This document shows, one piece after another, positions 1-64,000 of a stretch of DNA of 64,000 bases. Source of the stretch: an uncultured Verrucomicrobiae bacterium (GTDB lineage: Bacteria; Verrucomicrobiota; Verrucomicrobiia; Chthoniobacterales; Chthoniobacteraceae). The notes beneath the pieces were generated by a model, which made no database searches, was not told the DNA's origin, and worked only from the letters and a program-made list of their open reading frames with translations. Where the stretch lies: positions 1,024,001 through 1,088,000 of the forward strand of contig CAWIKF010000002.1 in the NCBI GenBank assembly GCA_963836755.1, written 5' to 3'. Each line of letters opens with the position of its first letter. The stretch's first letter is position 1. The translations under genes and the position numbers were made by a program.

Positions 1-196
1 AGCCGAGGCTGTATTGGACGCCGCCGATGGTTTTTTTCCAAAGCGGCTTGCCGAACCAGATGCCGAATTTCTCGATGACGAGCCCACGCCAGCGCGCGGC
101 GAGGAAATGCCCGAGCTCGTGGACGATGATCATCAGGTTGAAGAAGGCGACGACTTCGAGCGCGATGAGGAGGAACTTGAGGATGCTGAGGAACAT
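1..196 (-). CDS. rseP: RIP/M50 zinc metalloprotease RseP, N-terminal part (runs off the window edge)
   Basis: Manual translation gives MFLSILKFLLIALEVVAFFNLMIIVHELGHFLAARW...FGIWFGKPL, with the HExxH motif in TM1. It lies directly downstream of dxr, as in the canonical cdsA-dxr-rseP order. Confidence 0.9.
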   Translation of the reverse strand, partial: MFLSILKFLLIALEVVAFFNLMIIVHELGHFLAARWRGLVIEKFGIWFGKPLWKKTIGGVQYSLG

Positions 197-253
197 ATTT
201 TTACCGTGGGGAGCAAAGACCGCGCTCGGCGCTTCGCCGTTCAATTCCTCTCG

Positions 254-1405
254 TCATCGCGAAGCAAGAATCTCGGCGGCACGCGCGCGCGTCTCGGAAT
301 CGGCGGCCACTATAGCATCGAGCCCCGCGTGCGCAACGGGCCGGTGCTCCTCCATCACGCGCGCGACCGTTTCCCAGATTTCGGGAAAGCGAATGCGCTT
401 TGCGAGAAAGGCGTCGACGGCGATTTCATTCGCGGCATTCAAGACTGCCGGCAAAGTTCCGCCGGTTTCGCCCGCGCGCCGCGCGAGATCGAGCGCCGGA
501 AAATCAGCCGTGCGCGGCGCTTCAAATTCCAGCTTCGCGAGCTGCGCGAAATCGAGCGGGCGCAACGTATTCGGCACGCGCTCCGGCCAGGTCACGGCGT
601 ATTGAATCGGGAAGCACATGTCCGAGTGCGAAAGCTGCGCGAGCACCGAGCCATCCACGAACTCGACCATCGAATGCACGATGCTTTGCGGATGGACGAC
701 GACCTCGACGCGCGCCATCTCCACGCCGAAAAGCCAGCGCGCCTCGATCATCTCCAGCCCTTTGTTGAAGAGGGTTGCGGAGTCGATCGTGATTTTCGCG
801 CCCATGTTCCAAGTCGGATGTTTCAGCGCCTGCTCCGGTGTCACGTCGCGCAAAAGTTCGCGCGGCGTTTCGCGGAAAGGCCCGCCGCTCGCGGTCAAAA
901 TCAGCCGCGTCACTTCGCTGACGTTGCGATTTTCGAGGCATTGAAAAATCGCGTTGTGCTCGCTGTCGACGGGCAAAACTTTGACGCCTTTCTTGCGCGC
1001 CGCTTCCATCACGATCTCGCCGGCCATCACTAAAATTTCCTTGCTCGCAATCGCAACGTCCTTGCCGGCTTCAATCGCCGCGAGCGCCGGTCGCAAGCCG
1101 CCGGTGCCGACAATCGCGATCAGCACGAGATCGGCTTCGGGCAAAGTCGCGAGCTCGATGAGCCCTTCTTCGCCGGGAACTTTTTTCACAGGAATCCCGC
1201 TCGCGCGAAAGGCCGCCGCTGCTTCCGGATCAACAACGCAGAAAGCGGCGTGTGGAAATTCGCCGGAAAGTTCCGCGAGCAGTTCGACATTCCGATGCGC
1301 GGAAAGTCCGACAATTTCCATCCGCTCCGGAATGTCGCGCGCGACGCGAATCGCGCTTTGGCCGATGGAGCCGGTCGCACCCAAAACGACGACGCGCTTT
1401 TTCAT
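254..1405 (-). CDS. dxr: 1-deoxy-D-xylulose 5-phosphate reductoisomerase
   Basis: LGATGSIG, LPVDSEHNAIFQ and HPTWNMGAKITIDSATLFNKGLE motifs. Confidence 0.98.
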   Translation of the reverse strand: MKKRVVVLGATGSIGQSAIRVARDIPERMEIVGLSAHRNVELLAELSGEFPHAAFCVVDPEAAAAFRASGIPVKKVPGEEGLIELATLPEADLVLIAIVGTGGLRPALAAIEAGKDVAIASKEILVMAGEIVMEAARKKGVKVLPVDSEHNAIFQCLENRNVSEVTRLILTASGGPFRETPRELLRDVTPEQALKHPTWNMGAKITIDSATLFNKGLEMIEARWLFGVEMARVEVVVHPQSIVHSMVEFVDGSVLAQLSHSDMCFPIQYAVTWPERVPNTLRPLDFAQLAKLEFEAPRTADFPALDLARRAGETGGTLPAVLNAANEIAVDAFLAKRIRFPEIWETVARVMEEHRPVAHAGLDAIVAADSETRARAAEILASR

Positions 1406-2280
1406 CCGAAGCGCATGACGAGGCGAACGTAGAAAAAGAGCAGCGGCGCCGTGAACAACAAACTATCGATCAAATCCAGCGCGCCGCCGATGCCGGGCAG
1501 CATGCGGCCGGAATCCTTCACGTCGCAGCTTCGCTTGATGATCGACTCGGCCAGATCGCCGATGATTGCCGCGAAGCCAAGCAGCAGGCCGAGCACCGTC
1601 GCGTGCACCGATGTCAGCGCCGACAAACTATGCGGCATCAATTTCCATGCGCCGAAACTTCCGAGCACCGAAAATGCGAGCGCGCCGAAAAAGCCTTCCC
1701 AAGTTTTCTTCGGCGAGATGTGCGGGATCAGCGGATGCCGCCCGATCAAGCTGCCGGTGACATACGCGCCCATGTCGCTGAATTTCGTCACGATGATCAA
1801 GTAGAGCACGTAAAAATGTCCGGTCACGTGGCCGTTTTGTTGGGGGAAAACGTAAACGATTTTCGTGATGAAATTAAAAAGCCAGAGCACGTAAAGAAAA
1901 CCGAAAGTCGTGTAAGCCATCGCCTCGAGCGGCGAGAAATGCCGCGTCCGCTCGAACATCTGCCGCGCGAAAACGATGAGCAGAAAAAAGAGCAGCACCG
2001 AGACTTCGTAATCATACGACTGCGCCGGGCCGACCTTCCTGAAATAGTAAAAACTGCCGCCGATGAAAAACAGCCCGCAGACCATCGCGAGGATCTTGAA
2101 ATTCGGCAGCCCCTTGTGATCGAGCATCCGGTAAAACTCCCAGAGCGCAAGCAAACCGAGGCTGCTGATCAGGCAAAAAAATCCGATCTCGAATCCGGAG
2201 AAAATGATCCAGAGCGCCACTGCCCAAAGCGCGATCGAACTGCAAAGTCGCGAGAAAAAAATGGCGCGGGTGCTTGGCAT
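1402..2280 (-). CDS. cdsA: Phosphatidate cytidylyltransferase
   Basis: SPKKTWEG and GDLAESIIKR...KDSGRMLPGIGGALD motifs; multi-TM. Start placed at MPSTRAIFF. Confidence 0.95.
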   Translation of the reverse strand: MPSTRAIFFSRLCSSIALWAVALWIIFSGFEIGFFCLISSLGLLALWEFYRMLDHKGLPNFKILAMVCGLFFIGGSFYYFRKVGPAQSYDYEVSVLLFFLLIVFARQMFERTRHFSPLEAMAYTTFGFLYVLWLFNFITKIVYVFPQQNGHVTGHFYVLYLIIVTKFSDMGAYVTGSLIGRHPLIPHISPKKTWEGFFGALAFSVLGSFGAWKLMPHSLSALTSVHATVLGLLLGFAAIIGDLAESIIKRSCDVKDSGRMLPGIGGALDLIDSLLFTAPLLFFYVRLVMRFG

Positions 2281-2385
2281 GTTTTTTTGGACGCGCAGGA
2301 TTGAAGATGCGCCTCGCGAAGGCAAGGCTGGAAATGCCGGAATCTCGAATCGGCGGCTGACCAATGCGCGTTACGTTTGTGAGGA

Positions 2386-2991
2386 CTACCTGGGATGCGA
2401 GTTGTGCTTCGCGGGAGTAGTGGCCGTCACCGAGAAATCATCCACATAAAACGGCCCACTGGAGTTCAGCGCCTCGATTAAAAACTCGTGCCGTAATTCC
2501 TCGATCTTGGAAAAATGGACGGTGATCGTCTTCCAGCGGCCCGAACGAGCCACCCCGACCTCAGTGATGCGGGAATCATATTTGGCGCTATACAGCCGCA
2601 CCCGCAGGATCAGTTCTGAATCGTCGTCGGAATTCAACTTCAGCTTCTTCGGCGCGAGCACGCGGAAATGCGCGGTCACTGCATCCACGGAGTCAGGGAT
2701 GGCCAACGGCGCCGATGCAGCAGGGATCTGCTTGTCGCTCAGCGACAGCACATGATTTTTCGCGTTCACCGGATCGGGCACCACCTGGCCGCTTATTTGC
2801 CACCCTGCAGCGCCATTCTCGAAATCCCCACTCACCGCCAGCAGGCCAGACTTCCCCGTCCCGCCCGGTGGCGGGGAGGGCGAAGACTGTGCCGGTTCCG
2901 CCGACGGAGTCGGAGAAGCTGTCGGCTCCGCGCCCAGCGCTTGCAACCCGCAGACGAAAAGGATCAACAGCATTGCGGGCACTCTCTTCAT
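2386..2991 (-). CDS. Hypothetical secreted protein with Pro/Ser linker and carbohydrate-binding-like beta-sandwich
   Basis: Signal peptide, PTASPTPS linker, GDFENGAAGW start and FYVDDFSV end typical of CBM4/9-like jelly-roll folds. Confidence 0.6.
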   Translation of the reverse strand: MKRVPAMLLILFVCGLQALGAEPTASPTPSAEPAQSSPSPPPGGTGKSGLLAVSGDFENGAAGWQISGQVVPDPVNAKNHVLSLSDKQIPAASAPLAIPDSVDAVTAHFRVLAPKKLKLNSDDDSELILRVRLYSAKYDSRITEVGVARSGRWKTITVHFSKIEELRHEFLIEALNSSGPFYVDDFSVTATTPAKHNSHPR

Positions 2992-3042
2992 AGCGGCACG
3001 ATAACGCCACGGCCCCGGAAACCAATCTGCATTCGAAACTTC

Positions 3043-3783
3043 TTACACATGGAGGACCTCGCACTCCGCGAAGCGTTTGCCCGCCGTAACCGAAAAATCC
3101 CCGTCCCACGAAACGAACACCGGAAGACTTTCATCACACTCATTGAAAGAGTGGAACAGGGTCAAGCCGGTGCCAATGGTGCTCATGGTGAAATCGGTGC
3201 CAGCGCCGTTGCCGCGTCGCTGGGGCAGGCCACAGAGCTTCGAGCCGGAGAGTGTCAGAGAGCCGCAGGGAGCCGCGCCGTTGGTGCTTCCGCTTGTAGA
3301 AGAGTGGGCCAAGGTAAAGCCGGTGCCGCTGCTGCCGCCGGACTCAGTCTTGCCTTCGCCCTGCGAACCAGATCGTCCCTCCACGCTGCCCGTGCTTCGG
3401 CGTCCGAGCCGGGCCCCGCGTCTCGAATGGCGGCGCACCCGCTGCAAGCCAAGCAGCGCCCCCAGCCCGGTCGCCAGCATTGCCCACGTAGAATACTCGG
3501 GCGCTAAATCCGCGATGGTGGTGCATACGGACGAATAAAACGCGGGGATGAGGCTGGAGGCGCATGGGGCCGTTCCCAGATTGCTGAACGGGTCCGCAGC
3601 CCCCTGTTCGACATTGCTGGCGACGTCCGCAGCGATAGCCTCGAAGACGCCTGTTGTCCCGAAGACGTTTGCCGACCAGCCAAAGTTCTCACCGCCCCCG
3701 CCGGCGGCGAAGTCCGCAGCCCATATCGTCCGAATCCCCGCAAGCAGCAAGACCGCCACTGCGAGAGTAGTTTTGGTTTTCAT
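3043..3783 (-). CDS. Hypothetical exported protein with internal PEP-CTERM-like segment
   Basis: Signal peptide MKTKTTLAVAVLLLAG; APEYSTWAMLATGLGALLGLQRVRR in mid-protein. Confidence 0.5.
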   Translation of the reverse strand: MKTKTTLAVAVLLLAGIRTIWAADFAAGGGGENFGWSANVFGTTGVFEAIAADVASNVEQGAADPFSNLGTAPCASSLIPAFYSSVCTTIADLAPEYSTWAMLATGLGALLGLQRVRRHSRRGARLGRRSTGSVEGRSGSQGEGKTESGGSSGTGFTLAHSSTSGSTNGAAPCGSLTLSGSKLCGLPQRRGNGAGTDFTMSTIGTGLTLFHSFNECDESLPVFVSWDGDFSVTAGKRFAECEVLHV

Positions 3784-3868
3784 GGTTTCTTTCCTCTGTT
3801 TCCGAAGCGGCTCTACCAGCCGCCAATTGTCCTGTTGGTTCTGCTTCCGTTTTTGCCGACAGCCGCAC

Positions 3869-4484
3869 TCAGCCCGCAAACGCCACCTGCACGATGTCGC
3901 TCATCTCGCCGACTTCCTCGTCGTTAATCACCCCACGCGCGGCGTATTCGCGCGTCTCCGCCATGCCGGGAGTTTTCAGCGGCGTCTGGTCGTCGAACGG
4001 GAATTTCTTCCGCTGGATGCCGACAAGCCTCCACGAGGTCGTGCCGCCGATGCGCGTGTAGATGTTCACCAGCTCGGCGTAAGCCTTTGAGCCGGTGATG
4101 CGCACGCTGCCCGGAAACGCCTCCGCCTTGATCTTCGGCTTGATCGCGTTTGGATCGTGCGCCGTCGTCTTGGTAAAAACATTCATCGATGTCGCCCATG
4201 CCATCGGTGAATTTCGTGTTGTTCTTCAGGTTATTGATGAACGCTCGCAACGCCTCGCTTTGCTGCGAATAAAGCTGCGCGGCATTGGCGGCGGCCGCGA
4301 CGACGGCGTTCTCGGCATCGACCAGCGTCTGGTAGGTGGTGATGAGCGGGATGAGCAGCGCGTCGGCGGCGGCAAGGTCGGCCGCATCGAGGCCGAGCGC
4401 GACAGCATTGGCATGGGTTTGCGCTTTGAGGTTGATGAAAAACGCGAGCCGGTTTTCGTGGGAATCTGGGATGAAGTCTGCCAT
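3869..4484 (-). pseudogene. Orphan conserved-hypothetical protein (helical N-half, beta-rich C-half) split by a single-base insertion near 4195-4197
   Basis: ORFs 3924..4484 (MADFIPDSH...) and 3869..4204 (...MNVFTKTT...VAFAG) join into one 204-aa protein if one base is removed from the 616-nt span. This may be a sequencing error. Confidence 0.7.
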
Positions 4485-4645
4485 GGGATTTTGTTTTCTG
4501 GGGTTTACTGCTGCGGTTTCTAGCCGCGGGTTTTGTTTTGCTGGAGTTCGCGCTTCAAAGCGCTGCTACAGCGGATCGTGGAGAGTTTCTGGGGTTTTAT
4601 GCTGAAAATGAAGGAGTTGCGTCAAAAATGCGCCGTTTCGGGCAT

Positions 4646-4897
4646 GAACCGTCGTCTCCCGGGTCGGAACCGGGACGTCCCGGCTCCGATCCGGGAGCTC
4701 CCGACTTTGACCCGGGACGTCCCGGCTGTGAACCGGGAGCACCCGGCTGGAGCCCGGGAGTTCCCGGGCCGGACTTGGGACGTCCCGACTTTGACTCGGG
4801 AGCACCCGGCGCGGACCCGGGAAGCGCCAACTCCGACTCGGGACGCCCCGGCTTGCAGACGGGAGACGACGGGGGCGAGCCGGGAAGCGGCGTTGAG
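4646..4897. repeat. Tandem array of about 12 degenerate 21-bp units with a 14-bp palindromic core (ccgggANNTcccgg)
   Basis: Units such as gaaccgggacgtcccggctcc (4667), gatccgggagctcccgacttt (4688), gacccgggacgtcccggctgt (4709) and gaaccgggagcacccggctgg (4730) at exact 21-bp spacing. Confidence 0.92.
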
Positions 4898-4951
4898 CCG
4901 CCGCATCGCCGGGAAAAGCCGCCGGGCGGCGTCTCCGTTCCGCCGGGGCAC

Positions 4952-4976
4952 AAAAAAGCCGTCCAATAGGACGGCT
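4952..4976 (-). terminator. Rho-independent terminator on the minus strand
   Basis: 8-bp stem agccgtcc/ggacggct with a 4-nt loop, followed by a T-run on the minus strand. Confidence 0.8.
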
Positions 4977-5100
4977 GGGAAATTCGAGATTTAAAACTTC
5001 ACCGGACGCCGAAGCATCGGGGGTCGCGGGATTTGGCCTTTTGAAAGCGCCACACTCGTCGAACCGCAACCCCGATATTCCACGCATCGCGGCTTCGTGC
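4952..5100 (-). ncRNA. Candidate structured RNA (long bulged hairpin ending in a terminator), family unrecognised
   Basis: Nested pairings 5010-5015/5092-5097 and 5016-5029/5064-5076, plus an apical tggc-cttt/aaag-gcca hairpin. A C-A mismatch on + becomes G-U on -. Confidence 0.4.
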
Positions 5101-5185
5101 TTAGCAGGAATCCCGAAACCGCTGCAAGCAAAACTTTAAAAAATGTTTTTGCCCCCGTTGATTCGCGTTCGGTGGGAAGAAAGAC

Positions 5186-6910
5186 TCAGCTTTTGCGCGT
5201 CATCCCGAGGTCTGCGGAGGCTTTGCCAAAGGTCTCTTCAAGCTGCCGCGTGCGCATGACGATCGGCTCGTAGATTTTCCGCTGCGCCGCGCAAAAAGTC
5301 TGCAGCGGCTGGAAAATCAACGTCAGCTCCTGGTAGAAAAGTGCGATCGCGTGCCGCAGATGATCCTCGACGGGCGCGAGCACTTCCTCGCGCTTGCGCG
5401 CCATCTGCGTGCGGAATTCGGCGATGATTTTGTTGCGTTTCGCAACCGCAACGCCTGCGCCGAAAAGGGCCGCGACGCCAGCGACCATGCCGGTGACATC
5501 GACGATGGCGATGTGCGCGAGCGCCGCTGCGATGGCCGCCGCGCCGCCGAGTGCCGCGATTCCGGCGGGCACGCGCAGCCATGCGGAGGCATCGCTGAAC
5601 GCCTTCGTCATCTGATCCTCGATTTGTTTGTTCGACATCTTTTCCATCAACGTCAGCGCGATTCGCTGGAGCAACGCCTCGCGCTCGCGGACAAAGTCGG
5701 GCGGGCTCGATGGCATGTGCATCTCGGTGGTGAAATTTTTCAAAAGCGATTCGTGGAGCTGTTGCCAGACGCTTTTCAAGTCGCCCTCGAGCAGCTCGAT
5801 GGAGTTCTCGATCTGCCGCTTCAAGGTGTCGTGCAGACTCTGGTCGATGCTTTCCTGGAAATCGGCGTGCCACTTTTCCTTGCGGAAGATCAGCTTCAGC
5901 GTCTGCGTCCACGTGAGCCGCTCCTGGAGCAATTCCTCGGCGCCTTTTTGCGAGCGCTCGTAGCTTTGCGAAAGCGACCACATGACGCCGCCGACCTGCC
6001 GCAGCGATTGCTCCTCGCGCTCGTCGAGGATGCGCTCGAGCTCGTGCAAACGCTCGATGTCTTTTTCCACGGTCGTGAATGCGGCCGCCGCTTTTTCGCC
6101 GAGCTCGCGCAGCACGACCTGCCCGGTCTGGCAGACGGAGCGGAGCTTCGCGAGCCGCGTCTCGCCGTGGGCGACGGTCTGGTTGATGTAATCCTCGACC
6201 TTGTCAAAGTTGCTTTCCTTCAGCATCCGTTCCTTGTCCGTCGCGTGAGTTTTTGCGAACAAGGCGTTCTTTGCCGAGACGGCGAAAACCGGCGGGCTCG
6301 TGCCGAGTTTCTCGCGAGCGGTCTGTTGTAAATGTTTGACAACCGCGTCCACTTCGGTCGCGCTGCGCAAGTCCGCCTGCTGGACGATGAAGACAACGTG
6401 CTTGAGCCATTTTTTCTGCACGAGATGGAGAAATTCCCACGCGGAGGCGGCCCACGGGTTTGTGATGGAAAAAACGAAAATCACCAGGTCGGCCATCGGC
6501 AGGAATTGCTCGGTGATGGTCTGGTGATCGGCGATGATCGTGTTCGTGCCGGGCGTGTCGACGACGTTGAAGTCGCGCAGGAAATTGCTCGGGCGGTAAC
6601 ATTCCGTGAGCTTGTCGCCGATGTTCACGTCGCGCTCCTCGCCGTATTTGAAGACGTAGATTTTGTCCGTGGCGGGCAGCACATCCACGCGGCAAAACTC
6701 GCGGCCGAAAAGCGCGTTGAGCACGCTCGATTTGCCGGCTTTGACCTCGCCCATCACGACGAAGAGAATCGGCTCGCGCAGGCTCGCATTCAGGTTCTGC
6801 AGCGTTTCGAGCGTCGCCGGTTCCGCATGCAAATCATGCGCGAGCGTCGAGAGAGAAAACAGCGCGGTGCCCAGCTGCGCGCGAAGCTGAAAGTAGTCGT
6901 CGCCGATCAT
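5186..6910 (-). CDS. Bacterial dynamin-like GTPase
   Basis: G1 GEVKAGKS, G2 LPAT, G3 DTPG, long helical stalk and two C-terminal hydrophobic helices. Start placed at MIGDDYF. Confidence 0.85.
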   Translation of the reverse strand: MIGDDYFQLRAQLGTALFSLSTLAHDLHAEPATLETLQNLNASLREPILFVVMGEVKAGKSSVLNALFGREFCRVDVLPATDKIYVFKYGEERDVNIGDKLTECYRPSNFLRDFNVVDTPGTNTIIADHQTITEQFLPMADLVIFVFSITNPWAASAWEFLHLVQKKWLKHVVFIVQQADLRSATEVDAVVKHLQQTAREKLGTSPPVFAVSAKNALFAKTHATDKERMLKESNFDKVEDYINQTVAHGETRLAKLRSVCQTGQVVLRELGEKAAAAFTTVEKDIERLHELERILDEREEQSLRQVGGVMWSLSQSYERSQKGAEELLQERLTWTQTLKLIFRKEKWHADFQESIDQSLHDTLKRQIENSIELLEGDLKSVWQQLHESLLKNFTTEMHMPSSPPDFVREREALLQRIALTLMEKMSNKQIEDQMTKAFSDASAWLRVPAGIAALGGAAAIAAALAHIAIVDVTGMVAGVAALFGAGVAVAKRNKIIAEFRTQMARKREEVLAPVEDHLRHAIALFYQELTLIFQPLQTFCAAQRKIYEPIVMRTRQLEETFGKASADLGMTRKS

Positions 6911-6923
6911 CCCTCGCGCTCGT

Positions 6924-7769
6924 TCAGCGCGCCGCGTTTGCCACGGGCGAAGCCGCCGCAGATGGCGAAGCCGCGGGGACATCCGGCGTTTTTTTGTTTA
7001 CTGCGCTTCCTTTTTTCAACTCCGGCCGCGGGCCGCCTTTGTCCATCGCGATCAATTCCGAGACGGTGACGAATTTGTAACCACGCGCCAGCAGCGTGTC
7101 GAAAACTTCGGGCATCGCCGCGATCGTCGTCGCATGGATATCGTGCGACAAAATGATCGAGCCGGGGCGCACGCCGGCGAGGATGCGGCGCGCGACGGTG
7201 GCGGAGTTGCGGTCTTTCCAATCGAGCGGATCGACGTCCCACAAAATAATTTTGAACCCGAATTCCGCGTGCGCCCACTGGCGCTGTTTCGCCGTGAAGT
7301 CGCCATACGGTGGCCGCATCAGCGTCGGCGTCACACCGCCCGCCTGCGTGATGATGTCCTGCGTTTTTTGCAACTGGTTGCGCACGGCGGCCTCGGGCAT
7401 TTTCGCGAAGTCGGGATGCGTGAGCGAATGGTTGCAGACCTCGTGGCCTTCCGCGATCTCGCGCTTGACGAGTGCTGGATTGGCCGCCGCGTTTTCGCCG
7501 ATGAGGAAAAAGGTGAGCTTGATGAGTTTCTTCGCCGCGAGGTCGAGCAGGCGCGGCGTGTTCGTCGCGTGCGGTCCGTCGTCAAAAGTCATCGCGATGT
7601 AAGGCCCGTCGACATTGACTTCCGAGTAAGTGATCTTCGGCGCGGCGGCAGTTTTCGGCGCCGCAGCGCCGGCGGGATCGACCGGCGAAGCTGTGGCAGC
7701 GGGCGTTTGCGCCGGGGCGGAAGCGGCGAGCATCGCGCAGGCCGCGGAGAGAAAAAAGGTTCGAACCAT
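6924..7769 (-). CDS. Secreted polysaccharide deacetylase (NodB/CE4 family)
   Basis: TFDDGP, NHSLTH, RPPYG, DPLDW and ILSHD motifs; signal peptide MVRTFFLSAACAML. Confidence 0.93.
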   Translation of the reverse strand: MVRTFFLSAACAMLAASAPAQTPAATASPVDPAGAAAPKTAAAPKITYSEVNVDGPYIAMTFDDGPHATNTPRLLDLAAKKLIKLTFFLIGENAAANPALVKREIAEGHEVCNHSLTHPDFAKMPEAAVRNQLQKTQDIITQAGGVTPTLMRPPYGDFTAKQRQWAHAEFGFKIILWDVDPLDWKDRNSATVARRILAGVRPGSIILSHDIHATTIAAMPEVFDTLLARGYKFVTVSELIAMDKGGPRPELKKGSAVNKKTPDVPAASPSAAASPVANAAR

Positions 7770-7834
7770 TTTCAAAAAACTTGTGCGTGACCTTATGACG
7801 GCATCTCGCGAAATCAATGCGCGATTCGCTTTCG

Positions 7835-8701
7835 CTAGAGGAATCGCGTCAAAATTGGCGCGAGCTTTGTCGCAGTCGCCGCCGGCCAAAGCGATTTGTC
7901 GGTGACGAGCGCGCCGTCGAGCGAGCGATGCTCCGGCCAGTCCGGCGTTAGCGGAATCTGCGGAATCACGTGCGCGAGAATCTTTTTCGCCGCCGCGGCA
8001 TTCGCGAGCAAATGCGCGATAACTTTGTCGGCAGTCACCGGCTCCTCGTCGATTTTCCAGCAATCGTAATCAGTGATCATCGCCATCGTCGCCAGCGCGA
8101 TCTCAGCTTCGCGCGCGAGCTTCGCTTCGCCGAGATTCGTCATGCCGATGACGTCAAAACCGAGCCGGCGATTCGTCTCCGATTCCGCGCGCGTGGAAAA
8201 CGCCGGGCCGTCCATGTTGACGTAAGTGCCGCCGTTGTGCGCGGTGTAGCCGAGCTCTTTCGCGGCGTTAAACAAAAGTTGACGCAAGTTTTTGCTGATC
8301 GGATCGGCGAAACCAACGTGCGCCGCGATTCCCTCGCCAAAAAAAGTGTGCGTCGCGCGCTGGCTCGTCCGGTCAAAAAATTGATCCGGCAGCAAAATGT
8401 GGCGCGGCTCGTAGGCGGCCTGCAAACTGCCAACCGCGGTCACGCAAATGATCCAGCGCACGCCGAGCGAGCGGAGCGCCCAGATATTCGCGCGATGATT
8501 TAACTCATGCGGCAGGATGCGATGTCCGCGCCCGTGCCGCGGCAAAAACCAAACCTGCCGCCCCTCGATTTTGCCGCCGAAGATTTTGTCCGAAGGCGCG
8601 CCGAATGGCGTCTCGACTTCGTGCTCGATGGGGTCGGTCAATCCCTCGATTTGATAAAGTCCGCTGCCGCCGATGATGCCGATGCCGGGCTCGTCCGTCA
8701 T
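7835..8701 (-). CDS. mtnP: S-methyl-5'-thioadenosine phosphorylase
   Basis: IGIIGGSGLY, LPRHGRGH, GPAFSTRAES and TDYDCW motifs. Confidence 0.93.
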   Translation of the reverse strand: MTDEPGIGIIGGSGLYQIEGLTDPIEHEVETPFGAPSDKIFGGKIEGRQVWFLPRHGRGHRILPHELNHRANIWALRSLGVRWIICVTAVGSLQAAYEPRHILLPDQFFDRTSQRATHTFFGEGIAAHVGFADPISKNLRQLLFNAAKELGYTAHNGGTYVNMDGPAFSTRAESETNRRLGFDVIGMTNLGEAKLAREAEIALATMAMITDYDCWKIDEEPVTADKVIAHLLANAAAAKKILAHVIPQIPLTPDWPEHRSLDGALVTDKSLWPAATATKLAPILTRFL

Positions 8702-8804
8702 TGCCGCGGCGCGATTAAAGGTGGGGAAAATTGCGCGTGAAAGTTCATGCGTTCGCGCACGCCATTAAACGAAGCGCGCGGCGAGGGGAAGCGAAAGATG
8801 CGCG

Positions 8805-9695
8805 TCAAAAATCGTCGAGCGGATGGTGCAGCAGCGCGATGAATTCCTTTTGCGCGGATGTGCGCGGATGATTGCGCCTGCTCAGGATGCCGAGCGGCCG
8901 CCGCATTTCCGGCTTCGAAATTTCCACCGCGGCGAGCGTGCCGCTTTTAACTTCCTGCAGAATCGTGTTTTCAGGGACAATCGAGACGCCGTTTTCGATT
9001 TCGACCGCGCGCTTGACCGTCTCGATGTTGTCAAACTCGATCGCCTGCACAATCGAAACGCCCTCCGCCCGAAAGTGCTTGTCGAGCACTTTGCGCGTCG
9101 GCAGGTCGGGCTCAAATGCGATGAATTTTTCGCCCTCGAGCTCGCAAAGTTCGATCCGTTTGCGCGCAGCGAGCCGATGGCCCGGATGGCAGATGAGCAC
9201 GAGCCGATCGGTGAGAAATTCCTCGCATTGCACGCCGTGCCGCTTCGATGGATACGAGACGAGGCCGAGGTCGACTTCGCCCGAAAGGACGAGGCCGTAG
9301 ATTTCCCACGAGCGCCGATACTCGATCCGCACCGCGACGTTCGGGTGCAGCGCGCGAAACATTTTCAAATACGGCGGCAGCTCGTGCAGTCCGATGCTGT
9401 AAATGACCGCGATCTTCAAGTCGCCGGCGACAATGTTTTGCAGTTCGTTCAGCCGCGAGGCGAGGTGCTCGTAGATGCCGTTAATCTCGCGCGCTGCCGC
9501 GAGAAACGCGTCGCCTTCCTGCGTCAGCGCGAAGTTGCGCGGGCCGCGTTCGATCAGCTTCACGGCGAACTTTTTTTCGAGCGCCATGATCTGCTGGCTG
9601 ACGGCGCTTTGCGTGATGCGATTTAATTTCGCAGCTTGTGAAAAACTGCCGGTCTCGGCGAGGTCGCAGAAAATTTTAAACGTTTCGATTTGCAC
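8805..9695 (-). CDS. LysR-family transcriptional regulator
   Basis: HTH signature GSFSQAAKLNRITQSAVSQQI. GTG start placed at 9695, divergent from yggS. Confidence 0.93.
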   Translation of the reverse strand: MQIETFKIFCDLAETGSFSQAAKLNRITQSAVSQQIMALEKKFAVKLIERGPRNFALTQEGDAFLAAAREINGIYEHLASRLNELQNIVAGDLKIAVIYSIGLHELPPYLKMFRALHPNVAVRIEYRRSWEIYGLVLSGEVDLGLVSYPSKRHGVQCEEFLTDRLVLICHPGHRLAARKRIELCELEGEKFIAFEPDLPTRKVLDKHFRAEGVSIVQAIEFDNIETVKRAVEIENGVSIVPENTILQEVKSGTLAAVEISKPEMRRPLGILSRRNHPRTSAQKEFIALLHHPLDDF

Positions 9696-9728
9696 GCGGC
9701 GGCGGGAAAATGCGTGATCGTTTCGCGC

Positions 9729-10436
9729 ATGGACATCATTTCGCACCGGCTCGATGAAGTGAATGGAAAAATCGCAAACGCCGCTGCGAAGTCGGGCCGG
9801 CGGGCTGATGAAATCGAACTCGTCGCCGTTTCCAAGACACATCCGCCGGAGGCGATTCACGAGGCGCTCGATGCGGGCCAGACGCTTTTTGGCGAGAGCC
9901 GCGTGCAGGAGGCGCGTGCGAAAATTCCGCTGCTGCCGGGCCGCGCGCGGTGGCATTTCATCGGACATTTGCAGAAAAATAAAATCCGCCACGCGCTCCC
10001 GCTTTTCGAACTTTTTCACGGCATCGATTCGATCGAGCTCGCGCGGGATTTGCAGCGAATCGCGGACGAAGCCGGCGCGCGGCCGCGCATTTTGCTGGAA
10101 GTAAATGTCGCGGGCGAAGCGTCAAAGTTCGGCTTCAAACCGGAGACGCTCCGCACGCAAATCGAGGAGCTGGTCGCACTCGATCGGCTGGAAATCGAAG
10201 GGCTGATGACGATCGCGCCGTTCGCGCCGGAGCCGGAAAATTCGCGTCGATATTTCGCGGCGTTGCGCGAGCTGCGCGATGATTTGAAAGTCCAGATCGC
10301 GCTGCCGCAGCTCTCGATGGGAATGAGCGGCGACTACGCGGTTGCCGTCGAGGAAGGCGCGACGCTTGTGCGCGTGGGCACGGCGATTTTTGGCAAGCGC
10401 AGCGGGAAAAATTTTCGCGCAGCCGATGCGCCTTGA
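9729..10436 (+). CDS. yggS: YggS-family PLP homeostasis protein
   Basis: LVAVSKT, FGESRVQE, WHFIGHLQKNK, LSMGMSGD and VRVGTAIFG motifs. Confidence 0.96.
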   Translation: MDIISHRLDEVNGKIANAAAKSGRRADEIELVAVSKTHPPEAIHEALDAGQTLFGESRVQEARAKIPLLPGRARWHFIGHLQKNKIRHALPLFELFHGIDSIELARDLQRIADEAGARPRILLEVNVAGEASKFGFKPETLRTQIEELVALDRLEIEGLMTIAPFAPEPENSRRYFAALRELRDDLKVQIALPQLSMGMSGDYAVAVEEGATLVRVGTAIFGKRSGKNFRAADAP

Positions 10437-10472
10437 ATTGCCGCGTTCGCTTTTTTCTGATAGCGCAACTGC

Positions 10473-11411
10473 ATGAACTTTTCTCACGTGACGCGGCGCG
10501 AGGCAGTTCGGCGGATGCTGCTTTTCAGCGCGGGGCTCGCGACTCCGGGAATGTTTGCGCGCGCGGCGGAGAAAAGTGGGGACGGCGCGCTGCATCTTTT
10601 TTTCATCGGCGACTGGGGCACCGGCGATGCGAGTCAAAAGTCGGTCGCGGCCGCGATGCAAACTTACGCGCGGGCGAGCGGTGTCACGCCGCATGCGCTA
10701 TTCATGCTCGGCGACAATTTTTATGGCGCGCTGAGCGGGCCGGATTCGCCGCGCTGGAAAAACGAATTTGAGGAAATGTATCCCGCGTCCGTTTTTCCCG
10801 GCGCGTGTCACGCGCTGCTCGGCAATCACGATTACGATGACCAGCCCGGTGGCGAGCTTTTCCAACTCGCGTATGCGCGCAAGGCCGGCACGCGCTGGCG
10901 GATGCCCGCGCGATGGTATCGGCTCGATTTGCCGGAGGAAAAACCGGTCGCGACTTTTCTCTGCACCGACACGCATTTTGCGAAGCTCAGCCGCAAGGAA
11001 ATCGCGGCGCAGGCGGCGTGGTTGAAGGCTGAGTTTGCGCGGGCGCGCACGACGCCGTGGATCTTTGTTTGCGGCCATCATCCGGTTTACAGCGTCGGCA
11101 CGGAGCACGGAAACACGCCGGAGCTCAGTCCCTGGCGCGAACTTTTTCCGCGCGAAAAAGTTGCCGCTTATATTTGCGGCCACGAGCACGATCTCCAGCA
11201 TTTGCGGAACAGCGACGACTCAACCGATTGGTTCATCTCGGGCGCGGGCGGTCGCGCGTTGTATCCGGTCAAAGCCGGCACGCACGCGAGCTTCGCGCAA
11301 TCGGCTTTCGGTTTTCTCCACATGGCGGTCGGCGCACGGAGTTTCGAGGCGAAATTCATCGGGCAAAACGCGGACGCACTTTACCAGTATGAGCGCAAGG
11401 CTGTCGCGTAG
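10473..11411 (+). CDS. Tat-exported metallophosphoesterase (purple/tartrate-resistant acid phosphatase-like)
   Basis: GDWG, GDNFY, GNHDY, GHHP and GHEH metal ligands; TRR Tat-like signal. Confidence 0.9.
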   Translation: MNFSHVTRREAVRRMLLFSAGLATPGMFARAAEKSGDGALHLFFIGDWGTGDASQKSVAAAMQTYARASGVTPHALFMLGDNFYGALSGPDSPRWKNEFEEMYPASVFPGACHALLGNHDYDDQPGGELFQLAYARKAGTRWRMPARWYRLDLPEEKPVATFLCTDTHFAKLSRKEIAAQAAWLKAEFARARTTPWIFVCGHHPVYSVGTEHGNTPELSPWRELFPREKVAAYICGHEHDLQHLRNSDDSTDWFISGAGGRALYPVKAGTHASFAQSAFGFLHMAVGARSFEAKFIGQNADALYQYERKAVA

Positions 11412-11460
11412 TGCGCGGAAAAACCGCGCGTCACGGGCGCGGGCTGCGTTATAATTTCCA

Positions 11461-13080
11461 ATGGATGCTGAAATGCCGGCGACAACGGATTCGTATCTCG
11501 ACGAACACACCGTCCGCTCGTGGCTTTTGACGACGGATCACAAGCGGATCGGCATCCTGTATTTGCTGACGATTCTCGTCTTTTTTTTCATCGCGAGCGT
11601 GGCCGCGGCGATCATGCGGCTCGAACTGCTGACGCCGCAGGGCGACCTCGTCACGAGCGAGACTTACAACAAACTTTTCACGCTGCACGGGACGCTGATG
11701 GTCTGGTTTTTTTTGATTCCGGCAGTGCCAAATGTGCTCGGAAATTTCGTGCTGCCGATGATGCTCGGCGCGCGCGACGTCGCATTCCCGCGACTCAATT
11801 TACTGAGCTGGTATATTTTCCTCGGCGGCGGTTCGCTGGCGCTCTGGTCGCTGATTCATGGTGGCGTCGACACCGGCTGGACTTTCTACACGCCTTACAG
11901 CTCGACCTATGCGAACTCGCACGTGATCTCGATGGCGGCGGGGATTTTCATCTCGGGATTCGCATCGATTTTGACCGGACTGAATTTCATCGTGACCATC
12001 CACAAGATGCGTGCGCCGGGTTTGACGTGGTTTAAACTTCCGCTGTTTGTCTGGTCGCTCTACGCAACGAGCCTCATCATGGTCCTCGCGACGCCGGTGC
12101 TCGCGATCACGCTCGCGCTGATGTGCGTGGAACGGGTCTGGGGCGTCGGCATTTTCGACCCGAAAATCGGCGGCGATCCGATTTTATTCCAGCATCTGTT
12201 TTGGTTTTATTCGCACCCGGCGGTTTACATCATGATCCTGCCGGGAATGGGCATCATCAGCGAAGTCATCACCTGCTTCGCGCGCAAAAAAGTTTTCGGC
12301 TACGGCTTCATCGCGGCTGCGAGCATGGCAATCGCAATCCTCGGGTTTTTGGTCTGGGGCCATCACATGTTTGTAAGCAGCCAATCGATTTATGCCGGCA
12401 TGGTCTTTTCGATTTTGAGCTACCTCGTCTCGATCCCGTCCGCGATCAAAGTCTTCAACTGGACGGCGACTTTATATAAAGGCTCGATCACTTTCGGAAC
12501 GCCGATGTTATACGCGCTCGGCTTCATCGGGCTGTTCACGATCGGCGGGCTGACCGGACTTTTCCTCGCGGCGCTCGGCATCGATGTGCATGTGACTGAC
12601 ACCTATTTTGTGGTCGCGCATTTTCATTACATCATGGTCGGCGGAATGGTGATGGCGTTCATGGGCGGGCTGCACTTTTGGTGGCCGAAAATCACCGGCC
12701 GCATGTATCCGGAGTTTGCAGGGAAGCTCTCGGCGATGATCACGTTCATCGGATTCAACCTGACTTTCTTTCCACAGTTCATTCTCGGCTATCTCGGAAT
12801 GCCGCGGCGCTATCACGCGTATCCGCCGGAGTTTCAATTTTTTCACATCATCTCGACGGCCGGCGCATCGATCCTCGGCGTCGGCTATCTGCTGCCGTTC
12901 TGTTATTTTTGGTGGTCCTTAAAATGGGGACGTCGCGCGAGCGGCAATCCGTGGAAGGCCACGGGCCTCGAATGGCAGACGCCATCGCCGCCGCCGAAGC
13001 ATAATTTTGCCGAAACGCCGGTCGTGACGAGCGGGCCGTATAATTACGACCCGAACGAGGAAACGTTGATGCCAGCTTGA
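11461..13080 (+). CDS. ctaD: Cytochrome c oxidase subunit I, A2 type
   Basis: Haem/Cu ligands in LHG, YSHPAVY (A2 YS motif), WGHH and HFHY. Confidence 0.96.
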
Positions 13081-13083
13081 TTT

Positions 13084-13731
13084 ATGGAGCGTGCCGAAGC
13101 TCTCGCAGAGCAGTTTAACGACATCGAGCAGCAGCATTCCGCTGACCTGCTGGGCATGTGGATTTTTCTCGCGACGGAAGTGATGTTCTTCGGCGGGTTG
13201 CTGCTCGGCTACATCGTCTACCGATATTCTTTTCCGACAATTTTCGAGCACGCGAGCCATCATCTCGACGTGCTCGCGGGCACTGCCGACACGGCGATTT
13301 TGCTCACGAGCAGCCTCACGATGGCGCTCGGCGTGCGCGCGCTGCGAGTGGGCCAGCGTCAGTTGACAGTCGCGCTGCTGCTCGCGACCGCCGCGCTCGG
13401 CGTCGCATTTCTGGTGCTGCACGGATTCGAATATCACAACGAATGGAAGGAGCATCTCGTTCCCGGCCCGCGTTTCAACATGCACGGCGCCGACCCGCAA
13501 AAGGCGCAAATGTTTTTCTGGCTCTACTTTGCCACCACTGGGCTGCACAGCCTTCACGTCATCATCGGCGTGCTGCTGATGCTCACGCTGACCGTTCTGG
13601 TTTGTTTAAAAAAAGTCGACGCGGAGCGATTCATGGCCGTCGAGATCGGCGGGCTTTACTGGCACTTTGTCGACATCGTCTGGGTCTTTCTTTTCCCGCT
13701 CTATTATCTCGCCGGAACCGCGACGAAATGA
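13084..13731 (+). CDS. ctaE: Cytochrome c oxidase subunit III
   Basis: GMWIFLATEVMFF, TGLHSLHV and YWHFVDIVW motifs. Confidence 0.93.
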   Translation: MERAEALAEQFNDIEQQHSADLLGMWIFLATEVMFFGGLLLGYIVYRYSFPTIFEHASHHLDVLAGTADTAILLTSSLTMALGVRALRVGQRQLTVALLLATAALGVAFLVLHGFEYHNEWKEHLVPGPRFNMHGADPQKAQMFFWLYFATTGLHSLHVIIGVLLMLTLTVLVCLKKVDAERFMAVEIGGLYWHFVDIVWVFLFPLYYLAGTATK

Positions 13732-14027
13732 CGACCGCGATCCTTCCCACGCGCATTTATTTGAAGACGTTCGGCGCGCTGCTCGCGCTGCTGCTGCTCA
13801 CCGTCGGCGCGGCATGCGTGAACCTTGGCCCGCTGAATCTTGGCATCGCTCTCGCCATTTCCATCGCGAAAACATTGTTGATCGTTTTGTTTTTCATGCA
13901 CATGCGCGGCGGCGGTAAATTGCTGCATCTCGCGGCGTTTGCGGGCGTGCTTTGGTTTGGCATCATGATCGCGCTGACGCTTTGCGATTATACATCGCGA
14001 AGCTGGGTGCCGCTGACGCATCGCTGA
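13728..14027 (+). CDS. Cytochrome c oxidase subunit IV (caa3-type small subunit)
   Basis: ATGA overlap with subunit III; three TMs with AKTLLIVLFFMH. Confidence 0.88.
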   Translation: MTTAILPTRIYLKTFGALLALLLLTVGAACVNLGPLNLGIALAISIAKTLLIVLFFMHMRGGGKLLHLAAFAGVLWFGIMIALTLCDYTSRSWVPLTHR

Positions 14028-14097
14028 GCGCGGCGCGCCCATCCGAGCCGCGGCGCGCGCACGAAATGCTGCTGCCGTCCTGAGTTTTCGCAGCATT

Positions 14098-14979
14098 ATG
14101 AAACCCACTACCATTGCTCAATTCTTCGCGCGTCAAAGTTGGCTCGAGCCGCTCGAGCACGCGCTCTCCGCAGTCGCCTCAGTCACGTTGAAACCGGCCG
14201 GGCAGAGCGTCCGAAATTTCCTGCACGGCACATGGTTTGGCCATCCGCTCCACCCGGCGCTGATCGATGTGCCGCTCGGCGCGTGGAGCGTGACGACGCT
14301 GCTCGATCTTTATGAATGGAGCAGCGATGACACTTCGCTCGCGCGCGGCGCGGACGCGGCGCTCGGCATCGGCCTCGTCGCCAGCCTCGGCGCGGCCGCA
14401 AGCGGATTGAACGACTGGAAGGATACCGACAAGCCCGCGCGCCGCATCGGCGCATTGCATGGCATGCTCAATCTCACCGCGATGGGACTTTATTTCACTT
14501 CCTGGTTGAAACGCAAAAGCGTCGACTGCGATGACCGCGACACCGCGCTTGGCCTTAGCTTCGGCGCGTGGCTGCTCGCGATGTGCGCCGCATATCTCGG
14601 CGGCCATCTTGTTTACGGCGAGCGCATCGGCGTCGATCACGGCGAGCGCGAACCGGTGGCAAATTTCACGCCAGTCATGCCGGAAAAAGATCTCGGTGAG
14701 AACGAACCGCGCCGCGTGCGGGCAAATGGCGTCGACATTTTAATCGTGCGCCGCCTCGGCAAAATCTTCGCAATCGGCGAAAAGTGCGCACATCTCGGCG
14801 GCCCGCTTTCTGAGGGAAAATTTGAGCGCGACACCGTCACCTGTCCGTGGCACGGCTCGCAATTTTCATTGGCCAACGGAGCGGTGCTCAATGGCCCGGC
14901 GGTCTTTGGCCAGCCTTGTTTTGAAACGCGCGTGCATGAGGGAAATATCGAGGTCCGCTCGCGAAAAACAGAAGCCTGA
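14098..14979 (+). CDS. DUF2231-like membrane domain fused to a Rieske [2Fe-2S] domain
   Basis: GHPLHPAL, HGMLN and GGHLVY membrane domain; CAHLGG...CPWHGS Rieske motif. Confidence 0.88.
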   Translation: MKPTTIAQFFARQSWLEPLEHALSAVASVTLKPAGQSVRNFLHGTWFGHPLHPALIDVPLGAWSVTTLLDLYEWSSDDTSLARGADAALGIGLVASLGAAASGLNDWKDTDKPARRIGALHGMLNLTAMGLYFTSWLKRKSVDCDDRDTALGLSFGAWLLAMCAAYLGGHLVYGERIGVDHGEREPVANFTPVMPEKDLGENEPRRVRANGVDILIVRRLGKIFAIGEKCAHLGGPLSEGKFERDTVTCPWHGSQFSLANGAVLNGPAVFGQPCFETRVHEGNIEVRSRKTEA

Positions 14980-15029
14980 GGCTTGCCTCGGACGTCAGCC
15001 CGGCAGATGCTTCCTCGCAAAGGAGAGAC

Positions 15030-15224
15030 ATGAAAAGCGTAACTTTGAAACTGCCGCAAATCGCCCTGATCGCCGGCACGCGCGCGCTGCTTGGCGCAGG
15101 CATCGCTTTGCTGCTCGCGGATAAATTGGAGAAGGACGAACGCCGCATCGTCGGCTTCATCCTCACAGGCATCGGCGTTCTCAGCACCATCCCGCTCGCC
15201 GCAGAGATTTTTGACGAGCTTTAA
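15030..15224 (+). CDS. Small two-TM hypothetical protein
   Basis: Strong RBS aaggagag; two hydrophobic helices. Confidence 0.7.
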   Translation: MKSVTLKLPQIALIAGTRALLGAGIALLLADKLEKDERRIVGFILTGIGVLSTIPLAAEIFDEL

Positions 15225-15268
15225 CGCCTCATTGACCGGCGGCGGCGCGGAATTTAAGCTGCCTGACG

Positions 15269-15589
15269 ATGCGTCTTGCCCCGGCAAACATCCAGGTCAT
15301 CGGCGACGAGCTTGCGGTCGCGTGGAATGATGGGACCGAAAGTTTTTTAAAACTTGAAAACATCCGCCGCGCCTGTCCCTGCGCCGGTTGCAGCGGAGAG
15401 CCGGATGTGCTCGGGCACGTGGCCGCGCCGGAGTTGTCGCACACGCCCGGCAGTTTTCGCCTGCGCAGTTTTCAATTTGTCGGCGGCTACGCGTGGCAGC
15501 CGACGTGGGAGGATGGGCACGCGACGGGGCTTTACGCGTTTCCGTATTTGCAGCGGCTCGCCGCAGAGACACTTGAGGAAAAGCGATGA
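15269..15589 (+). CDS. DUF971 (GBBH-like N-terminal) domain protein
   Basis: W-x-DG, RRACPCAGC, VGGYA and WEDGHATGLY motifs. Confidence 0.85.
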   Translation: MRLAPANIQVIGDELAVAWNDGTESFLKLENIRRACPCAGCSGEPDVLGHVAAPELSHTPGSFRLRSFQFVGGYAWQPTWEDGHATGLYAFPYLQRLAAETLEEKR

Positions 15590-16047
15590 AGCAGCGCGGC
15601 AAAGTTTTCCTCATGGTCTTTTGTTTCGCCGTGTGCGCGACGGCCGCCGTGCTGAATCATCGCTGGCAAACGCCCGCCGATCGCGTGCGGCCGGCGGAAC
15701 TTTACTCGATCGTCAACAGCCAGCTCGCCGCATTTCGCGAAGCCGATTTTGTGCGCGCGTATGACGCGGCATCGAGCGGTATCCAACAAAAGTTTAACGT
15801 CCGTCAATTCACTGAGATGATTCAGGCGGACTACGCGAGGATGGTTCGCGCGGATCGGGTCGAGTTTGGCTTCGTTGAAACCGAAGGCCGGCGCGCGATC
15901 ATCCAGGTTTTTTTCATCGATAAAATCGGGCAGGTGACCCCGTGCCTTTACACGTTGGTGAACGAAGGCGAGACGTGGAAAATCGACGGCGCGCGCCTGC
16001 TGCGCCGCTGGCCAGCCGAGGCGCGGCTCGGCGGAATCTGGAGCTGA
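15586..16047 (+). CDS. DUF4864-like exported protein
   Basis: QLAAFREADFVRAY.AS..IQQKF pattern and WKIDG end. Confidence 0.75.
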   Translation: MKQRGKVFLMVFCFAVCATAAVLNHRWQTPADRVRPAELYSIVNSQLAAFREADFVRAYDAASSGIQQKFNVRQFTEMIQADYARMVRADRVEFGFVETEGRRAIIQVFFIDKIGQVTPCLYTLVNEGETWKIDGARLLRRWPAEARLGGIWS

Positions 16048-16050
16048 TTT

Positions 16051-16995
16051 CTAGAGCGGCAGCGTTGTGCGCAAAACGCTTGCGGAGCCGCTCTGCGCCT
16101 TGATTGCACGGATTTCCAGTGAAGCGGGAACGAGGAAAAAGTCCCCGGCATTGAATCCGGCTCCCGCGCATTCCACGCTGCCTTCGAGCACCGTGAAAAG
16201 TGCGCACTCTCCTTGCGGCGCCGCTTCCCGCGGAGTGGCGAGTTCCCAGCGCTCGATGCGGAAATATTCGCACTCGACGAGGATATCCGCGGCGGGCCGT
16301 TGCAGCGTCGGCGCGACGTCGTCAAAGTCGATCGATTGCAGCGATTGTTCGATGTGCAACTCGCGCGCTTTTCCATCGAGGCCGACGCGATTCCAATCGA
16401 ACACGCGGTAAGTCGTGTCGCTGTTTTGCTGCACCTCGACGATCACGTTTCCGGCGCCGATCGCGTGCACGCGGCCGCTCGGGATGAACATCGTGTCGCC
16501 GGCCTGCACAGGCACGCGATGGATTTTTTTCTCGACCGTGCCGTCCTGCAGCGCCTCGGCAAAACTTTCACGCGTCACGCCCGGCTCAAGTCCGGCGAAG
16601 ATGTCGCCGTCGCCGTGATTTTCCACGATGAACCACATCTCGGTTTTCGGTTCGCCGTTCAATTCCGGCGCGATTTTTGCCGGCGGATGCACCTGCACCG
16701 AAAGACGCTCCTGCGCGTCGAGCAGCTTGAATAAAAGCGGGAAACGCGGCGTGACCGGCGCGCTCGCGCCGAAAACCGGCTGGCGGTAATCGGTCCAAAG
16801 TTCGTGCAAAGTTTTACCGCGCAGCGGGCCGCTGTGAACCACGCTTTGCGCTTCCTCCCGGTCCACGATCTCCCACGATTCGCCGATGCGCGCGGTCGGC
16901 GGCAACTTTTTGCCGAAGAGCGTTTCGAGCCGGCGCCCGCCCCAGACGCGCTCCATGAAAAGCGGTTCAAAAATGATCGGCTCGGTGATTTTCAT
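16051..16995 (-). CDS. manA: Type I phosphomannose isomerase (cupin)
   Basis: RVWGG, IGESWE, LSVQVHP, KTEMW and EVQQNSDTTYR motifs. Start placed at MKITEP. Confidence 0.92.
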   Translation of the reverse strand: MKITEPIIFEPLFMERVWGGRRLETLFGKKLPPTARIGESWEIVDREEAQSVVHSGPLRGKTLHELWTDYRQPVFGASAPVTPRFPLLFKLLDAQERLSVQVHPPAKIAPELNGEPKTEMWFIVENHGDGDIFAGLEPGVTRESFAEALQDGTVEKKIHRVPVQAGDTMFIPSGRVHAIGAGNVIVEVQQNSDTTYRVFDWNRVGLDGKARELHIEQSLQSIDFDDVAPTLQRPAADILVECEYFRIERWELATPREAAPQGECALFTVLEGSVECAGAGFNAGDFFLVPASLEIRAIKAQSGSASVLRTTLPL

Positions 16996-17139
16996 AAGGT
17001 TGGTTCGCGCGCGACGCGGGACGCGACTGGATGAAGCGTTTTTCCCTCGTTCGCTGTGGTGGTGCAAAATACTTCGGGCGCAAAGTCTGGCGCAATCTTC
17101 AATTGAAAGCGGAACAGTTGAGCTTAGTATGGGCCGCTA

Positions 17140-19545
17140 ATGCCACGCAGGGAGGAAAATCACACGCTGAGCGAAGTCATCGGTCTGCTTTTGCTCATGC
17201 TCGGCACCGGGCTGTTCCTCGCGTTGATTTCCTACAAGCCGAAGGACGTGCCGGAATGGGTGCCGATCATTTCGCACAGCGCGCCTGCGAATCATCCGGC
17301 GCAAAATTTCATCGGGCCGCTCGGTGCGATCGTCGCGGGCCTCTCCTATTTTTTATTCGGCGCGGCGTCGTTTTTGATCGCAGCTGTCATGCTCGGCTAC
17401 GGCGGCGCGAAGCTGCTCGTGCCGGACGTGCGCGTGACGGCGCGCTCGGTCTGGGTGATCGCGTTCGTCATTTCCGGCGCATGTCTCGTGGAGCTGCAGC
17501 CGCTTTTTTTAAATGACTGGACGGCGCTGATGAAAATTCCCGGCAAGGGCGGCTGGATCGGCCATTGGCTCGGCGTCAAACTTTTCTTCAACTCGCTCGG
17601 CCCCGTGGGCTCGCGCACTTTGCTGGCGTGCATTTATCTGACGAGCCTCGTGCTGATGACTGGCGTGCGGCCGATTCGTCTGCTGCGGCAGATCATCGCT
17701 GCGCCCGGCATTTGGCTCGAAAAACATCGGCAGTGGAAAATGGCGCGCGCGACTGAGCACGGCCGTCTTGCGATGCAGGAGCAGAAAATCAAACGCGAGC
17801 AACAGCGGATCGAAAAGCAGTTGCGCAAAAAGAAATTCGACGCGCCGGCCGAGCCCGAAATGGACCTTGACGACGCTGCCGCTGCCCGCCCGCTGCCGCA
17901 GATCATCGACACCGCGATCGCCACGCCGAAGTCGGCCAATGAAAAGGCGAAGCTCGTCCCGCGCGAGCCGATCAGCTACGAAAATTATTCGCTGCCGGAG
18001 CTCGATTTGCTCGAAGCGCCGGACATGGAAAATCGGCTCGCCGCGGACCCGAACGAATTGAAGGACGTGCAGGCGACGCTCATCGAGACGCTCGCGCAAT
18101 TCGGCATCAGCGTCGCGCCCGGCGACATCACGCGCGGACCGACGATCACGCGCTACGAGGTTTACCCGGCGAAAGGCGTGCGTGTGGATAAAATCGTGGC
18201 GCTCGAGCGCGACCTCGCCCGCGCCACGCGCGCCGAGCGGATCAACATCCTCGCGCCGATTCCCGGCAAGGACACCGTCGGCATCGAGATTGCGAACTCG
18301 AGCAAGATGAAAGTCACGCTGCGCGAGCTGCTCGAATCCGACGATTGGAGCAACACGAAAGCGAAAATCCCGCTCGCGCTCGGCAAGGATGTTTACGGAA
18401 AAACGATCATCGCAGACCTCGCGGTCATGCCGCATTGCCTCGTCGCCGGCACGACCGGCTCGGGCAAAAGTGTCTGCATCAACTCGATCATCGCGAGCAT
18501 GCTTTACCGCTTCACGCCGGACGAAATGCGTTTCGTAATGATCGACCCGAAAGTCGTGGAAATGCAGGTGTATAACACTTTGCCGCACCTTGTTGTCCCG
18601 GTCGTGACCGATCCGAAAAAGGTGCTGCTGGCGCTGCGCTGGGTCATCGACGAGATGGAGAAACGCTACAAAATTTTCGCGAAGACAAACGTGCGCAACA
18701 TCACGAGCTTCAACGCGCGCCCGAAACCGAAATCGCAAAAGGAGCTCGACGCCGAGGCCGATGCGAAAGCTGAAAAACTTTCTGCCGATGAAATGGACGA
18801 GCCCGCCGCGGAAGGTTCCGTCGAGGAATATCTCCAGAGCGTCACGAACATCCGCGTGCCGCGCGAGGATGACATCATTGTTCCCGATCACATGAGCTAC
18901 ATCGTGGTCATCATCGACGAGCTCGCGGACTTGATGCAGACCGCGCCCGCCGATGTCGAGAGCGCGATCGCCCGCATCACGCAGATGGCGCGCGCGGCCG
19001 GCATTCACATGATCGTCGCAACGCAAACGCCGCGCGCGGATGTCGTCACGGGCGTCATCAAGGCGAACATCCCGAGCCGCATCGCCTTCCAGGTGGCGTC
19101 AAAACTCGATTCGCGCGTGATCCTCGATGAAAACGGCGCGGACCGGCTGCTCGGCCAGGGCGACATGCTTTACCTGCCGCCCGGCACTTCGCGCATGACT
19201 CGGGCGCAGGGCGTGCTCGTGACCGACGAGGAAATCCGCCGACTCGTCGAGTTTGTCTCGGCACAAAGCGCGCCCGCCTTTGAAACGGACATCCACGAAA
19301 AACTGCAGTCGAGCGGGAAGATCGAGGAAGACGTCAGCGAGGAAGATGAAGAGCTCGTGCAAAAATGCATCGAGATCATGCGGCAGGAAAAAAAGGCGAG
19401 CACGTCGCTTTTCCAGCGCCGTCTGCGGCTCGGATACACGCGCGCCGCGCGCGTCGTCGATATTCTCGAGCAGCGCGGATATGTCGCCCCGGGCGATGGC
19501 GCGAAGCCGCGCGAAATCCTCGTCGATCTCGACGCGCTTGTTTAA
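17140..19545 (+). CDS. ftsK: DNA translocase FtsK
   Basis: N-terminal 4TM, GTTGSGKS, IDPKVVE, IIDELADLM and gamma domain LRLGYTRAAR. Confidence 0.97.
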   Translation: MPRREENHTLSEVIGLLLLMLGTGLFLALISYKPKDVPEWVPIISHSAPANHPAQNFIGPLGAIVAGLSYFLFGAASFLIAAVMLGYGGAKLLVPDVRVTARSVWVIAFVISGACLVELQPLFLNDWTALMKIPGKGGWIGHWLGVKLFFNSLGPVGSRTLLACIYLTSLVLMTGVRPIRLLRQIIAAPGIWLEKHRQWKMARATEHGRLAMQEQKIKREQQRIEKQLRKKKFDAPAEPEMDLDDAAAARPLPQIIDTAIATPKSANEKAKLVPREPISYENYSLPELDLLEAPDMENRLAADPNELKDVQATLIETLAQFGISVAPGDITRGPTITRYEVYPAKGVRVDKIVALERDLARATRAERINILAPIPGKDTVGIEIANSSKMKVTLRELLESDDWSNTKAKIPLALGKDVYGKTIIADLAVMPHCLVAGTTGSGKSVCINSIIASMLYRFTPDEMRFVMIDPKVVEMQVYNTLPHLVVPVVTDPKKVLLALRWVIDEMEKRYKIFAKTNVRNITSFNARPKPKSQKELDAEADAKAEKLSADEMDEPAAEGSVEEYLQSVTNIRVPREDDIIVPDHMSYIVVIIDELADLMQTAPADVESAIARITQMARAAGIHMIVATQTPRADVVTGVIKANIPSRIAFQVASKLDSRVILDENGADRLLGQGDMLYLPPGTSRMTRAQGVLVTDEEIRRLVEFVSAQSAPAFETDIHEKLQSSGKIEEDVSEEDEELVQKCIEIMRQEKKASTSLFQRRLRLGYTRAARVVDILEQRGYVAPGDGAKPREILVDLDALV

Positions 19546-19558
19546 CGATTTGTAAAAA

Positions 19559-20398
19559 ATGGTCGAAACCGTCGGTAAAAAACTCGAGCTGGCTCGCAAG
19601 CGCAAACAAATCTCCATCGAGGAAGCCGCACGCGCCACGCGCATGCGCCCGGACAAAATCCTCGACCTCGAAAAGGACAACTACACGAACTTTCCGAACA
19701 TGACTTACGCGAAGGGCTTCCTGCTCATCTACGCGAAGTTTTTGAACGTTGAGGTCAGCGACTTTGCCGACACCCTCGCGACCACGAACCCGGTCGGCAT
19801 CGAGGATTACGAGTATCTCAACGCCAGCGAACGCCGCGTCCCGCACGCCGCGCATCGCGCTCCGCGGCCCGCGCTCTGGCCGTTCTTCATGGTGATGGCC
19901 GTCGTCTTCGGCGCGATCTGCGTGATGTATTTCATCCTCACGCTCAAGCGCATCGCCGCGCCCGACACCAGCGACATCGCGCTCCTCGCCTCGCCATCGC
20001 CGCTGCCATCGGCGTCGCCTCAGGCGTCGGTCGAAGTTCGCCGCGTCTCGGCCGTTGCTTCGCCGCTCGCGATGGCCGCAACTCCCGCGCCGTCCGCGAT
20101 TCCCGCGCCGTCGGCGATGCCGACCGTTGCCTCCACGCCGGAGCCGACAGCGACGCCGACGCCTGTGCCGGTCTTGAAAGACGTGGCGCTGAAGCCGATC
20201 AAAAAAACGTGGGTGAAAGTCGTCAAAGATGTGCAAGATTCACCGCCCATCTTCGAAGATTATCTCTATCCCGATGCGCACGGCCTGAAGTTCCGCGGCT
20301 ACAAATTCTGGATCGACGTCCGTGAGAAGGACGCAGTGGAAATCACAAAAGATGGCGCGCCCGTCGCGATCGATGGGAACTCCGTCACCATCGAGTGA
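19559..20398 (+). CDS. rodZ: RodZ-like HTH membrane protein
   Basis: N-terminal HTH (YAKGFLLIYAKFL), single TM, Pro/Ala linker, C-terminal beta domain; ftsK-rodZ-rimO context. Confidence 0.8.
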   Translation: MVETVGKKLELARKRKQISIEEAARATRMRPDKILDLEKDNYTNFPNMTYAKGFLLIYAKFLNVEVSDFADTLATTNPVGIEDYEYLNASERRVPHAAHRAPRPALWPFFMVMAVVFGAICVMYFILTLKRIAAPDTSDIALLASPSPLPSASPQASVEVRRVSAVASPLAMAATPAPSAIPAPSAMPTVASTPEPTATPTPVPVLKDVALKPIKKTWVKVVKDVQDSPPIFEDYLYPDAHGLKFRGYKFWIDVREKDAVEITKDGAPVAIDGNSVTIE

Positions 20399-21786
20399 AT
20401 TCCAAAATCGAAACTCCAGATTCCAAAATCGCGAAGGTCGGCATGATCAGCCTCGGCTGCGCGAAAAATCTCGTCGATGCCGAGATCATGCTCGGCGGCG
20501 TCGCGCAAAACGGCATGCAAATCACCGCCGATGCGGACGACGCCGATGTGCTCATCGTCAACACCTGCGCGTTCATCGACTCGGCGAAGGAGGAATCGAT
20601 CGACGCCATCCTCGACGCGCATGCGCAGCGCGGCCTGCGCAAAAAACCGGGGCAAAAATTGATCGTCAGCGGTTGCATGGCGCAACGTTTTTCAAAAGAA
20701 CTCGCGCGCGAGATGCCGGAAGTCGATGCGTTCATCGGCCTCGACCAGGTCGCCGCTGCCGGAAACATCGTCAGCAACGTTTTAGCGGGTGAAAAATCCG
20801 CGCCGCTCGACCTCGTCACGCGCCGCCCGACTTACATTCCCGATTACGACACGCCGCGCTTCCGCCTCACCGCGCCGCACACGGCCTACGTCAAAATCGC
20901 CGAGGGGTGCAACCATCCGTGCAGCTTCTGCGTCATCCCGCAAATGCGCGGACGCCATCGCAGCCGCACCATCGAATCGGTCGTCGCCGAAGTGCGCGCG
21001 CTCGTCGCCGACGGCGTGCGCGAGATCAATTTGATCAGCCAGGACACCACCTATTTCGGCATGGATCTGTGGGAGCAGCGCGCGAACCCGACGCAGCCGG
21101 TCGATTCCAGCCGCGGGCCGACTTTGACGAAACTTTTACGCGCGTTGCAAAGCATCGACGGCGATTTCTGGATTCGGCTGCTCTACACGCATCCGGCGCA
21201 TTGGAGCGACGAGCTCATTGCCGCCATCGCCGAATGCGACAAAGTCGCCCGCTACATCGACATGCCGCTCCAGCACATTCACGGCGAGATGCTTGGCAAA
21301 ATGCGGCGCGAGACGACCAGCGAACACATCGAGCAGCTCATCGCGCGCATCCGCGCCGGCGTGCCCGGCATCGCGCTGCGCACCACCTTCATCGTCGGCT
21401 TTCCGGGCGAGACCGCGGAACATTTCGAGACGCTCCTCGCCTTCATCGAGCGGACGCGCTTCGAGCGGCTCGGAGTTTTTTCCTATTCGCAGGAGGAAGG
21501 CTCGCGCGCGGCGAAGATGGAGGGTCAAATTTCCGCGAAAATCAAAACCACGCGTTTCCAGCGTGCGATGAAGCTGCAGCAAAAGATCGCCCGCGAGCAT
21601 TCCGAGTCGATGATCGGCAGAACTTTGCGCGTGCTCGTGGAGAAACCGCTGCTCGCTCGCGGCGAATCTGACGCGCCCGAAGTGGACACGCAGATCATTT
21701 TGAAGACGCCGGCGCCCGTCGGCCAATTCGCGAACGTCCGCATCACCGGCACGCAAGTTTACGACCTCCTCGCCGAGCCGGCCTGA
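20395..21786 (+). CDS. rimO: Ribosomal protein S12 methylthiotransferase
   Basis: SLGCAKNLVD, radical-SAM CNHPCSFC, APEVD and TRAM-like C-terminus. Confidence 0.95.
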   Translation: MNSKIETPDSKIAKVGMISLGCAKNLVDAEIMLGGVAQNGMQITADADDADVLIVNTCAFIDSAKEESIDAILDAHAQRGLRKKPGQKLIVSGCMAQRFSKELAREMPEVDAFIGLDQVAAAGNIVSNVLAGEKSAPLDLVTRRPTYIPDYDTPRFRLTAPHTAYVKIAEGCNHPCSFCVIPQMRGRHRSRTIESVVAEVRALVADGVREINLISQDTTYFGMDLWEQRANPTQPVDSSRGPTLTKLLRALQSIDGDFWIRLLYTHPAHWSDELIAAIAECDKVARYIDMPLQHIHGEMLGKMRRETTSEHIEQLIARIRAGVPGIALRTTFIVGFPGETAEHFETLLAFIERTRFERLGVFSYSQEEGSRAAKMEGQISAKIKTTRFQRAMKLQQKIAREHSESMIGRTLRVLVEKPLLARGESDAPEVDTQIILKTPAPVGQFANVRITGTQVYDLLAEPA

Positions 21787-21795
21787 GCGCAGGAG

Positions 21796-22030
21796 GAGGT
21801 TTCGAAAACCAATCCCGGTCTTCTCGACACCTCGGCTTCCCTCGACGAGACCTCGGACGGGGCTTTGCGCGACCTCCATTGCCCTTTCCGAGACCAAATT
21901 GCCCTCGCGGAGAGAAAGATTGCCCTCCGCGAGACCAAATTATCCGTCGCCGAGACCAAATTTGCCCTTTGGAAGGCCTCCATTGCCCTCGCGAAGCTCG
22001 AAAGAGCCCTCGCCGAGACCTCCCCCGGCG
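21796..22030. repeat. Degenerate 21-bp-period repeat array (consensus about gccctcgccgagaccaaattt)
   Basis: Unit starts at 21901, 21922, 21943, 21964, 21985 and 22006 (exact 21-bp spacing). More decayed units with small indels extend back to about 21796. Confidence 0.85.
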
Positions 22031-22062
22031 TTAGCCAGGGCAATCCGGCCCGTCAGAACCTG

Positions 22063-22542
22063 CTACTTTGCAGGAGCTTGCCCCGGTTTTGCGGGCGTCG
22101 CCCGGCCCGGATACCGCGTCGCGAGGTCGGTGTGGATGTCGCCCGCGCTGGCCGCGCCGTGCTTGGCGGCTTCGGCCGTGTTGTTATAGTAGGCGAGGTC
22201 GGCATACATGATTTCGTTGCCGATCACGTTGAAAGTATCGTCGGCCTTTTCCACCAGCAGGCGGAGTCGGGGCAAAAACTTCTGGAATTGCGCGCGCGCC
22301 GTCCGGTCCTTGGTGACCTCGGCGGGGTTCACGAAGCTGGGGAGAAACTGCGGGTTGCTCGCCATGTAGCCCTCGGCTTTTTCGTCAAAAGCGACCGATT
22401 TTTCGCCCAACAGCACCGTGTCATCGCCCGCGTCGCGGCTGATGAGGAAGTTGAGGACCGACTCGATGCCTGCAATATGGGCGTTTACGTCGGTAACATT
22501 CTGGTCGGTGATGGTGACGGAGATGCGGTTTTGGTTGGGCAT
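22063..22542 (-). CDS. Orphan conserved-hypothetical all-helical protein (159 aa)
   Basis: Protein-like composition (QNRISVTIT...GEKSVAFDEKA...NPQFLPSF...DDT...LAYY...DLATRY); codon bias favours this strand. Confidence 0.8.
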   Translation of the reverse strand: MPNQNRISVTITDQNVTDVNAHIAGIESVLNFLISRDAGDDTVLLGEKSVAFDEKAEGYMASNPQFLPSFVNPAEVTKDRTARAQFQKFLPRLRLLVEKADDTFNVIGNEIMYADLAYYNNTAEAAKHGAASAGDIHTDLATRYPGRATPAKPGQAPAK

Positions 22543-22644
22543 AGGTGAGGACGGTTCTGTTGAACAAACGAGTTGAGGTCAAGGGAAATCCGGCCCCGAG
22601 CGGGCGCGTTTCAATACCAAAACAGATTCTTTCGGTGACTTCCT

Positions 22645-24417
22645 TCAAAGGTTCCGGCTCACCGCGCGCCACACCGCGCGGGCGATGAAGAAATCGGCGA
22701 CCGCCGAAAAAATGCACGTCAGGACGATGAGTTCGCTGTTGTGGACGTCGTCGTAGTTTCGCGTCCAGAAGTGCAGTGCAATTCCGGCATTGAAGATTAA
22801 AAATGCAATGGCCACATCCAGCGCGAGCAGCGGGAACAGCAGCCCATCGAAAACCGCGAGCCACAGGCCATGAAGTTTGCCAGCCGAGCGCCGAATTTGC
22901 GTGACGGAAATCCAGCCGAAAATTGTCGTGTTAACGGCAAACAACAGCGCCACCAACTGGAAGATGCCGATCAACAAACGAACCCCTCGTTCAGAAAGAT
23001 CAAGCGGACCAATCAAGGCCGGGCCGATGACGACAATGGCGAAAGGCAGAATGGCAAGACACGCGCCCACAATGGCCGTGCGCGAGAAGCGCGGGGTCGA
23101 AATCACCTCCGCGTGCGTCTCGCGGGGGAGGTTCGGTTTTTGCTCAAATTTCCAGTCAAACTTCCACCCCGTTTTTTGACTGTAGCGTATCCCCACAAAA
23201 GCCGAGGCGATGATCAGAATGATGCACGCCTCGATCCAATGGTCCCAAGTTTTGCCATGGCCCGACCCGAGCAAAATCAGAATGAACGAGACGAGCCAAA
23301 ACAGGCGCCAGCCCCAGCGCTTGATTAAATCAACGTCGTCGTTGCTGTCGTCGTCGCGCGTGTCGGCGGCGGCTGGTTCGGACGCTGACTTGCGGCTGTC
23401 CGAGCCGGGATCGGCCGCGATCGTTTCGACCTGCGTTTTAAAAATGCTCGCCTGCTGGTAACGGCGGTCGGGATCTTTTTCCAAGGCGCGCAGCACCACT
23501 TCATCGAGCCGCACGTCGATCTGCACTTTGCGGGAGGGCGGCTCGATGCGTTTCGCGGGAAGCTCGCCGGTCAGCATTTGGTAAAAGACAACGCCGAGCG
23601 CGTAAATGTCCGCGCGGTGATCGACTGCCCCGGGATGCTCGGTCTGCTCCGGCGCCATGTAGTTCGGCGTGCCGATGACTTTGCCGGCCTCGGTCAATTC
23701 CGCTGCAGCGCCGGTGTGTGACCGCCGCAAGTTTTCGTCGTCCGAATCCCGAGCCTCAGTGGCTGCCGCTACGATTTTCGCAACTCCGAAGTCTGCGATT
23801 TTCACTTGTCCCTCTTTGTTTAACAAAATGTTTTCGGGCTTGATGTCGCGATGAACGATGCCGTGGTCGTGCGCGAACTGAAGCGCATCACAAATCTGCG
23901 GGACGATCGCGAGCGCCTCGCGCGGCGAGATGCGCTCGCCATGCAAGAGCTGGCGCAGGTTTACGCCGTCCACAAATTCCATGAGGAAGTAGTAAAGTGG
24001 AGAGCCGCTTTCTTCGCGGATGGCGGTCTGGCCGAACTCGTAGAGCGTGACGATGTGTGGATGATGCAGCTTCGCGAGCGCCTTCGCTTCGCGCGCAAAT
24101 CGCGCCGCGAACGCCGGATCATCGCCGATGCCGGGCGGCAGAATTTTCAGCGCGACGAGCCGGTCGAGCTGTTTTTGGCGCGCTTTGTAGACCGCGCCCA
24201 TTCCGCCTTTGCCGATGAGTTCCAAAATCTCGAGCTGCGGAAAATGCGGCGCGAGTTCCGCGGGTGCGGGCGGCTGAAAGGCGCGCAATTTTTCCAGATG
24301 CGCTTCGTCGGTGATCGCGCCGAAACCCGCGCTCAGCAAGCATTCCGGGCAGATGCCCATCGGCGCGTCGGCGGGCAGCGGCTTTCCGCAGGTGGGGCAG
24401 GTGATGACGGTATTCAT
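22645..24417 (-). CDS. Membrane Ser/Thr protein kinase with N-terminal zinc ribbon
   Basis: CPTC/CPEC, GKGGMGAVY, HRDIKPEN, DFG and GTPNYMAPE motifs; several C-terminal TMs. Confidence 0.95.
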   Translation of the reverse strand: MNTVITCPTCGKPLPADAPMGICPECLLSAGFGAITDEAHLEKLRAFQPPAPAELAPHFPQLEILELIGKGGMGAVYKARQKQLDRLVALKILPPGIGDDPAFAARFAREAKALAKLHHPHIVTLYEFGQTAIREESGSPLYYFLMEFVDGVNLRQLLHGERISPREALAIVPQICDALQFAHDHGIVHRDIKPENILLNKEGQVKIADFGVAKIVAAATEARDSDDENLRRSHTGAAAELTEAGKVIGTPNYMAPEQTEHPGAVDHRADIYALGVVFYQMLTGELPAKRIEPPSRKVQIDVRLDEVVLRALEKDPDRRYQQASIFKTQVETIAADPGSDSRKSASEPAAADTRDDDSNDDVDLIKRWGWRLFWLVSFILILLGSGHGKTWDHWIEACIILIIASAFVGIRYSQKTGWKFDWKFEQKPNLPRETHAEVISTPRFSRTAIVGACLAILPFAIVVIGPALIGPLDLSERGVRLLIGIFQLVALLFAVNTTIFGWISVTQIRRSAGKLHGLWLAVFDGLLFPLLALDVAIAFLIFNAGIALHFWTRNYDDVHNSELIVLTCIFSAVADFFIARAVWRAVSRNL

Positions 24418-24467
24418 GGCTTCACCCGATCAGAGGGAGCGCGCGGAAAATGTTACACGCCGCGCGT

Positions 24468-25190
24468 TCAGCGTGAAAGAATCCGCCGCAGATATTGCAG
24501 TTCCTCGAGCATTTCCTCCTCGCTGGAAACCGTGTGCAGAAGCTCCTCGCGCAGCGCCACGCGATATCGCCGCCGCAGCCGGTGGATCGCCACCCGCACC
24601 GCTGCCTCGCTCATTTCCAGCCGCGCCGCGAGTTCGCAGGACGGCGTCTCGCTCTTCTCGCCAGCCAGCGCAAAACGCAATTCGGCGAAAAGTTTTCCGC
24701 GCCCCGATTCCTCGTATTCCCGGGCCAGACGCTGCATCACGGTTTCGAGCAGCGTCAGCGCCCATTGCCGCTCAAAGGCTTGATCGGGCGAAAGCGCGCC
24801 GCTCGGCACGGAGCGATAGCGTTCCTCCGCCGCGGTCGAATCGAGCGAAAAAGAAAGCCGCGCATCGCGCTTGGCCGCGAATGCAAAGTCGCGCTCATCG
24901 GCGAGAAAATGTTTGAGCGACGCGAGCAGAAACGCGCGGAATTTCCCGTGCGCCTCGTTGACATTTCCCAGCGAATCGAGCCGCAGCAGCCGCGCAAAAA
25001 ATCCCTGCGTCGCATCGCTCGCGTCGTCCGGCGAGCGTCCGGTGCGGCGCACATAGGCATAGAGCGGATACCAGTAAGTCTGGCAAAGCTCGGCCAGCGC
25101 TGCATGCGCGCCGGTCGTGTCCGCGCCGCGCGCGCGCCGGATCGTCGTCCAGCGCGTGGTGACGAACAAATCATCCGCGTGATTTTTCAT
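24468..25190 (-). CDS. ECF sigma-70 factor associated with the Ser/Thr kinase
   Basis: YWYPLYAYVRR and KFRAFLL (region 2), AVRVAIHRLRRRY (region 4); directly upstream of the kinase. Confidence 0.9.
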   Translation of the reverse strand: MKNHADDLFVTTRWTTIRRARGADTTGAHAALAELCQTYWYPLYAYVRRTGRSPDDASDATQGFFARLLRLDSLGNVNEAHGKFRAFLLASLKHFLADERDFAFAAKRDARLSFSLDSTAAEERYRSVPSGALSPDQAFERQWALTLLETVMQRLAREYEESGRGKLFAELRFALAGEKSETPSCELAARLEMSEAAVRVAIHRLRRRYRVALREELLHTVSSEEEMLEELQYLRRILSR

Positions 25191-25373
25191 GAGCTAAAAA
25201 TGCGGCATGGGAAAATTCTCTCACAGATCTTCATCGGCATTTGCTCGGAAATGTTACCGCACACCAGCGGCAACGCCGAGGCGCTTCATCCGAATCGGAA
25301 CTTTTACAATTCCTTAAACATTTTTTCCGCGACGAAGAATCGGGTGAATGGTTCGTTACTAAAATTCCTCATC

Positions 25374-26081
25374 ATGCACGAAAATCCTGCTTCACTTTCG
25401 CGGCGTCATTTTCTGCGCACCGCCAGTCTCGCGGCTGGCTTCTTCACCGTGCGCGGCACCTTTGCGGAAGAGCTTTCGCGGCAAACGGCGTGGGTCACGG
25501 AAGGCCCGTTTTATCCGCCAAAACTTCCGCTCGATACCGACAATGATTTGCTGATCATCAATGACGCGATCACGCCCGCGGTCGGCGAGATCGCGCACGT
25601 GAGCGGGCGGTTGCTCGATGCGAAGGGCAGCCCGGTCAGGAACGCGGTCGTCGAGATTTGGCAGTGCGACAGCGCGAAGGTTTATCTCGCCGAGCGCGAC
25701 AAGCGGGAAAAGTTTGATGCCAATTTCCAGGGCTTCGGGCGATTCCTCACCGGCTCGACCGGCGAGTATTATTTCCGCACCATCAAGCCGGTGCCGTATC
25801 CGGGCCGGCCCGCGCCGCACATCCATTTCAAGGTCAAATCGAAAGGCACCGAGCCGTGGACGACGCAGCTTTTCATCAAGGGCTTCCCCGGCAACGCACG
25901 CGACGGCGTCTATGGCGGCATCGGCGATGCGAGGGCGCAGGAGACGGTGACGACGGATTTCGTGCCGGTGAAAGATTCGCGCATCGGCGAAGTCGCGGCG
26001 CGGTTCGACATTATCTCTGGCGCGACGCCGCGCGAGGAACACGATCAAGGCCCCGGTTTTGGCCGGCCGCCTGGCCGCTAA
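25374..26081 (+). CDS. Tat-exported intradiol ring-cleavage dioxygenase-like protein
   Basis: SRRHFL Tat motif; TEGPFYP, EIWQCD, FRTIKPVPY and PHIHFKV motifs. Confidence 0.88.
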   Translation: MHENPASLSRRHFLRTASLAAGFFTVRGTFAEELSRQTAWVTEGPFYPPKLPLDTDNDLLIINDAITPAVGEIAHVSGRLLDAKGSPVRNAVVEIWQCDSAKVYLAERDKREKFDANFQGFGRFLTGSTGEYYFRTIKPVPYPGRPAPHIHFKVKSKGTEPWTTQLFIKGFPGNARDGVYGGIGDARAQETVTTDFVPVKDSRIGEVAARFDIISGATPREEHDQGPGFGRPPGR

Positions 26082-26094
26082 TTTTAGACAGTTT

Positions 26095-26883
26095 TTAAAA
26101 ACACGACCGCACGACGCCGCCGTCCACGCGCAACGCCGCGCCATTCGTCGCCGACGAGCGCGTGCTGCAAACATAAACCACCAGATTCGCGACCTCCTCT
26201 GTCGCGGCAAAGCGCCGCAGCAGCGAAGTCGGGCGCGCGGTTTTGAAAAACTCCTCCTCGAATTCCGCAAACGGCTTTCCGCCGCTGAGCTGCTTTACGA
26301 ATTCACTCACCCCTTCCGACCGCGTCGGCCCCGGCAGCACCGCATTCACCGTCACGCCGGTGCCCGCGCACGTCTCGGCCAGGCCGCGCGACACGGCGAG
26401 CTGCGCGGTTTTCGTCATGCCGTAGTGGATCATCTCGGTCGGAATCTGCACGCCGCTTTCGCTGCTGATGAAAACGATGCGGCCCCAGTTTTTCGCCTTC
26501 ATCGCCGGCAGATACGCGCGGCTCAGCCGGACGCCGCTCAGCACATTCACGTCGAAAAATCGCTGCCAGTCCGCGTCCGGGATTTCCTCGAACGGCTTCG
26601 GCTCGAAAATGCCGAGGTTATTGACGAGGATGTCCACCGCCGGGAATTGCGCGACGAGTTTTTCCACAACGGCGGCGTCCGTGAGATCGCCCGCGAAACT
26701 TTCCAGCTTTGCCTCCGGCGCGCCGTCTCGGATTTTCGCGAGCGCCTCGTCCACCGATTTTTGCGAGCGTCCGTTGACGATCACGCGCGCACCTTCGCGC
26801 GCGAGGCCGGTGGCGATGGCGAGCCCGATCCCTTTGCTGGAACCGGAAACCAGCGCGAGCTTTTCAGTCAATTCGAAGTCCAT
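26095..26883 (-). CDS. SDR-family oxidoreductase
   Basis: GSSKGIG, NNLG and YGMTK motifs. Confidence 0.93.
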   Translation of the reverse strand: MDFELTEKLALVSGSSKGIGLAIATGLAREGARVIVNGRSQKSVDEALAKIRDGAPEAKLESFAGDLTDAAVVEKLVAQFPAVDILVNNLGIFEPKPFEEIPDADWQRFFDVNVLSGVRLSRAYLPAMKAKNWGRIVFISSESGVQIPTEMIHYGMTKTAQLAVSRGLAETCAGTGVTVNAVLPGPTRSEGVSEFVKQLSGGKPFAEFEEEFFKTARPTSLLRRFAATEEVANLVVYVCSTRSSATNGAALRVDGGVVRSCF

Positions 26884-26908
26884 GCGGCAAATCTTACATC
26901 TGCGGCCG

Positions 26909-26984
26909 GCTCGTCAATCGCGGCCGCTAATGCGCTGGATCGGCTCGACGATTTAGATGGCGTCAAAGTCGGCGCCTTTTGAGC
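26909..26984. repeat. Decayed direct-repeat copy of the asd 3' end plus downstream DNA (partner 27427-27501)
   Basis: Manual alignment shows about 11 mismatches and 1 gap over 76 nt. Confidence 0.85.
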
Positions 26985-27068
26985 CAGCACCTTGGTCACA
27001 ATGGACGTTATCCTCGACAAATGCGCATTCTATGACGCATGGGGAGTCTCCTTCTTGTTAGGCATATC

Positions 27069-27413
27069 ATGACGTTCAGCGTGGTAATCCTTGCAGCTGT
27101 TCTGATCTGCATCGCGGTCGTGATGTTTCTCTTCGTGTCCGTTCATTGCGCGTTGAATCGCCTTTGTGTGCGGCACGGTCGCGCGTTCTGCAAACGAAAC
27201 GGCTTCGACGTTCGCCGCGTGCGGTGGCGGCCGGCTTTTAAGTCAAATGGCGTCAAAACCGAATCCACATTTGTGCAAGTAGATTGCATCGATTCGCACC
27301 AACAGCGTCGATTGCTTTCGCTTCTTGTGTGGCCTTTCGGTTTCCGCAAGCTCGTGAGTAACGAAGCTTTTCCCGAGGCATCCGATGAACAGTGGCCGCA
27401 ACAACGCGCGTAA
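27069..27413 (+). CDS. Hypothetical membrane-anchored protein, integron-cassette-like
   Basis: GTTAGGC at 27057-27063 just before the ATG and GCGTAAC overlapping the stop; lower GC; N-terminal TM. Confidence 0.65.
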   Translation: MTFSVVILAAVLICIAVVMFLFVSVHCALNRLCVRHGRAFCKRNGFDVRRVRWRPAFKSNGVKTESTFVQVDCIDSHQQRRLLSLLVWPFGFRKLVSNEAFPEASDEQWPQQRA

Positions 27414-27452
27414 CCGCGTCGCAGCCGCTCGTCAATCGCGGCCGCTGATGCG

Positions 27453-28451
27453 CTAGATCAGCTCCGCGATTTGGACGGCGTTGAGGGCGGCGCCTTTGAG
27501 CAATTGGTCGCCGGCGATCCAGAAGGCGAGGGCGTTGTCGAGCGCACAGTCGATGCGGATGCGGCCGATTTCGCAGTCGTCCTGCTCGGCGACGTTGAGC
27601 GGCTGGGGGTATTCGTTGTTCGCGGGATCGTCGACGAGTTTGACGCCAGGTGCCTGCGCGATGGCGGCGCGCGCTTTTTCCACGGAGACGGGGCGCTCGA
27701 ACTCGGCGTTCAGCGCGACGGAGTGCGCGCGGTAAACGGGGACGCGCACGCAGGTCACGCTCGCGCGGAAGTCGGGCAGATGCATGATGCGACGGCCTTC
27801 GTTTTGCATTTTCATCTCCTCGCGTGTGTAGCCGGTGTCGAGGAAGGAATCGACGTGCGGGAGAACGTTGAAGGCGATCTGGTGCGGGTAAACTTTTTTC
27901 GTAATTGCGCGCTGGCCGGCGATGTCATCGACCTGCTGGCGCAATTCCTCGATGGCCTGCGCGCCAGTGCCGGAAACGGCTTGATAACTGGCCGCGATCA
28001 CTCGTTTCACACCGAACGCCTGGTGCAGCGGCCACAATCCCATGAGCGTGATCGCGGTGGTGCAGTTCGGGTTGGCGATGATGCCGCGGTTGCGCGCGAT
28101 GTCGGCGGCGTTGATTTCCGGGATGACGAGCGGGACGGTTTCGTCGCCGCGGAACGCCGAGGAATTGTCCACGACGACTGCGCCGGCCTGCACGGCGAAT
28201 GGCGCATACTGTTTCGAGATGCCCGCGCCGGCGCTGAATAACGCAATGTCCACCCCCGCGAAGGAATCCTCGCGCAACTCGAGCACCGGGATTTGTTCGC
28301 CTTGAAATTCCATCGTTTTGCCGGCGGAACGCGCGGAGGCGAGCAGCGTGAGTTTGCCGACGGGGAAGCGCCGTCTCGTCAGCGTCTTCATCAGCTCGAC
28401 TCCGACGGCGCCGGTGGCTCCGACGATTGCGACATGCAGTTTGCGGCTCAT
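27453..28451 (-). CDS. asd: Aspartate-semialdehyde dehydrogenase
   Basis: GATGAVG, DNSSAFR, NPNCTT and KGAALNAVQIAE motifs. Confidence 0.97.
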   Translation of the reverse strand: MSRKLHVAIVGATGAVGVELMKTLTRRRFPVGKLTLLASARSAGKTMEFQGEQIPVLELREDSFAGVDIALFSAGAGISKQYAPFAVQAGAVVVDNSSAFRGDETVPLVIPEINAADIARNRGIIANPNCTTAITLMGLWPLHQAFGVKRVIAASYQAVSGTGAQAIEELRQQVDDIAGQRAITKKVYPHQIAFNVLPHVDSFLDTGYTREEMKMQNEGRRIMHLPDFRASVTCVRVPVYRAHSVALNAEFERPVSVEKARAAIAQAPGVKLVDDPANNEYPQPLNVAEQDDCEIGRIRIDCALDNALAFWIAGDQLLKGAALNAVQIAELI

Positions 28452-28503
28452 AAAAAGGGACGAGATTCTATGCCGCGCGCGCCGATATGCAAGATGCGGG
28501 CGC

Positions 28504-28709
28504 TTACTCCGAGTCCCGCCGCTTGCGAATCGTCACCTGCCAGATCGTTGTCTTGCCGTCGTCGGAGCTGATTGGCTCAAACGTGAGATGCAGCGTGTAA
28601 TCGCCTGCGACTTCTTTTGGCTTGGCGTCAAACTAGATCGGGCCCGGATGCAAGTGCGACCCAAGGAATGGCGAAGAGTGATGCTTGAGAAGTGTATCGG
28701 GTGCTCATA
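28504..28709 (-). pseudogene. Possible degraded gene fragment (cassette remnant)
   Basis: Protein-like tail DAKPKEVAGDYTLHLTFEPISSDDGKTTIWQVTIRKRRDSE* is out of frame with an upstream ATG; low GC. Confidence 0.3.
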
Positions 28710-28819
28710 GCGGATGTGTTGAGGATGTGAATTGTGGAAATGCGTAGCTGCGCCTACCACATAATTAGGCCGACTGGTGTTGGTCTAGTCTCAAAGTCTG
28801 TGTCGGCGTAAGGGGGAGC

Positions 28820-28850
28820 GGAGCGGTTCGCTGCAGCGCGTGGTCAGGCG
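28820..28850 (-). mobile_element. Left half of an attC-like site (inverse core plus L'' box), truncated
   Basis: Minus strand reads cGCCTGACcacgcgctgcagcgaaccgc across the stop codon of the upstream gene. Confidence 0.55.
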
Positions 28851-29152
28851 TCCGTTGAATCGCGCTCCTTGAGATCGATGGAGATGCCTCCGAAGATCCG
28901 CGCGTAAAAGTTATAGACCCAGGCGATCAGGATACCTTCGACCACACCGGCAATGGTGTTGGCAATCGGATGGAGGAGCAAAAGTCCGTTCGAATATCCA
29001 CCAGTGAAGGTGAAGGAAAAAAAGCCGTTTAGCGACACGGTGCGACCGGGGCCCATCGTCGCATATGCAAAGATGACCACGGGGACCGAAATGAGGAACC
29101 CAATGAACCCAAGAAAAAGCCCCGAGTCTCCCGGTGAAATGCGTGTTTTCAT
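28844..29152 (-). CDS. Small two-TM hypothetical protein (DUF3566-like), integron-cassette-like
   Basis: Two TMs and a WVYNFYARIFGGISIDL tail. TCAGGCG upstream and CGCCTGA at the stop are reverse complements. Confidence 0.65.
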   Translation of the reverse strand: MKTRISPGDSGLFLGFIGFLISVPVVIFAYATMGPGRTVSLNGFFSFTFTGGYSNGLLLLHPIANTIAGVVEGILIAWVYNFYARIFGGISIDLKERDSTDA

Positions 29153-29296
29153 CGAAATGCGCCGCGACTCGCCTGATGGAAAGCCGATTCGCTCGAGGAT
29201 TTAAACCAGCGAGGCACGTGAATAGAGATCGATCATGCGGAGAAATGGGCGGCACGTTGTGTGCCGGGCGATTCCCGTTTCGCGCGAAATCCCTCC

Positions 29297-29419
29297 ATTC
29301 TGGGCAAGAAAAGATTTCGGAAGCCCTTCCGGAAATAATTCTCAGGAAGAAGAAGTTTCGGGAGCCGAGAACTGATTGATTCTCGGGAAGAAAAAGTTTC
29401 GGAAGCCGTGGATTGATTC
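29297..29419. repeat. Three 41-bp-period repeats (about 30-bp conserved core plus 11-bp variable part)
   Basis: attctgggcaagaaaagatttcggaagccc (29297), attctcaggaagaagaagtttcgggagccg (29338), attctcgggaagaaaaagtttcggaagccg (29379). Confidence 0.8.
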
Positions 29420-29617
29420 CGCCACCGTAGACTGGAATTACATTTCTGGCTCGTTGTCGCATGACAAACTGCAATGCGGTCAGATGTCATTGCTTGATCG
29501 TGGCTGGGGCGATAGTTTTTGATCGGACTTGCCGAAAACTTTGACGCCGATGAAAATCAAAACCATCCTCGCCGCCGTTCTGCTTGCGGCCGTTCCGCTT
29601 GGCGGTCTTGAGGCATC

Positions 29618-30007
29618 ATGAGCAGCCCGCGACTCACCTCCAGCGCCGCCGTTTTGCTCGTGAAGGATGTGCACGCGGCGGCGGTGCATTACCGCGACAA
29701 GCTCGGATTTGCCTACGATCAGTTTTACGGCGAGCAGCCGTCGTTTTGCATCCTGCGGCGCGACGGATGCCATCTCATGCTCAAGCAGGCCGACGATCCG
29801 AAGGATGTGGTGCCGCATTGGACGGTGTCGGACAAGCTGTGCAGTGTTTATTTTTGGGTGAAGGAGGCGGATGAACTTTGCCGCGAATTTGCGGAGCGCG
29901 GGGCGACGATCGACTACGGCCCGTGCGATCAGCCGTATGGCTGCCGCGAGTTTGGCATCCAGGATCTCGACGGCCACGACATCAGCTTCGGCCAGTTGGT
30001 GGATTGA
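29618..30007 (+). CDS. VOC/glyoxalase-bleomycin resistance family protein
   Basis: VKDV..A..HYRDKLGF and DQPYGCREFGIQDLDGH motifs. Confidence 0.9.
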   Translation: MSSPRLTSSAAVLLVKDVHAAAVHYRDKLGFAYDQFYGEQPSFCILRRDGCHLMLKQADDPKDVVPHWTVSDKLCSVYFWVKEADELCREFAERGATIDYGPCDQPYGCREFGIQDLDGHDISFGQLVD

Positions 30008-30120
30008 CGGCGCGCGAGCTGCGCGAAATTCTTGGTGAGCGCACGGCGTAAAAGTTTTGGCGCACTTGCCTTTGCCACGCAAACGCGCAAGATGCGCTTT
30101 TCAAACGAACTCACAAAACC

Positions 30121-30735
30121 ATGCCACACGAACTACCTCCTCTGCCTTACGCGGCCAATGCGCTCGAGCCTCACATCGACGGTCGCACGATGGAATTCCA
30201 TCACGACAAGCATCACGCCGCCTACGTCAACAATCTCAACAACGCGCTCAAGGGGCACGCCGAACTGGAGTCAAAGTCCGCGATTGATTTGATCAAAGAT
30301 CTCAACGCAGTGCCGGAGGGCATCCGCACCGCCGTGCGCAACAACGGCGGCGGCCACGTCAATCACACCATGTTCTGGCAGATCATGGAGCCGGACGGCG
30401 GCGGCGAACCCCGCGGGAAACTTGCCGAGGAAATCGCGTCCGCGTTTGGAAGTTTCGAGGAATTTAAAACAAAGTTCGAGGATGCGGGTGTGAAACGGTT
30501 TGGCAGCGGCTGGGTCTGGCTGGTCAAAAAAACCGGCAAGCTCGAGATCATCTCCACGCCAAACCAGGACAACCCGATGATGGCCGAATACGGCGCGCAA
30601 CCGGTGCTCGGCAATGACGTGTGGGAGCACGCCTATTATTTGAATTACCAAAACCGCCGGCCGGATTATTTGAAGGCTTGGTGGAATACGATCAACTGGG
30701 ACGAGGTCGAGCGCCGCTTCGACGAAGCTTCCTAA
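30121..30735 (+). CDS. sodA: Superoxide dismutase (Mn-type signature)
   Basis: [23 protein letters not shown] and DVWEHAYY motifs. Confidence 0.95.
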
Positions 30736-30773
30736 AGGCGCGGCGGACTTTTACCCGCTGGCTCGGGATTAAA

Positions 30774-32366
30774 TCACGCCTGCGGGAGCGCGACGAAAAA
30801 CGTGCTGCCCGCGCCTTCGATCGATTCGACCCAAATCTTTCCGCCGTGCCGCTCGACCATTCGGCGGACGAGCGCGAGGCCGATCCCTTCGCCGGGCGCG
30901 GCTTTGCCGTGAAGGCGCTGAAAAACGACGAAAACTTTGGCGTGATACGCTTCGGGAATGCCGAGACCATTGTCCTCGACGAAATAAGTCTGCAAGCCGT
31001 CTCGCGGCGGTAGCGCGCCGATTTTCACGCGGCCGGGTCGCGTCGGATCAAGGTAGTTGAGCGCGTTGCCGATGAGGTTCGCGAAAATCTGCTCCACCGC
31101 CGTCGCGTCGCCAAAGGCCGGCGGAAGATCGTCGACGGTGACTTTTGCGTTGCGCTCGTTGGTCGTGCCGCGCATCGCCTCGAGCACGCGCTGGATGATC
31201 GCTTTGAGATCGAGTGGCTCGGTCCGATATTCGATGCGGCCGGCGCGTGAAAGCCGCAGCAGCGCATCGATGATGGACGCGAGTCGGGTGACGGCTGTTT
31301 CGATGAAGTAGACCGCTTGTTTGACATCGTTCGAGAGCACGTCCAGCCCGCGAGTGCGGCAGGCCGCAGGCATTTCCTCGGCGTCAAAAATCTGGCGCAG
31401 CTCTCCGCTGGCGGCCGTGAGCTCGCGGCTGAAGCCCTGCAAGTTCACCAGCGGCGAGCGCAGATCGTGCGAGACGCTGTAAACAAACATTTCGTTTTCC
31501 TCGCTCTTTTGCTTGAGCTCGAGGTTCGTCGCGGCGAGCTCCTCCGCGCGCTTCTCGAGCGCGACGCGATGCTCGCTTTCCTTCACGCGCGCCTCGGCGA
31601 GATTGGCCGACATTTCATGAAAAGTGCGGTCGAGCCGCGCGATCTCATCGTCGCCGGAGAGCGGCTTCGCGAGTGATTCGCCACCGCTCAGGCGGCGGAC
31701 ATTTTCGTTCAAAATGGCGAGCCGTCCGATGATGCCGCGGCTGAAAAATGCCGCCGCGAGCGTGGAGACGAGCACCATCAAAATCGCGCCGCCGCTGAGC
31801 AAAAGATTTTCGTCCACGTCGCGTTGATGCACCTGGTCGACGCGCTTTTTGTCGAGCGCCGCTTCCTCGTCGAGAAAGCGGTCGAGGTTCTTGCGAATGA
31901 CGCCGATCTGTTCCTTGCCCGCCAAAGTTTGCACGCGCGCGCGAGCCGCCGAGAGGTCATGCGCGTCGACCATTTCATTCGTCACGCGCAGCCGCGCGAT
32001 CAATCTTTCGGAGTCGTCGCTGACCAATTTTGCGCGCGCCGTTTGCAGAGGATTGTCGGCGACCAGCTGCGCCGTTTTTGCCAGCACATCGCGGAGCGCG
32101 TGCACGGATTGCTCGAAATCATTATGAAACGCCGGCTCCTGCGTGAGCACATATCCGCGCATGCTTCCCTGCGCCTCGAACAAAAGTCGGAATGCGCTTT
32201 CCGCCTGCGCGATGACGTCTTTCGTGTGGAATGCCCATCGCTGCGCCTCGCGCAAGTCGCTTTCGCGCTTGAACAAAACGGCGACGAACAAAACTTGGAA
32301 CAGCACCGGCAGCGCGATCAAAAGCAGACCGCGCTGGAGAATCGAGCCGCGACGGAAAACCTTCAC
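30774..32366 (-). CDS. CHASE3/HAMP sensor histidine kinase
   Basis: MRGYVLT CHASE3 motif, two TMs, HAMP, SHDLRSPL, NLIGNA and DNGLGI/GIGLA. GTG start overlaps the glmS stop. Confidence 0.92.
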   Translation of the reverse strand: MKVFRRGSILQRGLLLIALPVLFQVLFVAVLFKRESDLREAQRWAFHTKDVIAQAESAFRLLFEAQGSMRGYVLTQEPAFHNDFEQSVHALRDVLAKTAQLVADNPLQTARAKLVSDDSERLIARLRVTNEMVDAHDLSAARARVQTLAGKEQIGVIRKNLDRFLDEEAALDKKRVDQVHQRDVDENLLLSGGAILMVLVSTLAAAFFSRGIIGRLAILNENVRRLSGGESLAKPLSGDDEIARLDRTFHEMSANLAEARVKESEHRVALEKRAEELAATNLELKQKSEENEMFVYSVSHDLRSPLVNLQGFSRELTAASGELRQIFDAEEMPAACRTRGLDVLSNDVKQAVYFIETAVTRLASIIDALLRLSRAGRIEYRTEPLDLKAIIQRVLEAMRGTTNERNAKVTVDDLPPAFGDATAVEQIFANLIGNALNYLDPTRPGRVKIGALPPRDGLQTYFVEDNGLGIPEAYHAKVFVVFQRLHGKAAPGEGIGLALVRRMVERHGGKIWVESIEGAGSTFFVALPQA

Positions 32367-34216
32367 TCCACCGTCACGCTCTTCGCGAGGTTGCGCGGTT
32401 TGTCGACGTCGCAACCGAGTTTCACCGCGAAATGATACGCCAGCAGTTGCAGCGGAATTGCCGTCAAAATCGGCGACAAATAATCCGCGCACTTCGGCAC
32501 GAAAATTACATCATCCGCGACTTTCGCGAGCTTGTCGCAACCTTGCGTGCCGATCGCGATGATTGGGCCGCGGCGCGCTTTCACTTCTTCAATATTGCTG
32601 ACGTTTTTGTCGAAAACCGAATCCTCCGGCGCGATGAACACGCTCGGCAGCTCCGGCGTGATCAACGCGATGACGCCATGCTTCAGCTCCGCGCTCGGAT
32701 GGCCGGCGGCGTGAATGTAGCTGATTTCCTTCATCTTCAGCGCGCCTTCCATCGCGATCGGATAGTTGAATTGGCGGCCGAGAAACATCATCGCCTTCGC
32801 GTCGGAATATTTATGCGCGATGTTTTTGATGTGCTCATTCAATTCCAAAATCGTTCGAATTTTGTCCGGCAGCGCTTCCAATTCCTCGATGATCCGGATG
32901 CCTTCGCTCGTGGAAAGATGCCGGATGCGCCCGAGCAGCAGTGAGATCAAAGTTAAAATAACGACTTGTGAAGTGAACGACTTTGTTGCGGCCACGCCGA
33001 TCTCCGGCCCGGCGTGCATGTAGACGCCGCCGTCATCCTCGCGCGCGATCGTGCTCGCGACGTTGTTGCAAATGCCGAGCGTCCGATGGCCTTTGCGCTG
33101 GCTCTCGCGCAACGCCGCGAGCGTGTCCGCCGTCTCGCCGCTTTGGCTGATGACGAAGACGAGCGTGTCCTTCGTCATCGGCATGTTCCGATAGCGAAAT
33201 TCGCTCGCAAATTCCACTTCGGTCGGGACGTGCGCGAGCGTCTCGATCAAATATTCGCCGACCATCGCCGCGTGACATGCTGTGCCACATCCGGTTAACA
33301 CAATGCGTTCCACCGCGCGCAGCTCCGCGGCCGTCATTTCCAATCCGCCGAGCTTCGCAGTCGCTTCCTCAAATGAAAGTCGGCCACGCATCGCATCACG
33401 CACCGTCTCGGGCTGTTCGAAAATTTCCTTCAGCATGTAGTGCGGATATTCGCCTTTATCCACGTCCTTCTCGGTGAACTCGACCTTGCTCACCTCGTAG
33501 CCGCTCGGTCCGCTGGCGAGCAGCGAAGTGATCTCGAATTGGTCGCGGCCCACGCACGCGATGTCGTAATCATTCAAATAAACGGCGTCGCGCGTGTGCG
33601 CGACGATCGCGCTGACATCGCTCGCGAGAAAGTTTTCAGCGCTGCCCACGCCAAGCACGAGCGGGCTGCCACGCCGCGCGCCGATGATGATTTCCGGCAA
33701 ATCCTCGTGCAACATCACGATGCCGTAAGTGCCGATGACTTGGCGCAGTGCCGCGCGCAATGCATCGATGAGCCGCGCGGCAGAAGGCGCGCCGTTCGCC
33801 GCGTCGTAATGTTTGCCGACCAAGTGCGCGAGCACCTCCGTGTCCGTTTGCGATTTGAAAACATGGCCTTCGCGCGTCAATTCCTCACGGAGCACCTGAT
33901 AATTTTCGATAACGCCGTTATGGACAAGCGCAAGCTTTCCGTTTTGGTCGAGATGCGGATGCGCATTGGCATCGGTCACGCCGCCATGCGTCGCCCAGCG
34001 CGTGTGGCAAATGCCCACGCTCCCGCGCGGCGGCTCCTTTTGCAAAAGTTCCGCGAGCTTGCTGATGCGCCCGATGCACTTCCGCACGAGCAAACCGCCG
34101 CCATTGATCGTCGCCACTCCGGCCGAGTCGTAGCCGCGATATTCGAGCCGGCGCAATCCCTCGAGCAGGATCGGCGCCGCTTCTGTTTTGCCAATGTAGC
34201 CAACGATGCCGCACAT
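32363..34216 (-). CDS. glmS: Glutamine-fructose-6-phosphate transaminase
   Basis: MCGIVGY, HTRWATHG, SQSGETADT and PRNLAKSVTVE motifs. Confidence 0.98.
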   Translation of the reverse strand: MCGIVGYIGKTEAAPILLEGLRRLEYRGYDSAGVATINGGGLLVRKCIGRISKLAELLQKEPPRGSVGICHTRWATHGGVTDANAHPHLDQNGKLALVHNGVIENYQVLREELTREGHVFKSQTDTEVLAHLVGKHYDAANGAPSAARLIDALRAALRQVIGTYGIVMLHEDLPEIIIGARRGSPLVLGVGSAENFLASDVSAIVAHTRDAVYLNDYDIACVGRDQFEITSLLASGPSGYEVSKVEFTEKDVDKGEYPHYMLKEIFEQPETVRDAMRGRLSFEEATAKLGGLEMTAAELRAVERIVLTGCGTACHAAMVGEYLIETLAHVPTEVEFASEFRYRNMPMTKDTLVFVISQSGETADTLAALRESQRKGHRTLGICNNVASTIAREDDGGVYMHAGPEIGVAATKSFTSQVVILTLISLLLGRIRHLSTSEGIRIIEELEALPDKIRTILELNEHIKNIAHKYSDAKAMMFLGRQFNYPIAMEGALKMKEISYIHAAGHPSAELKHGVIALITPELPSVFIAPEDSVFDKNVSNIEEVKARRGPIIAIGTQGCDKLAKVADDVIFVPKCADYLSPILTAIPLQLLAYHFAVKLGCDVDKPRNLAKSVTVE

Positions 34217-34352
34217 GATGCAGGAAGGTGTCAGACTCGACTCGTCCGCGCAAGTCGCCGCGCCCGCTCGCGATCCGCATGGAGAAAAAGTGCGTGAACT
34301 TTTTTAGCGAGCGACACGTCGCGGCTCCGGGTATTTGTTTTGAACTCTTTGC

Positions 34353-34592
34353 GTGAAGATCAAATTTTTCGCCCAACTCAAATCAGTGACTGGCACCGGC
34401 GAATGCGACCTGCCGGTGCGCGGAACGTTGCACGCCGCGCAATTGTGGGAACTGCTCGTGTCGCAATATCCCGGCTTATCGCAATGGCGTGACGTTACGC
34501 GGGTCGCGAAAAACTTTTCCTACACGGACGAGAAAGCGGAATTTGCCGATACCGATGAAGTCGCTTTGATTCCGCCCGTCTCCGGCGGTTAA
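34353..34592 (+). CDS. moaD: Molybdopterin synthase sulfur carrier
   Basis: C-terminal DEVALIPPVSGG. Confidence 0.92.
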   Translation: MKIKFFAQLKSVTGTGECDLPVRGTLHAAQLWELLVSQYPGLSQWRDVTRVAKNFSYTDEKAEFADTDEVALIPPVSGG

Positions 34593-34594
34593 AA

Positions 34595-34999
34595 ATGGCT
34601 GCGCGCATCACAATCATTCTCAGCGATCAACCGCTCGCGGAGCCGCCCGCGATTACATGCGGCTGCGGTGGGGTCGTCAATTTTTCCGGCATCGTGCGCG
34701 GCGAGGAAGATGGCAAACCGATTTCCGCGCTCGAGTATGAAGCTTATCATCCGATGGCGGAACGCGAGTTGAGCCGGATCGCGCGCAATCTGATGACGGA
34801 ATTTTCCTGCGACGAAATTTACATCGCTCATCGTTTCGGCATCGTGCCGGTCGGCGAAGCGGCGGTCATCGTGCGCGCCGCCGCGCAGCATCGCGGGCCC
34901 GTACTTTCGTTTGTGACACATTTCATGAACGTTCTAAAAACAGATGTGCCAATCTGGAAAGTGCGCGCGATTACATTGAAAGAGGAATCAAAAATATGA
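34595..34999 (+). CDS. moaE: Molybdopterin synthase catalytic subunit
   Basis: FSGIVR, LEYEAY, HRFG and LKTDVPIWK motifs. Confidence 0.93.
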   Translation: MAARITIILSDQPLAEPPAITCGCGGVVNFSGIVRGEEDGKPISALEYEAYHPMAERELSRIARNLMTEFSCDEIYIAHRFGIVPVGEAAVIVRAAAQHRGPVLSFVTHFMNVLKTDVPIWKVRAITLKEESKI

Positions 35000-36186
35000 T
35001 CTCCGCAGACGAAGCCCGCGCGTTGATTTTGTCCAAAGCTGCGCTCCTCGAAAGCGAGCGCGTCCCACTCGCGGACGCGCTGCATCGCGTGCTGCGAGAG
35101 GATATTTTGGCTGATCAAGATTCGCCGCGCTTCGATTGCTCGGCTATGGACGGTTACGCATTGCGCACAACCGATGCGGAAAATTTGCTGAGCATTGTCG
35201 CAGCAATTCCTGCGGGACATGCCGACGAGGTCACGATCGGCGAAAATGAATGCGCTCGAATATTTACGGGCGGCCGAATTCCGCGCGGCGCGGATCGCGT
35301 CGCGATGCAGGAGGATGTCGAAGAAAAAAATGGCGGCGTTCGAATCGTCGCTCAACGCAAGGAGTTAAACATTCGCGTGCAGGGTGAAAATTGTCGGCGC
35401 GGCGATCGGTTGATAGAAAACAGTCAACGTTTGCGCGCAATCGAACTTGCAATCATGGCTTCATGCGGAGTTACGCAACCACTCGTCACGCGCCGCGCGC
35501 GAGTGGCTCACTTTGCCACTGGAAACGAATTGGTCGATGCCGGCGAAACTCCCACCGGCTCGCAAATCCGCGACTGCAATTCAACTTTGATCCGCGCGCT
35601 GCTGCGCGAACATGGCGCAGAACTGGTGCGTCAAGAACGGATCGGCGATTCGCTGGATGTCTCCCAAGCGGCTCTGCATCAGCTTCGCGAGGAAATCGAT
35701 ATCTTGCTCATCTCAGGCGGTGCTGGCGGCGGCGACCACGATTTTACGCGCTCAATGCTGACTGCCTCCGGCTTCACAATTCATCTGGAAAAAATAAACC
35801 TCCGGCCTGGCAAGCCGCTCATCTTCGCATCGCGCGGCACCCAACTCGCATTCGGTCTGCCGGGAAATCCCGTGTCGCACTGGGCGATTTTTCAACTTTT
35901 CCTCGCACCACTTTTTGCGGCAATGAGCGGCTGCGAGATACCGCGCGTTCGGACGATGCGCGGACGACTTCGGCAAGACTTTGTCTCGCGTGCATCGGAG
36001 CGCGAAACCTGCTGGCCGGCGACTGCGGAATTTGACGCTGGTGAATGGCATCTGCGTCTGCTGCGTTTCATCAGCTCCGGCGATGTCGCCGGGCTGGCCG
36101 GTGCAAATGCGCTCGTCCGAATTGCTCCGAAAGTAGAGCGGATCGCTGAATCCGAAACCGTGGAGTTTTTATGGTGTCAAAGTTGA
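34996..36186 (+). CDS. moeA: Molybdopterin molybdotransferase
   Basis: SAMDGYA, IFTG, TGNEL, PGKP and LPGNPVS motifs. Confidence 0.94.
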   Translation: MISADEARALILSKAALLESERVPLADALHRVLREDILADQDSPRFDCSAMDGYALRTTDAENLLSIVAAIPAGHADEVTIGENECARIFTGGRIPRGADRVAMQEDVEEKNGGVRIVAQRKELNIRVQGENCRRGDRLIENSQRLRAIELAIMASCGVTQPLVTRRARVAHFATGNELVDAGETPTGSQIRDCNSTLIRALLREHGAELVRQERIGDSLDVSQAALHQLREEIDILLISGGAGGGDHDFTRSMLTASGFTIHLEKINLRPGKPLIFASRGTQLAFGLPGNPVSHWAIFQLFLAPLFAAMSGCEIPRVRTMRGRLRQDFVSRASERETCWPATAEFDAGEWHLRLLRFISSGDVAGLAGANALVRIAPKVERIAESETVEFLWCQS

Positions 36187-36662
36187 AAAAAAAGAACGCG
36201 TCTGCGGCAATAACCGGCGTCGAGTTTTCCCATCTCACGCGTTCCGGCGCCGCGCGAATGGTCAATGTCGCCCCGAAGCCGGATCAACTTCGCCGCGCAG
36301 TCGCGAGCGGATTTTTGCGCTGCAAGCGCGAAACGATCTTGCTTTTAAAAAAACGCGCGCTGCCGAAAGGCGACGTTTTGACGGTAGCGAAAATCGCGGG
36401 AATCCAGGCGGCAAAAGGGACGAGCAGCCTCATCCCGCTTTGCCACTCGCTGCCGCTGCACGGAATCGACGTGCAGTTTACGATCGAGAAAGATGGCGTC
36501 CGCATCGAGGCGAGCGCGGAAACGATCGCGAAGACCGGCGTCGAAATGGAAGCACTCACCGCTGTCAGCGTGGCCGCGCTGACGATTTACGACATGTGCA
36601 AGGCCGTGGACAAAACGATGGTCATCGAGTCAGTGCGGCTCGATAGCAAAACGAAAACATGA
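36171..36662 (+). CDS. moaC: Cyclic pyranopterin monophosphate synthase
   Basis: KGDVL, LIPLCH, TGVEMEAL and YDMCKAVD motifs. Confidence 0.95.
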   Translation: MVSKLKKKNASAAITGVEFSHLTRSGAARMVNVAPKPDQLRRAVASGFLRCKRETILLLKKRALPKGDVLTVAKIAGIQAAKGTSSLIPLCHSLPLHGIDVQFTIEKDGVRIEASAETIAKTGVEMEALTAVSVAALTIYDMCKAVDKTMVIESVRLDSKTKT

Positions 36663-37147
36663 AGGTTGCGCGGGTGACCTTGAGCGACCGCGCGGCGGCA
36701 GGAGTCTATGCCGACGCGAGCGGGCCGGAAATTGAGCGAGTGGTGCAGGAACTTTTTGTCGACAAAATCGATTGGCGCCGATGTCTGCTGCCGGACGATC
36801 AAGTGGCGATCGAGAATGCATTGCGCAACTTTGCCGACATTGAAAAATGCGCGCTCATCGTGACAACGGGCGGCACCGGACCGGCCGCGCGCGATGTCAC
36901 TCCGGAGGCGACACGAGCGGTCATCGAACGCGAGCTGCCTGGCTTCGGAGAAGTGATGCGAATGCAGAGCTTTAACAAGGTGAAGACCGCGATTCTTTCA
37001 CGCGCAACTGCTGGAACGCGCGGGAGCACTTTGATCATCAATCTTCCCGGCAGGCCCAGCGCGATTGCAGAATGCCTTCCACTTCTCGCGCCCGCCATTT
37101 GCGAAGCTGTGGAGCATCTGAGCGGCAGGCGCCCGCGGCTCACTTAG
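36659..37147 (+). CDS. mog: Molybdopterin adenylyltransferase
   Basis: SDRA..GVY.D.SG, TTGGTG..RDVTPEAT and NLPG motifs. Confidence 0.92.
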   Translation: MKVARVTLSDRAAAGVYADASGPEIERVVQELFVDKIDWRRCLLPDDQVAIENALRNFADIEKCALIVTTGGTGPAARDVTPEATRAVIERELPGFGEVMRMQSFNKVKTAILSRATAGTRGSTLIINLPGRPSAIAECLPLLAPAICEAVEHLSGRRPRLT

Positions 37148-37183
37148 CTCGTTTAAAAAAATCGCGCGGAAGCTGCTCGCCGG

Positions 37184-38005
37184 TCATTTTCCTTCCAAGC
37201 CAATGGCCTCGAATTCCGCGTGCGCGCCGACCGCAACAAGCGCGACTCCGCCGATGACGTTGCCAATCAAAGTCGGGATCAGATAGCCGCCGAGGCAGTG
37301 CGTGAAAGTCAGCGCGCCGCTCGTCACGAGGTAAAAGGTTTCCACATTTCCTGCGATCACGTGCGGGAGGTTCGCGATTCCGACGACGTAGCCGATGATG
37401 ATGATGACCCAGATTCGAGACGCTTCCGCGAATGGCAGCAGCCAAACCATGAGCGCGATCAGCCAGCCCGCAAGAATCGCGCGCAGAAGAATCGTCCCAG
37501 GTCCGGGCACGATGGAAGCGGCGGCGATCTCGGAAAAAGCACGGTGGATGTCGGCGTCAAACAACGTCGTGTTCGAGAGCAGCCAGGCGAAGATGAAGGC
37601 GCCAACAAGGTTCGCGAGCAGCACCACAGTCCAGAGCCGGCAGACATTGATGAAAAGCGGAAGCTCCTTTTTTTTCAGCAAAGGCAAAATGACCGTGAGC
37701 GTATTTTTTGTGAACAGCTGCTGCCGGCCGAGAATGACAATGAGGAAACCGATGCTGTAACCAAACTTCGCGACGAGGGCCGTCCAATTCGCCTCCGGCA
37801 AATGCGCGCGCAGCAAGCCCTCCGAAACGAGCGAAAACCCCATCGATAATCCGGCGGCCAAACCCGAGAAAGCTAGCGCGCCGCTGTTGCGATTCAGCTC
37901 GTGTTCGCCTTCGCCGTAAATCGCCTGGTAGACGACGTTGCCGGGCGGTGCGGTCAGCTCTGCGATCTCCTCCTCTTTTCTTTCCTCTTCAGATTTCATG
38001 CTCAT
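37184..38005 (-). CDS. Formate/nitrite transporter family protein (YfdC-like)
   Basis: GEHELNR, QLFTKNT, HVIAG and GNVIGG motifs; six TMs. Confidence 0.88.
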   Translation of the reverse strand: MSMKSEEERKEEEIAELTAPPGNVVYQAIYGEGEHELNRNSGALAFSGLAAGLSMGFSLVSEGLLRAHLPEANWTALVAKFGYSIGFLIVILGRQQLFTKNTLTVILPLLKKKELPLFINVCRLWTVVLLANLVGAFIFAWLLSNTTLFDADIHRAFSEIAAASIVPGPGTILLRAILAGWLIALMVWLLPFAEASRIWVIIIIGYVVGIANLPHVIAGNVETFYLVTSGALTFTHCLGGYLIPTLIGNVIGGVALVAVGAHAEFEAIGLEGK

Positions 38006-38315
38006 GGCTAGTGTGCTGCAAACCTTGACGTCATGCGGGCTGCCGCGATCTGCCCATGCGCGATGCAGCCGTCATTGGCGGGCACGAGCCGATGCGAGAA
38101 TGAAGCGGAATTCTTCTGCGCGCAGCCGCTGCAGGCACTTCTCGCTGAGTTCGCGAGTTTCTCGAAAATACCCGCCGCTGAGCATCACATTCCGATGCCT
38201 GATTTTGCGCGCCACCGCCACAAAAATCTCCGTAAGCATCGTTGCATTTGCGCGGATTTCTTTTGATTGCAGACGCCGATCGTGGCGCAGGTCGCGAAAA
38301 TACTGTTTACAGAAA

Positions 38316-38333
38316 TTGTAACAACGTTTACAA
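38316..38333. promoter_or_regulatory. Palindromic operator candidate TTGTAA-N6-TTACAA
   Basis: Perfect 6-bp inverted repeat in an AT-rich divergent intergenic region. Confidence 0.35.
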
Positions 38334-38353
38334 CGAGTGCTGGTCTTTGACCG

Positions 38354-39154
38354 GTGATCAACGTGGCGGGTGCAACAAAAAACATTGTGGTGGTGGGCTA
38401 TCCGAAAAGCGGCTGCACATGGCTTGCGAGGCTGATCGCCGAGTTGCTGGACTGCTCGGTCGGTGGTTTGTGGGATGCCGCGCGAAAGGGATTGCCCGTA
38501 AAAGGCGTTCACCGCGTCTCGGAATTCCGCTGCTTCAAATCGCACGAGCAACTGCATGAGTTGGAACGCACGACTGCGGGAGAGCGGCTCATCTACATTA
38601 TCCGGGACCCGCGCGACATCGCGGTCGCCGGAGCGGATCAACTTCACATCGCGCGATGGGAAAGTTTGATGAAGCCGTTGATCAGAATTCTGGGCGATCA
38701 AAACGCGGCACGCAAATTTTCGCAGCGTTTCTTTTCATCCGAAAAATATCGCCTCCGTCGGATGTGCCGCGCTGTGCTTTACGGTTGCGCGCGGGTTCAC
38801 CTTTTCTGCCGCGTGCCGTGGAAAGCGCATTATCTGCCTTATCACCAAAGAGGCGTTCTCTTTGTGCGATACGAAGACCTTCATGCCTCGCCAATCGAGG
38901 AGTGCGTGCGCATCCTTTCTTTTTTGGAAATGCCGCGAGACTTTGGTGCCATTGAGCAGGCGATCGAGAAGCAGTCGCGCCCGAACCGCAGAAGCCGGTT
39001 CCATGAAAGTGGAGAAGCGCGCGAGGAGAAGTTGCTGGGACGCGGCGCGCCCGGCGAATGGAAGCAGAAGCTCTCGGCATCGCAGAAAAAACTTTTTCTG
39101 CGCGAATTGCCGGAGGAGCTGAGCGGTTTTGGCTACCCGTCGCGAAACCACTAG
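38354..39154 (+). CDS. Sulfotransferase domain protein
   Basis: 5'-PSB YPKSGCTW, KSH, 3'-PB RDPRD, RYEDL and RG.PGEWK motifs. Confidence 0.88.
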   Translation: MINVAGATKNIVVVGYPKSGCTWLARLIAELLDCSVGGLWDAARKGLPVKGVHRVSEFRCFKSHEQLHELERTTAGERLIYIIRDPRDIAVAGADQLHIARWESLMKPLIRILGDQNAARKFSQRFFSSEKYRLRRMCRAVLYGCARVHLFCRVPWKAHYLPYHQRGVLFVRYEDLHASPIEECVRILSFLEMPRDFGAIEQAIEKQSRPNRRSRFHESGEAREEKLLGRGAPGEWKQKLSASQKKLFLRELPEELSGFGYPSRNH

Positions 39155-39181
39155 CCGCGGACGGTTTGCTCGCGCGTCCGC

Positions 39182-41671
39182 TTAGGCAGCGGCTTTGGCG
39201 GGAGCCGGCTTTGCCGGTTTCTTTTCACGCGCAGCAAATTCCCATCCGATTTTTCCCTTCGCGTCGAGGGTCAGGTGGGCCGAGAAGCTTTTGCCTTTTC
39301 CTTTTTTCGAGACGAAGCCGTTGATGAGATCGGTCTTGCCAGTGGTGAGCAGTTTTTGGATTTGCGCGGTCGGAAGTTGTTTTTGAAGGATGACTTTGCC
39401 AATGCGGAGGTCGCATGTCTTCGCTTCGGCTGCGGCGTTTTCGCAGATGAACGCGCTGTCAGTCTCGAAGACGGTTCCTTTTTTGCAGACGGGGCAGGGG
39501 GCGATCGGCGTGGCGCCGGTGAGGTCGACAGCTTGTTTCGTGTCGCCGTTGTCAAAGTCGAACTGCGGTTTGAAGTCTTCACCGAGCTTAATGATGGCGC
39601 TGAATGCGCGGCCCATCTTGCTGCGGAAACCATCGAGCGGGCCGACTTTGCCCTCAGTGAGAAGGGTGCGGATTTCCTCCGGCTCGAACTCGCGGCCCGC
39701 CATGCTTTTCCAGATGCGGAGCGCGCAGCCGGCGCAGGTGTAGGTGCGGTAGTCTTCCTTAAACGGGCCGCCGCCGCACTTCGGGCATTTGATGTCGAGA
39801 GTGAGGAACTCCCCTTCGATCGGCTTTTCGCCGAAGGCTTTGACTTTCTCGACGATGTCGCTGGTGAGGCCGCGGATCTCGCGCATGAAGAGGTCGCGCG
39901 AAAGTTCGCCACGCTCCATTTGCTTGAGCTTGAATTCCCATTCGCCCGTCATCTCCGGCTTGCAAAGCGTCTCCGCGCGGAGGTTGCGCAGCAGCGTGAT
40001 GAGTGAAATGCCTTTCGCCGTGGCGATGAGCTCCCGGCCTTTGCGCTCGGCGTAACCCTCAAAGATGAGGCCCTCGATGATCGATGCGCGCGTGGCCGGC
40101 GTGCCGAGGCCTTTTTCGCGCATCGCTTCGCGCAATTCCTCGTCCTCGACAAATTTGCCCGCGCCTTCCATCGCGGAGAGCAGCGTCGCGTCATTGAATC
40201 GCGCGGCGGGTTTCGTCTCGCTTTCCTTGATTTCAATGGCCTCGACTTTCGCGATTTCTCCGGCGGTGATCGGCACGAGCGCTTTGTCGGACTCGGCTTC
40301 CGTCTCGGATTGGCGACCGTAAACTTCAAGCCAGCCGGGCTTCACCACGATCTTGCCGTCCGTCTTAAACTTCTCGCCGGCGACCGTGGTGATGCGCGTG
40401 GTCAGCTCAAATTCCGCCGCAGGAAAAAATACCGCGATGAAACGCCGCGCGACCATGTCGTAAACTTTGGCGTGAATCTCATCGAGGGACTTCGCGTCGG
40501 CGCCGGTCGGAACGATGGCAAAGTGGTCGCTGATTTTCGCGTTGTTAAAGATGCGTTTGTTCGGATGCACCCAGCCGTTGTTTAACGCTTTGCTGGCGTG
40601 GTTCGCGAGGCTCGCGTCGCCGAAACTGCCGAGCACGTTTTTCGCGGTGCCGATGTAATCTTCTGGCAGGTAACGCGAATCGGTGCGCGGATAAGTCAGG
40701 ACTTTGTAACGCTCGTAAAGCGCCTGCGCGATCTGCAGCGTGCGGCGCGCCGAGAGCCCGAAGCGCGAATTCGCCTCGCGCTGCAGCGTCGTCAAATCGT
40801 AAAGCTGCGGCGCAATTTGAGTCTGCGGCTTTTTCTCCTCGGTGATCGCGCCCGTCTGGCCGTCGCAGTTTGCCTTGATTTCATCAGCCTTCGCGCGATC
40901 CCAGATCCGTTCCGCGCGGGCATCTTCGTCCGCGCCTTTTTTAAAAGTTTCGTCGAACCAGCGGCCGCGATAGCTGCCGGCATCGACGCCGAAATCACCG
41001 AAGACCTCGAAATAAGTGCGCGCCTGAAACGCGCGGATTTTTTCCTCGCGCTCAACGAGAATTGCGAGCGTCGGCGTCTGCACGCGGCCCGCGGTCGTCT
41101 TTTGAAAACCGCCTACCTGTCGCGAGTTGAAAGCCGTGAGCGCGCGCGTAGAGTTGATGCCGACGAGCCAGTCGCTCTCCGAGCGCGACACGGCCGCGTC
41201 GGCGAGCGGCTGCATTTCCGCATCGCTCCGCAAACGCCCAAACGCGTCGCGGATTGATTGCGCCGTCATCGATTGCAGCCAAAGTCGGGCGATCGGTTTT
41301 TTCGTGCCGGTGAGTTTGACGAGGTTACGAAAAATCAACTCGCCCTCGCGTCCGGCGTCGCACGCATTGATGAGCGTCTCCACATCCTTGCGCGCGATGA
41401 GCCGTTTCAAAACTTTGTAACGCACCTCGGTTTTGTCGATCGGCTTCAAGTCAAACTCGCTCGGCAGCACCGGCAGATTTTCGAGATTCCACTTCCCGCG
41501 CTTCACCTCGACACCCTCCGGCGCGCAAAGCTCGACGAGATGGCCGATGGCCGACGAGATCACGTAGCGGTCGTTTTCGAACCAGTCGCTCTGCTTCTCA
41601 AACTTCCCGAGCACGCGCGCCAGGTCGGCCGCGACGCTCGGTTTTTCCGCGATGATCAAGGCTTTGCCCAT
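39182..41671 (-). CDS. topB: Type IA DNA topoisomerase (topoisomerase III type) with C-terminal zinc-ribbon repeats
   Basis: AEKPSVA, DAGREGELI, GRVQTPTL, TYPRTD and GLGTPATRA motifs. Confidence 0.93.
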   Translation of the reverse strand: MGKALIIAEKPSVAADLARVLGKFEKQSDWFENDRYVISSAIGHLVELCAPEGVEVKRGKWNLENLPVLPSEFDLKPIDKTEVRYKVLKRLIARKDVETLINACDAGREGELIFRNLVKLTGTKKPIARLWLQSMTAQSIRDAFGRLRSDAEMQPLADAAVSRSESDWLVGINSTRALTAFNSRQVGGFQKTTAGRVQTPTLAILVEREEKIRAFQARTYFEVFGDFGVDAGSYRGRWFDETFKKGADEDARAERIWDRAKADEIKANCDGQTGAITEEKKPQTQIAPQLYDLTTLQREANSRFGLSARRTLQIAQALYERYKVLTYPRTDSRYLPEDYIGTAKNVLGSFGDASLANHASKALNNGWVHPNKRIFNNAKISDHFAIVPTGADAKSLDEIHAKVYDMVARRFIAVFFPAAEFELTTRITTVAGEKFKTDGKIVVKPGWLEVYGRQSETEAESDKALVPITAGEIAKVEAIEIKESETKPAARFNDATLLSAMEGAGKFVEDEELREAMREKGLGTPATRASIIEGLIFEGYAERKGRELIATAKGISLITLLRNLRAETLCKPEMTGEWEFKLKQMERGELSRDLFMREIRGLTSDIVEKVKAFGEKPIEGEFLTLDIKCPKCGGGPFKEDYRTYTCAGCALRIWKSMAGREFEPEEIRTLLTEGKVGPLDGFRSKMGRAFSAIIKLGEDFKPQFDFDNGDTKQAVDLTGATPIAPCPVCKKGTVFETDSAFICENAAAEAKTCDLRIGKVILQKQLPTAQIQKLLTTGKTDLINGFVSKKGKGKSFSAHLTLDAKGKIGWEFAAREKKPAKPAPAKAAA

Positions 41672-42762
41672 TAGTTTAATTTCACGAAATGCTGGCCGGG
41701 CAGTTGTTTAACAAGGCGTTTCATTTCGAGGGCGAGCAAGGTAGAAGACACTTTCCCGGATGGCAAACTGGTTTTTGCAATGATCGCATCGATCGGCGTC
41801 TCCGCCTCGTCCAGCGCAGCATAAACGGCCTGCTCGTCCCCCTGCAGGGAAGTGGCGCGCGCGGAAGGCCGCGGCTGCGGAGACTCATGAAAAAGCACGT
41901 GCATCTCGTCGAGAATGTCGCCCGCGCTCATCACGAGTTTCGCGCCTTGCTGGATCAGCCGGTTGGAGCCCGCCGCGCTCGGCCGGTCGATCTGTCCGGG
42001 CACCGCATAAACACTGCGCCCGCAGTCGATGGCTTGCGACGCGGTAATGAGCGCGCCGCTGTTCAGTCCCGCCTCGACCACGAGCACGCCAGAGCCCCAG
42101 CCCGCCACGATGCGGTTGCGCATTGGAAAAGTTTGCACGTCCGCTTTCACGTCCATGGAAAATTCCGTCACGACCGCGCCCGATTCTGCGATTTTTTCCG
42201 CGAGCGGGATGTTTTCGGCTGGATAAATCTTGTTTAAACCAGAGCCAAGCACCGAAATCGTTCGCCCCTTCGCCGCGAGCGCGCCTTGATGAGCCGCGGT
42301 GTCGATGCCGCGCGCAAGTCCGCTCACCACGCTGACGCCGGCGTAAGCGAGCTGATACGAAAGTTTTTTCGCCGACTCCGTTCCGTAATGGCTCGCTTGT
42401 CGCGATCCGACGACGCCGATGGCATGTTCCGGTTGTTCTAACAAGCGCCCCCACACGTAAAGCACGATCGGTGCGCTGTGGATTTCTCGCAGCAGCGGCG
42501 GGTAATCGCGCGACTCCTGCGTCACGACATGCGCGCCGACCTTCTCAATTCGCGCCAGTTCCGCCGCTAGATCCACCTGCTCTTCCCACTTTGCAATCGT
42601 CGCCGCGACTTCTGGCCCGATGCCAGCCACGGCGCGCAAATCAGCCGGCTTTGCCTGCAAAATCTGCTGCGGCTTTTGAAAGACCTCGAGCAATTTGCGC
42701 AGCCGCACCGGTCCCATTCCCGGGATCATGTTCAGTGCGATGCACGCCTCCGTCTCCGTCAT
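41671..42762 (-). CDS. dprA: DNA-processing protein DprA
   Basis: VGSR, SGLARGID, FPMRNRI and SGALITA motifs; C-terminal winged helix. Confidence 0.96.
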   Translation of the reverse strand: MTETEACIALNMIPGMGPVRLRKLLEVFQKPQQILQAKPADLRAVAGIGPEVAATIAKWEEQVDLAAELARIEKVGAHVVTQESRDYPPLLREIHSAPIVLYVWGRLLEQPEHAIGVVGSRQASHYGTESAKKLSYQLAYAGVSVVSGLARGIDTAAHQGALAAKGRTISVLGSGLNKIYPAENIPLAEKIAESGAVVTEFSMDVKADVQTFPMRNRIVAGWGSGVLVVEAGLNSGALITASQAIDCGRSVYAVPGQIDRPSAAGSNRLIQQGAKLVMSAGDILDEMHVLFHESPQPRPSARATSLQGDEQAVYAALDEAETPIDAIIAKTSLPSGKVSSTLLALEMKRLVKQLPGQHFVKLN

Positions 42763-42803
42763 GGCGGGAAAGTAACACGCGCGTCAAATGCGGCGGAGGG
42801 GAG

Positions 42804-42880
42804 TGGTCGGGCTGGCGGGATTCGAACCCGCGGCCTCCTGCACCCGAGGCAGGCGCTCTACCAAGCTGAGCCACAGCCCG
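42804..42880 (-). tRNA. tRNA-Pro (anticodon CGG), CCA encoded
   Basis: CGGGCTGTGGCTCAGCTTGGTAGAGCG CCTGC-CTCGGGT-GCAGG AGGCC GCGGGTTCGAATCCCGC CAGCCCGACCA. Confidence 0.97.
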
Positions 42881-42941
42881 AATTTGTGAGCGAGCAAACT
42901 AACACCGCAGCCGGGCCGGTCAACTCAATTGGAACGGCCAC

Positions 42942-45900
42942 TCAAGCCGCCGAATCGCCGTTGCCTGCCAGCCGCGCGATTTGCTCTTTTTGCGCGGCGA
43001 GTTCTTTTTGCAATTGCTCCATCGCCTGATCGCGCTCGCGCATCAACGCATTAAAATTTTCGCCGACCGCGTGGAGCTCGAGCTTGCTTTCGCGTTTCAC
43101 GGTTGCAATTTGCTCCTTCAATTCCGACACACGCTGGCGCGCGGCGGCGAGCTCTTCCTGAGCGACGCGCGCCTTCTCGGCCTCGGAATTTTTTTCCGCG
43201 AGAAGCTGCTCCCGCACGCGCGTCAAATTCTCGATCTCACGCTGCTTTTCAGAGATGGCCTGCGAAACTTTTTTCGCATCATCCTTGCCGCGACTGACTT
43301 TGTCGAGCTGCACCCGCAGGTCGCCGAGCTCCTGAATGTAAGCCTGCTTCGCGTCATCGAGCTTGTCGTAGTGAAGTTGTTTTTGCTGCGCCAACTCTGC
43401 CGTCACCGCACGATGTTTCGCGTCGAGTTCATCGCGCTGCGCAGACAGCGTCGAAATTTGCCCGCCGTGCTTTGATTCCATCTCCGCAAGCAGACGTTCG
43501 TGTTCCGCGTGCGCCTTTGCGGCGGAGGCGAGCGCGGTTTCTCTTTCGCGCGTCGCCTGCTGGCTCGCGGCCTGCAGCGCTTCCGCGCGTTTTTTGAAAT
43601 CTTCGTTCAACGCCGCGATTTGCTGCCGGTGATTCTCGCCAAGCGCCGCGATTTGCGCAGTGAGCTGCTCGCGCTCCTGCGTGAGGCGCGCCTGCTCGGC
43701 AGCGGCAGATTCGCGTTCCGAATCCAAAGACGAAATGCGCGCTTTTTGTTCGTCGGCTGTCCGCTGCAATTCCGCGAGCGCCACTTCCCGCTCGCGCGAT
43801 GCCGCGTTGATCTCTTCCAGTGCCTTTGCCTTGTTTTGCAATTCCGTTTCGAGCGCGGCGATGCGCGCTTTGTGACCGCTGTCAGTCTGCGACAATTGTG
43901 CAGCGATGCGATCGCGCTCCGTTGTCAGAGCCTTTTCGGCATCGGCAGCGTCCTCGCGCAATTTTTCCAGCGCAGCCTCCGCCTCCTGCTTCTCGCGCGC
44001 CGTTTGGCCACGGCTTTCGCGCAGGGCTGCGAGCTGCTTTTCATAATCCTCGCGCAAATTTTCGATCTGCTGCCGTTGCGAATTTTCGATCTGCACGATT
44101 CGCAGAGTGAGCTGGTCGCGGTGCGCCGCGAGCTCTTCCACGCGCTCATCGAATTCTGCATTGAGCGTCGTGATCCGCTTTTCCGCAGCGTCGCGCGTGG
44201 CGTCAATTTCCGCCAACGCCGCAGCTCGTTCTTCAAAAACAGCGTAGAGCTGCTTGCCAAGCGCGTCGGCCTGCTCTTTCGATTCCTTGCGCAGCTCGCG
44301 CAGTTGCCGCAAAGTTTTGTCGCGGTCGGCCGCCGCGGCATCGCGTTCCTTTGCGAAAATCTCCGCCTGCGCGCCATGATCGCGGCGCACCTCGGCGAGC
44401 TCGCTCTGCAATCGCTCGCGCAGCGCCTCGAGGTCGCGATTCGCATTTGCAATGGCCTCGTCTTTCGCGAGCACGATCGCCTCGCGTTCCTGCTGCAGAG
44501 CCACCGCGCGCTTCGCATGCTCCTCGGCGGCGGCGTCGATTTGTTTCGCAAATTGCTCGCGTGCCTCGGCCAGTTGCGCGGTTGATTCCTCGACCGCCTG
44601 CGCCAGCGCTTCGCGCTCTTGCGTCAAAGTTGCGAGCCGCTCGTTCATTGCCCGCGCCGTCTGCTCGATTTGCTCGCGCTGCATCGTCGCTTCCGCGAGC
44701 GCGCGTTGATGGCCTTCGCTTAAGGCATGCAACTGCTCTTGATGATCAGCGGCCGACTCGGTCAAACGCGCCTTTGCATGTTCCAGCTCGCGTTCCGTTT
44801 TGTTTAACGCGTCGTTTTTCTCGTCGCGCTCGTGCTGAAGTGCGATTGCCCGTTTCGCATGTTCCTCCGCGGCAGTTTCGAGCTGCTTTTGAAATTCTGC
44901 AGCAGTCGCGGCGAGCTTCGTCAGCGCTTCATCGCGAGCCTGCGTGAGTGCCTCCCGTTCCTCTTCCAGAGCGGTTCTCCGATGATTCGACTCGTCCGCG
45001 GCTTTCGCGATTTCTTCACGCTGCGCCTCGGCGTCCAGCAACGCGCGCCGATGAATTTCGCCGATCGACTTCAGCTGTTCCTGATGCTCTTTCTCAGCCT
45101 GCTCGCGCGCATTTTGGATCGCAGCGCGCTCTTCTTCAACCGCGTGCAACTTTTGCTCCAACTCAGAAATGTGCCGCGTCCGCGCCTCGGTGCTCGCCGC
45201 CATTTCCGTGCGAGTTTCCTCGAGATCTCGCGCAAACTGATCGCGCTGATGGCGCAATCCTGACACCTCGGCTTCGTGCTCAACTTTCGCCACCGCGAAT
45301 TGCTCCGTGCGCTCTTTCGCCTGTGCGAGTTCCGCCTGAAGCTGGTCGCGATCGGATTGCAGCGCGCCGCGTTGCGCATCGAGCGCGGCGATTTGTTTTT
45401 CGAGGTCCGCGCGCAAAGTTTGCGTCCCTTGCTCGAGTCGCGAGGTCTCCGCCGCGAGGTGCGCCGCAGTTTCATCGCGCTCGCGGATGACGCCGTGAAG
45501 CTGCTGCGTCAATTCCTCGACCTGCATCTTGTAATCGCGCCGGATTCGCGCGAGCTCGCCCGTGATTTTTTCGTTTTCCTTCCGAGCCTGCGAAAGTTGG
45601 TGATCGTGCGCAACCCGCGCCGTTGCTAGCTCCGCGGCGATTTCGTCGTGACGCGCACGCGCGGCGGCGTCCAGACTTTTTTGATTCTCGGCAGCTTCCT
45701 TGAGCTGTTCCAAAAGTGCCTCGCGTTCGTGCAACGCTGCGTCGCGCTGGCCTGCGACGGCGTCGAAACGGTGCATTTCCTCGTCGCGGACGGTCTGCAA
45801 TTCGGCGGCAGCCGCGGCGCGAACGCCGGCGATCGCCTCTTCTAATTCCTTTTGATGCTGCTCGCGCGCCAGCGCCATCGCCCCGTTGAGACGATGGTTT

Positions 45901-48900
45901 TCCGCAATCATCTGCTCGCGCTGTTTTTCAAAATTCGCGCGCGCTTCGGCGAGCTCCTCGCGAACTTTTTCACGTTCGCGCGAGGTCTCTTCGTGCTGGT
46001 GACGCAGCGCATCAATCTGCTGCTGATTTCCCTCGTTCGCGTGGGCAAACGCAGCCGCGAGCTGGTCTTTCGCCAGCGCGATTTCGTTGCGCTGCTGCTC
46101 GGCAAAATCCGCTTGCTTCCGATGCTCCGCGACGAGCGCCTCGATTTTCGCCTGGTGATTCGCATCCGCCGTTTCGCGCTGCGCCTGATGATCGCGCGCG
46201 AGCTGCTCTAGTTGTTGTTTGCCTTCCTCGCGAATACGCGCGCCCTGCGCGATCGCGTCGTCGCGCTCGTGCTCGAGCGCCATGCGCAATTGCACGAAAT
46301 GCTCCGCCTTTTTTTGCTGCTCCGCATGCAGCGCGGCTAGCTGCTTTTGATGCGCCGCGCCGAGAGCCTCGACCTGTGCCGCATGCTCAGCGCGCGTCGA
46401 TTCGAGCTGCGCTGCGAGTTGCTCGCGCTCGTGATTAAGATCGTTGCGCTGCTGCGTCACTTCGCCAAGCCGCCGCGCGTGATCTGTATTTAGTGCATCG
46501 ACCTGTTTTTGATGCGCATCGATTGCCTGCGCGAGTTTGTAAGACGCCGTGTCGCGCTCGCGCAAAATTTCATCGCGCTGCTTTGTGAGCGCCTCGAGAT
46601 GCTCGCGCGCTTCGCCGGAAATCGTCGCGACATGCGCGGCGTGCTGCTCATTGACCGCCGCGAGCTGCTTCTCGTGCTCGCCGTGCAGATCCACAGTCGC
46701 CTGCTCGTGCTCCTCGCGCATCCGCTGCAACACCGCGAGCAGCGAACTTTTTTCGTGCGCAAACGCGGCGCGCTCCTGCTGAAAAGTTTCTTCCGCACGC
46801 GCCGAATCCGCCTGCAGCGCGAGAATTTGCTCCGCATGTTTTCGATCGAGCGCGGTTTGCTGATTTTTAAAATCCGAAGCGATCGCTGCGATGCGGTTCC
46901 GTTGCTGTTCCTCAGCCGTCGCGAGTTCGGCCGCATGCGCTTCGCGCGCTTGTGCAAACTCCGCCGCGAGCTGCTCTTTCTCGCGCACAATTTCTGCGCG
47001 CTGTTGATTCAGCGCCTCGATTTGCTGCGCATGCGCCGCGTCATTTTGCGCGACGTGCGCAGCATGTTTTTGCCCGAGCGATTCAAGTTCGCCGCGATGA
47101 TTCGCCGACAAAGTTTCCACTTGCTCGTGATGCGACTGGGCGAGCTGCGCCAACTGCTGCCGCGCATTTTCGCCAGCGAGCGCGAGCGCCTGTTTGTGCT
47201 CGTCCTTTGCCTGCGACAATTGCGCGAACGCCATCTCTTTTTCGCGCGTCAGCACAGCGCGCTCCTGCTGGTGTCGCTGCACCAGCATATCGTTCGCTTT
47301 TTGATGATCCTCGTTTAACGCAGCGATTTGCTGGCGGTGCGCGTCAGCGAGATGGTCTAGCTGCTCCGCGCGAAGTTCTTCCGCCGCCTGCAACGCACTT
47401 TTATGCTCATCAATCGCCTGCGCGAGCTGCGCAAAGGCCGATTCTTTTTCCAGCGTGAGCGCGCCGAGTTCCTGTAAATGTTTTTGCGCCAGCGCATCAT
47501 TGTTTTTCTGATGACTCTCGGTGAGCTCCGCGATTTGCTGGTGATGTCTCGCGGCGAGCGCATCGAGCTGTCTCCGCGAACTTTCATCCGCCGCGTGGAG
47601 CGCAGCTTGGTGCTCTTCCTTTGCCTGCGTGAATTGCGCGAGGATTTGCTCGCGTTCGCGCGCCGCGGCCTCGCGCTGTTCGTAATGTTTCTGCGCGAGC
47701 GCCTCGGCCTCGGCCTTGTGCTCTGCGTGCAAAGTTTCCAGTTGCTGCCGATGCTTCAGCTCGACGCCTTCCAGCTGCAGCCGCGCTTTTTCCTGCTCGG
47801 CGGCGAGCGCTTTTTTGTGATCCTCTTTTGCGAGCATCAGCTTTCCAAAAGCGATGTCCTTTTCACGGCCGAGCGCCTCGCGCTGTTCCTGGAATTTCTG
47901 CGTCAGGACTTCGATTTGTTTTTTCTGGTCGGCTAAAAGCGCCTCGATCTGGCGCTTGTGCGCCTGCGCCAAAGCTTCGATCTGCTGGCGCGTTTTTTCC
48001 TGCGCATCGGCCAGCGCTTTTTGATGATCGGAGCGCGCCTGCGCGAGCTCGCGAAGCACCTGCTCTTTTTCGCGGGCGACCGCTTCGCGCTGAACTTTGG
48101 CGGCATCGAGCTGGCGCTGATGCTCGGTGCGCAGCAGATCAAACTCGCGTTTGTGCGCGATGCCGAGCGCATCCATTTTTTCGTGATGCGATTGGCCGAG
48201 CACGTCGAGCTGGCGGCGCGTTTCGACGGCGGCAGCGTCGAGCGCTTTTTTGTGATCCTCCCGCGTCTGCGCGAGTTCGGCGATCACCTGCGCTTTTTCC
48301 TGCACGACAAATTCGCGCTGCTGATTGAGTTGAGCGGCCGCTTTTTCATGCTCCGCGCGCAACGCATTCAGCTCGGCATCATGATTCTGTGCGAGCGCGG
48401 CGACTTGCTTTTTGTGATCGTCGCCGAGGATTTCGATCTGCCGGTGATGATCGTTGCGGACCGTCGCGAATTGTTTTTTGTGCGCTTCCTCGAGCGCGAT
48501 TAATTGCGCGGCGAGTTGTTCGCGTTCGGCAATGATCTGGTCGCGCTGGTTGTCGAGCGATTCGACATGCTTGCGATGATCGGCGTTGAGGAGCTCGAGT
48601 TGTTTTTGATGCGATTCGAGCGCCTGCGAAAGTTGGAACGAAAGCGAATCGCGCTCGCCGATCGCCGTGTCGCGCTGGTCGCTCAACCCGTTAACGCGTT
48701 GCTGGTGCTCCAGTGTCAGCGCCTCGACTTTTTGCCGATGCGATTCATTGAGCGAATCGACGAAACGCTTGTGGTCGTCGCGCGCCTGCGCGAGCTCCGC
48801 GGTCGTCGCATCGCGCTGGCGGATGACCTCGTCGCGCTGCGCGTGGAGCGCGGTGGAGCGCTTGTTGTAATCCTCATCGAGCGCCGCGACGTGCTTGCGA

Positions 48901-50960
48901 TGGTCGGCCGCGAGCGACTCGATTTGCTTTTGATGATCGCGCTCAGCCTCGACCAATTCCGCCGCGAGCGCCTCGCGTTCGCGATTCACATCGTCGCGCA
49001 ATTGATTGAGCGAAAGAATTTCCTTTTGATGATCCGCGCGCACTGCGCCGAGCTGCTTTGCAAAACCGGCATTCAGCGTCTCGACGGCTTTTTTGTGCTC
49101 ATCGCGCGCCTGGCGCAATTGCGTGTTTGCGATGTCACGCTCGCGGCCGAGCTCGTCGCGCTGTTGCGTGAGCTGCTCGAATTGTTTTTTGTGCTGGTCG
49201 CGCGTTTGCGCCAGCGTTTGCGTGAGATTATCGCGCTCTTTTGAAAGGGCGTCGCGCTGCTGCAAAATCGAGTCGATCGATTTTTTATGATCCTGCGCGA
49301 GCGCGTCGAGCTGCCGCTTGTAATCGGCCGTCAAATTCCGCACCTGCGCCGCGTGATCCTCGCGCGCCTGAGCGAGATGGCCGTTCACCTGATCGCGCTC
49401 CTGTAGCGCCTGCGCGCGCTCGTGCATGAAAGTATCGACGCGCTTTTTGTGGTCCTGCCGCAGCGCCTCGATCTGCTTTGTGTGTTCGGTGGAAAGCGAC
49501 GCGAGCTGCTTACTATAATCCTCGCTCAGCGCCTCGATCTGCTTTTTGTGCGTCTGCCGCAGCGCGTCGGTCTGCTTTTTGTATTCGGACTTTGACTGCG
49601 CGAGCTCCGAGGTCACCGCGTCGCGCTCGCGAACGGCGTTGTCGCGTTCCCAAGTGAACGCCTTGAGATTTTTCTTTTGGTCCTCGAGCGCCTTCGTAAG
49701 CTGCCCGAGCGCGCCATCCTTGCCCGTGACCACGGCCTCGCTGCGATGCGAGAGCGACTCGATTTCCTTGAGATGCGCGGCTTTGATTTGATTGAGCTGA
49801 TCGATCAATTCCTCGCGCTGCTTTGCGACCGCATTGCGCTCAAACGTGACGTTTTCCTGCTGCGCACGGAGCTGGTCGATCTCCTGCCGCAACTGCGCCA
49901 GCGCCTCGTCCTTTTCCTTGATGACCGCATCTTTTTCGCGCGAAAGTCCTTCGAGACGCGCGCGCTGCGCATCGGCATCCGAGTCGTCGCCGGTTGCGAC
50001 AAAAGTTTCACTCTGCTCACGTTTCAAATTGGCGAGCTGCGTGGCGATTTCATCGCGCTGGCGGAACGCCGCATCGCGCTCCTTGCTCAGCGAATCGATC
50101 TGCGCCGTCGCCTCGATCAACTTCTTCGAGAGATCGTCCTTCGCGCGCGCCGCCGCTTCGCGCGAGGTCTTGTCGAGCTGCAACGCCATCATCCGCTCGC
50201 GCACAGATTTCGAGCGCTCGATCGTTTTTTGATCCGGTAAATTTTGAAAAACTTCCGTCAACGGCAGCGGCACGCGGCGCGCTTCATCTACTGGGAAAAA
50301 GTTCCGAAAATCCTCCGGCAGCGCCGCCGTCAAATCCGCGAGCGCGATCTCCACCTTCCCCGTTGCGAGCTGTGGCTCCACGAGCTCGAGCGGCAGCGTC
50401 ACACGCAAATCTTCCGGCACCGCGCGCGTCACATTTTTCCGCAAATCCTCCGGCAGCCCCGCAATGATCGCGCTGAGGCTGAGATGAATTTCGCCGCGCG
50501 ACGGCACATCGAGACCGCCGTTCGTCTCGGCAAAAAACGGCATGTGCCCGCTCAAGATCGCCGCGGGTCCGGTCGCCTGGATCGTGGGCCGGCGCGGCGG
50601 AAACATTTCCGCATCGAGCGGAATGCCGTAGCGAAGATCGCCGCGATTGCGCGTGTCGGTTTTGCGCGTGGAGCCGGAGATTTGACCGACCACTTTTTGC
50701 CACGGGAAAAGCACGTCGATGTCTTCCTTCCCGCCGAGATCGGCTTGAAAAACATCGGGACAAACCTTCGCGAGACGCGAGAGAGGCATCGTCGTTTTTC
50801 CAGTCGCGATATCGCCGGCGAGCTCGCTGACTTTGAAAGAAACTTTCTGCTTCAGATCGTGCGGCCCGGGTTTCAGATAAGCCGGCGGCACCCGCTGCAA
50901 AACGTCGCCCAAGTCTAAAACGATTTCTTTTTCCGGGGGTGCGATTTCGTGATTGCCCAT
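42942..50960 (-). CDS. Giant coiled-coil protein (2672 aa) with a small duplicated N-terminal globular region
   Basis: Uninterrupted 8-kb ORF rich in E/Q/A/R/K/L/H with 11- and 7-residue periodicity; no signal peptide or TM. Confidence 0.9.
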   Translation of the reverse strand: MGNHEIAPPEKEIVLDLGDVLQRVPPAYLKPGPHDLKQKVSFKVSELAGDIATGKTTMPLSRLAKVCPDVFQADLGGKEDIDVLFPWQKVVGQISGSTRKTDTRNRGDLRYGIPLDAEMFPPRRPTIQATGPAAILSGHMPFFAETNGGLDVPSRGEIHLSLSAIIAGLPEDLRKNVTRAVPEDLRVTLPLELVEPQLATGKVEIALADLTAALPEDFRNFFPVDEARRVPLPLTEVFQNLPDQKTIERSKSVRERMMALQLDKTSREAAARAKDDLSKKLIEATAQIDSLSKERDAAFRQRDEIATQLANLKREQSETFVATGDDSDADAQRARLEGLSREKDAVIKEKDEALAQLRQEIDQLRAQQENVTFERNAVAKQREELIDQLNQIKAAHLKEIESLSHRSEAVVTGKDGALGQLTKALEDQKKNLKAFTWERDNAVRERDAVTSELAQSKSEYKKQTDALRQTHKKQIEALSEDYSKQLASLSTEHTKQIEALRQDHKKRVDTFMHERAQALQERDQVNGHLAQAREDHAAQVRNLTADYKRQLDALAQDHKKSIDSILQQRDALSKERDNLTQTLAQTRDQHKKQFEQLTQQRDELGRERDIANTQLRQARDEHKKAVETLNAGFAKQLGAVRADHQKEILSLNQLRDDVNREREALAAELVEAERDHQKQIESLAADHRKHVAALDEDYNKRSTALHAQRDEVIRQRDATTAELAQARDDHKRFVDSLNESHRQKVEALTLEHQQRVNGLSDQRDTAIGERDSLSFQLSQALESHQKQLELLNADHRKHVESLDNQRDQIIAEREQLAAQLIALEEAHKKQFATVRNDHHRQIEILGDDHKKQVAALAQNHDAELNALRAEHEKAAAQLNQQREFVVQEKAQVIAELAQTREDHKKALDAAAVETRRQLDVLGQSHHEKMDALGIAHKREFDLLRTEHQRQLDAAKVQREAVAREKEQVLRELAQARSDHQKALADAQEKTRQQIEALAQAHKRQIEALLADQKKQIEVLTQKFQEQREALGREKDIAFGKLMLAKEDHKKALAAEQEKARLQLEGVELKHRQQLETLHAEHKAEAEALAQKHYEQREAAAREREQILAQFTQAKEEHQAALHAADESSRRQLDALAARHHQQIAELTESHQKNNDALAQKHLQELGALTLEKESAFAQLAQAIDEHKSALQAAEELRAEQLDHLADAHRQQIAALNEDHQKANDMLVQRHQQERAVLTREKEMAFAQLSQAKDEHKQALALAGENARQQLAQLAQSHHEQVETLSANHRGELESLGQKHAAHVAQNDAAHAQQIEALNQQRAEIVREKEQLAAEFAQAREAHAAELATAEEQQRNRIAAIASDFKNQQTALDRKHAEQILALQADSARAEETFQQERAAFAHEKSSLLAVLQRMREEHEQATVDLHGEHEKQLAAVNEQHAAHVATISGEAREHLEALTKQRDEILRERDTASYKLAQAIDAHQKQVDALNTDHARRLGEVTQQRNDLNHEREQLAAQLESTRAEHAAQVEALGAAHQKQLAALHAEQQKKAEHFVQLRMALEHERDDAIAQGARIREEGKQQLEQLARDHQAQRETADANHQAKIEALVAEHRKQADFAEQQRNEIALAKDQLAAAFAHANEGNQQQIDALRHQHEETSREREKVREELAEARANFEKQREQMIAENHRLNGAMALAREQHQKELEEAIAGVRAAAAAELQTVRDEEMHRFDAVAGQRDAALHEREALLEQLKEAAENQKSLDAAARARHDEIAAELATARVAHDHQLSQARKENEKITGELARIRRDYKMQVEELTQQLHGVIRERDETAAHLAAETSRLEQGTQTLRADLEKQIAALDAQRGALQSDRDQLQAELAQAKERTEQFAVAKVEHEAEVSGLRHQRDQFARDLEETRTEMAASTEARTRHISELEQKLHAVEEERAAIQNAREQAEKEHQEQLKSIGEIHRRALLDAEAQREEIAKAADESNHRRTALEEEREALTQARDEALTKLAATAAEFQKQLETAAEEHAKRAIALQHERDEKNDALNKTERELEHAKARLTESAADHQEQLHALSEGHQRALAEATMQREQIEQTARAMNERLATLTQEREALAQAVEESTAQLAEAREQFAKQIDAAAEEHAKRAVALQQEREAIVLAKDEAIANANRDLEALRERLQSELAEVRRDHGAQAEIFAKERDAAAADRDKTLRQLRELRKESKEQADALGKQLYAVFEERAAALAEIDATRDAAEKRITTLNAEFDERVEELAAHRDQLTLRIVQIENSQRQQIENLREDYEKQLAALRESRGQTAREKQEAEAALEKLREDAADAEKALTTERDRIAAQLSQTDSGHKARIAALETELQNKAKALEEINAASREREVALAELQRTADEQKARISSLDSERESAAAEQARLTQEREQLTAQIAALGENHRQQIAALNEDFKKRAEALQAASQQATRERETALASAAKAHAEHERLLAEMESKHGGQISTLSAQRDELDAKHRAVTAELAQQKQLHYDKLDDAKQAYIQELGDLRVQLDKVSRGKDDAKKVSQAISEKQREIENLTRVREQLLAEKNSEAEKARVAQEELAAARQRVSELKEQIATVKRESKLELHAVGENFNALMRERDQAMEQLQKELAAQKEQIARLAGNGDSAA

Positions 50961-51049
50961 GTCAGGAGTAAATAATGCGCCCGCGCGCAGCGTGATAAAA
51001 CGGGAAAAACCGGCGGTAAGAAAGCATTAAGAGAGACGGCGTCAAGGTT

Positions 51050-52105
51050 TCACACCACGTCCGTCGCGGCAAATTCTGACGGCGCTGCTTCTGCACAAAC
51101 TCCATGCCGCTCGCCAATCCGCCCAATCGCCCACCGTGCATGCTCCGCTATCAGCGGCTCGGCATCATCCGCGGCGCGCGCGAGCGCCGGCAGATCGCGA
51201 GGCGTCCCGACATTGCCGAGCGCCACGCAGACATTGCGCAGAAAGCTGCGGCGCTTGATGCGTTTGATCGGCGATTTGCGAAAAAGTTCGCGGAATCCCG
51301 CGTCGTCCAGCGCGAGATAATCCGCGAGCGAAAGCCCGGTCGTCTCACGGCGCGCTGCAAACGCGCCTTCACGCGAAACCTGCGCGAAGCGGTTCCACGG
51401 ACACACCGTTAAGCAATCGTCACAGCCATAAATCCGGTCGCCGATCAGCGGCCGGAACTCCAGCGGGATGCTGCCTTTGAATTCGATCGTGAGATACGAA
51501 ATGCAGCGGCGCGCATCGAGCGAATGCGGCGCGGTGATCGCGCCGGTCGGGCACGCATCGATGCAGCGCGTGCAACTCCCGCAGCGGTCCGGCTGCGGCA
51601 GATCTGCTTCGATGTCCAACGTCGTCAAAATCTCCGCCAGAAAAAACCAGGTGCCCAGCCGCGGGCTGACGAGCATCGTGCTTTTGCCATGCCAGCCGAG
51701 ACCGGCGCGCGCCGCGAAATCGCGTTCCAAAATCGGCCCGGTGTCCACGTAGCATTTCTGCACGCCGCCGTGCGTTTGCAAAAAAGTGTCGAGCTCGCGC
51801 AGCCGGCTCTCGATCAATTCGTGATAATCCTCGCCCCACGCGTAGCGCGCGATTTTGCCATCCGCGCGCGTCGCGTCGCCCTGGAAATAATTCATCGCCA
51901 GCGCGATCACCGACCGCGCGCCCGGCAAAACTTTCTGCGGATCCGTGCGTCGATCTTTGTTCCGCTCCAGCCACGCCATTTCGCCGGCGCGTCCCTCGCC
52001 AAGCCAGTGGTGAAAGGCATCCGCGTGCGGCGGCGCCTCGCACGGCGCGACGCGACACAGGTCAAATCCGAGCGCTTCCGCGCGCGCGATGAGCAGATCT
52101 TTCAC
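51050..52105 (-). CDS. queG: tRNA epoxyqueuosine reductase
   Basis: RYAWGEDYH, VDTGPILER, CGSCTRCIDACPT and YGCDDC...CPWN motifs. Confidence 0.95.
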   Translation of the reverse strand: MKDLLIARAEALGFDLCRVAPCEAPPHADAFHHWLGEGRAGEMAWLERNKDRRTDPQKVLPGARSVIALAMNYFQGDATRADGKIARYAWGEDYHELIESRLRELDTFLQTHGGVQKCYVDTGPILERDFAARAGLGWHGKSTMLVSPRLGTWFFLAEILTTLDIEADLPQPDRCGSCTRCIDACPTGAITAPHSLDARRCISYLTIEFKGSIPLEFRPLIGDRIYGCDDCLTVCPWNRFAQVSREGAFAARRETTGLSLADYLALDDAGFRELFRKSPIKRIKRRSFLRNVCVALGNVGTPRDLPALARAADDAEPLIAEHARWAIGRIGERHGVCAEAAPSEFAATDVV

Positions 52106-52108
52106 GCG

Positions 52109-52642
52109 CTACTTTTCGCACGAAAAAAAGCGCCGCGCCTCCGAAATCACCGCGTCCGCAATTTCGGTGTGCGAGCGCGTGGAAGTGTCGATCGAAAAAT
52201 GCGCCGCGCTTTCATAAAGCGGTCGCCGCGCCGCGAGCAGCGTCACGACCGTCGCGCGCGGATCGGGCGTGTGCAGCAGCGGCCGCTTCGTCGTGCGCGA
52301 CACGCGCTCAAAAATCACCTCTTCGCTCGCCGTGAGCCAGACCACAAAACTCATCGAGCGCAGCAGCGAAACATTTTCCGCGCGCAGCACAATTCCGCCG
52401 CCGGTCGCGATGATTTGGCGCGACTCATCCGCTCGCGAACGAAGCGCGGCCATTTCCGAATCGCGAAAAAAGTCCTCGCCTTCCGCAGCGAAAATTTCAG
52501 CGATTTCAGCTCCCGTCTGCGCGACGACGAGCTGGTCGATGTCGAAAAAATTCCAGTTCAACTTTCGGGCAATGATTCGGCCAATCGAAGATTTGCCAGT
52601 TCCCATGAAACCAATCAGCGCCACATTTTCCCGCGCGCTCAT
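52109..52642 (-). CDS. aroK: Shikimate kinase
   Basis: GFMGTGKS, GEDFFRDSE, ATGGG and RPLL motifs. Confidence 0.95.
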   Translation of the reverse strand: MSARENVALIGFMGTGKSSIGRIIARKLNWNFFDIDQLVVAQTGAEIAEIFAAEGEDFFRDSEMAALRSRADESRQIIATGGGIVLRAENVSLLRSMSFVVWLTASEEVIFERVSRTTKRPLLHTPDPRATVVTLLAARRPLYESAAHFSIDTSTRSHTEIADAVISEARRFFSCEK

Positions 52643-52888
52643 GATTTTTGAAATGCCCGGGAAACAGCGCGGCGCCAGCATTTCCGGCCATCGCCATGGG
52701 TTGCAAAGTTGTGCACAGATTTTCTTGCGAGCTGAAGCGGGAGTTTTAAAAAACGGGCTTCAGATTTTGGGGCGCCGCATTTTCTTGCGGGAAAAGTTCC
52801 GCGCGGTCAAGCACCGCCTGCACGGAGAAACCGCAGTGCGCGTTTCGCCTTTACACACTCCGCGCCGTCTCCAAAATCCCGCCTCCAG

Positions 52889-53377
52889 ATGAAACCTTCG
52901 CCGCTCGTCGCCGTCGTCATGGGCAGCAAATCCGATTGGGAAACGATGCGCGCCGCCGTGGAAATTTTGGACCAGCTCGGCGTGCCTGGCGAGCACCGCG
53001 TCGTCAGCGCGCATCGCACGCCCGACTTGATGGCGCAGTTCGCAAAAGAGGCAGCGTCGCGTGGAGTCAAAGTGATCATCGCCGGCGCGGGCGGCGCGGC
53101 GCATTTGCCCGGCATGATCGCGGCGCAAACGTGGCTGCCGGTGCTCGGCGTGCCGATCGAGAGCCGCGCGCTCAAAGGGCTCGACTCGCTTTTGTCCATC
53201 GCGCAAATGCCCGGAGGCATCCCCGTCGGCACGCTCGCGATCGGCCCAGCCGGCGCGAAGAATGCCGCGCTGCTTGCCGCGAGCATCCTCGCGCTGACCG
53301 ACGAAAAAGTTCGCGCGTCCTTGCAAAAATTCCGCGAGCGGCAAACAGCCGAATCACTTGCCTCGAAGCTCGAATGA
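52889..53377 (+). CDS. purE: N5-CAIR mutase
   Basis: MGSKSD, SAHRTP and [11 protein letters not shown] motifs. Confidence 0.97.
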
Positions 53378-54522
53378 CGAGCCCGCGCGTTTTTCTGCCC
53401 GGCACCAAAATCGGCGTGATGGGCGGTGGCCAGCTCGGCCGCATGTTTGCCATCGAGGCGCGCAAAATGGGCTACCGCGTTCACACGTTCAGCCCCGGCG
53501 AGGACACCCCGACCGGCCAGCTCGCCGACTGCGAAGTGGCCGGCTCCTACGGCGATGAAGCGGCGGTGAAAAAGTTTGCGCAGGGCATCGATGTGCTCAC
53601 GTTTGAATTCGAAAATATTCCCGCGCGCACCATCGAATGGTGCGCGGAATTTTGCGAAGTGAGGCCATCGGGAAAGATTTTGCACATCGCGCAGAACCGG
53701 CTCCGCGAGAAGGAATTTCTCGATCAAGCAGGGCTGCCGCTGCCCGCGTTCATCGCCGTCGGCAGCGCAGGAGAACTCGCAGCCGCGGTCAACGAAGTCG
53801 GCACAAATGCAGTTTTAAAAACGGCAAGTTTTGGCTACGACGGTAAAGGTCAGCACAAACTTTCACCCGGCGAAGATCTCGCGGCCGCGTGGTCGCCTTT
53901 CGCTCAAACCGGTGCGGTGCTCGAGCAGTTCGTCGATTTTCAAAAAGAAATTTCCGTCCTCGTCGCGCGCGGCGCGGACGGCGCAAAGGTGACGTATCCC
54001 GTCTGCGAAAATGTGCATCGCAACCACATCCTCGACGTGACCGTTGTTCCCGCGAACGTCAGCGACGCGATCGAAAAATCCGCGCGCGAACTCGCGCTCA
54101 CCATCGCCGAAAAACTCGAGCTTGTCGGATTGCTGGCGGTCGAAATGTTTTTACGGCCTGACAACACGTTGCTGATCAACGAACTCGCGCCGCGTCCGCA
54201 CAACTCCGGGCATTTCAGCTTCGACGCGTGCATCACGAGCCAGTTCGAGCAACAACTCCGCGCGGTGTGCGGACTGCCGCTCGGCTCGACCGAATTGCTG
54301 CGGTCGTGCGCGATGGCAAACCTGCTCGGCGAGCTTTGGGAGAAGGGCGAGCCCGATTGGAAAGCCGCGCTTCAAATCCCGGATGTCAAACTTCATCTAT
54401 ACGGAAAAACTGAGCCGCGCGCCGGCAGAAAAATGGGTCATCTAACTGCGTTCGGTGCGAATACGGACGAAGCCGCCCGACGTGTGCGCGCCGCGCGCGA
54501 AGCGTTGACGGAACACCAGTGA
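53374..54522 (+). CDS. purK: N5-CAIR synthase
   Basis: [27 protein letters not shown] and RKMGH motifs; ATGA overlap with purE. Confidence 0.96.
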
Positions 54523-55587
54523 TCACACAACTGCTCCCGGCCGCGGATCCAGCCACCATCGGCCCTGCAGTCAATTTGCTCGCAGCCGGCGAGGTCGTCG
54601 CGCTTCCGACTGAAACGGTTTACGGACTCGCGGCAGACGCGCTGCGGGCCGAAGCGGCCGCCAAAATTTTCGAAGCAAAAGAGCGCCCATTTTTTGACCC
54701 GCTCATCGTTCATTTGCCATCGCGCCACTGGCTTGAAAAAATCGCGACCGTTCCGGAGCGGAGCAAAGTTTTGGTCGATGCGTTGATCGAAAAATTCTGG
54801 CCAGGGCCGCTCACCCTCGTGCTGCCGCGGCAAAAAATTGTGCCCGATCTTGTCACCGCTGGACTCGACACGGTGGCCGTGCGGATGAGCTCGCATCCAG
54901 TTTTTCAAAACGTCATCGAGCGTTTCGGAAAGCCGCTCGCCGCGCCGAGCGCAAATCGCTTTGGGCGGATCAGCCCAACCGCGGCGGGTCATGTTTTCGC
55001 GGAGTTAAACAACCGGATTCCGCTGATCGTTGACGCCGGGACGACGCAGCACGGAATCGAATCGACGATTCTCGCAGTCGAAGGCGGCGAACTGCGCTTG
55101 CTGCGCGCCGGGCCGATCACGCCCGAGGAAATCGGCGGCGTCTGGCAAAGCGTTTGCAAGCGGCAAAAATTTGCGCCGACCGAGAAGGACGTGAATGCCT
55201 TTTTCGAAAAGCTCGGCGTTTCTTTTCGGGCAATGTTGCGCGGCGCGCATGACACCCGGATCGAGGCGCCAGGCCAGTTGCAGAGCCATTACGCGCCGCG
55301 CACACCGCTGCGTTTGCTCGCACTCGGTGCGCACGCGCGGGTTTATGAAAAAGTTCGCGCGGGCTATCTGGCGTGGGAATCGGCGCCAAAAGAAAATTGT
55401 TTTTGCGCCATCGAAATTCTCAGCGAATCCGGAGATTTTCGCGAAGCGGCGGCGACGTTTGTTCGCAAAGCTGCGCAAATTGGACGACGCGAAACTCGAC
55501 GTGATTTTCGCGGATTGCGTGCCGGAGCGCGGGCTGGGCATTGCGATTATGGATCGTTTGCGCAAAGCTGCCGCCCCAAATTCATGA
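54519..55587 (+). CDS. sua5: Threonylcarbamoyl-AMP synthase Sua5, with an apparent single-base insertion near 55458-55460
   Basis: PTETVYGL, PLIVH, APSAN and APG...HYAP motifs. The true C-terminus LFAKLRKLD...AIMDRLRKAA lies in another frame ending at 55587. Confidence 0.88.
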
Positions 55588-57183
55588 GCGACTCGGATCG
55601 AAAATTCAGCGCGAAATCCGCCGGCGTCGTCGGCATCGCCGTCATGTGCTCGCGCGTGCTCGGGCTTGTGCGCGAGCTGGTTTTTGCGGCGCTGTTCGGC
55701 GCTGGTTTCAAAATGGACGCGTTCGTCGCCGCGTTTCGCGCGCCAAATTTGCTGCGCGATCTTTTTGCCGAGGGCGCTCTCTCTACCGCGTTTGTGACGA
55801 CTTTTTCAAAAAAAATCGCGACGGAAGGCGACGAGTCTGCGTGGAAGCTGGCGAACAAGGTTGCGACTTTGACGGTGATTTTCATGAGCTTTGTCACGCT
55901 GCTGGGAATCATTTTCGCGCCGCAGCTGATGTTTTTGCTCGCGCACGGATTTGAGGCGGAGCCGGGAAAGTTCCAGCTCGCGGTGCTGCTCACGCGGATC
56001 ATGTTTCCGTTCATCTTGATGGTGTCGCTGTCGGCGCTCGTCATGGGAATGCTGAACGCGAAGCACGTCTTCGGCATGCCCGCGCTGGCGTCGAGTTTCT
56101 TCAATCTCGGCTCGATCGTCGGCGGCGCTGCGCTCGGCTGGCTGATGGATCCGCACTTCGGCACCCGTTCGCTCATCGGGCTGTCGATCGGCACGTTGAT
56201 CGGCGGATTTTTGCAGCTCGTCGTGCAATTTCCGGCGCTGCGCAAAGTGCGTTTTCGTTTTCGTCCGGACTTTGTCTGGCGCGATGAGGGCGTGCGGCAG
56301 GTGCTTTTATTAATGGGTCCCGCGGTCATCGCGGCGAGCGCGGTGCAGGTGAATGTAATGGTCAACGGCAACTTCGCATCGCATCTCGGCAACGGCCCGG
56401 TGAGCTGGCTCAACTACGCGTTTCGGTTGATGCAATTGCCGATTGGGATTTTCGGCGTTGCGCTCGGGACAGTGACGCTGCCGGCGATCTCGCGCAGCGC
56501 TGCGATGGGCGACACGGCGCAGTTGCGCAGCACGCTCGCCCATGCGTTGAAGCTCGCATTTTTGCTGACGATCCCGTGCGCGATCGGGCTGATCTTTTTC
56601 TCCGAACCGATCATCTCGCTCATTTTTCAGCGCGGTCGATTCACTTTTGATTCGACGCTGCAAACGGCGGCGGCATTGAGATTTTACGCCATCGGTCTCG
56701 TCGCCTACGCCGGAATCAAAGTGCTGGCGCCGGCGTTTTACGCGATCGACAAGCGCTACGCTCCGATGCTCGTGAGTTTTTTTTCCATCGCGACGAATTG
56801 GTATTTGAACCAGCTCTTCACCTTCAAACTTGGCTACGGTCATCGCGGTCTCGCGCTCTCGACCGGCTTCGTCGCTTCGATCAATTTCGTGATCCTTTTT
56901 CTGATGATGTCGCATCATGTGAAAGGGCTGGAGGCATTTTCGCTGTTTAAAACGATATTTAAAATCCTGCTGGCCAGCTCATTATTGGCCGCCGTTTGCT
57001 CACTTTCGCGAAAAGTTGCTCTTCGTGAATCTCGCGACGATGCACTTTTTGCCGAAGCTCTTGGCAGTGCCGATGACCATCGGCGTCGCGGGCGTGGTTT
57101 TTTTCGCCGGGGTTTACTTCCTAAAAGTGGACGAAGTGCATGAGCTGAGCACGCTGCTGCGCCGCAGATTTTTGAAACGATGA
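55584..57183 (+). CDS. murJ: Lipid II flippase MurJ, with an apparent single-base insertion near 57008-57014
   Basis: SRVLGLVRE, FRAPNLLRDLFAEGA and RLMQLPIG motifs. The last TM segment is in a shifted frame ending at 57183, with an ATGA overlap to the next gene. Confidence 0.9.
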
Positions 57184-58454
57184 AGCCAGCGACGCAAATC
57201 TACGACGACCCGGCATTCGCAATGGCGTGCGAGCAATTCCGCGTCGTTGCAGATTATCTCGGGCTCGATGAAAGCATCCGCGCGCGCATGGTTTATCCGA
57301 AACGCGCGATGGCCGTGACGCTGCCGATCCGCCGCGATGATGGGCGCATCGAGGTCTTCGAAGGTTATCGCGTGCAGCATCATCTCGCGTTTGGCCCGAC
57401 CAAAGGCGGCACGCGTTTTCATCCCGCGGTTTCACTTGGCGAGGTCGCCGCGCTCGCGACATGGATGAGCTGGAAATGCGCACTGACCGGCCTGCCGTAT
57501 GGCGGCGCGAAAGGCGGCGTGACCGTCGATCCCGCGCGGCTTTCCAAGCGCGAAATCGAAGCGCTTTCGCGGCGTTACATGCAGGAAATGATTCCGTTCG
57601 TCGGGCCGCGCACCGACATCATGGGGCCCGACATGGGCACGAATGAAGAAGTGATGGGCTGGTTCATGGACACGTATTCGGTGCATCACGGTTGCGCTGT
57701 CCCGGAAATCGTAACGGGCAAACCGGTCGCGATCGGCGGCATCGTCGGCCGGCGCGAGGCGACCGGACGCGGCGTGGTTTATTTGATCGAGCGCGCGCTG
57801 AATGTTTTAAAAATGCAGCCGGACCGTTGCACAGCCGTTGTGCAAGGTTTTGGCAATGTCGGCGCTGTCGCCGCGCAAGGGTTGTCGTTTAAAGATGGGA
57901 TGAAAATCATCGGCCTCAGCGACGCGTTCGCCGCCTTTCACAATCCGCGCGGGATCGACGTCACGGCGGCGGAGCGGCACGTCGCGCAGCACGGAAATCT
58001 TTCGAACTTTGACGGCGGCGAGCGCATCAGTCCGGAGGAATTACTGACGTTGAAATGCGACGTGCTCGTGCCCGCGGCCGTCGAGGGCGTGATCACCGAG
58101 CATAACGCGGCGAAGCTCCAATGCCGCATCCTCGCGGAGGCCGCGAATGGCCCAACCACGCCGGCTGCCGACCAAATCCTGTTTCAACGCTGGCAGGAGA
58201 TTTTTGTGATTCCCGACATCCTTTGCAACGCCGGCGGCGTCATCGTTTCCTATTTCGAATGGGTGCAGGACGTGCAGCAGTTTTTTTGGAATGAAACCGA
58301 AAGCACCGACAAACTTTTCCGCATCCTCGAGCAGGCTTTCGTGACCGTGATCAAGCGCGCCCGCGATGCGAAAATCCCACACCGCATGTCCGCGATGTCG
58401 ATCGGCGTCGAGCGTGTGCTCGCGGCGAAAGCGAGCCGCGGTTTGTTTCCGTGA
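57180..58454 (+). CDS. gdhA: Glu/Leu/Phe/Val dehydrogenase (glutamate dehydrogenase type)
   Basis: GPTKGGTRF, YGGAKGG, QGFGNVG, EAANGP and NAGGVIVSYFEW motifs. Confidence 0.9.
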   Translation: MKPATQIYDDPAFAMACEQFRVVADYLGLDESIRARMVYPKRAMAVTLPIRRDDGRIEVFEGYRVQHHLAFGPTKGGTRFHPAVSLGEVAALATWMSWKCALTGLPYGGAKGGVTVDPARLSKREIEALSRRYMQEMIPFVGPRTDIMGPDMGTNEEVMGWFMDTYSVHHGCAVPEIVTGKPVAIGGIVGRREATGRGVVYLIERALNVLKMQPDRCTAVVQGFGNVGAVAAQGLSFKDGMKIIGLSDAFAAFHNPRGIDVTAAERHVAQHGNLSNFDGGERISPEELLTLKCDVLVPAAVEGVITEHNAAKLQCRILAEAANGPTTPAADQILFQRWQEIFVIPDILCNAGGVIVSYFEWVQDVQQFFWNETESTDKLFRILEQAFVTVIKRARDAKIPHRMSAMSIGVERVLAAKASRGLFP

Positions 58455-58499
58455 GTTTTTCCATTCGCGAAAACAATTGCCGGGTTTCAAAGTGACGCG

Positions 58500-59300
58500 A
58501 TGAACCTCGGATTTATCGGCTGCGGCAAAATGGCATCGGCGCTCGTCGAGGGTGTTTTGAGCGCAGGGATTTTTTCCGCAGAGCAGATCTTTGTCAGCGA
58601 TCGCTTTGAGCAAGCCGTTGCGGCGCTGGTGGAAAAGTGCGGCGTTCAGCCTTCCGCGAACAATGCGGAAGTCGCCGCGAAGGCTGATGCACTCTTGCTT
58701 TGCGTCAAACCAGGTGACGTTGCGGCGGCGCTGCAGGAAATGCGCGGCACGCGTGACAAGCTCGTCATTTCCATCGCCGCCGGCGTGACGTTGCAGACGC
58801 TGCAAAAGCACGCGGGCGAGGGGACGCGATGCGTGCGCGTGATGCCGAACACGCCGGCGCTCGTGCACAAGGGCGCGGCAGCTTACGCGCTCGGCGCAAG
58901 TGCGACCGAAGCGGACGCGGCGCTGACGGAGCGAATATTTTCCTCGGTCGGTTTTGTTGCGCGCGTTGAAGAAAAGTTGCTCGATGCAGTGACTGGTCTG
59001 AGCGGCAGCGGGCCAGCTTACATTTATGTCGTTATCGAAGCGCTGGCGAAGGCGGGAGCCGAACAAGGTTTGCCGCAGGAACTGGCGCTGAAGCTGGCTG
59101 CGCAGACCGTAAACGGCGCGGCGTCGATGGTGTTACAAACGAGCATCTCTCCCGACGAGCTCAAGCGAGCGGTGATGAGCCCCGGCGGGACAACGGTCGC
59201 AGGATTGGAAGCCCTGGAAACATCGGGCGTCCGCGCAGCTTTCTCGAATGCGGTGCGCGTGGCGACGGAACGCTCGCGCGAACTTGGCGCAGAGAAATGA
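58500..59300 (+). CDS. proC: Pyrroline-5-carboxylate reductase
   Basis: GFIGCGKM, RVMPNTP, SGSGPAY and SPGGTT motifs. Confidence 0.96.
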   Translation: MNLGFIGCGKMASALVEGVLSAGIFSAEQIFVSDRFEQAVAALVEKCGVQPSANNAEVAAKADALLLCVKPGDVAAALQEMRGTRDKLVISIAAGVTLQTLQKHAGEGTRCVRVMPNTPALVHKGAAAYALGASATEADAALTERIFSSVGFVARVEEKLLDAVTGLSGSGPAYIYVVIEALAKAGAEQGLPQELALKLAAQTVNGAASMVLQTSISPDELKRAVMSPGGTTVAGLEALETSGVRAAFSNAVRVATERSRELGAEK

Positions 59301-59998
59301 TCGGGCCAATGAAATTGCGCGCCGTTGTTTGTTGGCTGTCGCTTTTCGCCGCCGCACATGCGGCACCGCCGGACTCGCCGGCCGCGCTGCCGCAAAAAGT
59401 TCCGGACACGCCGGAGAGTGCGAAACTTTCCACGGAGGCAAAGTCTGCCGCCGAAGCGGGGCTCGTTGCGTTCGCGAAAGGCGATCTCGAAGTGGCTCGA
59501 ACAAAGTTTCAAAAACTCGTGCAACTTTCGCCGGGAAATTTGACGGGATTGGTCAATCTCGGATCGGTGGAATATCGGCTGAAGCACATGGAGGCCGCGG
59601 AAAAGTTGCTCGCGCGCGCGGTGCGCATCGATCCCGACGCGGGCCTCGCGTGGCTCACGCTCGGCGTGATTTATAATGATGAAAACAAGCTCGACGAAGC
59701 GCTCGCGGCGCTGAGTCGCGCGGTGCTGCTCGATCCGAAAAATGCGCGCGCGCACAATGCGCTTGCGGACACTTTGTGGCGCAAGGGCTGGACTGGCGGC
59801 ACGGAGGATGAGCTGCAAAAAACCGTGGAGCTCGATCCCGATTTCGCCGACGCGCACTACAATCTGGCGCTCGCGTATTTGCGCCGCACGCCGCCGGCGA
59901 TTGAACTCGCGCGGCGGCATTATGAAAGGGCGCGCGAGCTCGGCGCGGCGCGGGACGCGGCGGTCGAAAAACAACTTTCGGACGCGCCGGCTCCGTGA
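59297..59998 (+). CDS. Exported tetratricopeptide-repeat protein
   Basis: Signal peptide; repeated TPR helices ending in ..LDP. Confidence 0.85.
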   Translation: MIGPMKLRAVVCWLSLFAAAHAAPPDSPAALPQKVPDTPESAKLSTEAKSAAEAGLVAFAKGDLEVARTKFQKLVQLSPGNLTGLVNLGSVEYRLKHMEAAEKLLARAVRIDPDAGLAWLTLGVIYNDENKLDEALAALSRAVLLDPKNARAHNALADTLWRKGWTGGTEDELQKTVELDPDFADAHYNLALAYLRRTPPAIELARRHYERARELGAARDAAVEKQLSDAPAP

Positions 59999-60053
59999 GT
60001 TTTTCCGCCGCGGAGCTTGCGCAATGCGGATCTTCTTTTTACTTACGCAGCAG

Positions 60054-60950
60054 ATGATGCGCCGATTTTTTACTTTCGCCGCTTGTGCCATCGTGCTCGC
60101 GCTCAGTTGCGACGCCTCAGGTGCAACGAAAAAAAAGACGTCGGCGAAAAAGTCCGCTTCGCAAAGCAGCGATCAAGTGGAAGCGCCGAAGCTGGCCGGC
60201 GGCGTCCCGCTTGTGCGAGCCGCGTCAGTCGTCGTGCTCGATGCGCGCACCGGTGAAATCATTTATGAAAAAAACGCGGACCAGCATCGGCCGCCCGCGA
60301 GCACGCAAAAGCTGCTGACGTCATTGATCGTGGTGGAAGCGGGGAATCTCGACAAGCCGGTGACGGCGGCGGTCGAGGACACTTTCGCCGAACCGGTCAA
60401 ACTGAACCTCCAGCCGGGCGACACGTATCGGCGGATCGATTTGCTGCAAGTGCTGCTCGTGCACAGCATGAATGACGTGGCGCGCTGTCTCGCGCGGGAC
60501 AATGCCGGCAGCGTGGACGCTTTCGCCGACAAGATGAATCGCAAAGCGACGGAACTTGGGATGAGCGAATCGCATTTCGTCAATCCAAACGGACTGCCCG
60601 CGCCAGGCCAGTATTCGACGGCGCGCGACATGTCGCGGGTCGCGTTCGCGGCTTATCAAAACCGGACGATCCGCTCGATCGTATGTCTGCACGAGCTCGT
60701 TTTCCATTACGCCGACGGCCGCGTGCGGACTTTTGAAAACACGAACAAAGTTTTACGCGCGTTTCCATTGTGCAACGGAATGAAAACGGGTTACACGGAA
60801 GCTGCGGGGCATTGTCTTATTTCGAGCGCGAGCAATGGCAGCCACGAAATCATCTCGGTCGTGCTCGGCGACGGTGCCTCGGTTTGGAAAGATTCCTACG
60901 CGCTGCTGCTCTGGGGGCTGGGCAGCGACCGGCTCGGCGCGCGCGAGTAA
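60054..60950 (+). CDS. D-alanyl-D-alanine carboxypeptidase (peptidase S11)
   Basis: PASTQK (SxxK), SMN (SxN) and KTG motifs; signal peptide. Confidence 0.92.
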   Translation: MMRRFFTFAACAIVLALSCDASGATKKKTSAKKSASQSSDQVEAPKLAGGVPLVRAASVVVLDARTGEIIYEKNADQHRPPASTQKLLTSLIVVEAGNLDKPVTAAVEDTFAEPVKLNLQPGDTYRRIDLLQVLLVHSMNDVARCLARDNAGSVDAFADKMNRKATELGMSESHFVNPNGLPAPGQYSTARDMSRVAFAAYQNRTIRSIVCLHELVFHYADGRVRTFENTNKVLRAFPLCNGMKTGYTEAAGHCLISSASNGSHEIISVVLGDGASVWKDSYALLLWGLGSDRLGARE

Positions 60951-62152
60951 TGCCGCGCAGCATCGAGGCGCAGCTGGCAGACCTGCGGACGCGCTCGCTG
61001 CTCCGTCGTCTGCGGGGAATCGATTCGCCTCAGCAGCCGCTGATCGGAACGGAGGGAAAAACAGTCGTTAACTTTTCGTCAAACGATTATCTCGGGCTCG
61101 CAAACGAGCCTTTTTTGCGAGAGGCAGCAAAGCGCGCGATCGACGAATTCGGCGTCGGCGCGGGCGCGTCGCGTTTGGTTTGCGGCAACATGGAGCCGCA
61201 CATGCGCCTCGAGCGGACGCTCGCGGTCTTCAAGCAGACCGAGGCGGCGCTGAGTTTTTCCAGCGGTTACGCAGCCGCGGTCGGCACGATCGGCGCACTT
61301 TGTTCACGGGAGGATGTCGTCATTCTCGACAAGCTCGCGCACGCGTCGCTCATCGACGGCGCACGGCTCAGCGGCGCGCTGCTCCGCATTTTTCCGCACA
61401 ATCACATCGGGAAATTGGAAAGCCATTTGCGATGGGCGCAGGAAAATGTGCCGGACGCGCGCGTGCTCGTCGTGACGGAATCGGTCTTCAGCATGGATGG
61501 CGATCGCGCGCCGCTGCTGGAGATCGTGGAAATCAAGGAGCGCTACGGCGCGATGCTGCTGCTCGATGAGGCGCACGCGATCGGCGTGATCGGCGAGAAC
61601 GGGCGCGGGCTCGCAGCGAAGCGCGGACTGACCGAGCGCGTGGACATCCAGTTGGGCACGCTCAGCAAAGCAGTGGGGACGAGCGGCGGTTATGTTTGCG
61701 GACGCAAGACTTTGATCGAGTTGTTGTTCAATCGCGCGCGAAGTTTCATTTACTCGACCGCGCCATGGCCGGCGGCAGCAGCGACGGCAACGGCAAGCCT
61801 CGAATTTCTGATGTCCGCTGAAGGCGAGTCACGACGGCAGGAGCTTTGGAAAAACGTGCGGCGTTTCTTCGCCGAAATGCCGCCGTCTTTCAGCGCGCCA
61901 TCGCAGCCATCGAGCGCGATTATTCCGCTCATTCTCGGCAGCGAGGAGATCGCGATGGCGGCGTCGCAGTGGCTTTTGGAAAAAGGTTTTCTCGTGCCGG
62001 CGATTCGTTATCCGACTGTCGCGAAAGGCGCGGCGCGGCTCCGCATCACGCTTTGCGCGAGCCACACTGCGGAGCAGATCGGCGGCCTTTGCGCGACGTT
62101 GCACAAACTGCCGGCGAGCGAACAAATCGACACGCGCGCTTGGAAGGACTAA
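60950..62152 (+). CDS. bioF: 8-amino-7-oxononanoate synthase
   Basis: FSSNDYLGL, HASLIDG, SVFSMDGD, DEAHA and GTLSKA motifs. Confidence 0.92.
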   Translation: MPRSIEAQLADLRTRSLLRRLRGIDSPQQPLIGTEGKTVVNFSSNDYLGLANEPFLREAAKRAIDEFGVGAGASRLVCGNMEPHMRLERTLAVFKQTEAALSFSSGYAAAVGTIGALCSREDVVILDKLAHASLIDGARLSGALLRIFPHNHIGKLESHLRWAQENVPDARVLVVTESVFSMDGDRAPLLEIVEIKERYGAMLLLDEAHAIGVIGENGRGLAAKRGLTERVDIQLGTLSKAVGTSGGYVCGRKTLIELLFNRARSFIYSTAPWPAAAATATASLEFLMSAEGESRRQELWKNVRRFFAEMPPSFSAPSQPSSAIIPLILGSEEIAMAASQWLLEKGFLVPAIRYPTVAKGAARLRITLCASHTAEQIGGLCATLHKLPASEQIDTRAWKD

Positions 62153-62161
62153 ATCCAAACC

Positions 62162-63271
62162 ATGACCAAAAAACTCCCTCAGCTCGTTTTGGAACAGTTA
62201 AAGGACGCGCGGCCGCGGCTTGCGCAATCACCGGCGCTCGTCGGCCTCGACGGATTTGTCGACACGATTTTACATGTGGTCGACAAACGTGCATCCGCCG
62301 CGAAATACACGCGCGTCACCGAGATGGAGGAGTTCGCGCGCCGCATTCATTCTGCCGCGGGCCTGAGCGCGAATTTTGAGCTGGTCTCGCAAATGGTAAA
62401 GCTCGGCGGCAACGGCCCGATCATGGCAAACGCACTCGGCAGCTACGGCGCGCCCGTGACATATGTCGGCAACCTCGGCGCGCCGAACGTGCATCCGGTT
62501 TTCGCCAGTTTCGCGAAAAGCGCGCGCGTCATTTCGCTCGCAGAGCCGAGCTACACGGACGCGATCGAGTTCGACAACGGCAAATTGATGTGCGGCAAAA
62601 CCGACAATCTCAAGTTGGTCAACTGGCAGACGATCCTTAAACACCTGCCGGAGGAAAAGTTGTTCGCCGTGATCAAAGATTCCGCGCTGGTCGCGCTGGT
62701 GAACTGGACGATGCTCCCGTTCATGAGCGCGATTTTGCAGAAGCTGCTCACGCGCATCGCGCCGCGGCTGAAGGGCGAAAAGCGCTGGCTCTTTTTTGAC
62801 CTTGCCGATCCTGCCAAGCGGACGCGCGAGGATATTGCGGCGGTGTTGAAGTTGATCGCGAAATTCCAAAAATATTTTCGCGTCGTGCTCGGCCTCAATT
62901 TGCAGGAAAGCCGGCAGATTGGGGATGTGCTCGGCATCCGGCTCGTCGACGATTCATTCTCGAGCGTCACCGAACATGCCGCGCTTATTCGCGAGAAAAT
63001 GAAGATCGAAACCGTAGTCGTGCATCCGACGAGCTTTGCGGCGGCAGCGGATCAAAGTGGCGCGACGCATGTGGTCGGGCCCTACACGGCGAAACCGAAA
63101 ATCACGACGGGCGCCGGCGATCATTTCAACGCTGGCTTTTGCATTGGCCGGCTGCTCGGGTGCGATCTCGCAGCGAGTTTGCAGATCGGCGTAGCGACCT
63201 CGGGCTTTTACGTGCGCGAGGCGAAAAGTCCGCGACTCGACGATCTCAAAAAATTTCTGAAAACCTTGTAA
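62162..63271 (+). CDS. PfkB-family carbohydrate kinase-like protein
   Basis: KLGGNG and TTGAGDHFNAGF motifs. Confidence 0.85.
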   Translation: MTKKLPQLVLEQLKDARPRLAQSPALVGLDGFVDTILHVVDKRASAAKYTRVTEMEEFARRIHSAAGLSANFELVSQMVKLGGNGPIMANALGSYGAPVTYVGNLGAPNVHPVFASFAKSARVISLAEPSYTDAIEFDNGKLMCGKTDNLKLVNWQTILKHLPEEKLFAVIKDSALVALVNWTMLPFMSAILQKLLTRIAPRLKGEKRWLFFDLADPAKRTREDIAAVLKLIAKFQKYFRVVLGLNLQESRQIGDVLGIRLVDDSFSSVTEHAALIREKMKIETVVVHPTSFAAAADQSGATHVVGPYTAKPKITTGAGDHFNAGFCIGRLLGCDLAASLQIGVATSGFYVREAKSPRLDDLKKFLKTL

Positions 63272-63274
63272 AAT

Positions 63275-63309
63275 AAAAAAGGCGGCCGTTCGTGGCCGCC
63301 TTTCTTTTT
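63275..63309. terminator. Bidirectional rho-independent terminator
   Basis: aaaaaa-ggcggcc-gttcgt-ggccgcc-tttctttt between convergent genes. Confidence 0.88.
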
Positions 63310-63326
63310 AAGGGTTGCTTTGAGAT

Positions 63327-63800
63327 TTATTGGGAGTCGGCGCTGGCCTTCTTTTTCTTGGTCTTGCCGGCGCCGGCGGTTTTCGCGCCGACTTTCAGCA
63401 TTTTGACTTCGAGAGTTCCGTCGCTCGATTTCGTGTAGGAGCCGCGAACGGATTCGCCGACTTTCAAGTCATCCCACGTGGCCGTGGCGTCGGTATCGCC
63501 CTTCGAAAGCGTCGTGCTGTCGCCGATCACAAAGGTGCGGCTTTCGCCTTTTTTCGAGGTGAGGGTGATTGTCTTTTTGTCTTTGTCGGCGCTCGCGATT
63601 TTGCCTTTGAACGGCAATGACATCGCCTTTGTTTCCTTGCTGGCCGATGTTGCCGCAGCGGGCGTCGCCGCCTCGACCGGTTTGTCGGGGCCGTTGTCCG
63701 GTCGTGCGGGCGCGGGCGTGCTGTCAGCCGCGTTCAGCGAAGTCGCAAATGCGGCGGCGGCGAGCGCGGTGATGGTGAAAAGATGCAGTTTATTTTTCAT
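63327..63800 (-). CDS. Small exported Lys-rich hypothetical protein (OB-fold/DUF5666-like)
   Basis: Signal peptide; FKGKI...TITL...DLKVGESV.GSY pattern. Confidence 0.7.
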   Translation of the reverse strand: MKNKLHLFTITALAAAAFATSLNAADSTPAPARPDNGPDKPVEAATPAAATSASKETKAMSLPFKGKIASADKDKKTITLTSKKGESRTFVIGDSTTLSKGDTDATATWDDLKVGESVRGSYTKSSDGTLEVKMLKVGAKTAGAGKTKKKKASADSQ

Positions 63801-63901
63801 ATGGATTTTCATGTGTTAGCTGAGACGCAAACATTCCTAACTTAATCAAAGTTCTTTGCGAGAAAAGTCGGTGAAACAAAATTTCTCATCCTGACAACGC
63901 A

Positions 63902-64000
63902 CTAAAAATCGAGCAGCCACGTGAGGAGGCCGTGCGTCGGCTGGACGCGCGCGGCGGGATAAGTCGCTCCGCCCGCCAGGATTTCGTCGACGACGCCGGA
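63902..64000 (-). CDS. pgl: C-terminal end of a probable 6-phosphogluconolactonase (runs off the window edge)
   Basis: Manual translation SGVVDEILAGGATYPAARVQPTHGLLTWLLDF* matches the typical Pgl tail. Confidence 0.6.
   Translation of the reverse strand, partial: SGVVDEILAGGATYPAARVQPTHGLLTWLLDF

Follow-up and report, generated by a model that had tools for sequence, protein, structure and literature searches.

Non-coding bacterial tandem repeats with a constant length of 20–21 nt, equivalent to two helical turns, have been described by Subirana and Messeguer (PMC8161180). According to the accessible part of that report, a genome contains many repeat families of one length but different sequences, and the authors propose that a protein polymerises on the DNA and needs a constant repeat size. 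The arrays of the genome from which the window (the whole stretch of 64,000 nucleotides analysed here) was taken are similar in having one length and many sequences and in being non-coding. They differ in being tied to genes for predicted helical proteins, on a fixed side, and in having gene-less copies that look like the gene-linked ones, whereas no gene family or linkage is named in the accessible part of that paper. A further trait of that class is a short motif common to the repeats of most arrays of a species; here, a motif was present at the edges of 18 of 57 arrays, and no motif was common to the units of different families. The literature searched, with subscription papers and supplements outside its scope, yielded no gene family tied to such arrays. 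The earlier note on this DNA knew of no named system for the pairing of arrays with genes, and no paper on the pairing was found in this search; the repeat class itself is in print (PMC8161180). The gene-array pairing is real and undescribed; the repeat class is described but unexplained.

KfrA of the IncU plasmid RA3 is reported, in the accessible text, to be a long protein of alpha-helices forming oligomers on repeats by which the promoter of its own gene is overlapped; its helix-turn-helix has been mapped, the repeats are five direct ones of 9 bp, and it contributes to plasmid stability (PMC7783346). It is the closest model for the possible working of the first of the two gene families considered below (family 1), the array position of which fits repeats adjoining a promoter, the promoter here being putative; family 2 does not fit. 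Unlike KfrA, the proteins studied here match no helix-turn-helix family above the Pfam cut-off, their predicted models show long helices and a fibronectin type III (FN3) domain only, the units are of 21 bp, the loci lie on chromosomes and the array of one family is downstream.

The BrickBuilt minisatellite MITE of Porphyromonas gingivalis is a dispersed, spacer-free tandem array with about 20 copies per genome, one 23-nt unit, promoter activity in parts, and a leader and tail with inverted ends; the accessible text describes it as always intergenic and without a partner gene (PMC4596501). The arrays found here are likewise dispersed, without spacers and missing at the corresponding sites in relatives, but their units are many and different, their ends show no consistent inverted repeats, some copies lie in frame and there is a partner gene. 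CRISPR-type or guide-RNA arrays combine a constant repeat and unique spacers with an effector gene, whereas the units here are spacer-free and no effector family is present. Rickettsia palindromic elements, which are non-coding, insert in frame into the surface loops of housekeeping proteins; each is a lone hairpin whose sequence is conserved. The in-frame landing is similar, but phased arrays and a partner gene are found only here.

The two loci of the window

The features of the two loci are as follows.

3869..4484, minus strand: gene 1 (family 1), about 204 aa, predicted to form a helical hairpin, one helix of which has 55 residues, followed by a fibronectin type III domain at the C terminus.
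4485..4638, minus strand: A/C-rich leader with a putative sigma-70-type promoter, read from the letters, adjoining array 1.
4639..4924, no strand assigned: array 1, about 13 dyad-symmetric units with a period of 21, upstream of gene 1.
21794..22030 (about), no strand assigned: array 2, about 11 degenerate dyad-symmetric units with a period of 21, immediately following the gene-2 stop codon.
22063..22542, minus strand: gene 2 (family 2), 159 aa, predicted to be all-helical with a 55-residue helix.

The lag-21 match of array 1 was 0.62 (window 4639-4924), and Tandem Repeats Finder assigned it a period of 21 with 9.4 copies; its segment score at lag 21 was 85.0, whereas the highest of 5000 triplet shuffles reached 17.8. 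For array 2, the lag-21 match was 0.48 (about 21794-22030), and the best segment (21896-22017) scored 32.6 at lag 21, against a shuffle maximum of 17.2 (5000 triplet shuffles). Both 21-bp arrays are real and beyond chance, with scores above all 5000 shuffles, and the period claimed for both loci in the earlier note is borne out. The positions it gave, upstream of gene 1 and right after the stop codon of gene 2, were also confirmed, with array 2 beginning no more than about 45 bp from the stop, and no match between the two arrays was obtained with blastn, in keeping with its claim that they share a period but not a sequence. Dyad symmetry was supported for array 1 (p=0.002, 500 column permutations) and for array 2 (p=0.004, 5 best units). 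Homologous arrays occupy the place equivalent to that of array 2 in relatives. The putative promoter of gene 1 has a -35-like hexamer near 4620-4625 and a -10-like hexamer near 4597-4602.

Gene 1 spans 616 bp and is split into two reading-frame pieces in the assembly. A contig assembled from short reads, from a run that is possibly the source sample, has one base fewer than the assembly at 4191, and most close homologues of gene 1 are 204–207 aa long; because of these two observations, we consider the length of 204 aa to be correct and the break to be, most likely, an assembly error consisting of one extra base near 4191. The sizes (about 204 and 159 aa) and minus-strand orientation given previously for the two genes were thus right, but their description as orphans applies only to Pfam and NCBIfam, as homologues are many. 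No Pfam, NCBIfam or PHROG family was found above cut-off for either gene, and no DNA-binding family of Pfam was reached at its cut-off by either protein. Gene 2 has 712 representative homologues at E 0.001, and the close homologues of both genes carry a Verrucomicrobia label from their sources. Judged by sequence, genes 1 and 2 are members of two wide unnamed families.

The predicted model of gene 2 (pLDDT 79.9) has helices at residues 13-29, 46-62, 73-127 and 131-143; a Foldseek comparison with the PDB gave no match at E 0.001. All atlas look-alikes belonged to unnamed clusters. The model predicted for an intact homologue of gene 1 (pLDDT 92.2) has helices at residues 10-26, 35-89 and 95-101, followed by a beta domain with a fibronectin type III fold (Z 11.5, rmsd 2.2, 88 aligned). 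The two models thus share three elements, namely helices of 17 and 55 residues and a short one. By simple arithmetic, the 55-residue helix would measure about 80 A, close to the 71 A taken up by 21 bp. The proteins are neutral to acidic, with family medians of pI 5.3–5.6. Compared by profile, the helical domains of the two families did not match, although their predicted helix layouts agree; the families may be related. A third array-linked family gave a weak profile match to family 1 (probability 63, E 7e-5) and none to family 2.

Gene-array linkage in homologues and its limits

Among the best matches to family 1 in other genomes, a 21-bp array was present upstream, within 600 bp, at 19 of 26 loci and downstream at one of 26; these loci are the 29 taken as the best of the matches, minus three rows from the window's own genome. 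The arrangement is reversed in family 2. In metagenomes, a downstream array was found at 15 of 24 scorable loci with a cut-off score of 20, and at 21 of 24 with the laxer cut-off of 15, whereas an upstream array was found at none of 22; in other genomes, after removal of one duplicate locus, the array was downstream at 10 of 13 loci and upstream at none. The metagenome loci were recovered with a pattern derived from a close alignment, a wide alignment giving no usable pattern and pattern scans from single family-2 proteins recovering no loci; 33 loci were found, of which 28 were distinct after the removal of five duplicates and 24 were scorable after that of four short or partial loci. In most family-2 loci, the array begins 0–70 bp past the stop codon, and nothing in the intervening stretch is clearly a terminator. 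Each family has its own side for the array, upstream for family 1 and downstream for family 2.

For background, arrays in the window's own array-rich genome lie upstream of 60 and downstream of 49 of 2403 genes (500-bp flanks), about 2.5%. The enrichment of period 21 in the flanks of homologues, proposed as a check in the earlier note, is thus observed as an excess in both families over this background, although the counts overstate certainty, because kin loci are not independent. The gene-array link holds across homologues, so that the proposal of a paired system withstood the refutation that the earlier note had set for it. In a blind ranking of 2814 genes with the profile of the gene-1 helical domain, two array-linked genes came second and third, and the gene ranked fourth, which was not preselected, has a 42-bp-period array upstream. 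Another superfamily paralogue in the window's genome, also not preselected, likewise has such an array upstream. In two genomes without either gene by profile, 800 kb sampled contained no true 21-bp array, and three low-complexity hits were obtained.

The linkage fails in some genomes. One genome (G004) has 39 family-2 paralogues; among 25 sampled, a 21-bp array lies within 600 bp of only three, in each case on the upstream side, and two more have arrays of 42 or 43 bp upstream. Six near-identical copies at unrelated sites in this genome consist of a hairpin, a promoter-like box and the gene, without an array. In two other genomes (G028 and G055), a downstream array was present at three of nine family-2 loci, one of these being a plain 7-mer repeat, and arrays with a period of 22 or 44 were present at two loci. 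These counts imply that the gene can multiply without the array and that the side can flip. In the window's genome, three to four superfamily genes have no clear array. Unselected samples of gene-rich genomes contained 4 arrays in 200 kb, at most one in 400 kb (G024) and none in 200 kb (G002); the last two counts led us to reject the idea that gene-rich genomes are always rich in solo arrays.

Arrays across the genome and their movement

The window's two arrays are two of more than 50 in the genome: the 3.18-Mb sequence contains 54 arrays at period 21; no other period between 4 and 40 has more than five, and period 41 has 13. A laxer cut-off gave 64 candidates, 56 of which were kept, the other eight being judged ordinary coding sequence or weak; in some of the edge-motif analyses, seven rather than eight were dropped, giving 57 arrays. 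Sorted by eye, the 56 kept arrays comprise 19 that precede an unnamed gene or the remnant of one, one before a gene fragment, 30 solo arrays, five in frame within ordinary genes and one downstream of a gene, that of locus 2. The 19 upstream cases do not constitute a test of linkage, because these genes were picked for their adjoining arrays. Units are contiguous, degenerate and without spacers, and no unit motif common to the arrays of different families was found. Dyad symmetry was detected in 26 of 54 upstream, solo and in-frame arrays.

Units vary among family-1 homologues and are kept among close family-2 homologues. Two close paralogues in the genome (E 2e-116) share their flanks, yet have unrelated units. 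The period is kept while the units change among homologues, as anticipated in the earlier note, which had suggested that geometry rather than sequence is conserved.

Several observations bear on movement. A gene-less copy of array 1, with 79% identity over 280 bp, is present at C2:578512; it keeps the putative -10 box and stops just beyond it. A gene that we take to be ispG contains an in-frame array of about 95 residues that resembles a gene-linked array and is missing in all 11 of the relatives aligned. Another, presumably encoding AlaRS, has an in-frame array sharing a sharp end with another gene-linked array; of four relatives compared at this site, two lack any insert, a third carries a non-periodic one and the fourth carries a 21-bp array of its own, in the same loop but with a different unit. 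These names, like those of the neighbouring genes, are our own recognition from sequence rather than tool labels. In a genome of the same genus, the neighbours of locus 1 are kept, with both gene 1 and its array missing between them; for locus 2, no true empty site was found, four relatives having other genes after the upstream neighbour. No consistent terminal inverted repeat or target duplication was found in 13 donor-copy pairs, for which the ends are approximate, only short inconsistent words being present. The mobile cassette envisaged earlier is supported by the patchy presence, the copying of arrays to new sites and the emptiness of these sites in relatives.

Of 56 arrays with unrelated sequences, 14 have a short motif, CAGAGTAA, in the flank, versus an expectation of 0.09; the motif has 31 copies in the genome, and a slightly wider form is found at 18 of 57 array edges, 16 times pointing into the array. 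It forms part of the IspG insert and, on the opposite strand, looks by eye like the -10 boxes before tRNA genes in this genome. It was not found at arrays 1 and 2 of the window, and the 26 loci outside the genome contain six one-mismatch matches, with 3–4 expected from the genome rate; as a universal hallmark of the arrays, it was therefore rejected.

Explanations for the pairing

We tentatively favour, at slightly less than an even chance, a cassette consisting of a helical-protein gene and a non-coding, two-turn symmetric array that the protein would bind as a row of dimers. The dimers would line up on one face of the protein's own array. In family 1, a coat over the upstream array would control the gene's own promoter; in family 2, a coat on the downstream array would form a position-independent nucleoprotein site, and this downstream arrangement suggests a role for the array beyond that of an operator. 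Gene-less copies would arise as by-products spreading in some genomes and may be the source of the constant-length 21-nt repeats of the literature, with the enzyme moving the arrays encoded outside the cassette. The cognate protein is favoured as the binder because symmetric sites on one face suit dimers and the long-helix protein is the only constant neighbour. Against it, the proteins are acidic and reach no DNA-binding family at cut-off, and only about half the arrays are symmetric; close paralogues with unrelated units are also hard to reconcile with a strict reading of sequence. Further points against it are the paralogues without arrays in G004 and in the window's genome, the negative profile comparison of the two families and the two gene-rich genomes with almost no arrays in the samples. 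A bolder reading, a new class of minimal selfish element, is that the helical protein measures DNA pitch and coats any two-turn symmetric array, on either side of its gene, and that the nucleoprotein rod thus built helps the array, alone or together with the gene, to be copied into new sites; we regard this as unlikely.

A host protein, either nucleoid-associated or a transcription factor, may read the arrays by sensing spacing or DNA shape, with the helical gene a regulated passenger. This is consistent with acidic gene products lacking a DNA-binding motif, with the free swapping of units between close paralogues and with the excess of CAGAGTAA in flanks, -10-like on the other strand by eye, but neither window array has the motif, and it would be unclear why arrays accompany two families of like helix layout but no family of ordinary genes, or why one array lies behind a stop codon. 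We judge this reading unlikely. Alternatively, the arrays could be selfish passengers, the unit growing by slippage or recombination in a small mobile segment copied by a host or transposon enzyme, with no contact between gene and array. Patchy presence, large copy numbers and in-frame landings in tolerant loops, with one AlaRS loop hit twice independently by different units, point in this direction, as does the greater uniformity of gene-less than of gene-linked arrays (35 vs 20, p=0.004). Neutral expansion would, however, not select one period (54 arrays vs at most five), and it would not hold the side and the distance constant in different families and genera; the 13 pairs yielded no consistent terminal repeat or target duplication. 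We regard this explanation as distinctly unlikely.

Two further readings place the function of the array in its transcript or its translation product. As RNA, the family-2 array would be a protein-bound hairpin tail in the 3' untranslated region, and the family-1 array a separate transcript. The short distance past the stop codon in most family-2 loci, with no obvious terminator seen between, would suit this, and array 1 has a predicted fold of about -185 kcal/mol, a value without a shuffle control, but in family 1 the array precedes the putative promoter, a length of 21 bp fits the pitch of B-DNA and the one-strand folds of several arrays are weak; we consider this reading distinctly unlikely as well. 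The earlier note had also offered the option of a protein paired with a fast-evolving heptad peptide; in this reading, the array would encode a seven-residue-repeat peptide that pairs with the adjacent protein's long helix. In array 2, one antisense frame resembles a heptad helix, and frames free of stops exist in both arrays. However, 12 homologous family-2 arrays (200 nt) have pN/pS values of 0.84–1.44 across the six frames, versus 0.27 for the gene (40 codons, 11 of the 12 loci), each frame is interrupted by stops in some homologues and no codon-position signal was found in the conservation of units. On these substitution patterns, the arrays are non-coding, the five that are translated being so solely as secondary in-frame insertions, and the peptide is largely refuted and hardly credible.

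Bacterial repeats of fixed length and free sequence are a published puzzle, as posed in the accessible part of PMC8161180, and the loci described here provide concrete candidate binding proteins. The in-frame copies constitute a route by which essential enzymes can gain seven-residue repeats. If binding depends more on pitch than on sequence, this would be an unusual mode of DNA reading. If the selfish-element reading, in which the helical protein coats any two-turn array and helps it to be copied, is true, then this protein would be the missing protein behind constant-length satellites, and its arrays would be a source of new heptad repeats in essential enzymes.

Repeats and reading frames within the window

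ARAGORN predicted a tRNA-Gln within window positions 4760-4900. The sequence upstream of this tRNA is array 1, the 21-bp-period array preceding gene 1, and the call therefore lies inside the array; it is most likely a false cloverleaf produced by the symmetric units. Three further features of the window were recorded:

3043-3783, weakly scoring 246-aa frame immediately downstream of gene 1, with a start resembling a signal peptide
29250-29460, period-41 array between genes, scoring 39.6 against a shuffle maximum of 13.4
49442-49582, period-33 repeat within a 2672-aa reading frame

A Pfam search with the 246-aa frame gave no match, and this frame is possibly a surface-protein gene in decay. The period-33 repeat is an ordinary coding repeat. 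The period-41 array is one of eight in the genome of the window (G000) that do not overlap any 21-bp array; at C2:763489, an unnamed gene of 348 aa has another of these eight in its upstream region.

Arrays and insertions at other genes of G000

Three large, paralogous secreted-protein genes (C1:229510, C2:709161 and C2:1904311) have a common N-terminus, and each is preceded, at a distance of 290-530 bp, by an array of 21-bp period that carries the edge motif, a short sequence present in the flanks of a number of such arrays. Two genes with an in-frame 21-bp array carry a second in-frame insertion each, of 35-45 residues, missing from their relatives and presumably resembling REP-type hairpin elements:

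C2:1020285-1022471, IspG
C1:58953-62516, AlaRS

Copies at new sites

Copies comprising array, putative promoter and the first codons of a gene were found at new sites in G000, each truncated within the gene:

C1:273670-274300, 89% over ~640 bp
C2:923700-924200, 96% over 496 bp

Another genome, G004, contains six closely similar genes of family 2, the helical-protein family of gene 2, at unrelated sites (L139, L146, L149, L152, L156 and L159). These copies have in common ~270 bp of upstream sequence, which contains a box resembling a promoter as well as a long hairpin whose arms match perfectly. Their likeness stops where the conserved coding part ends, and the tail therefore differs from copy to copy.
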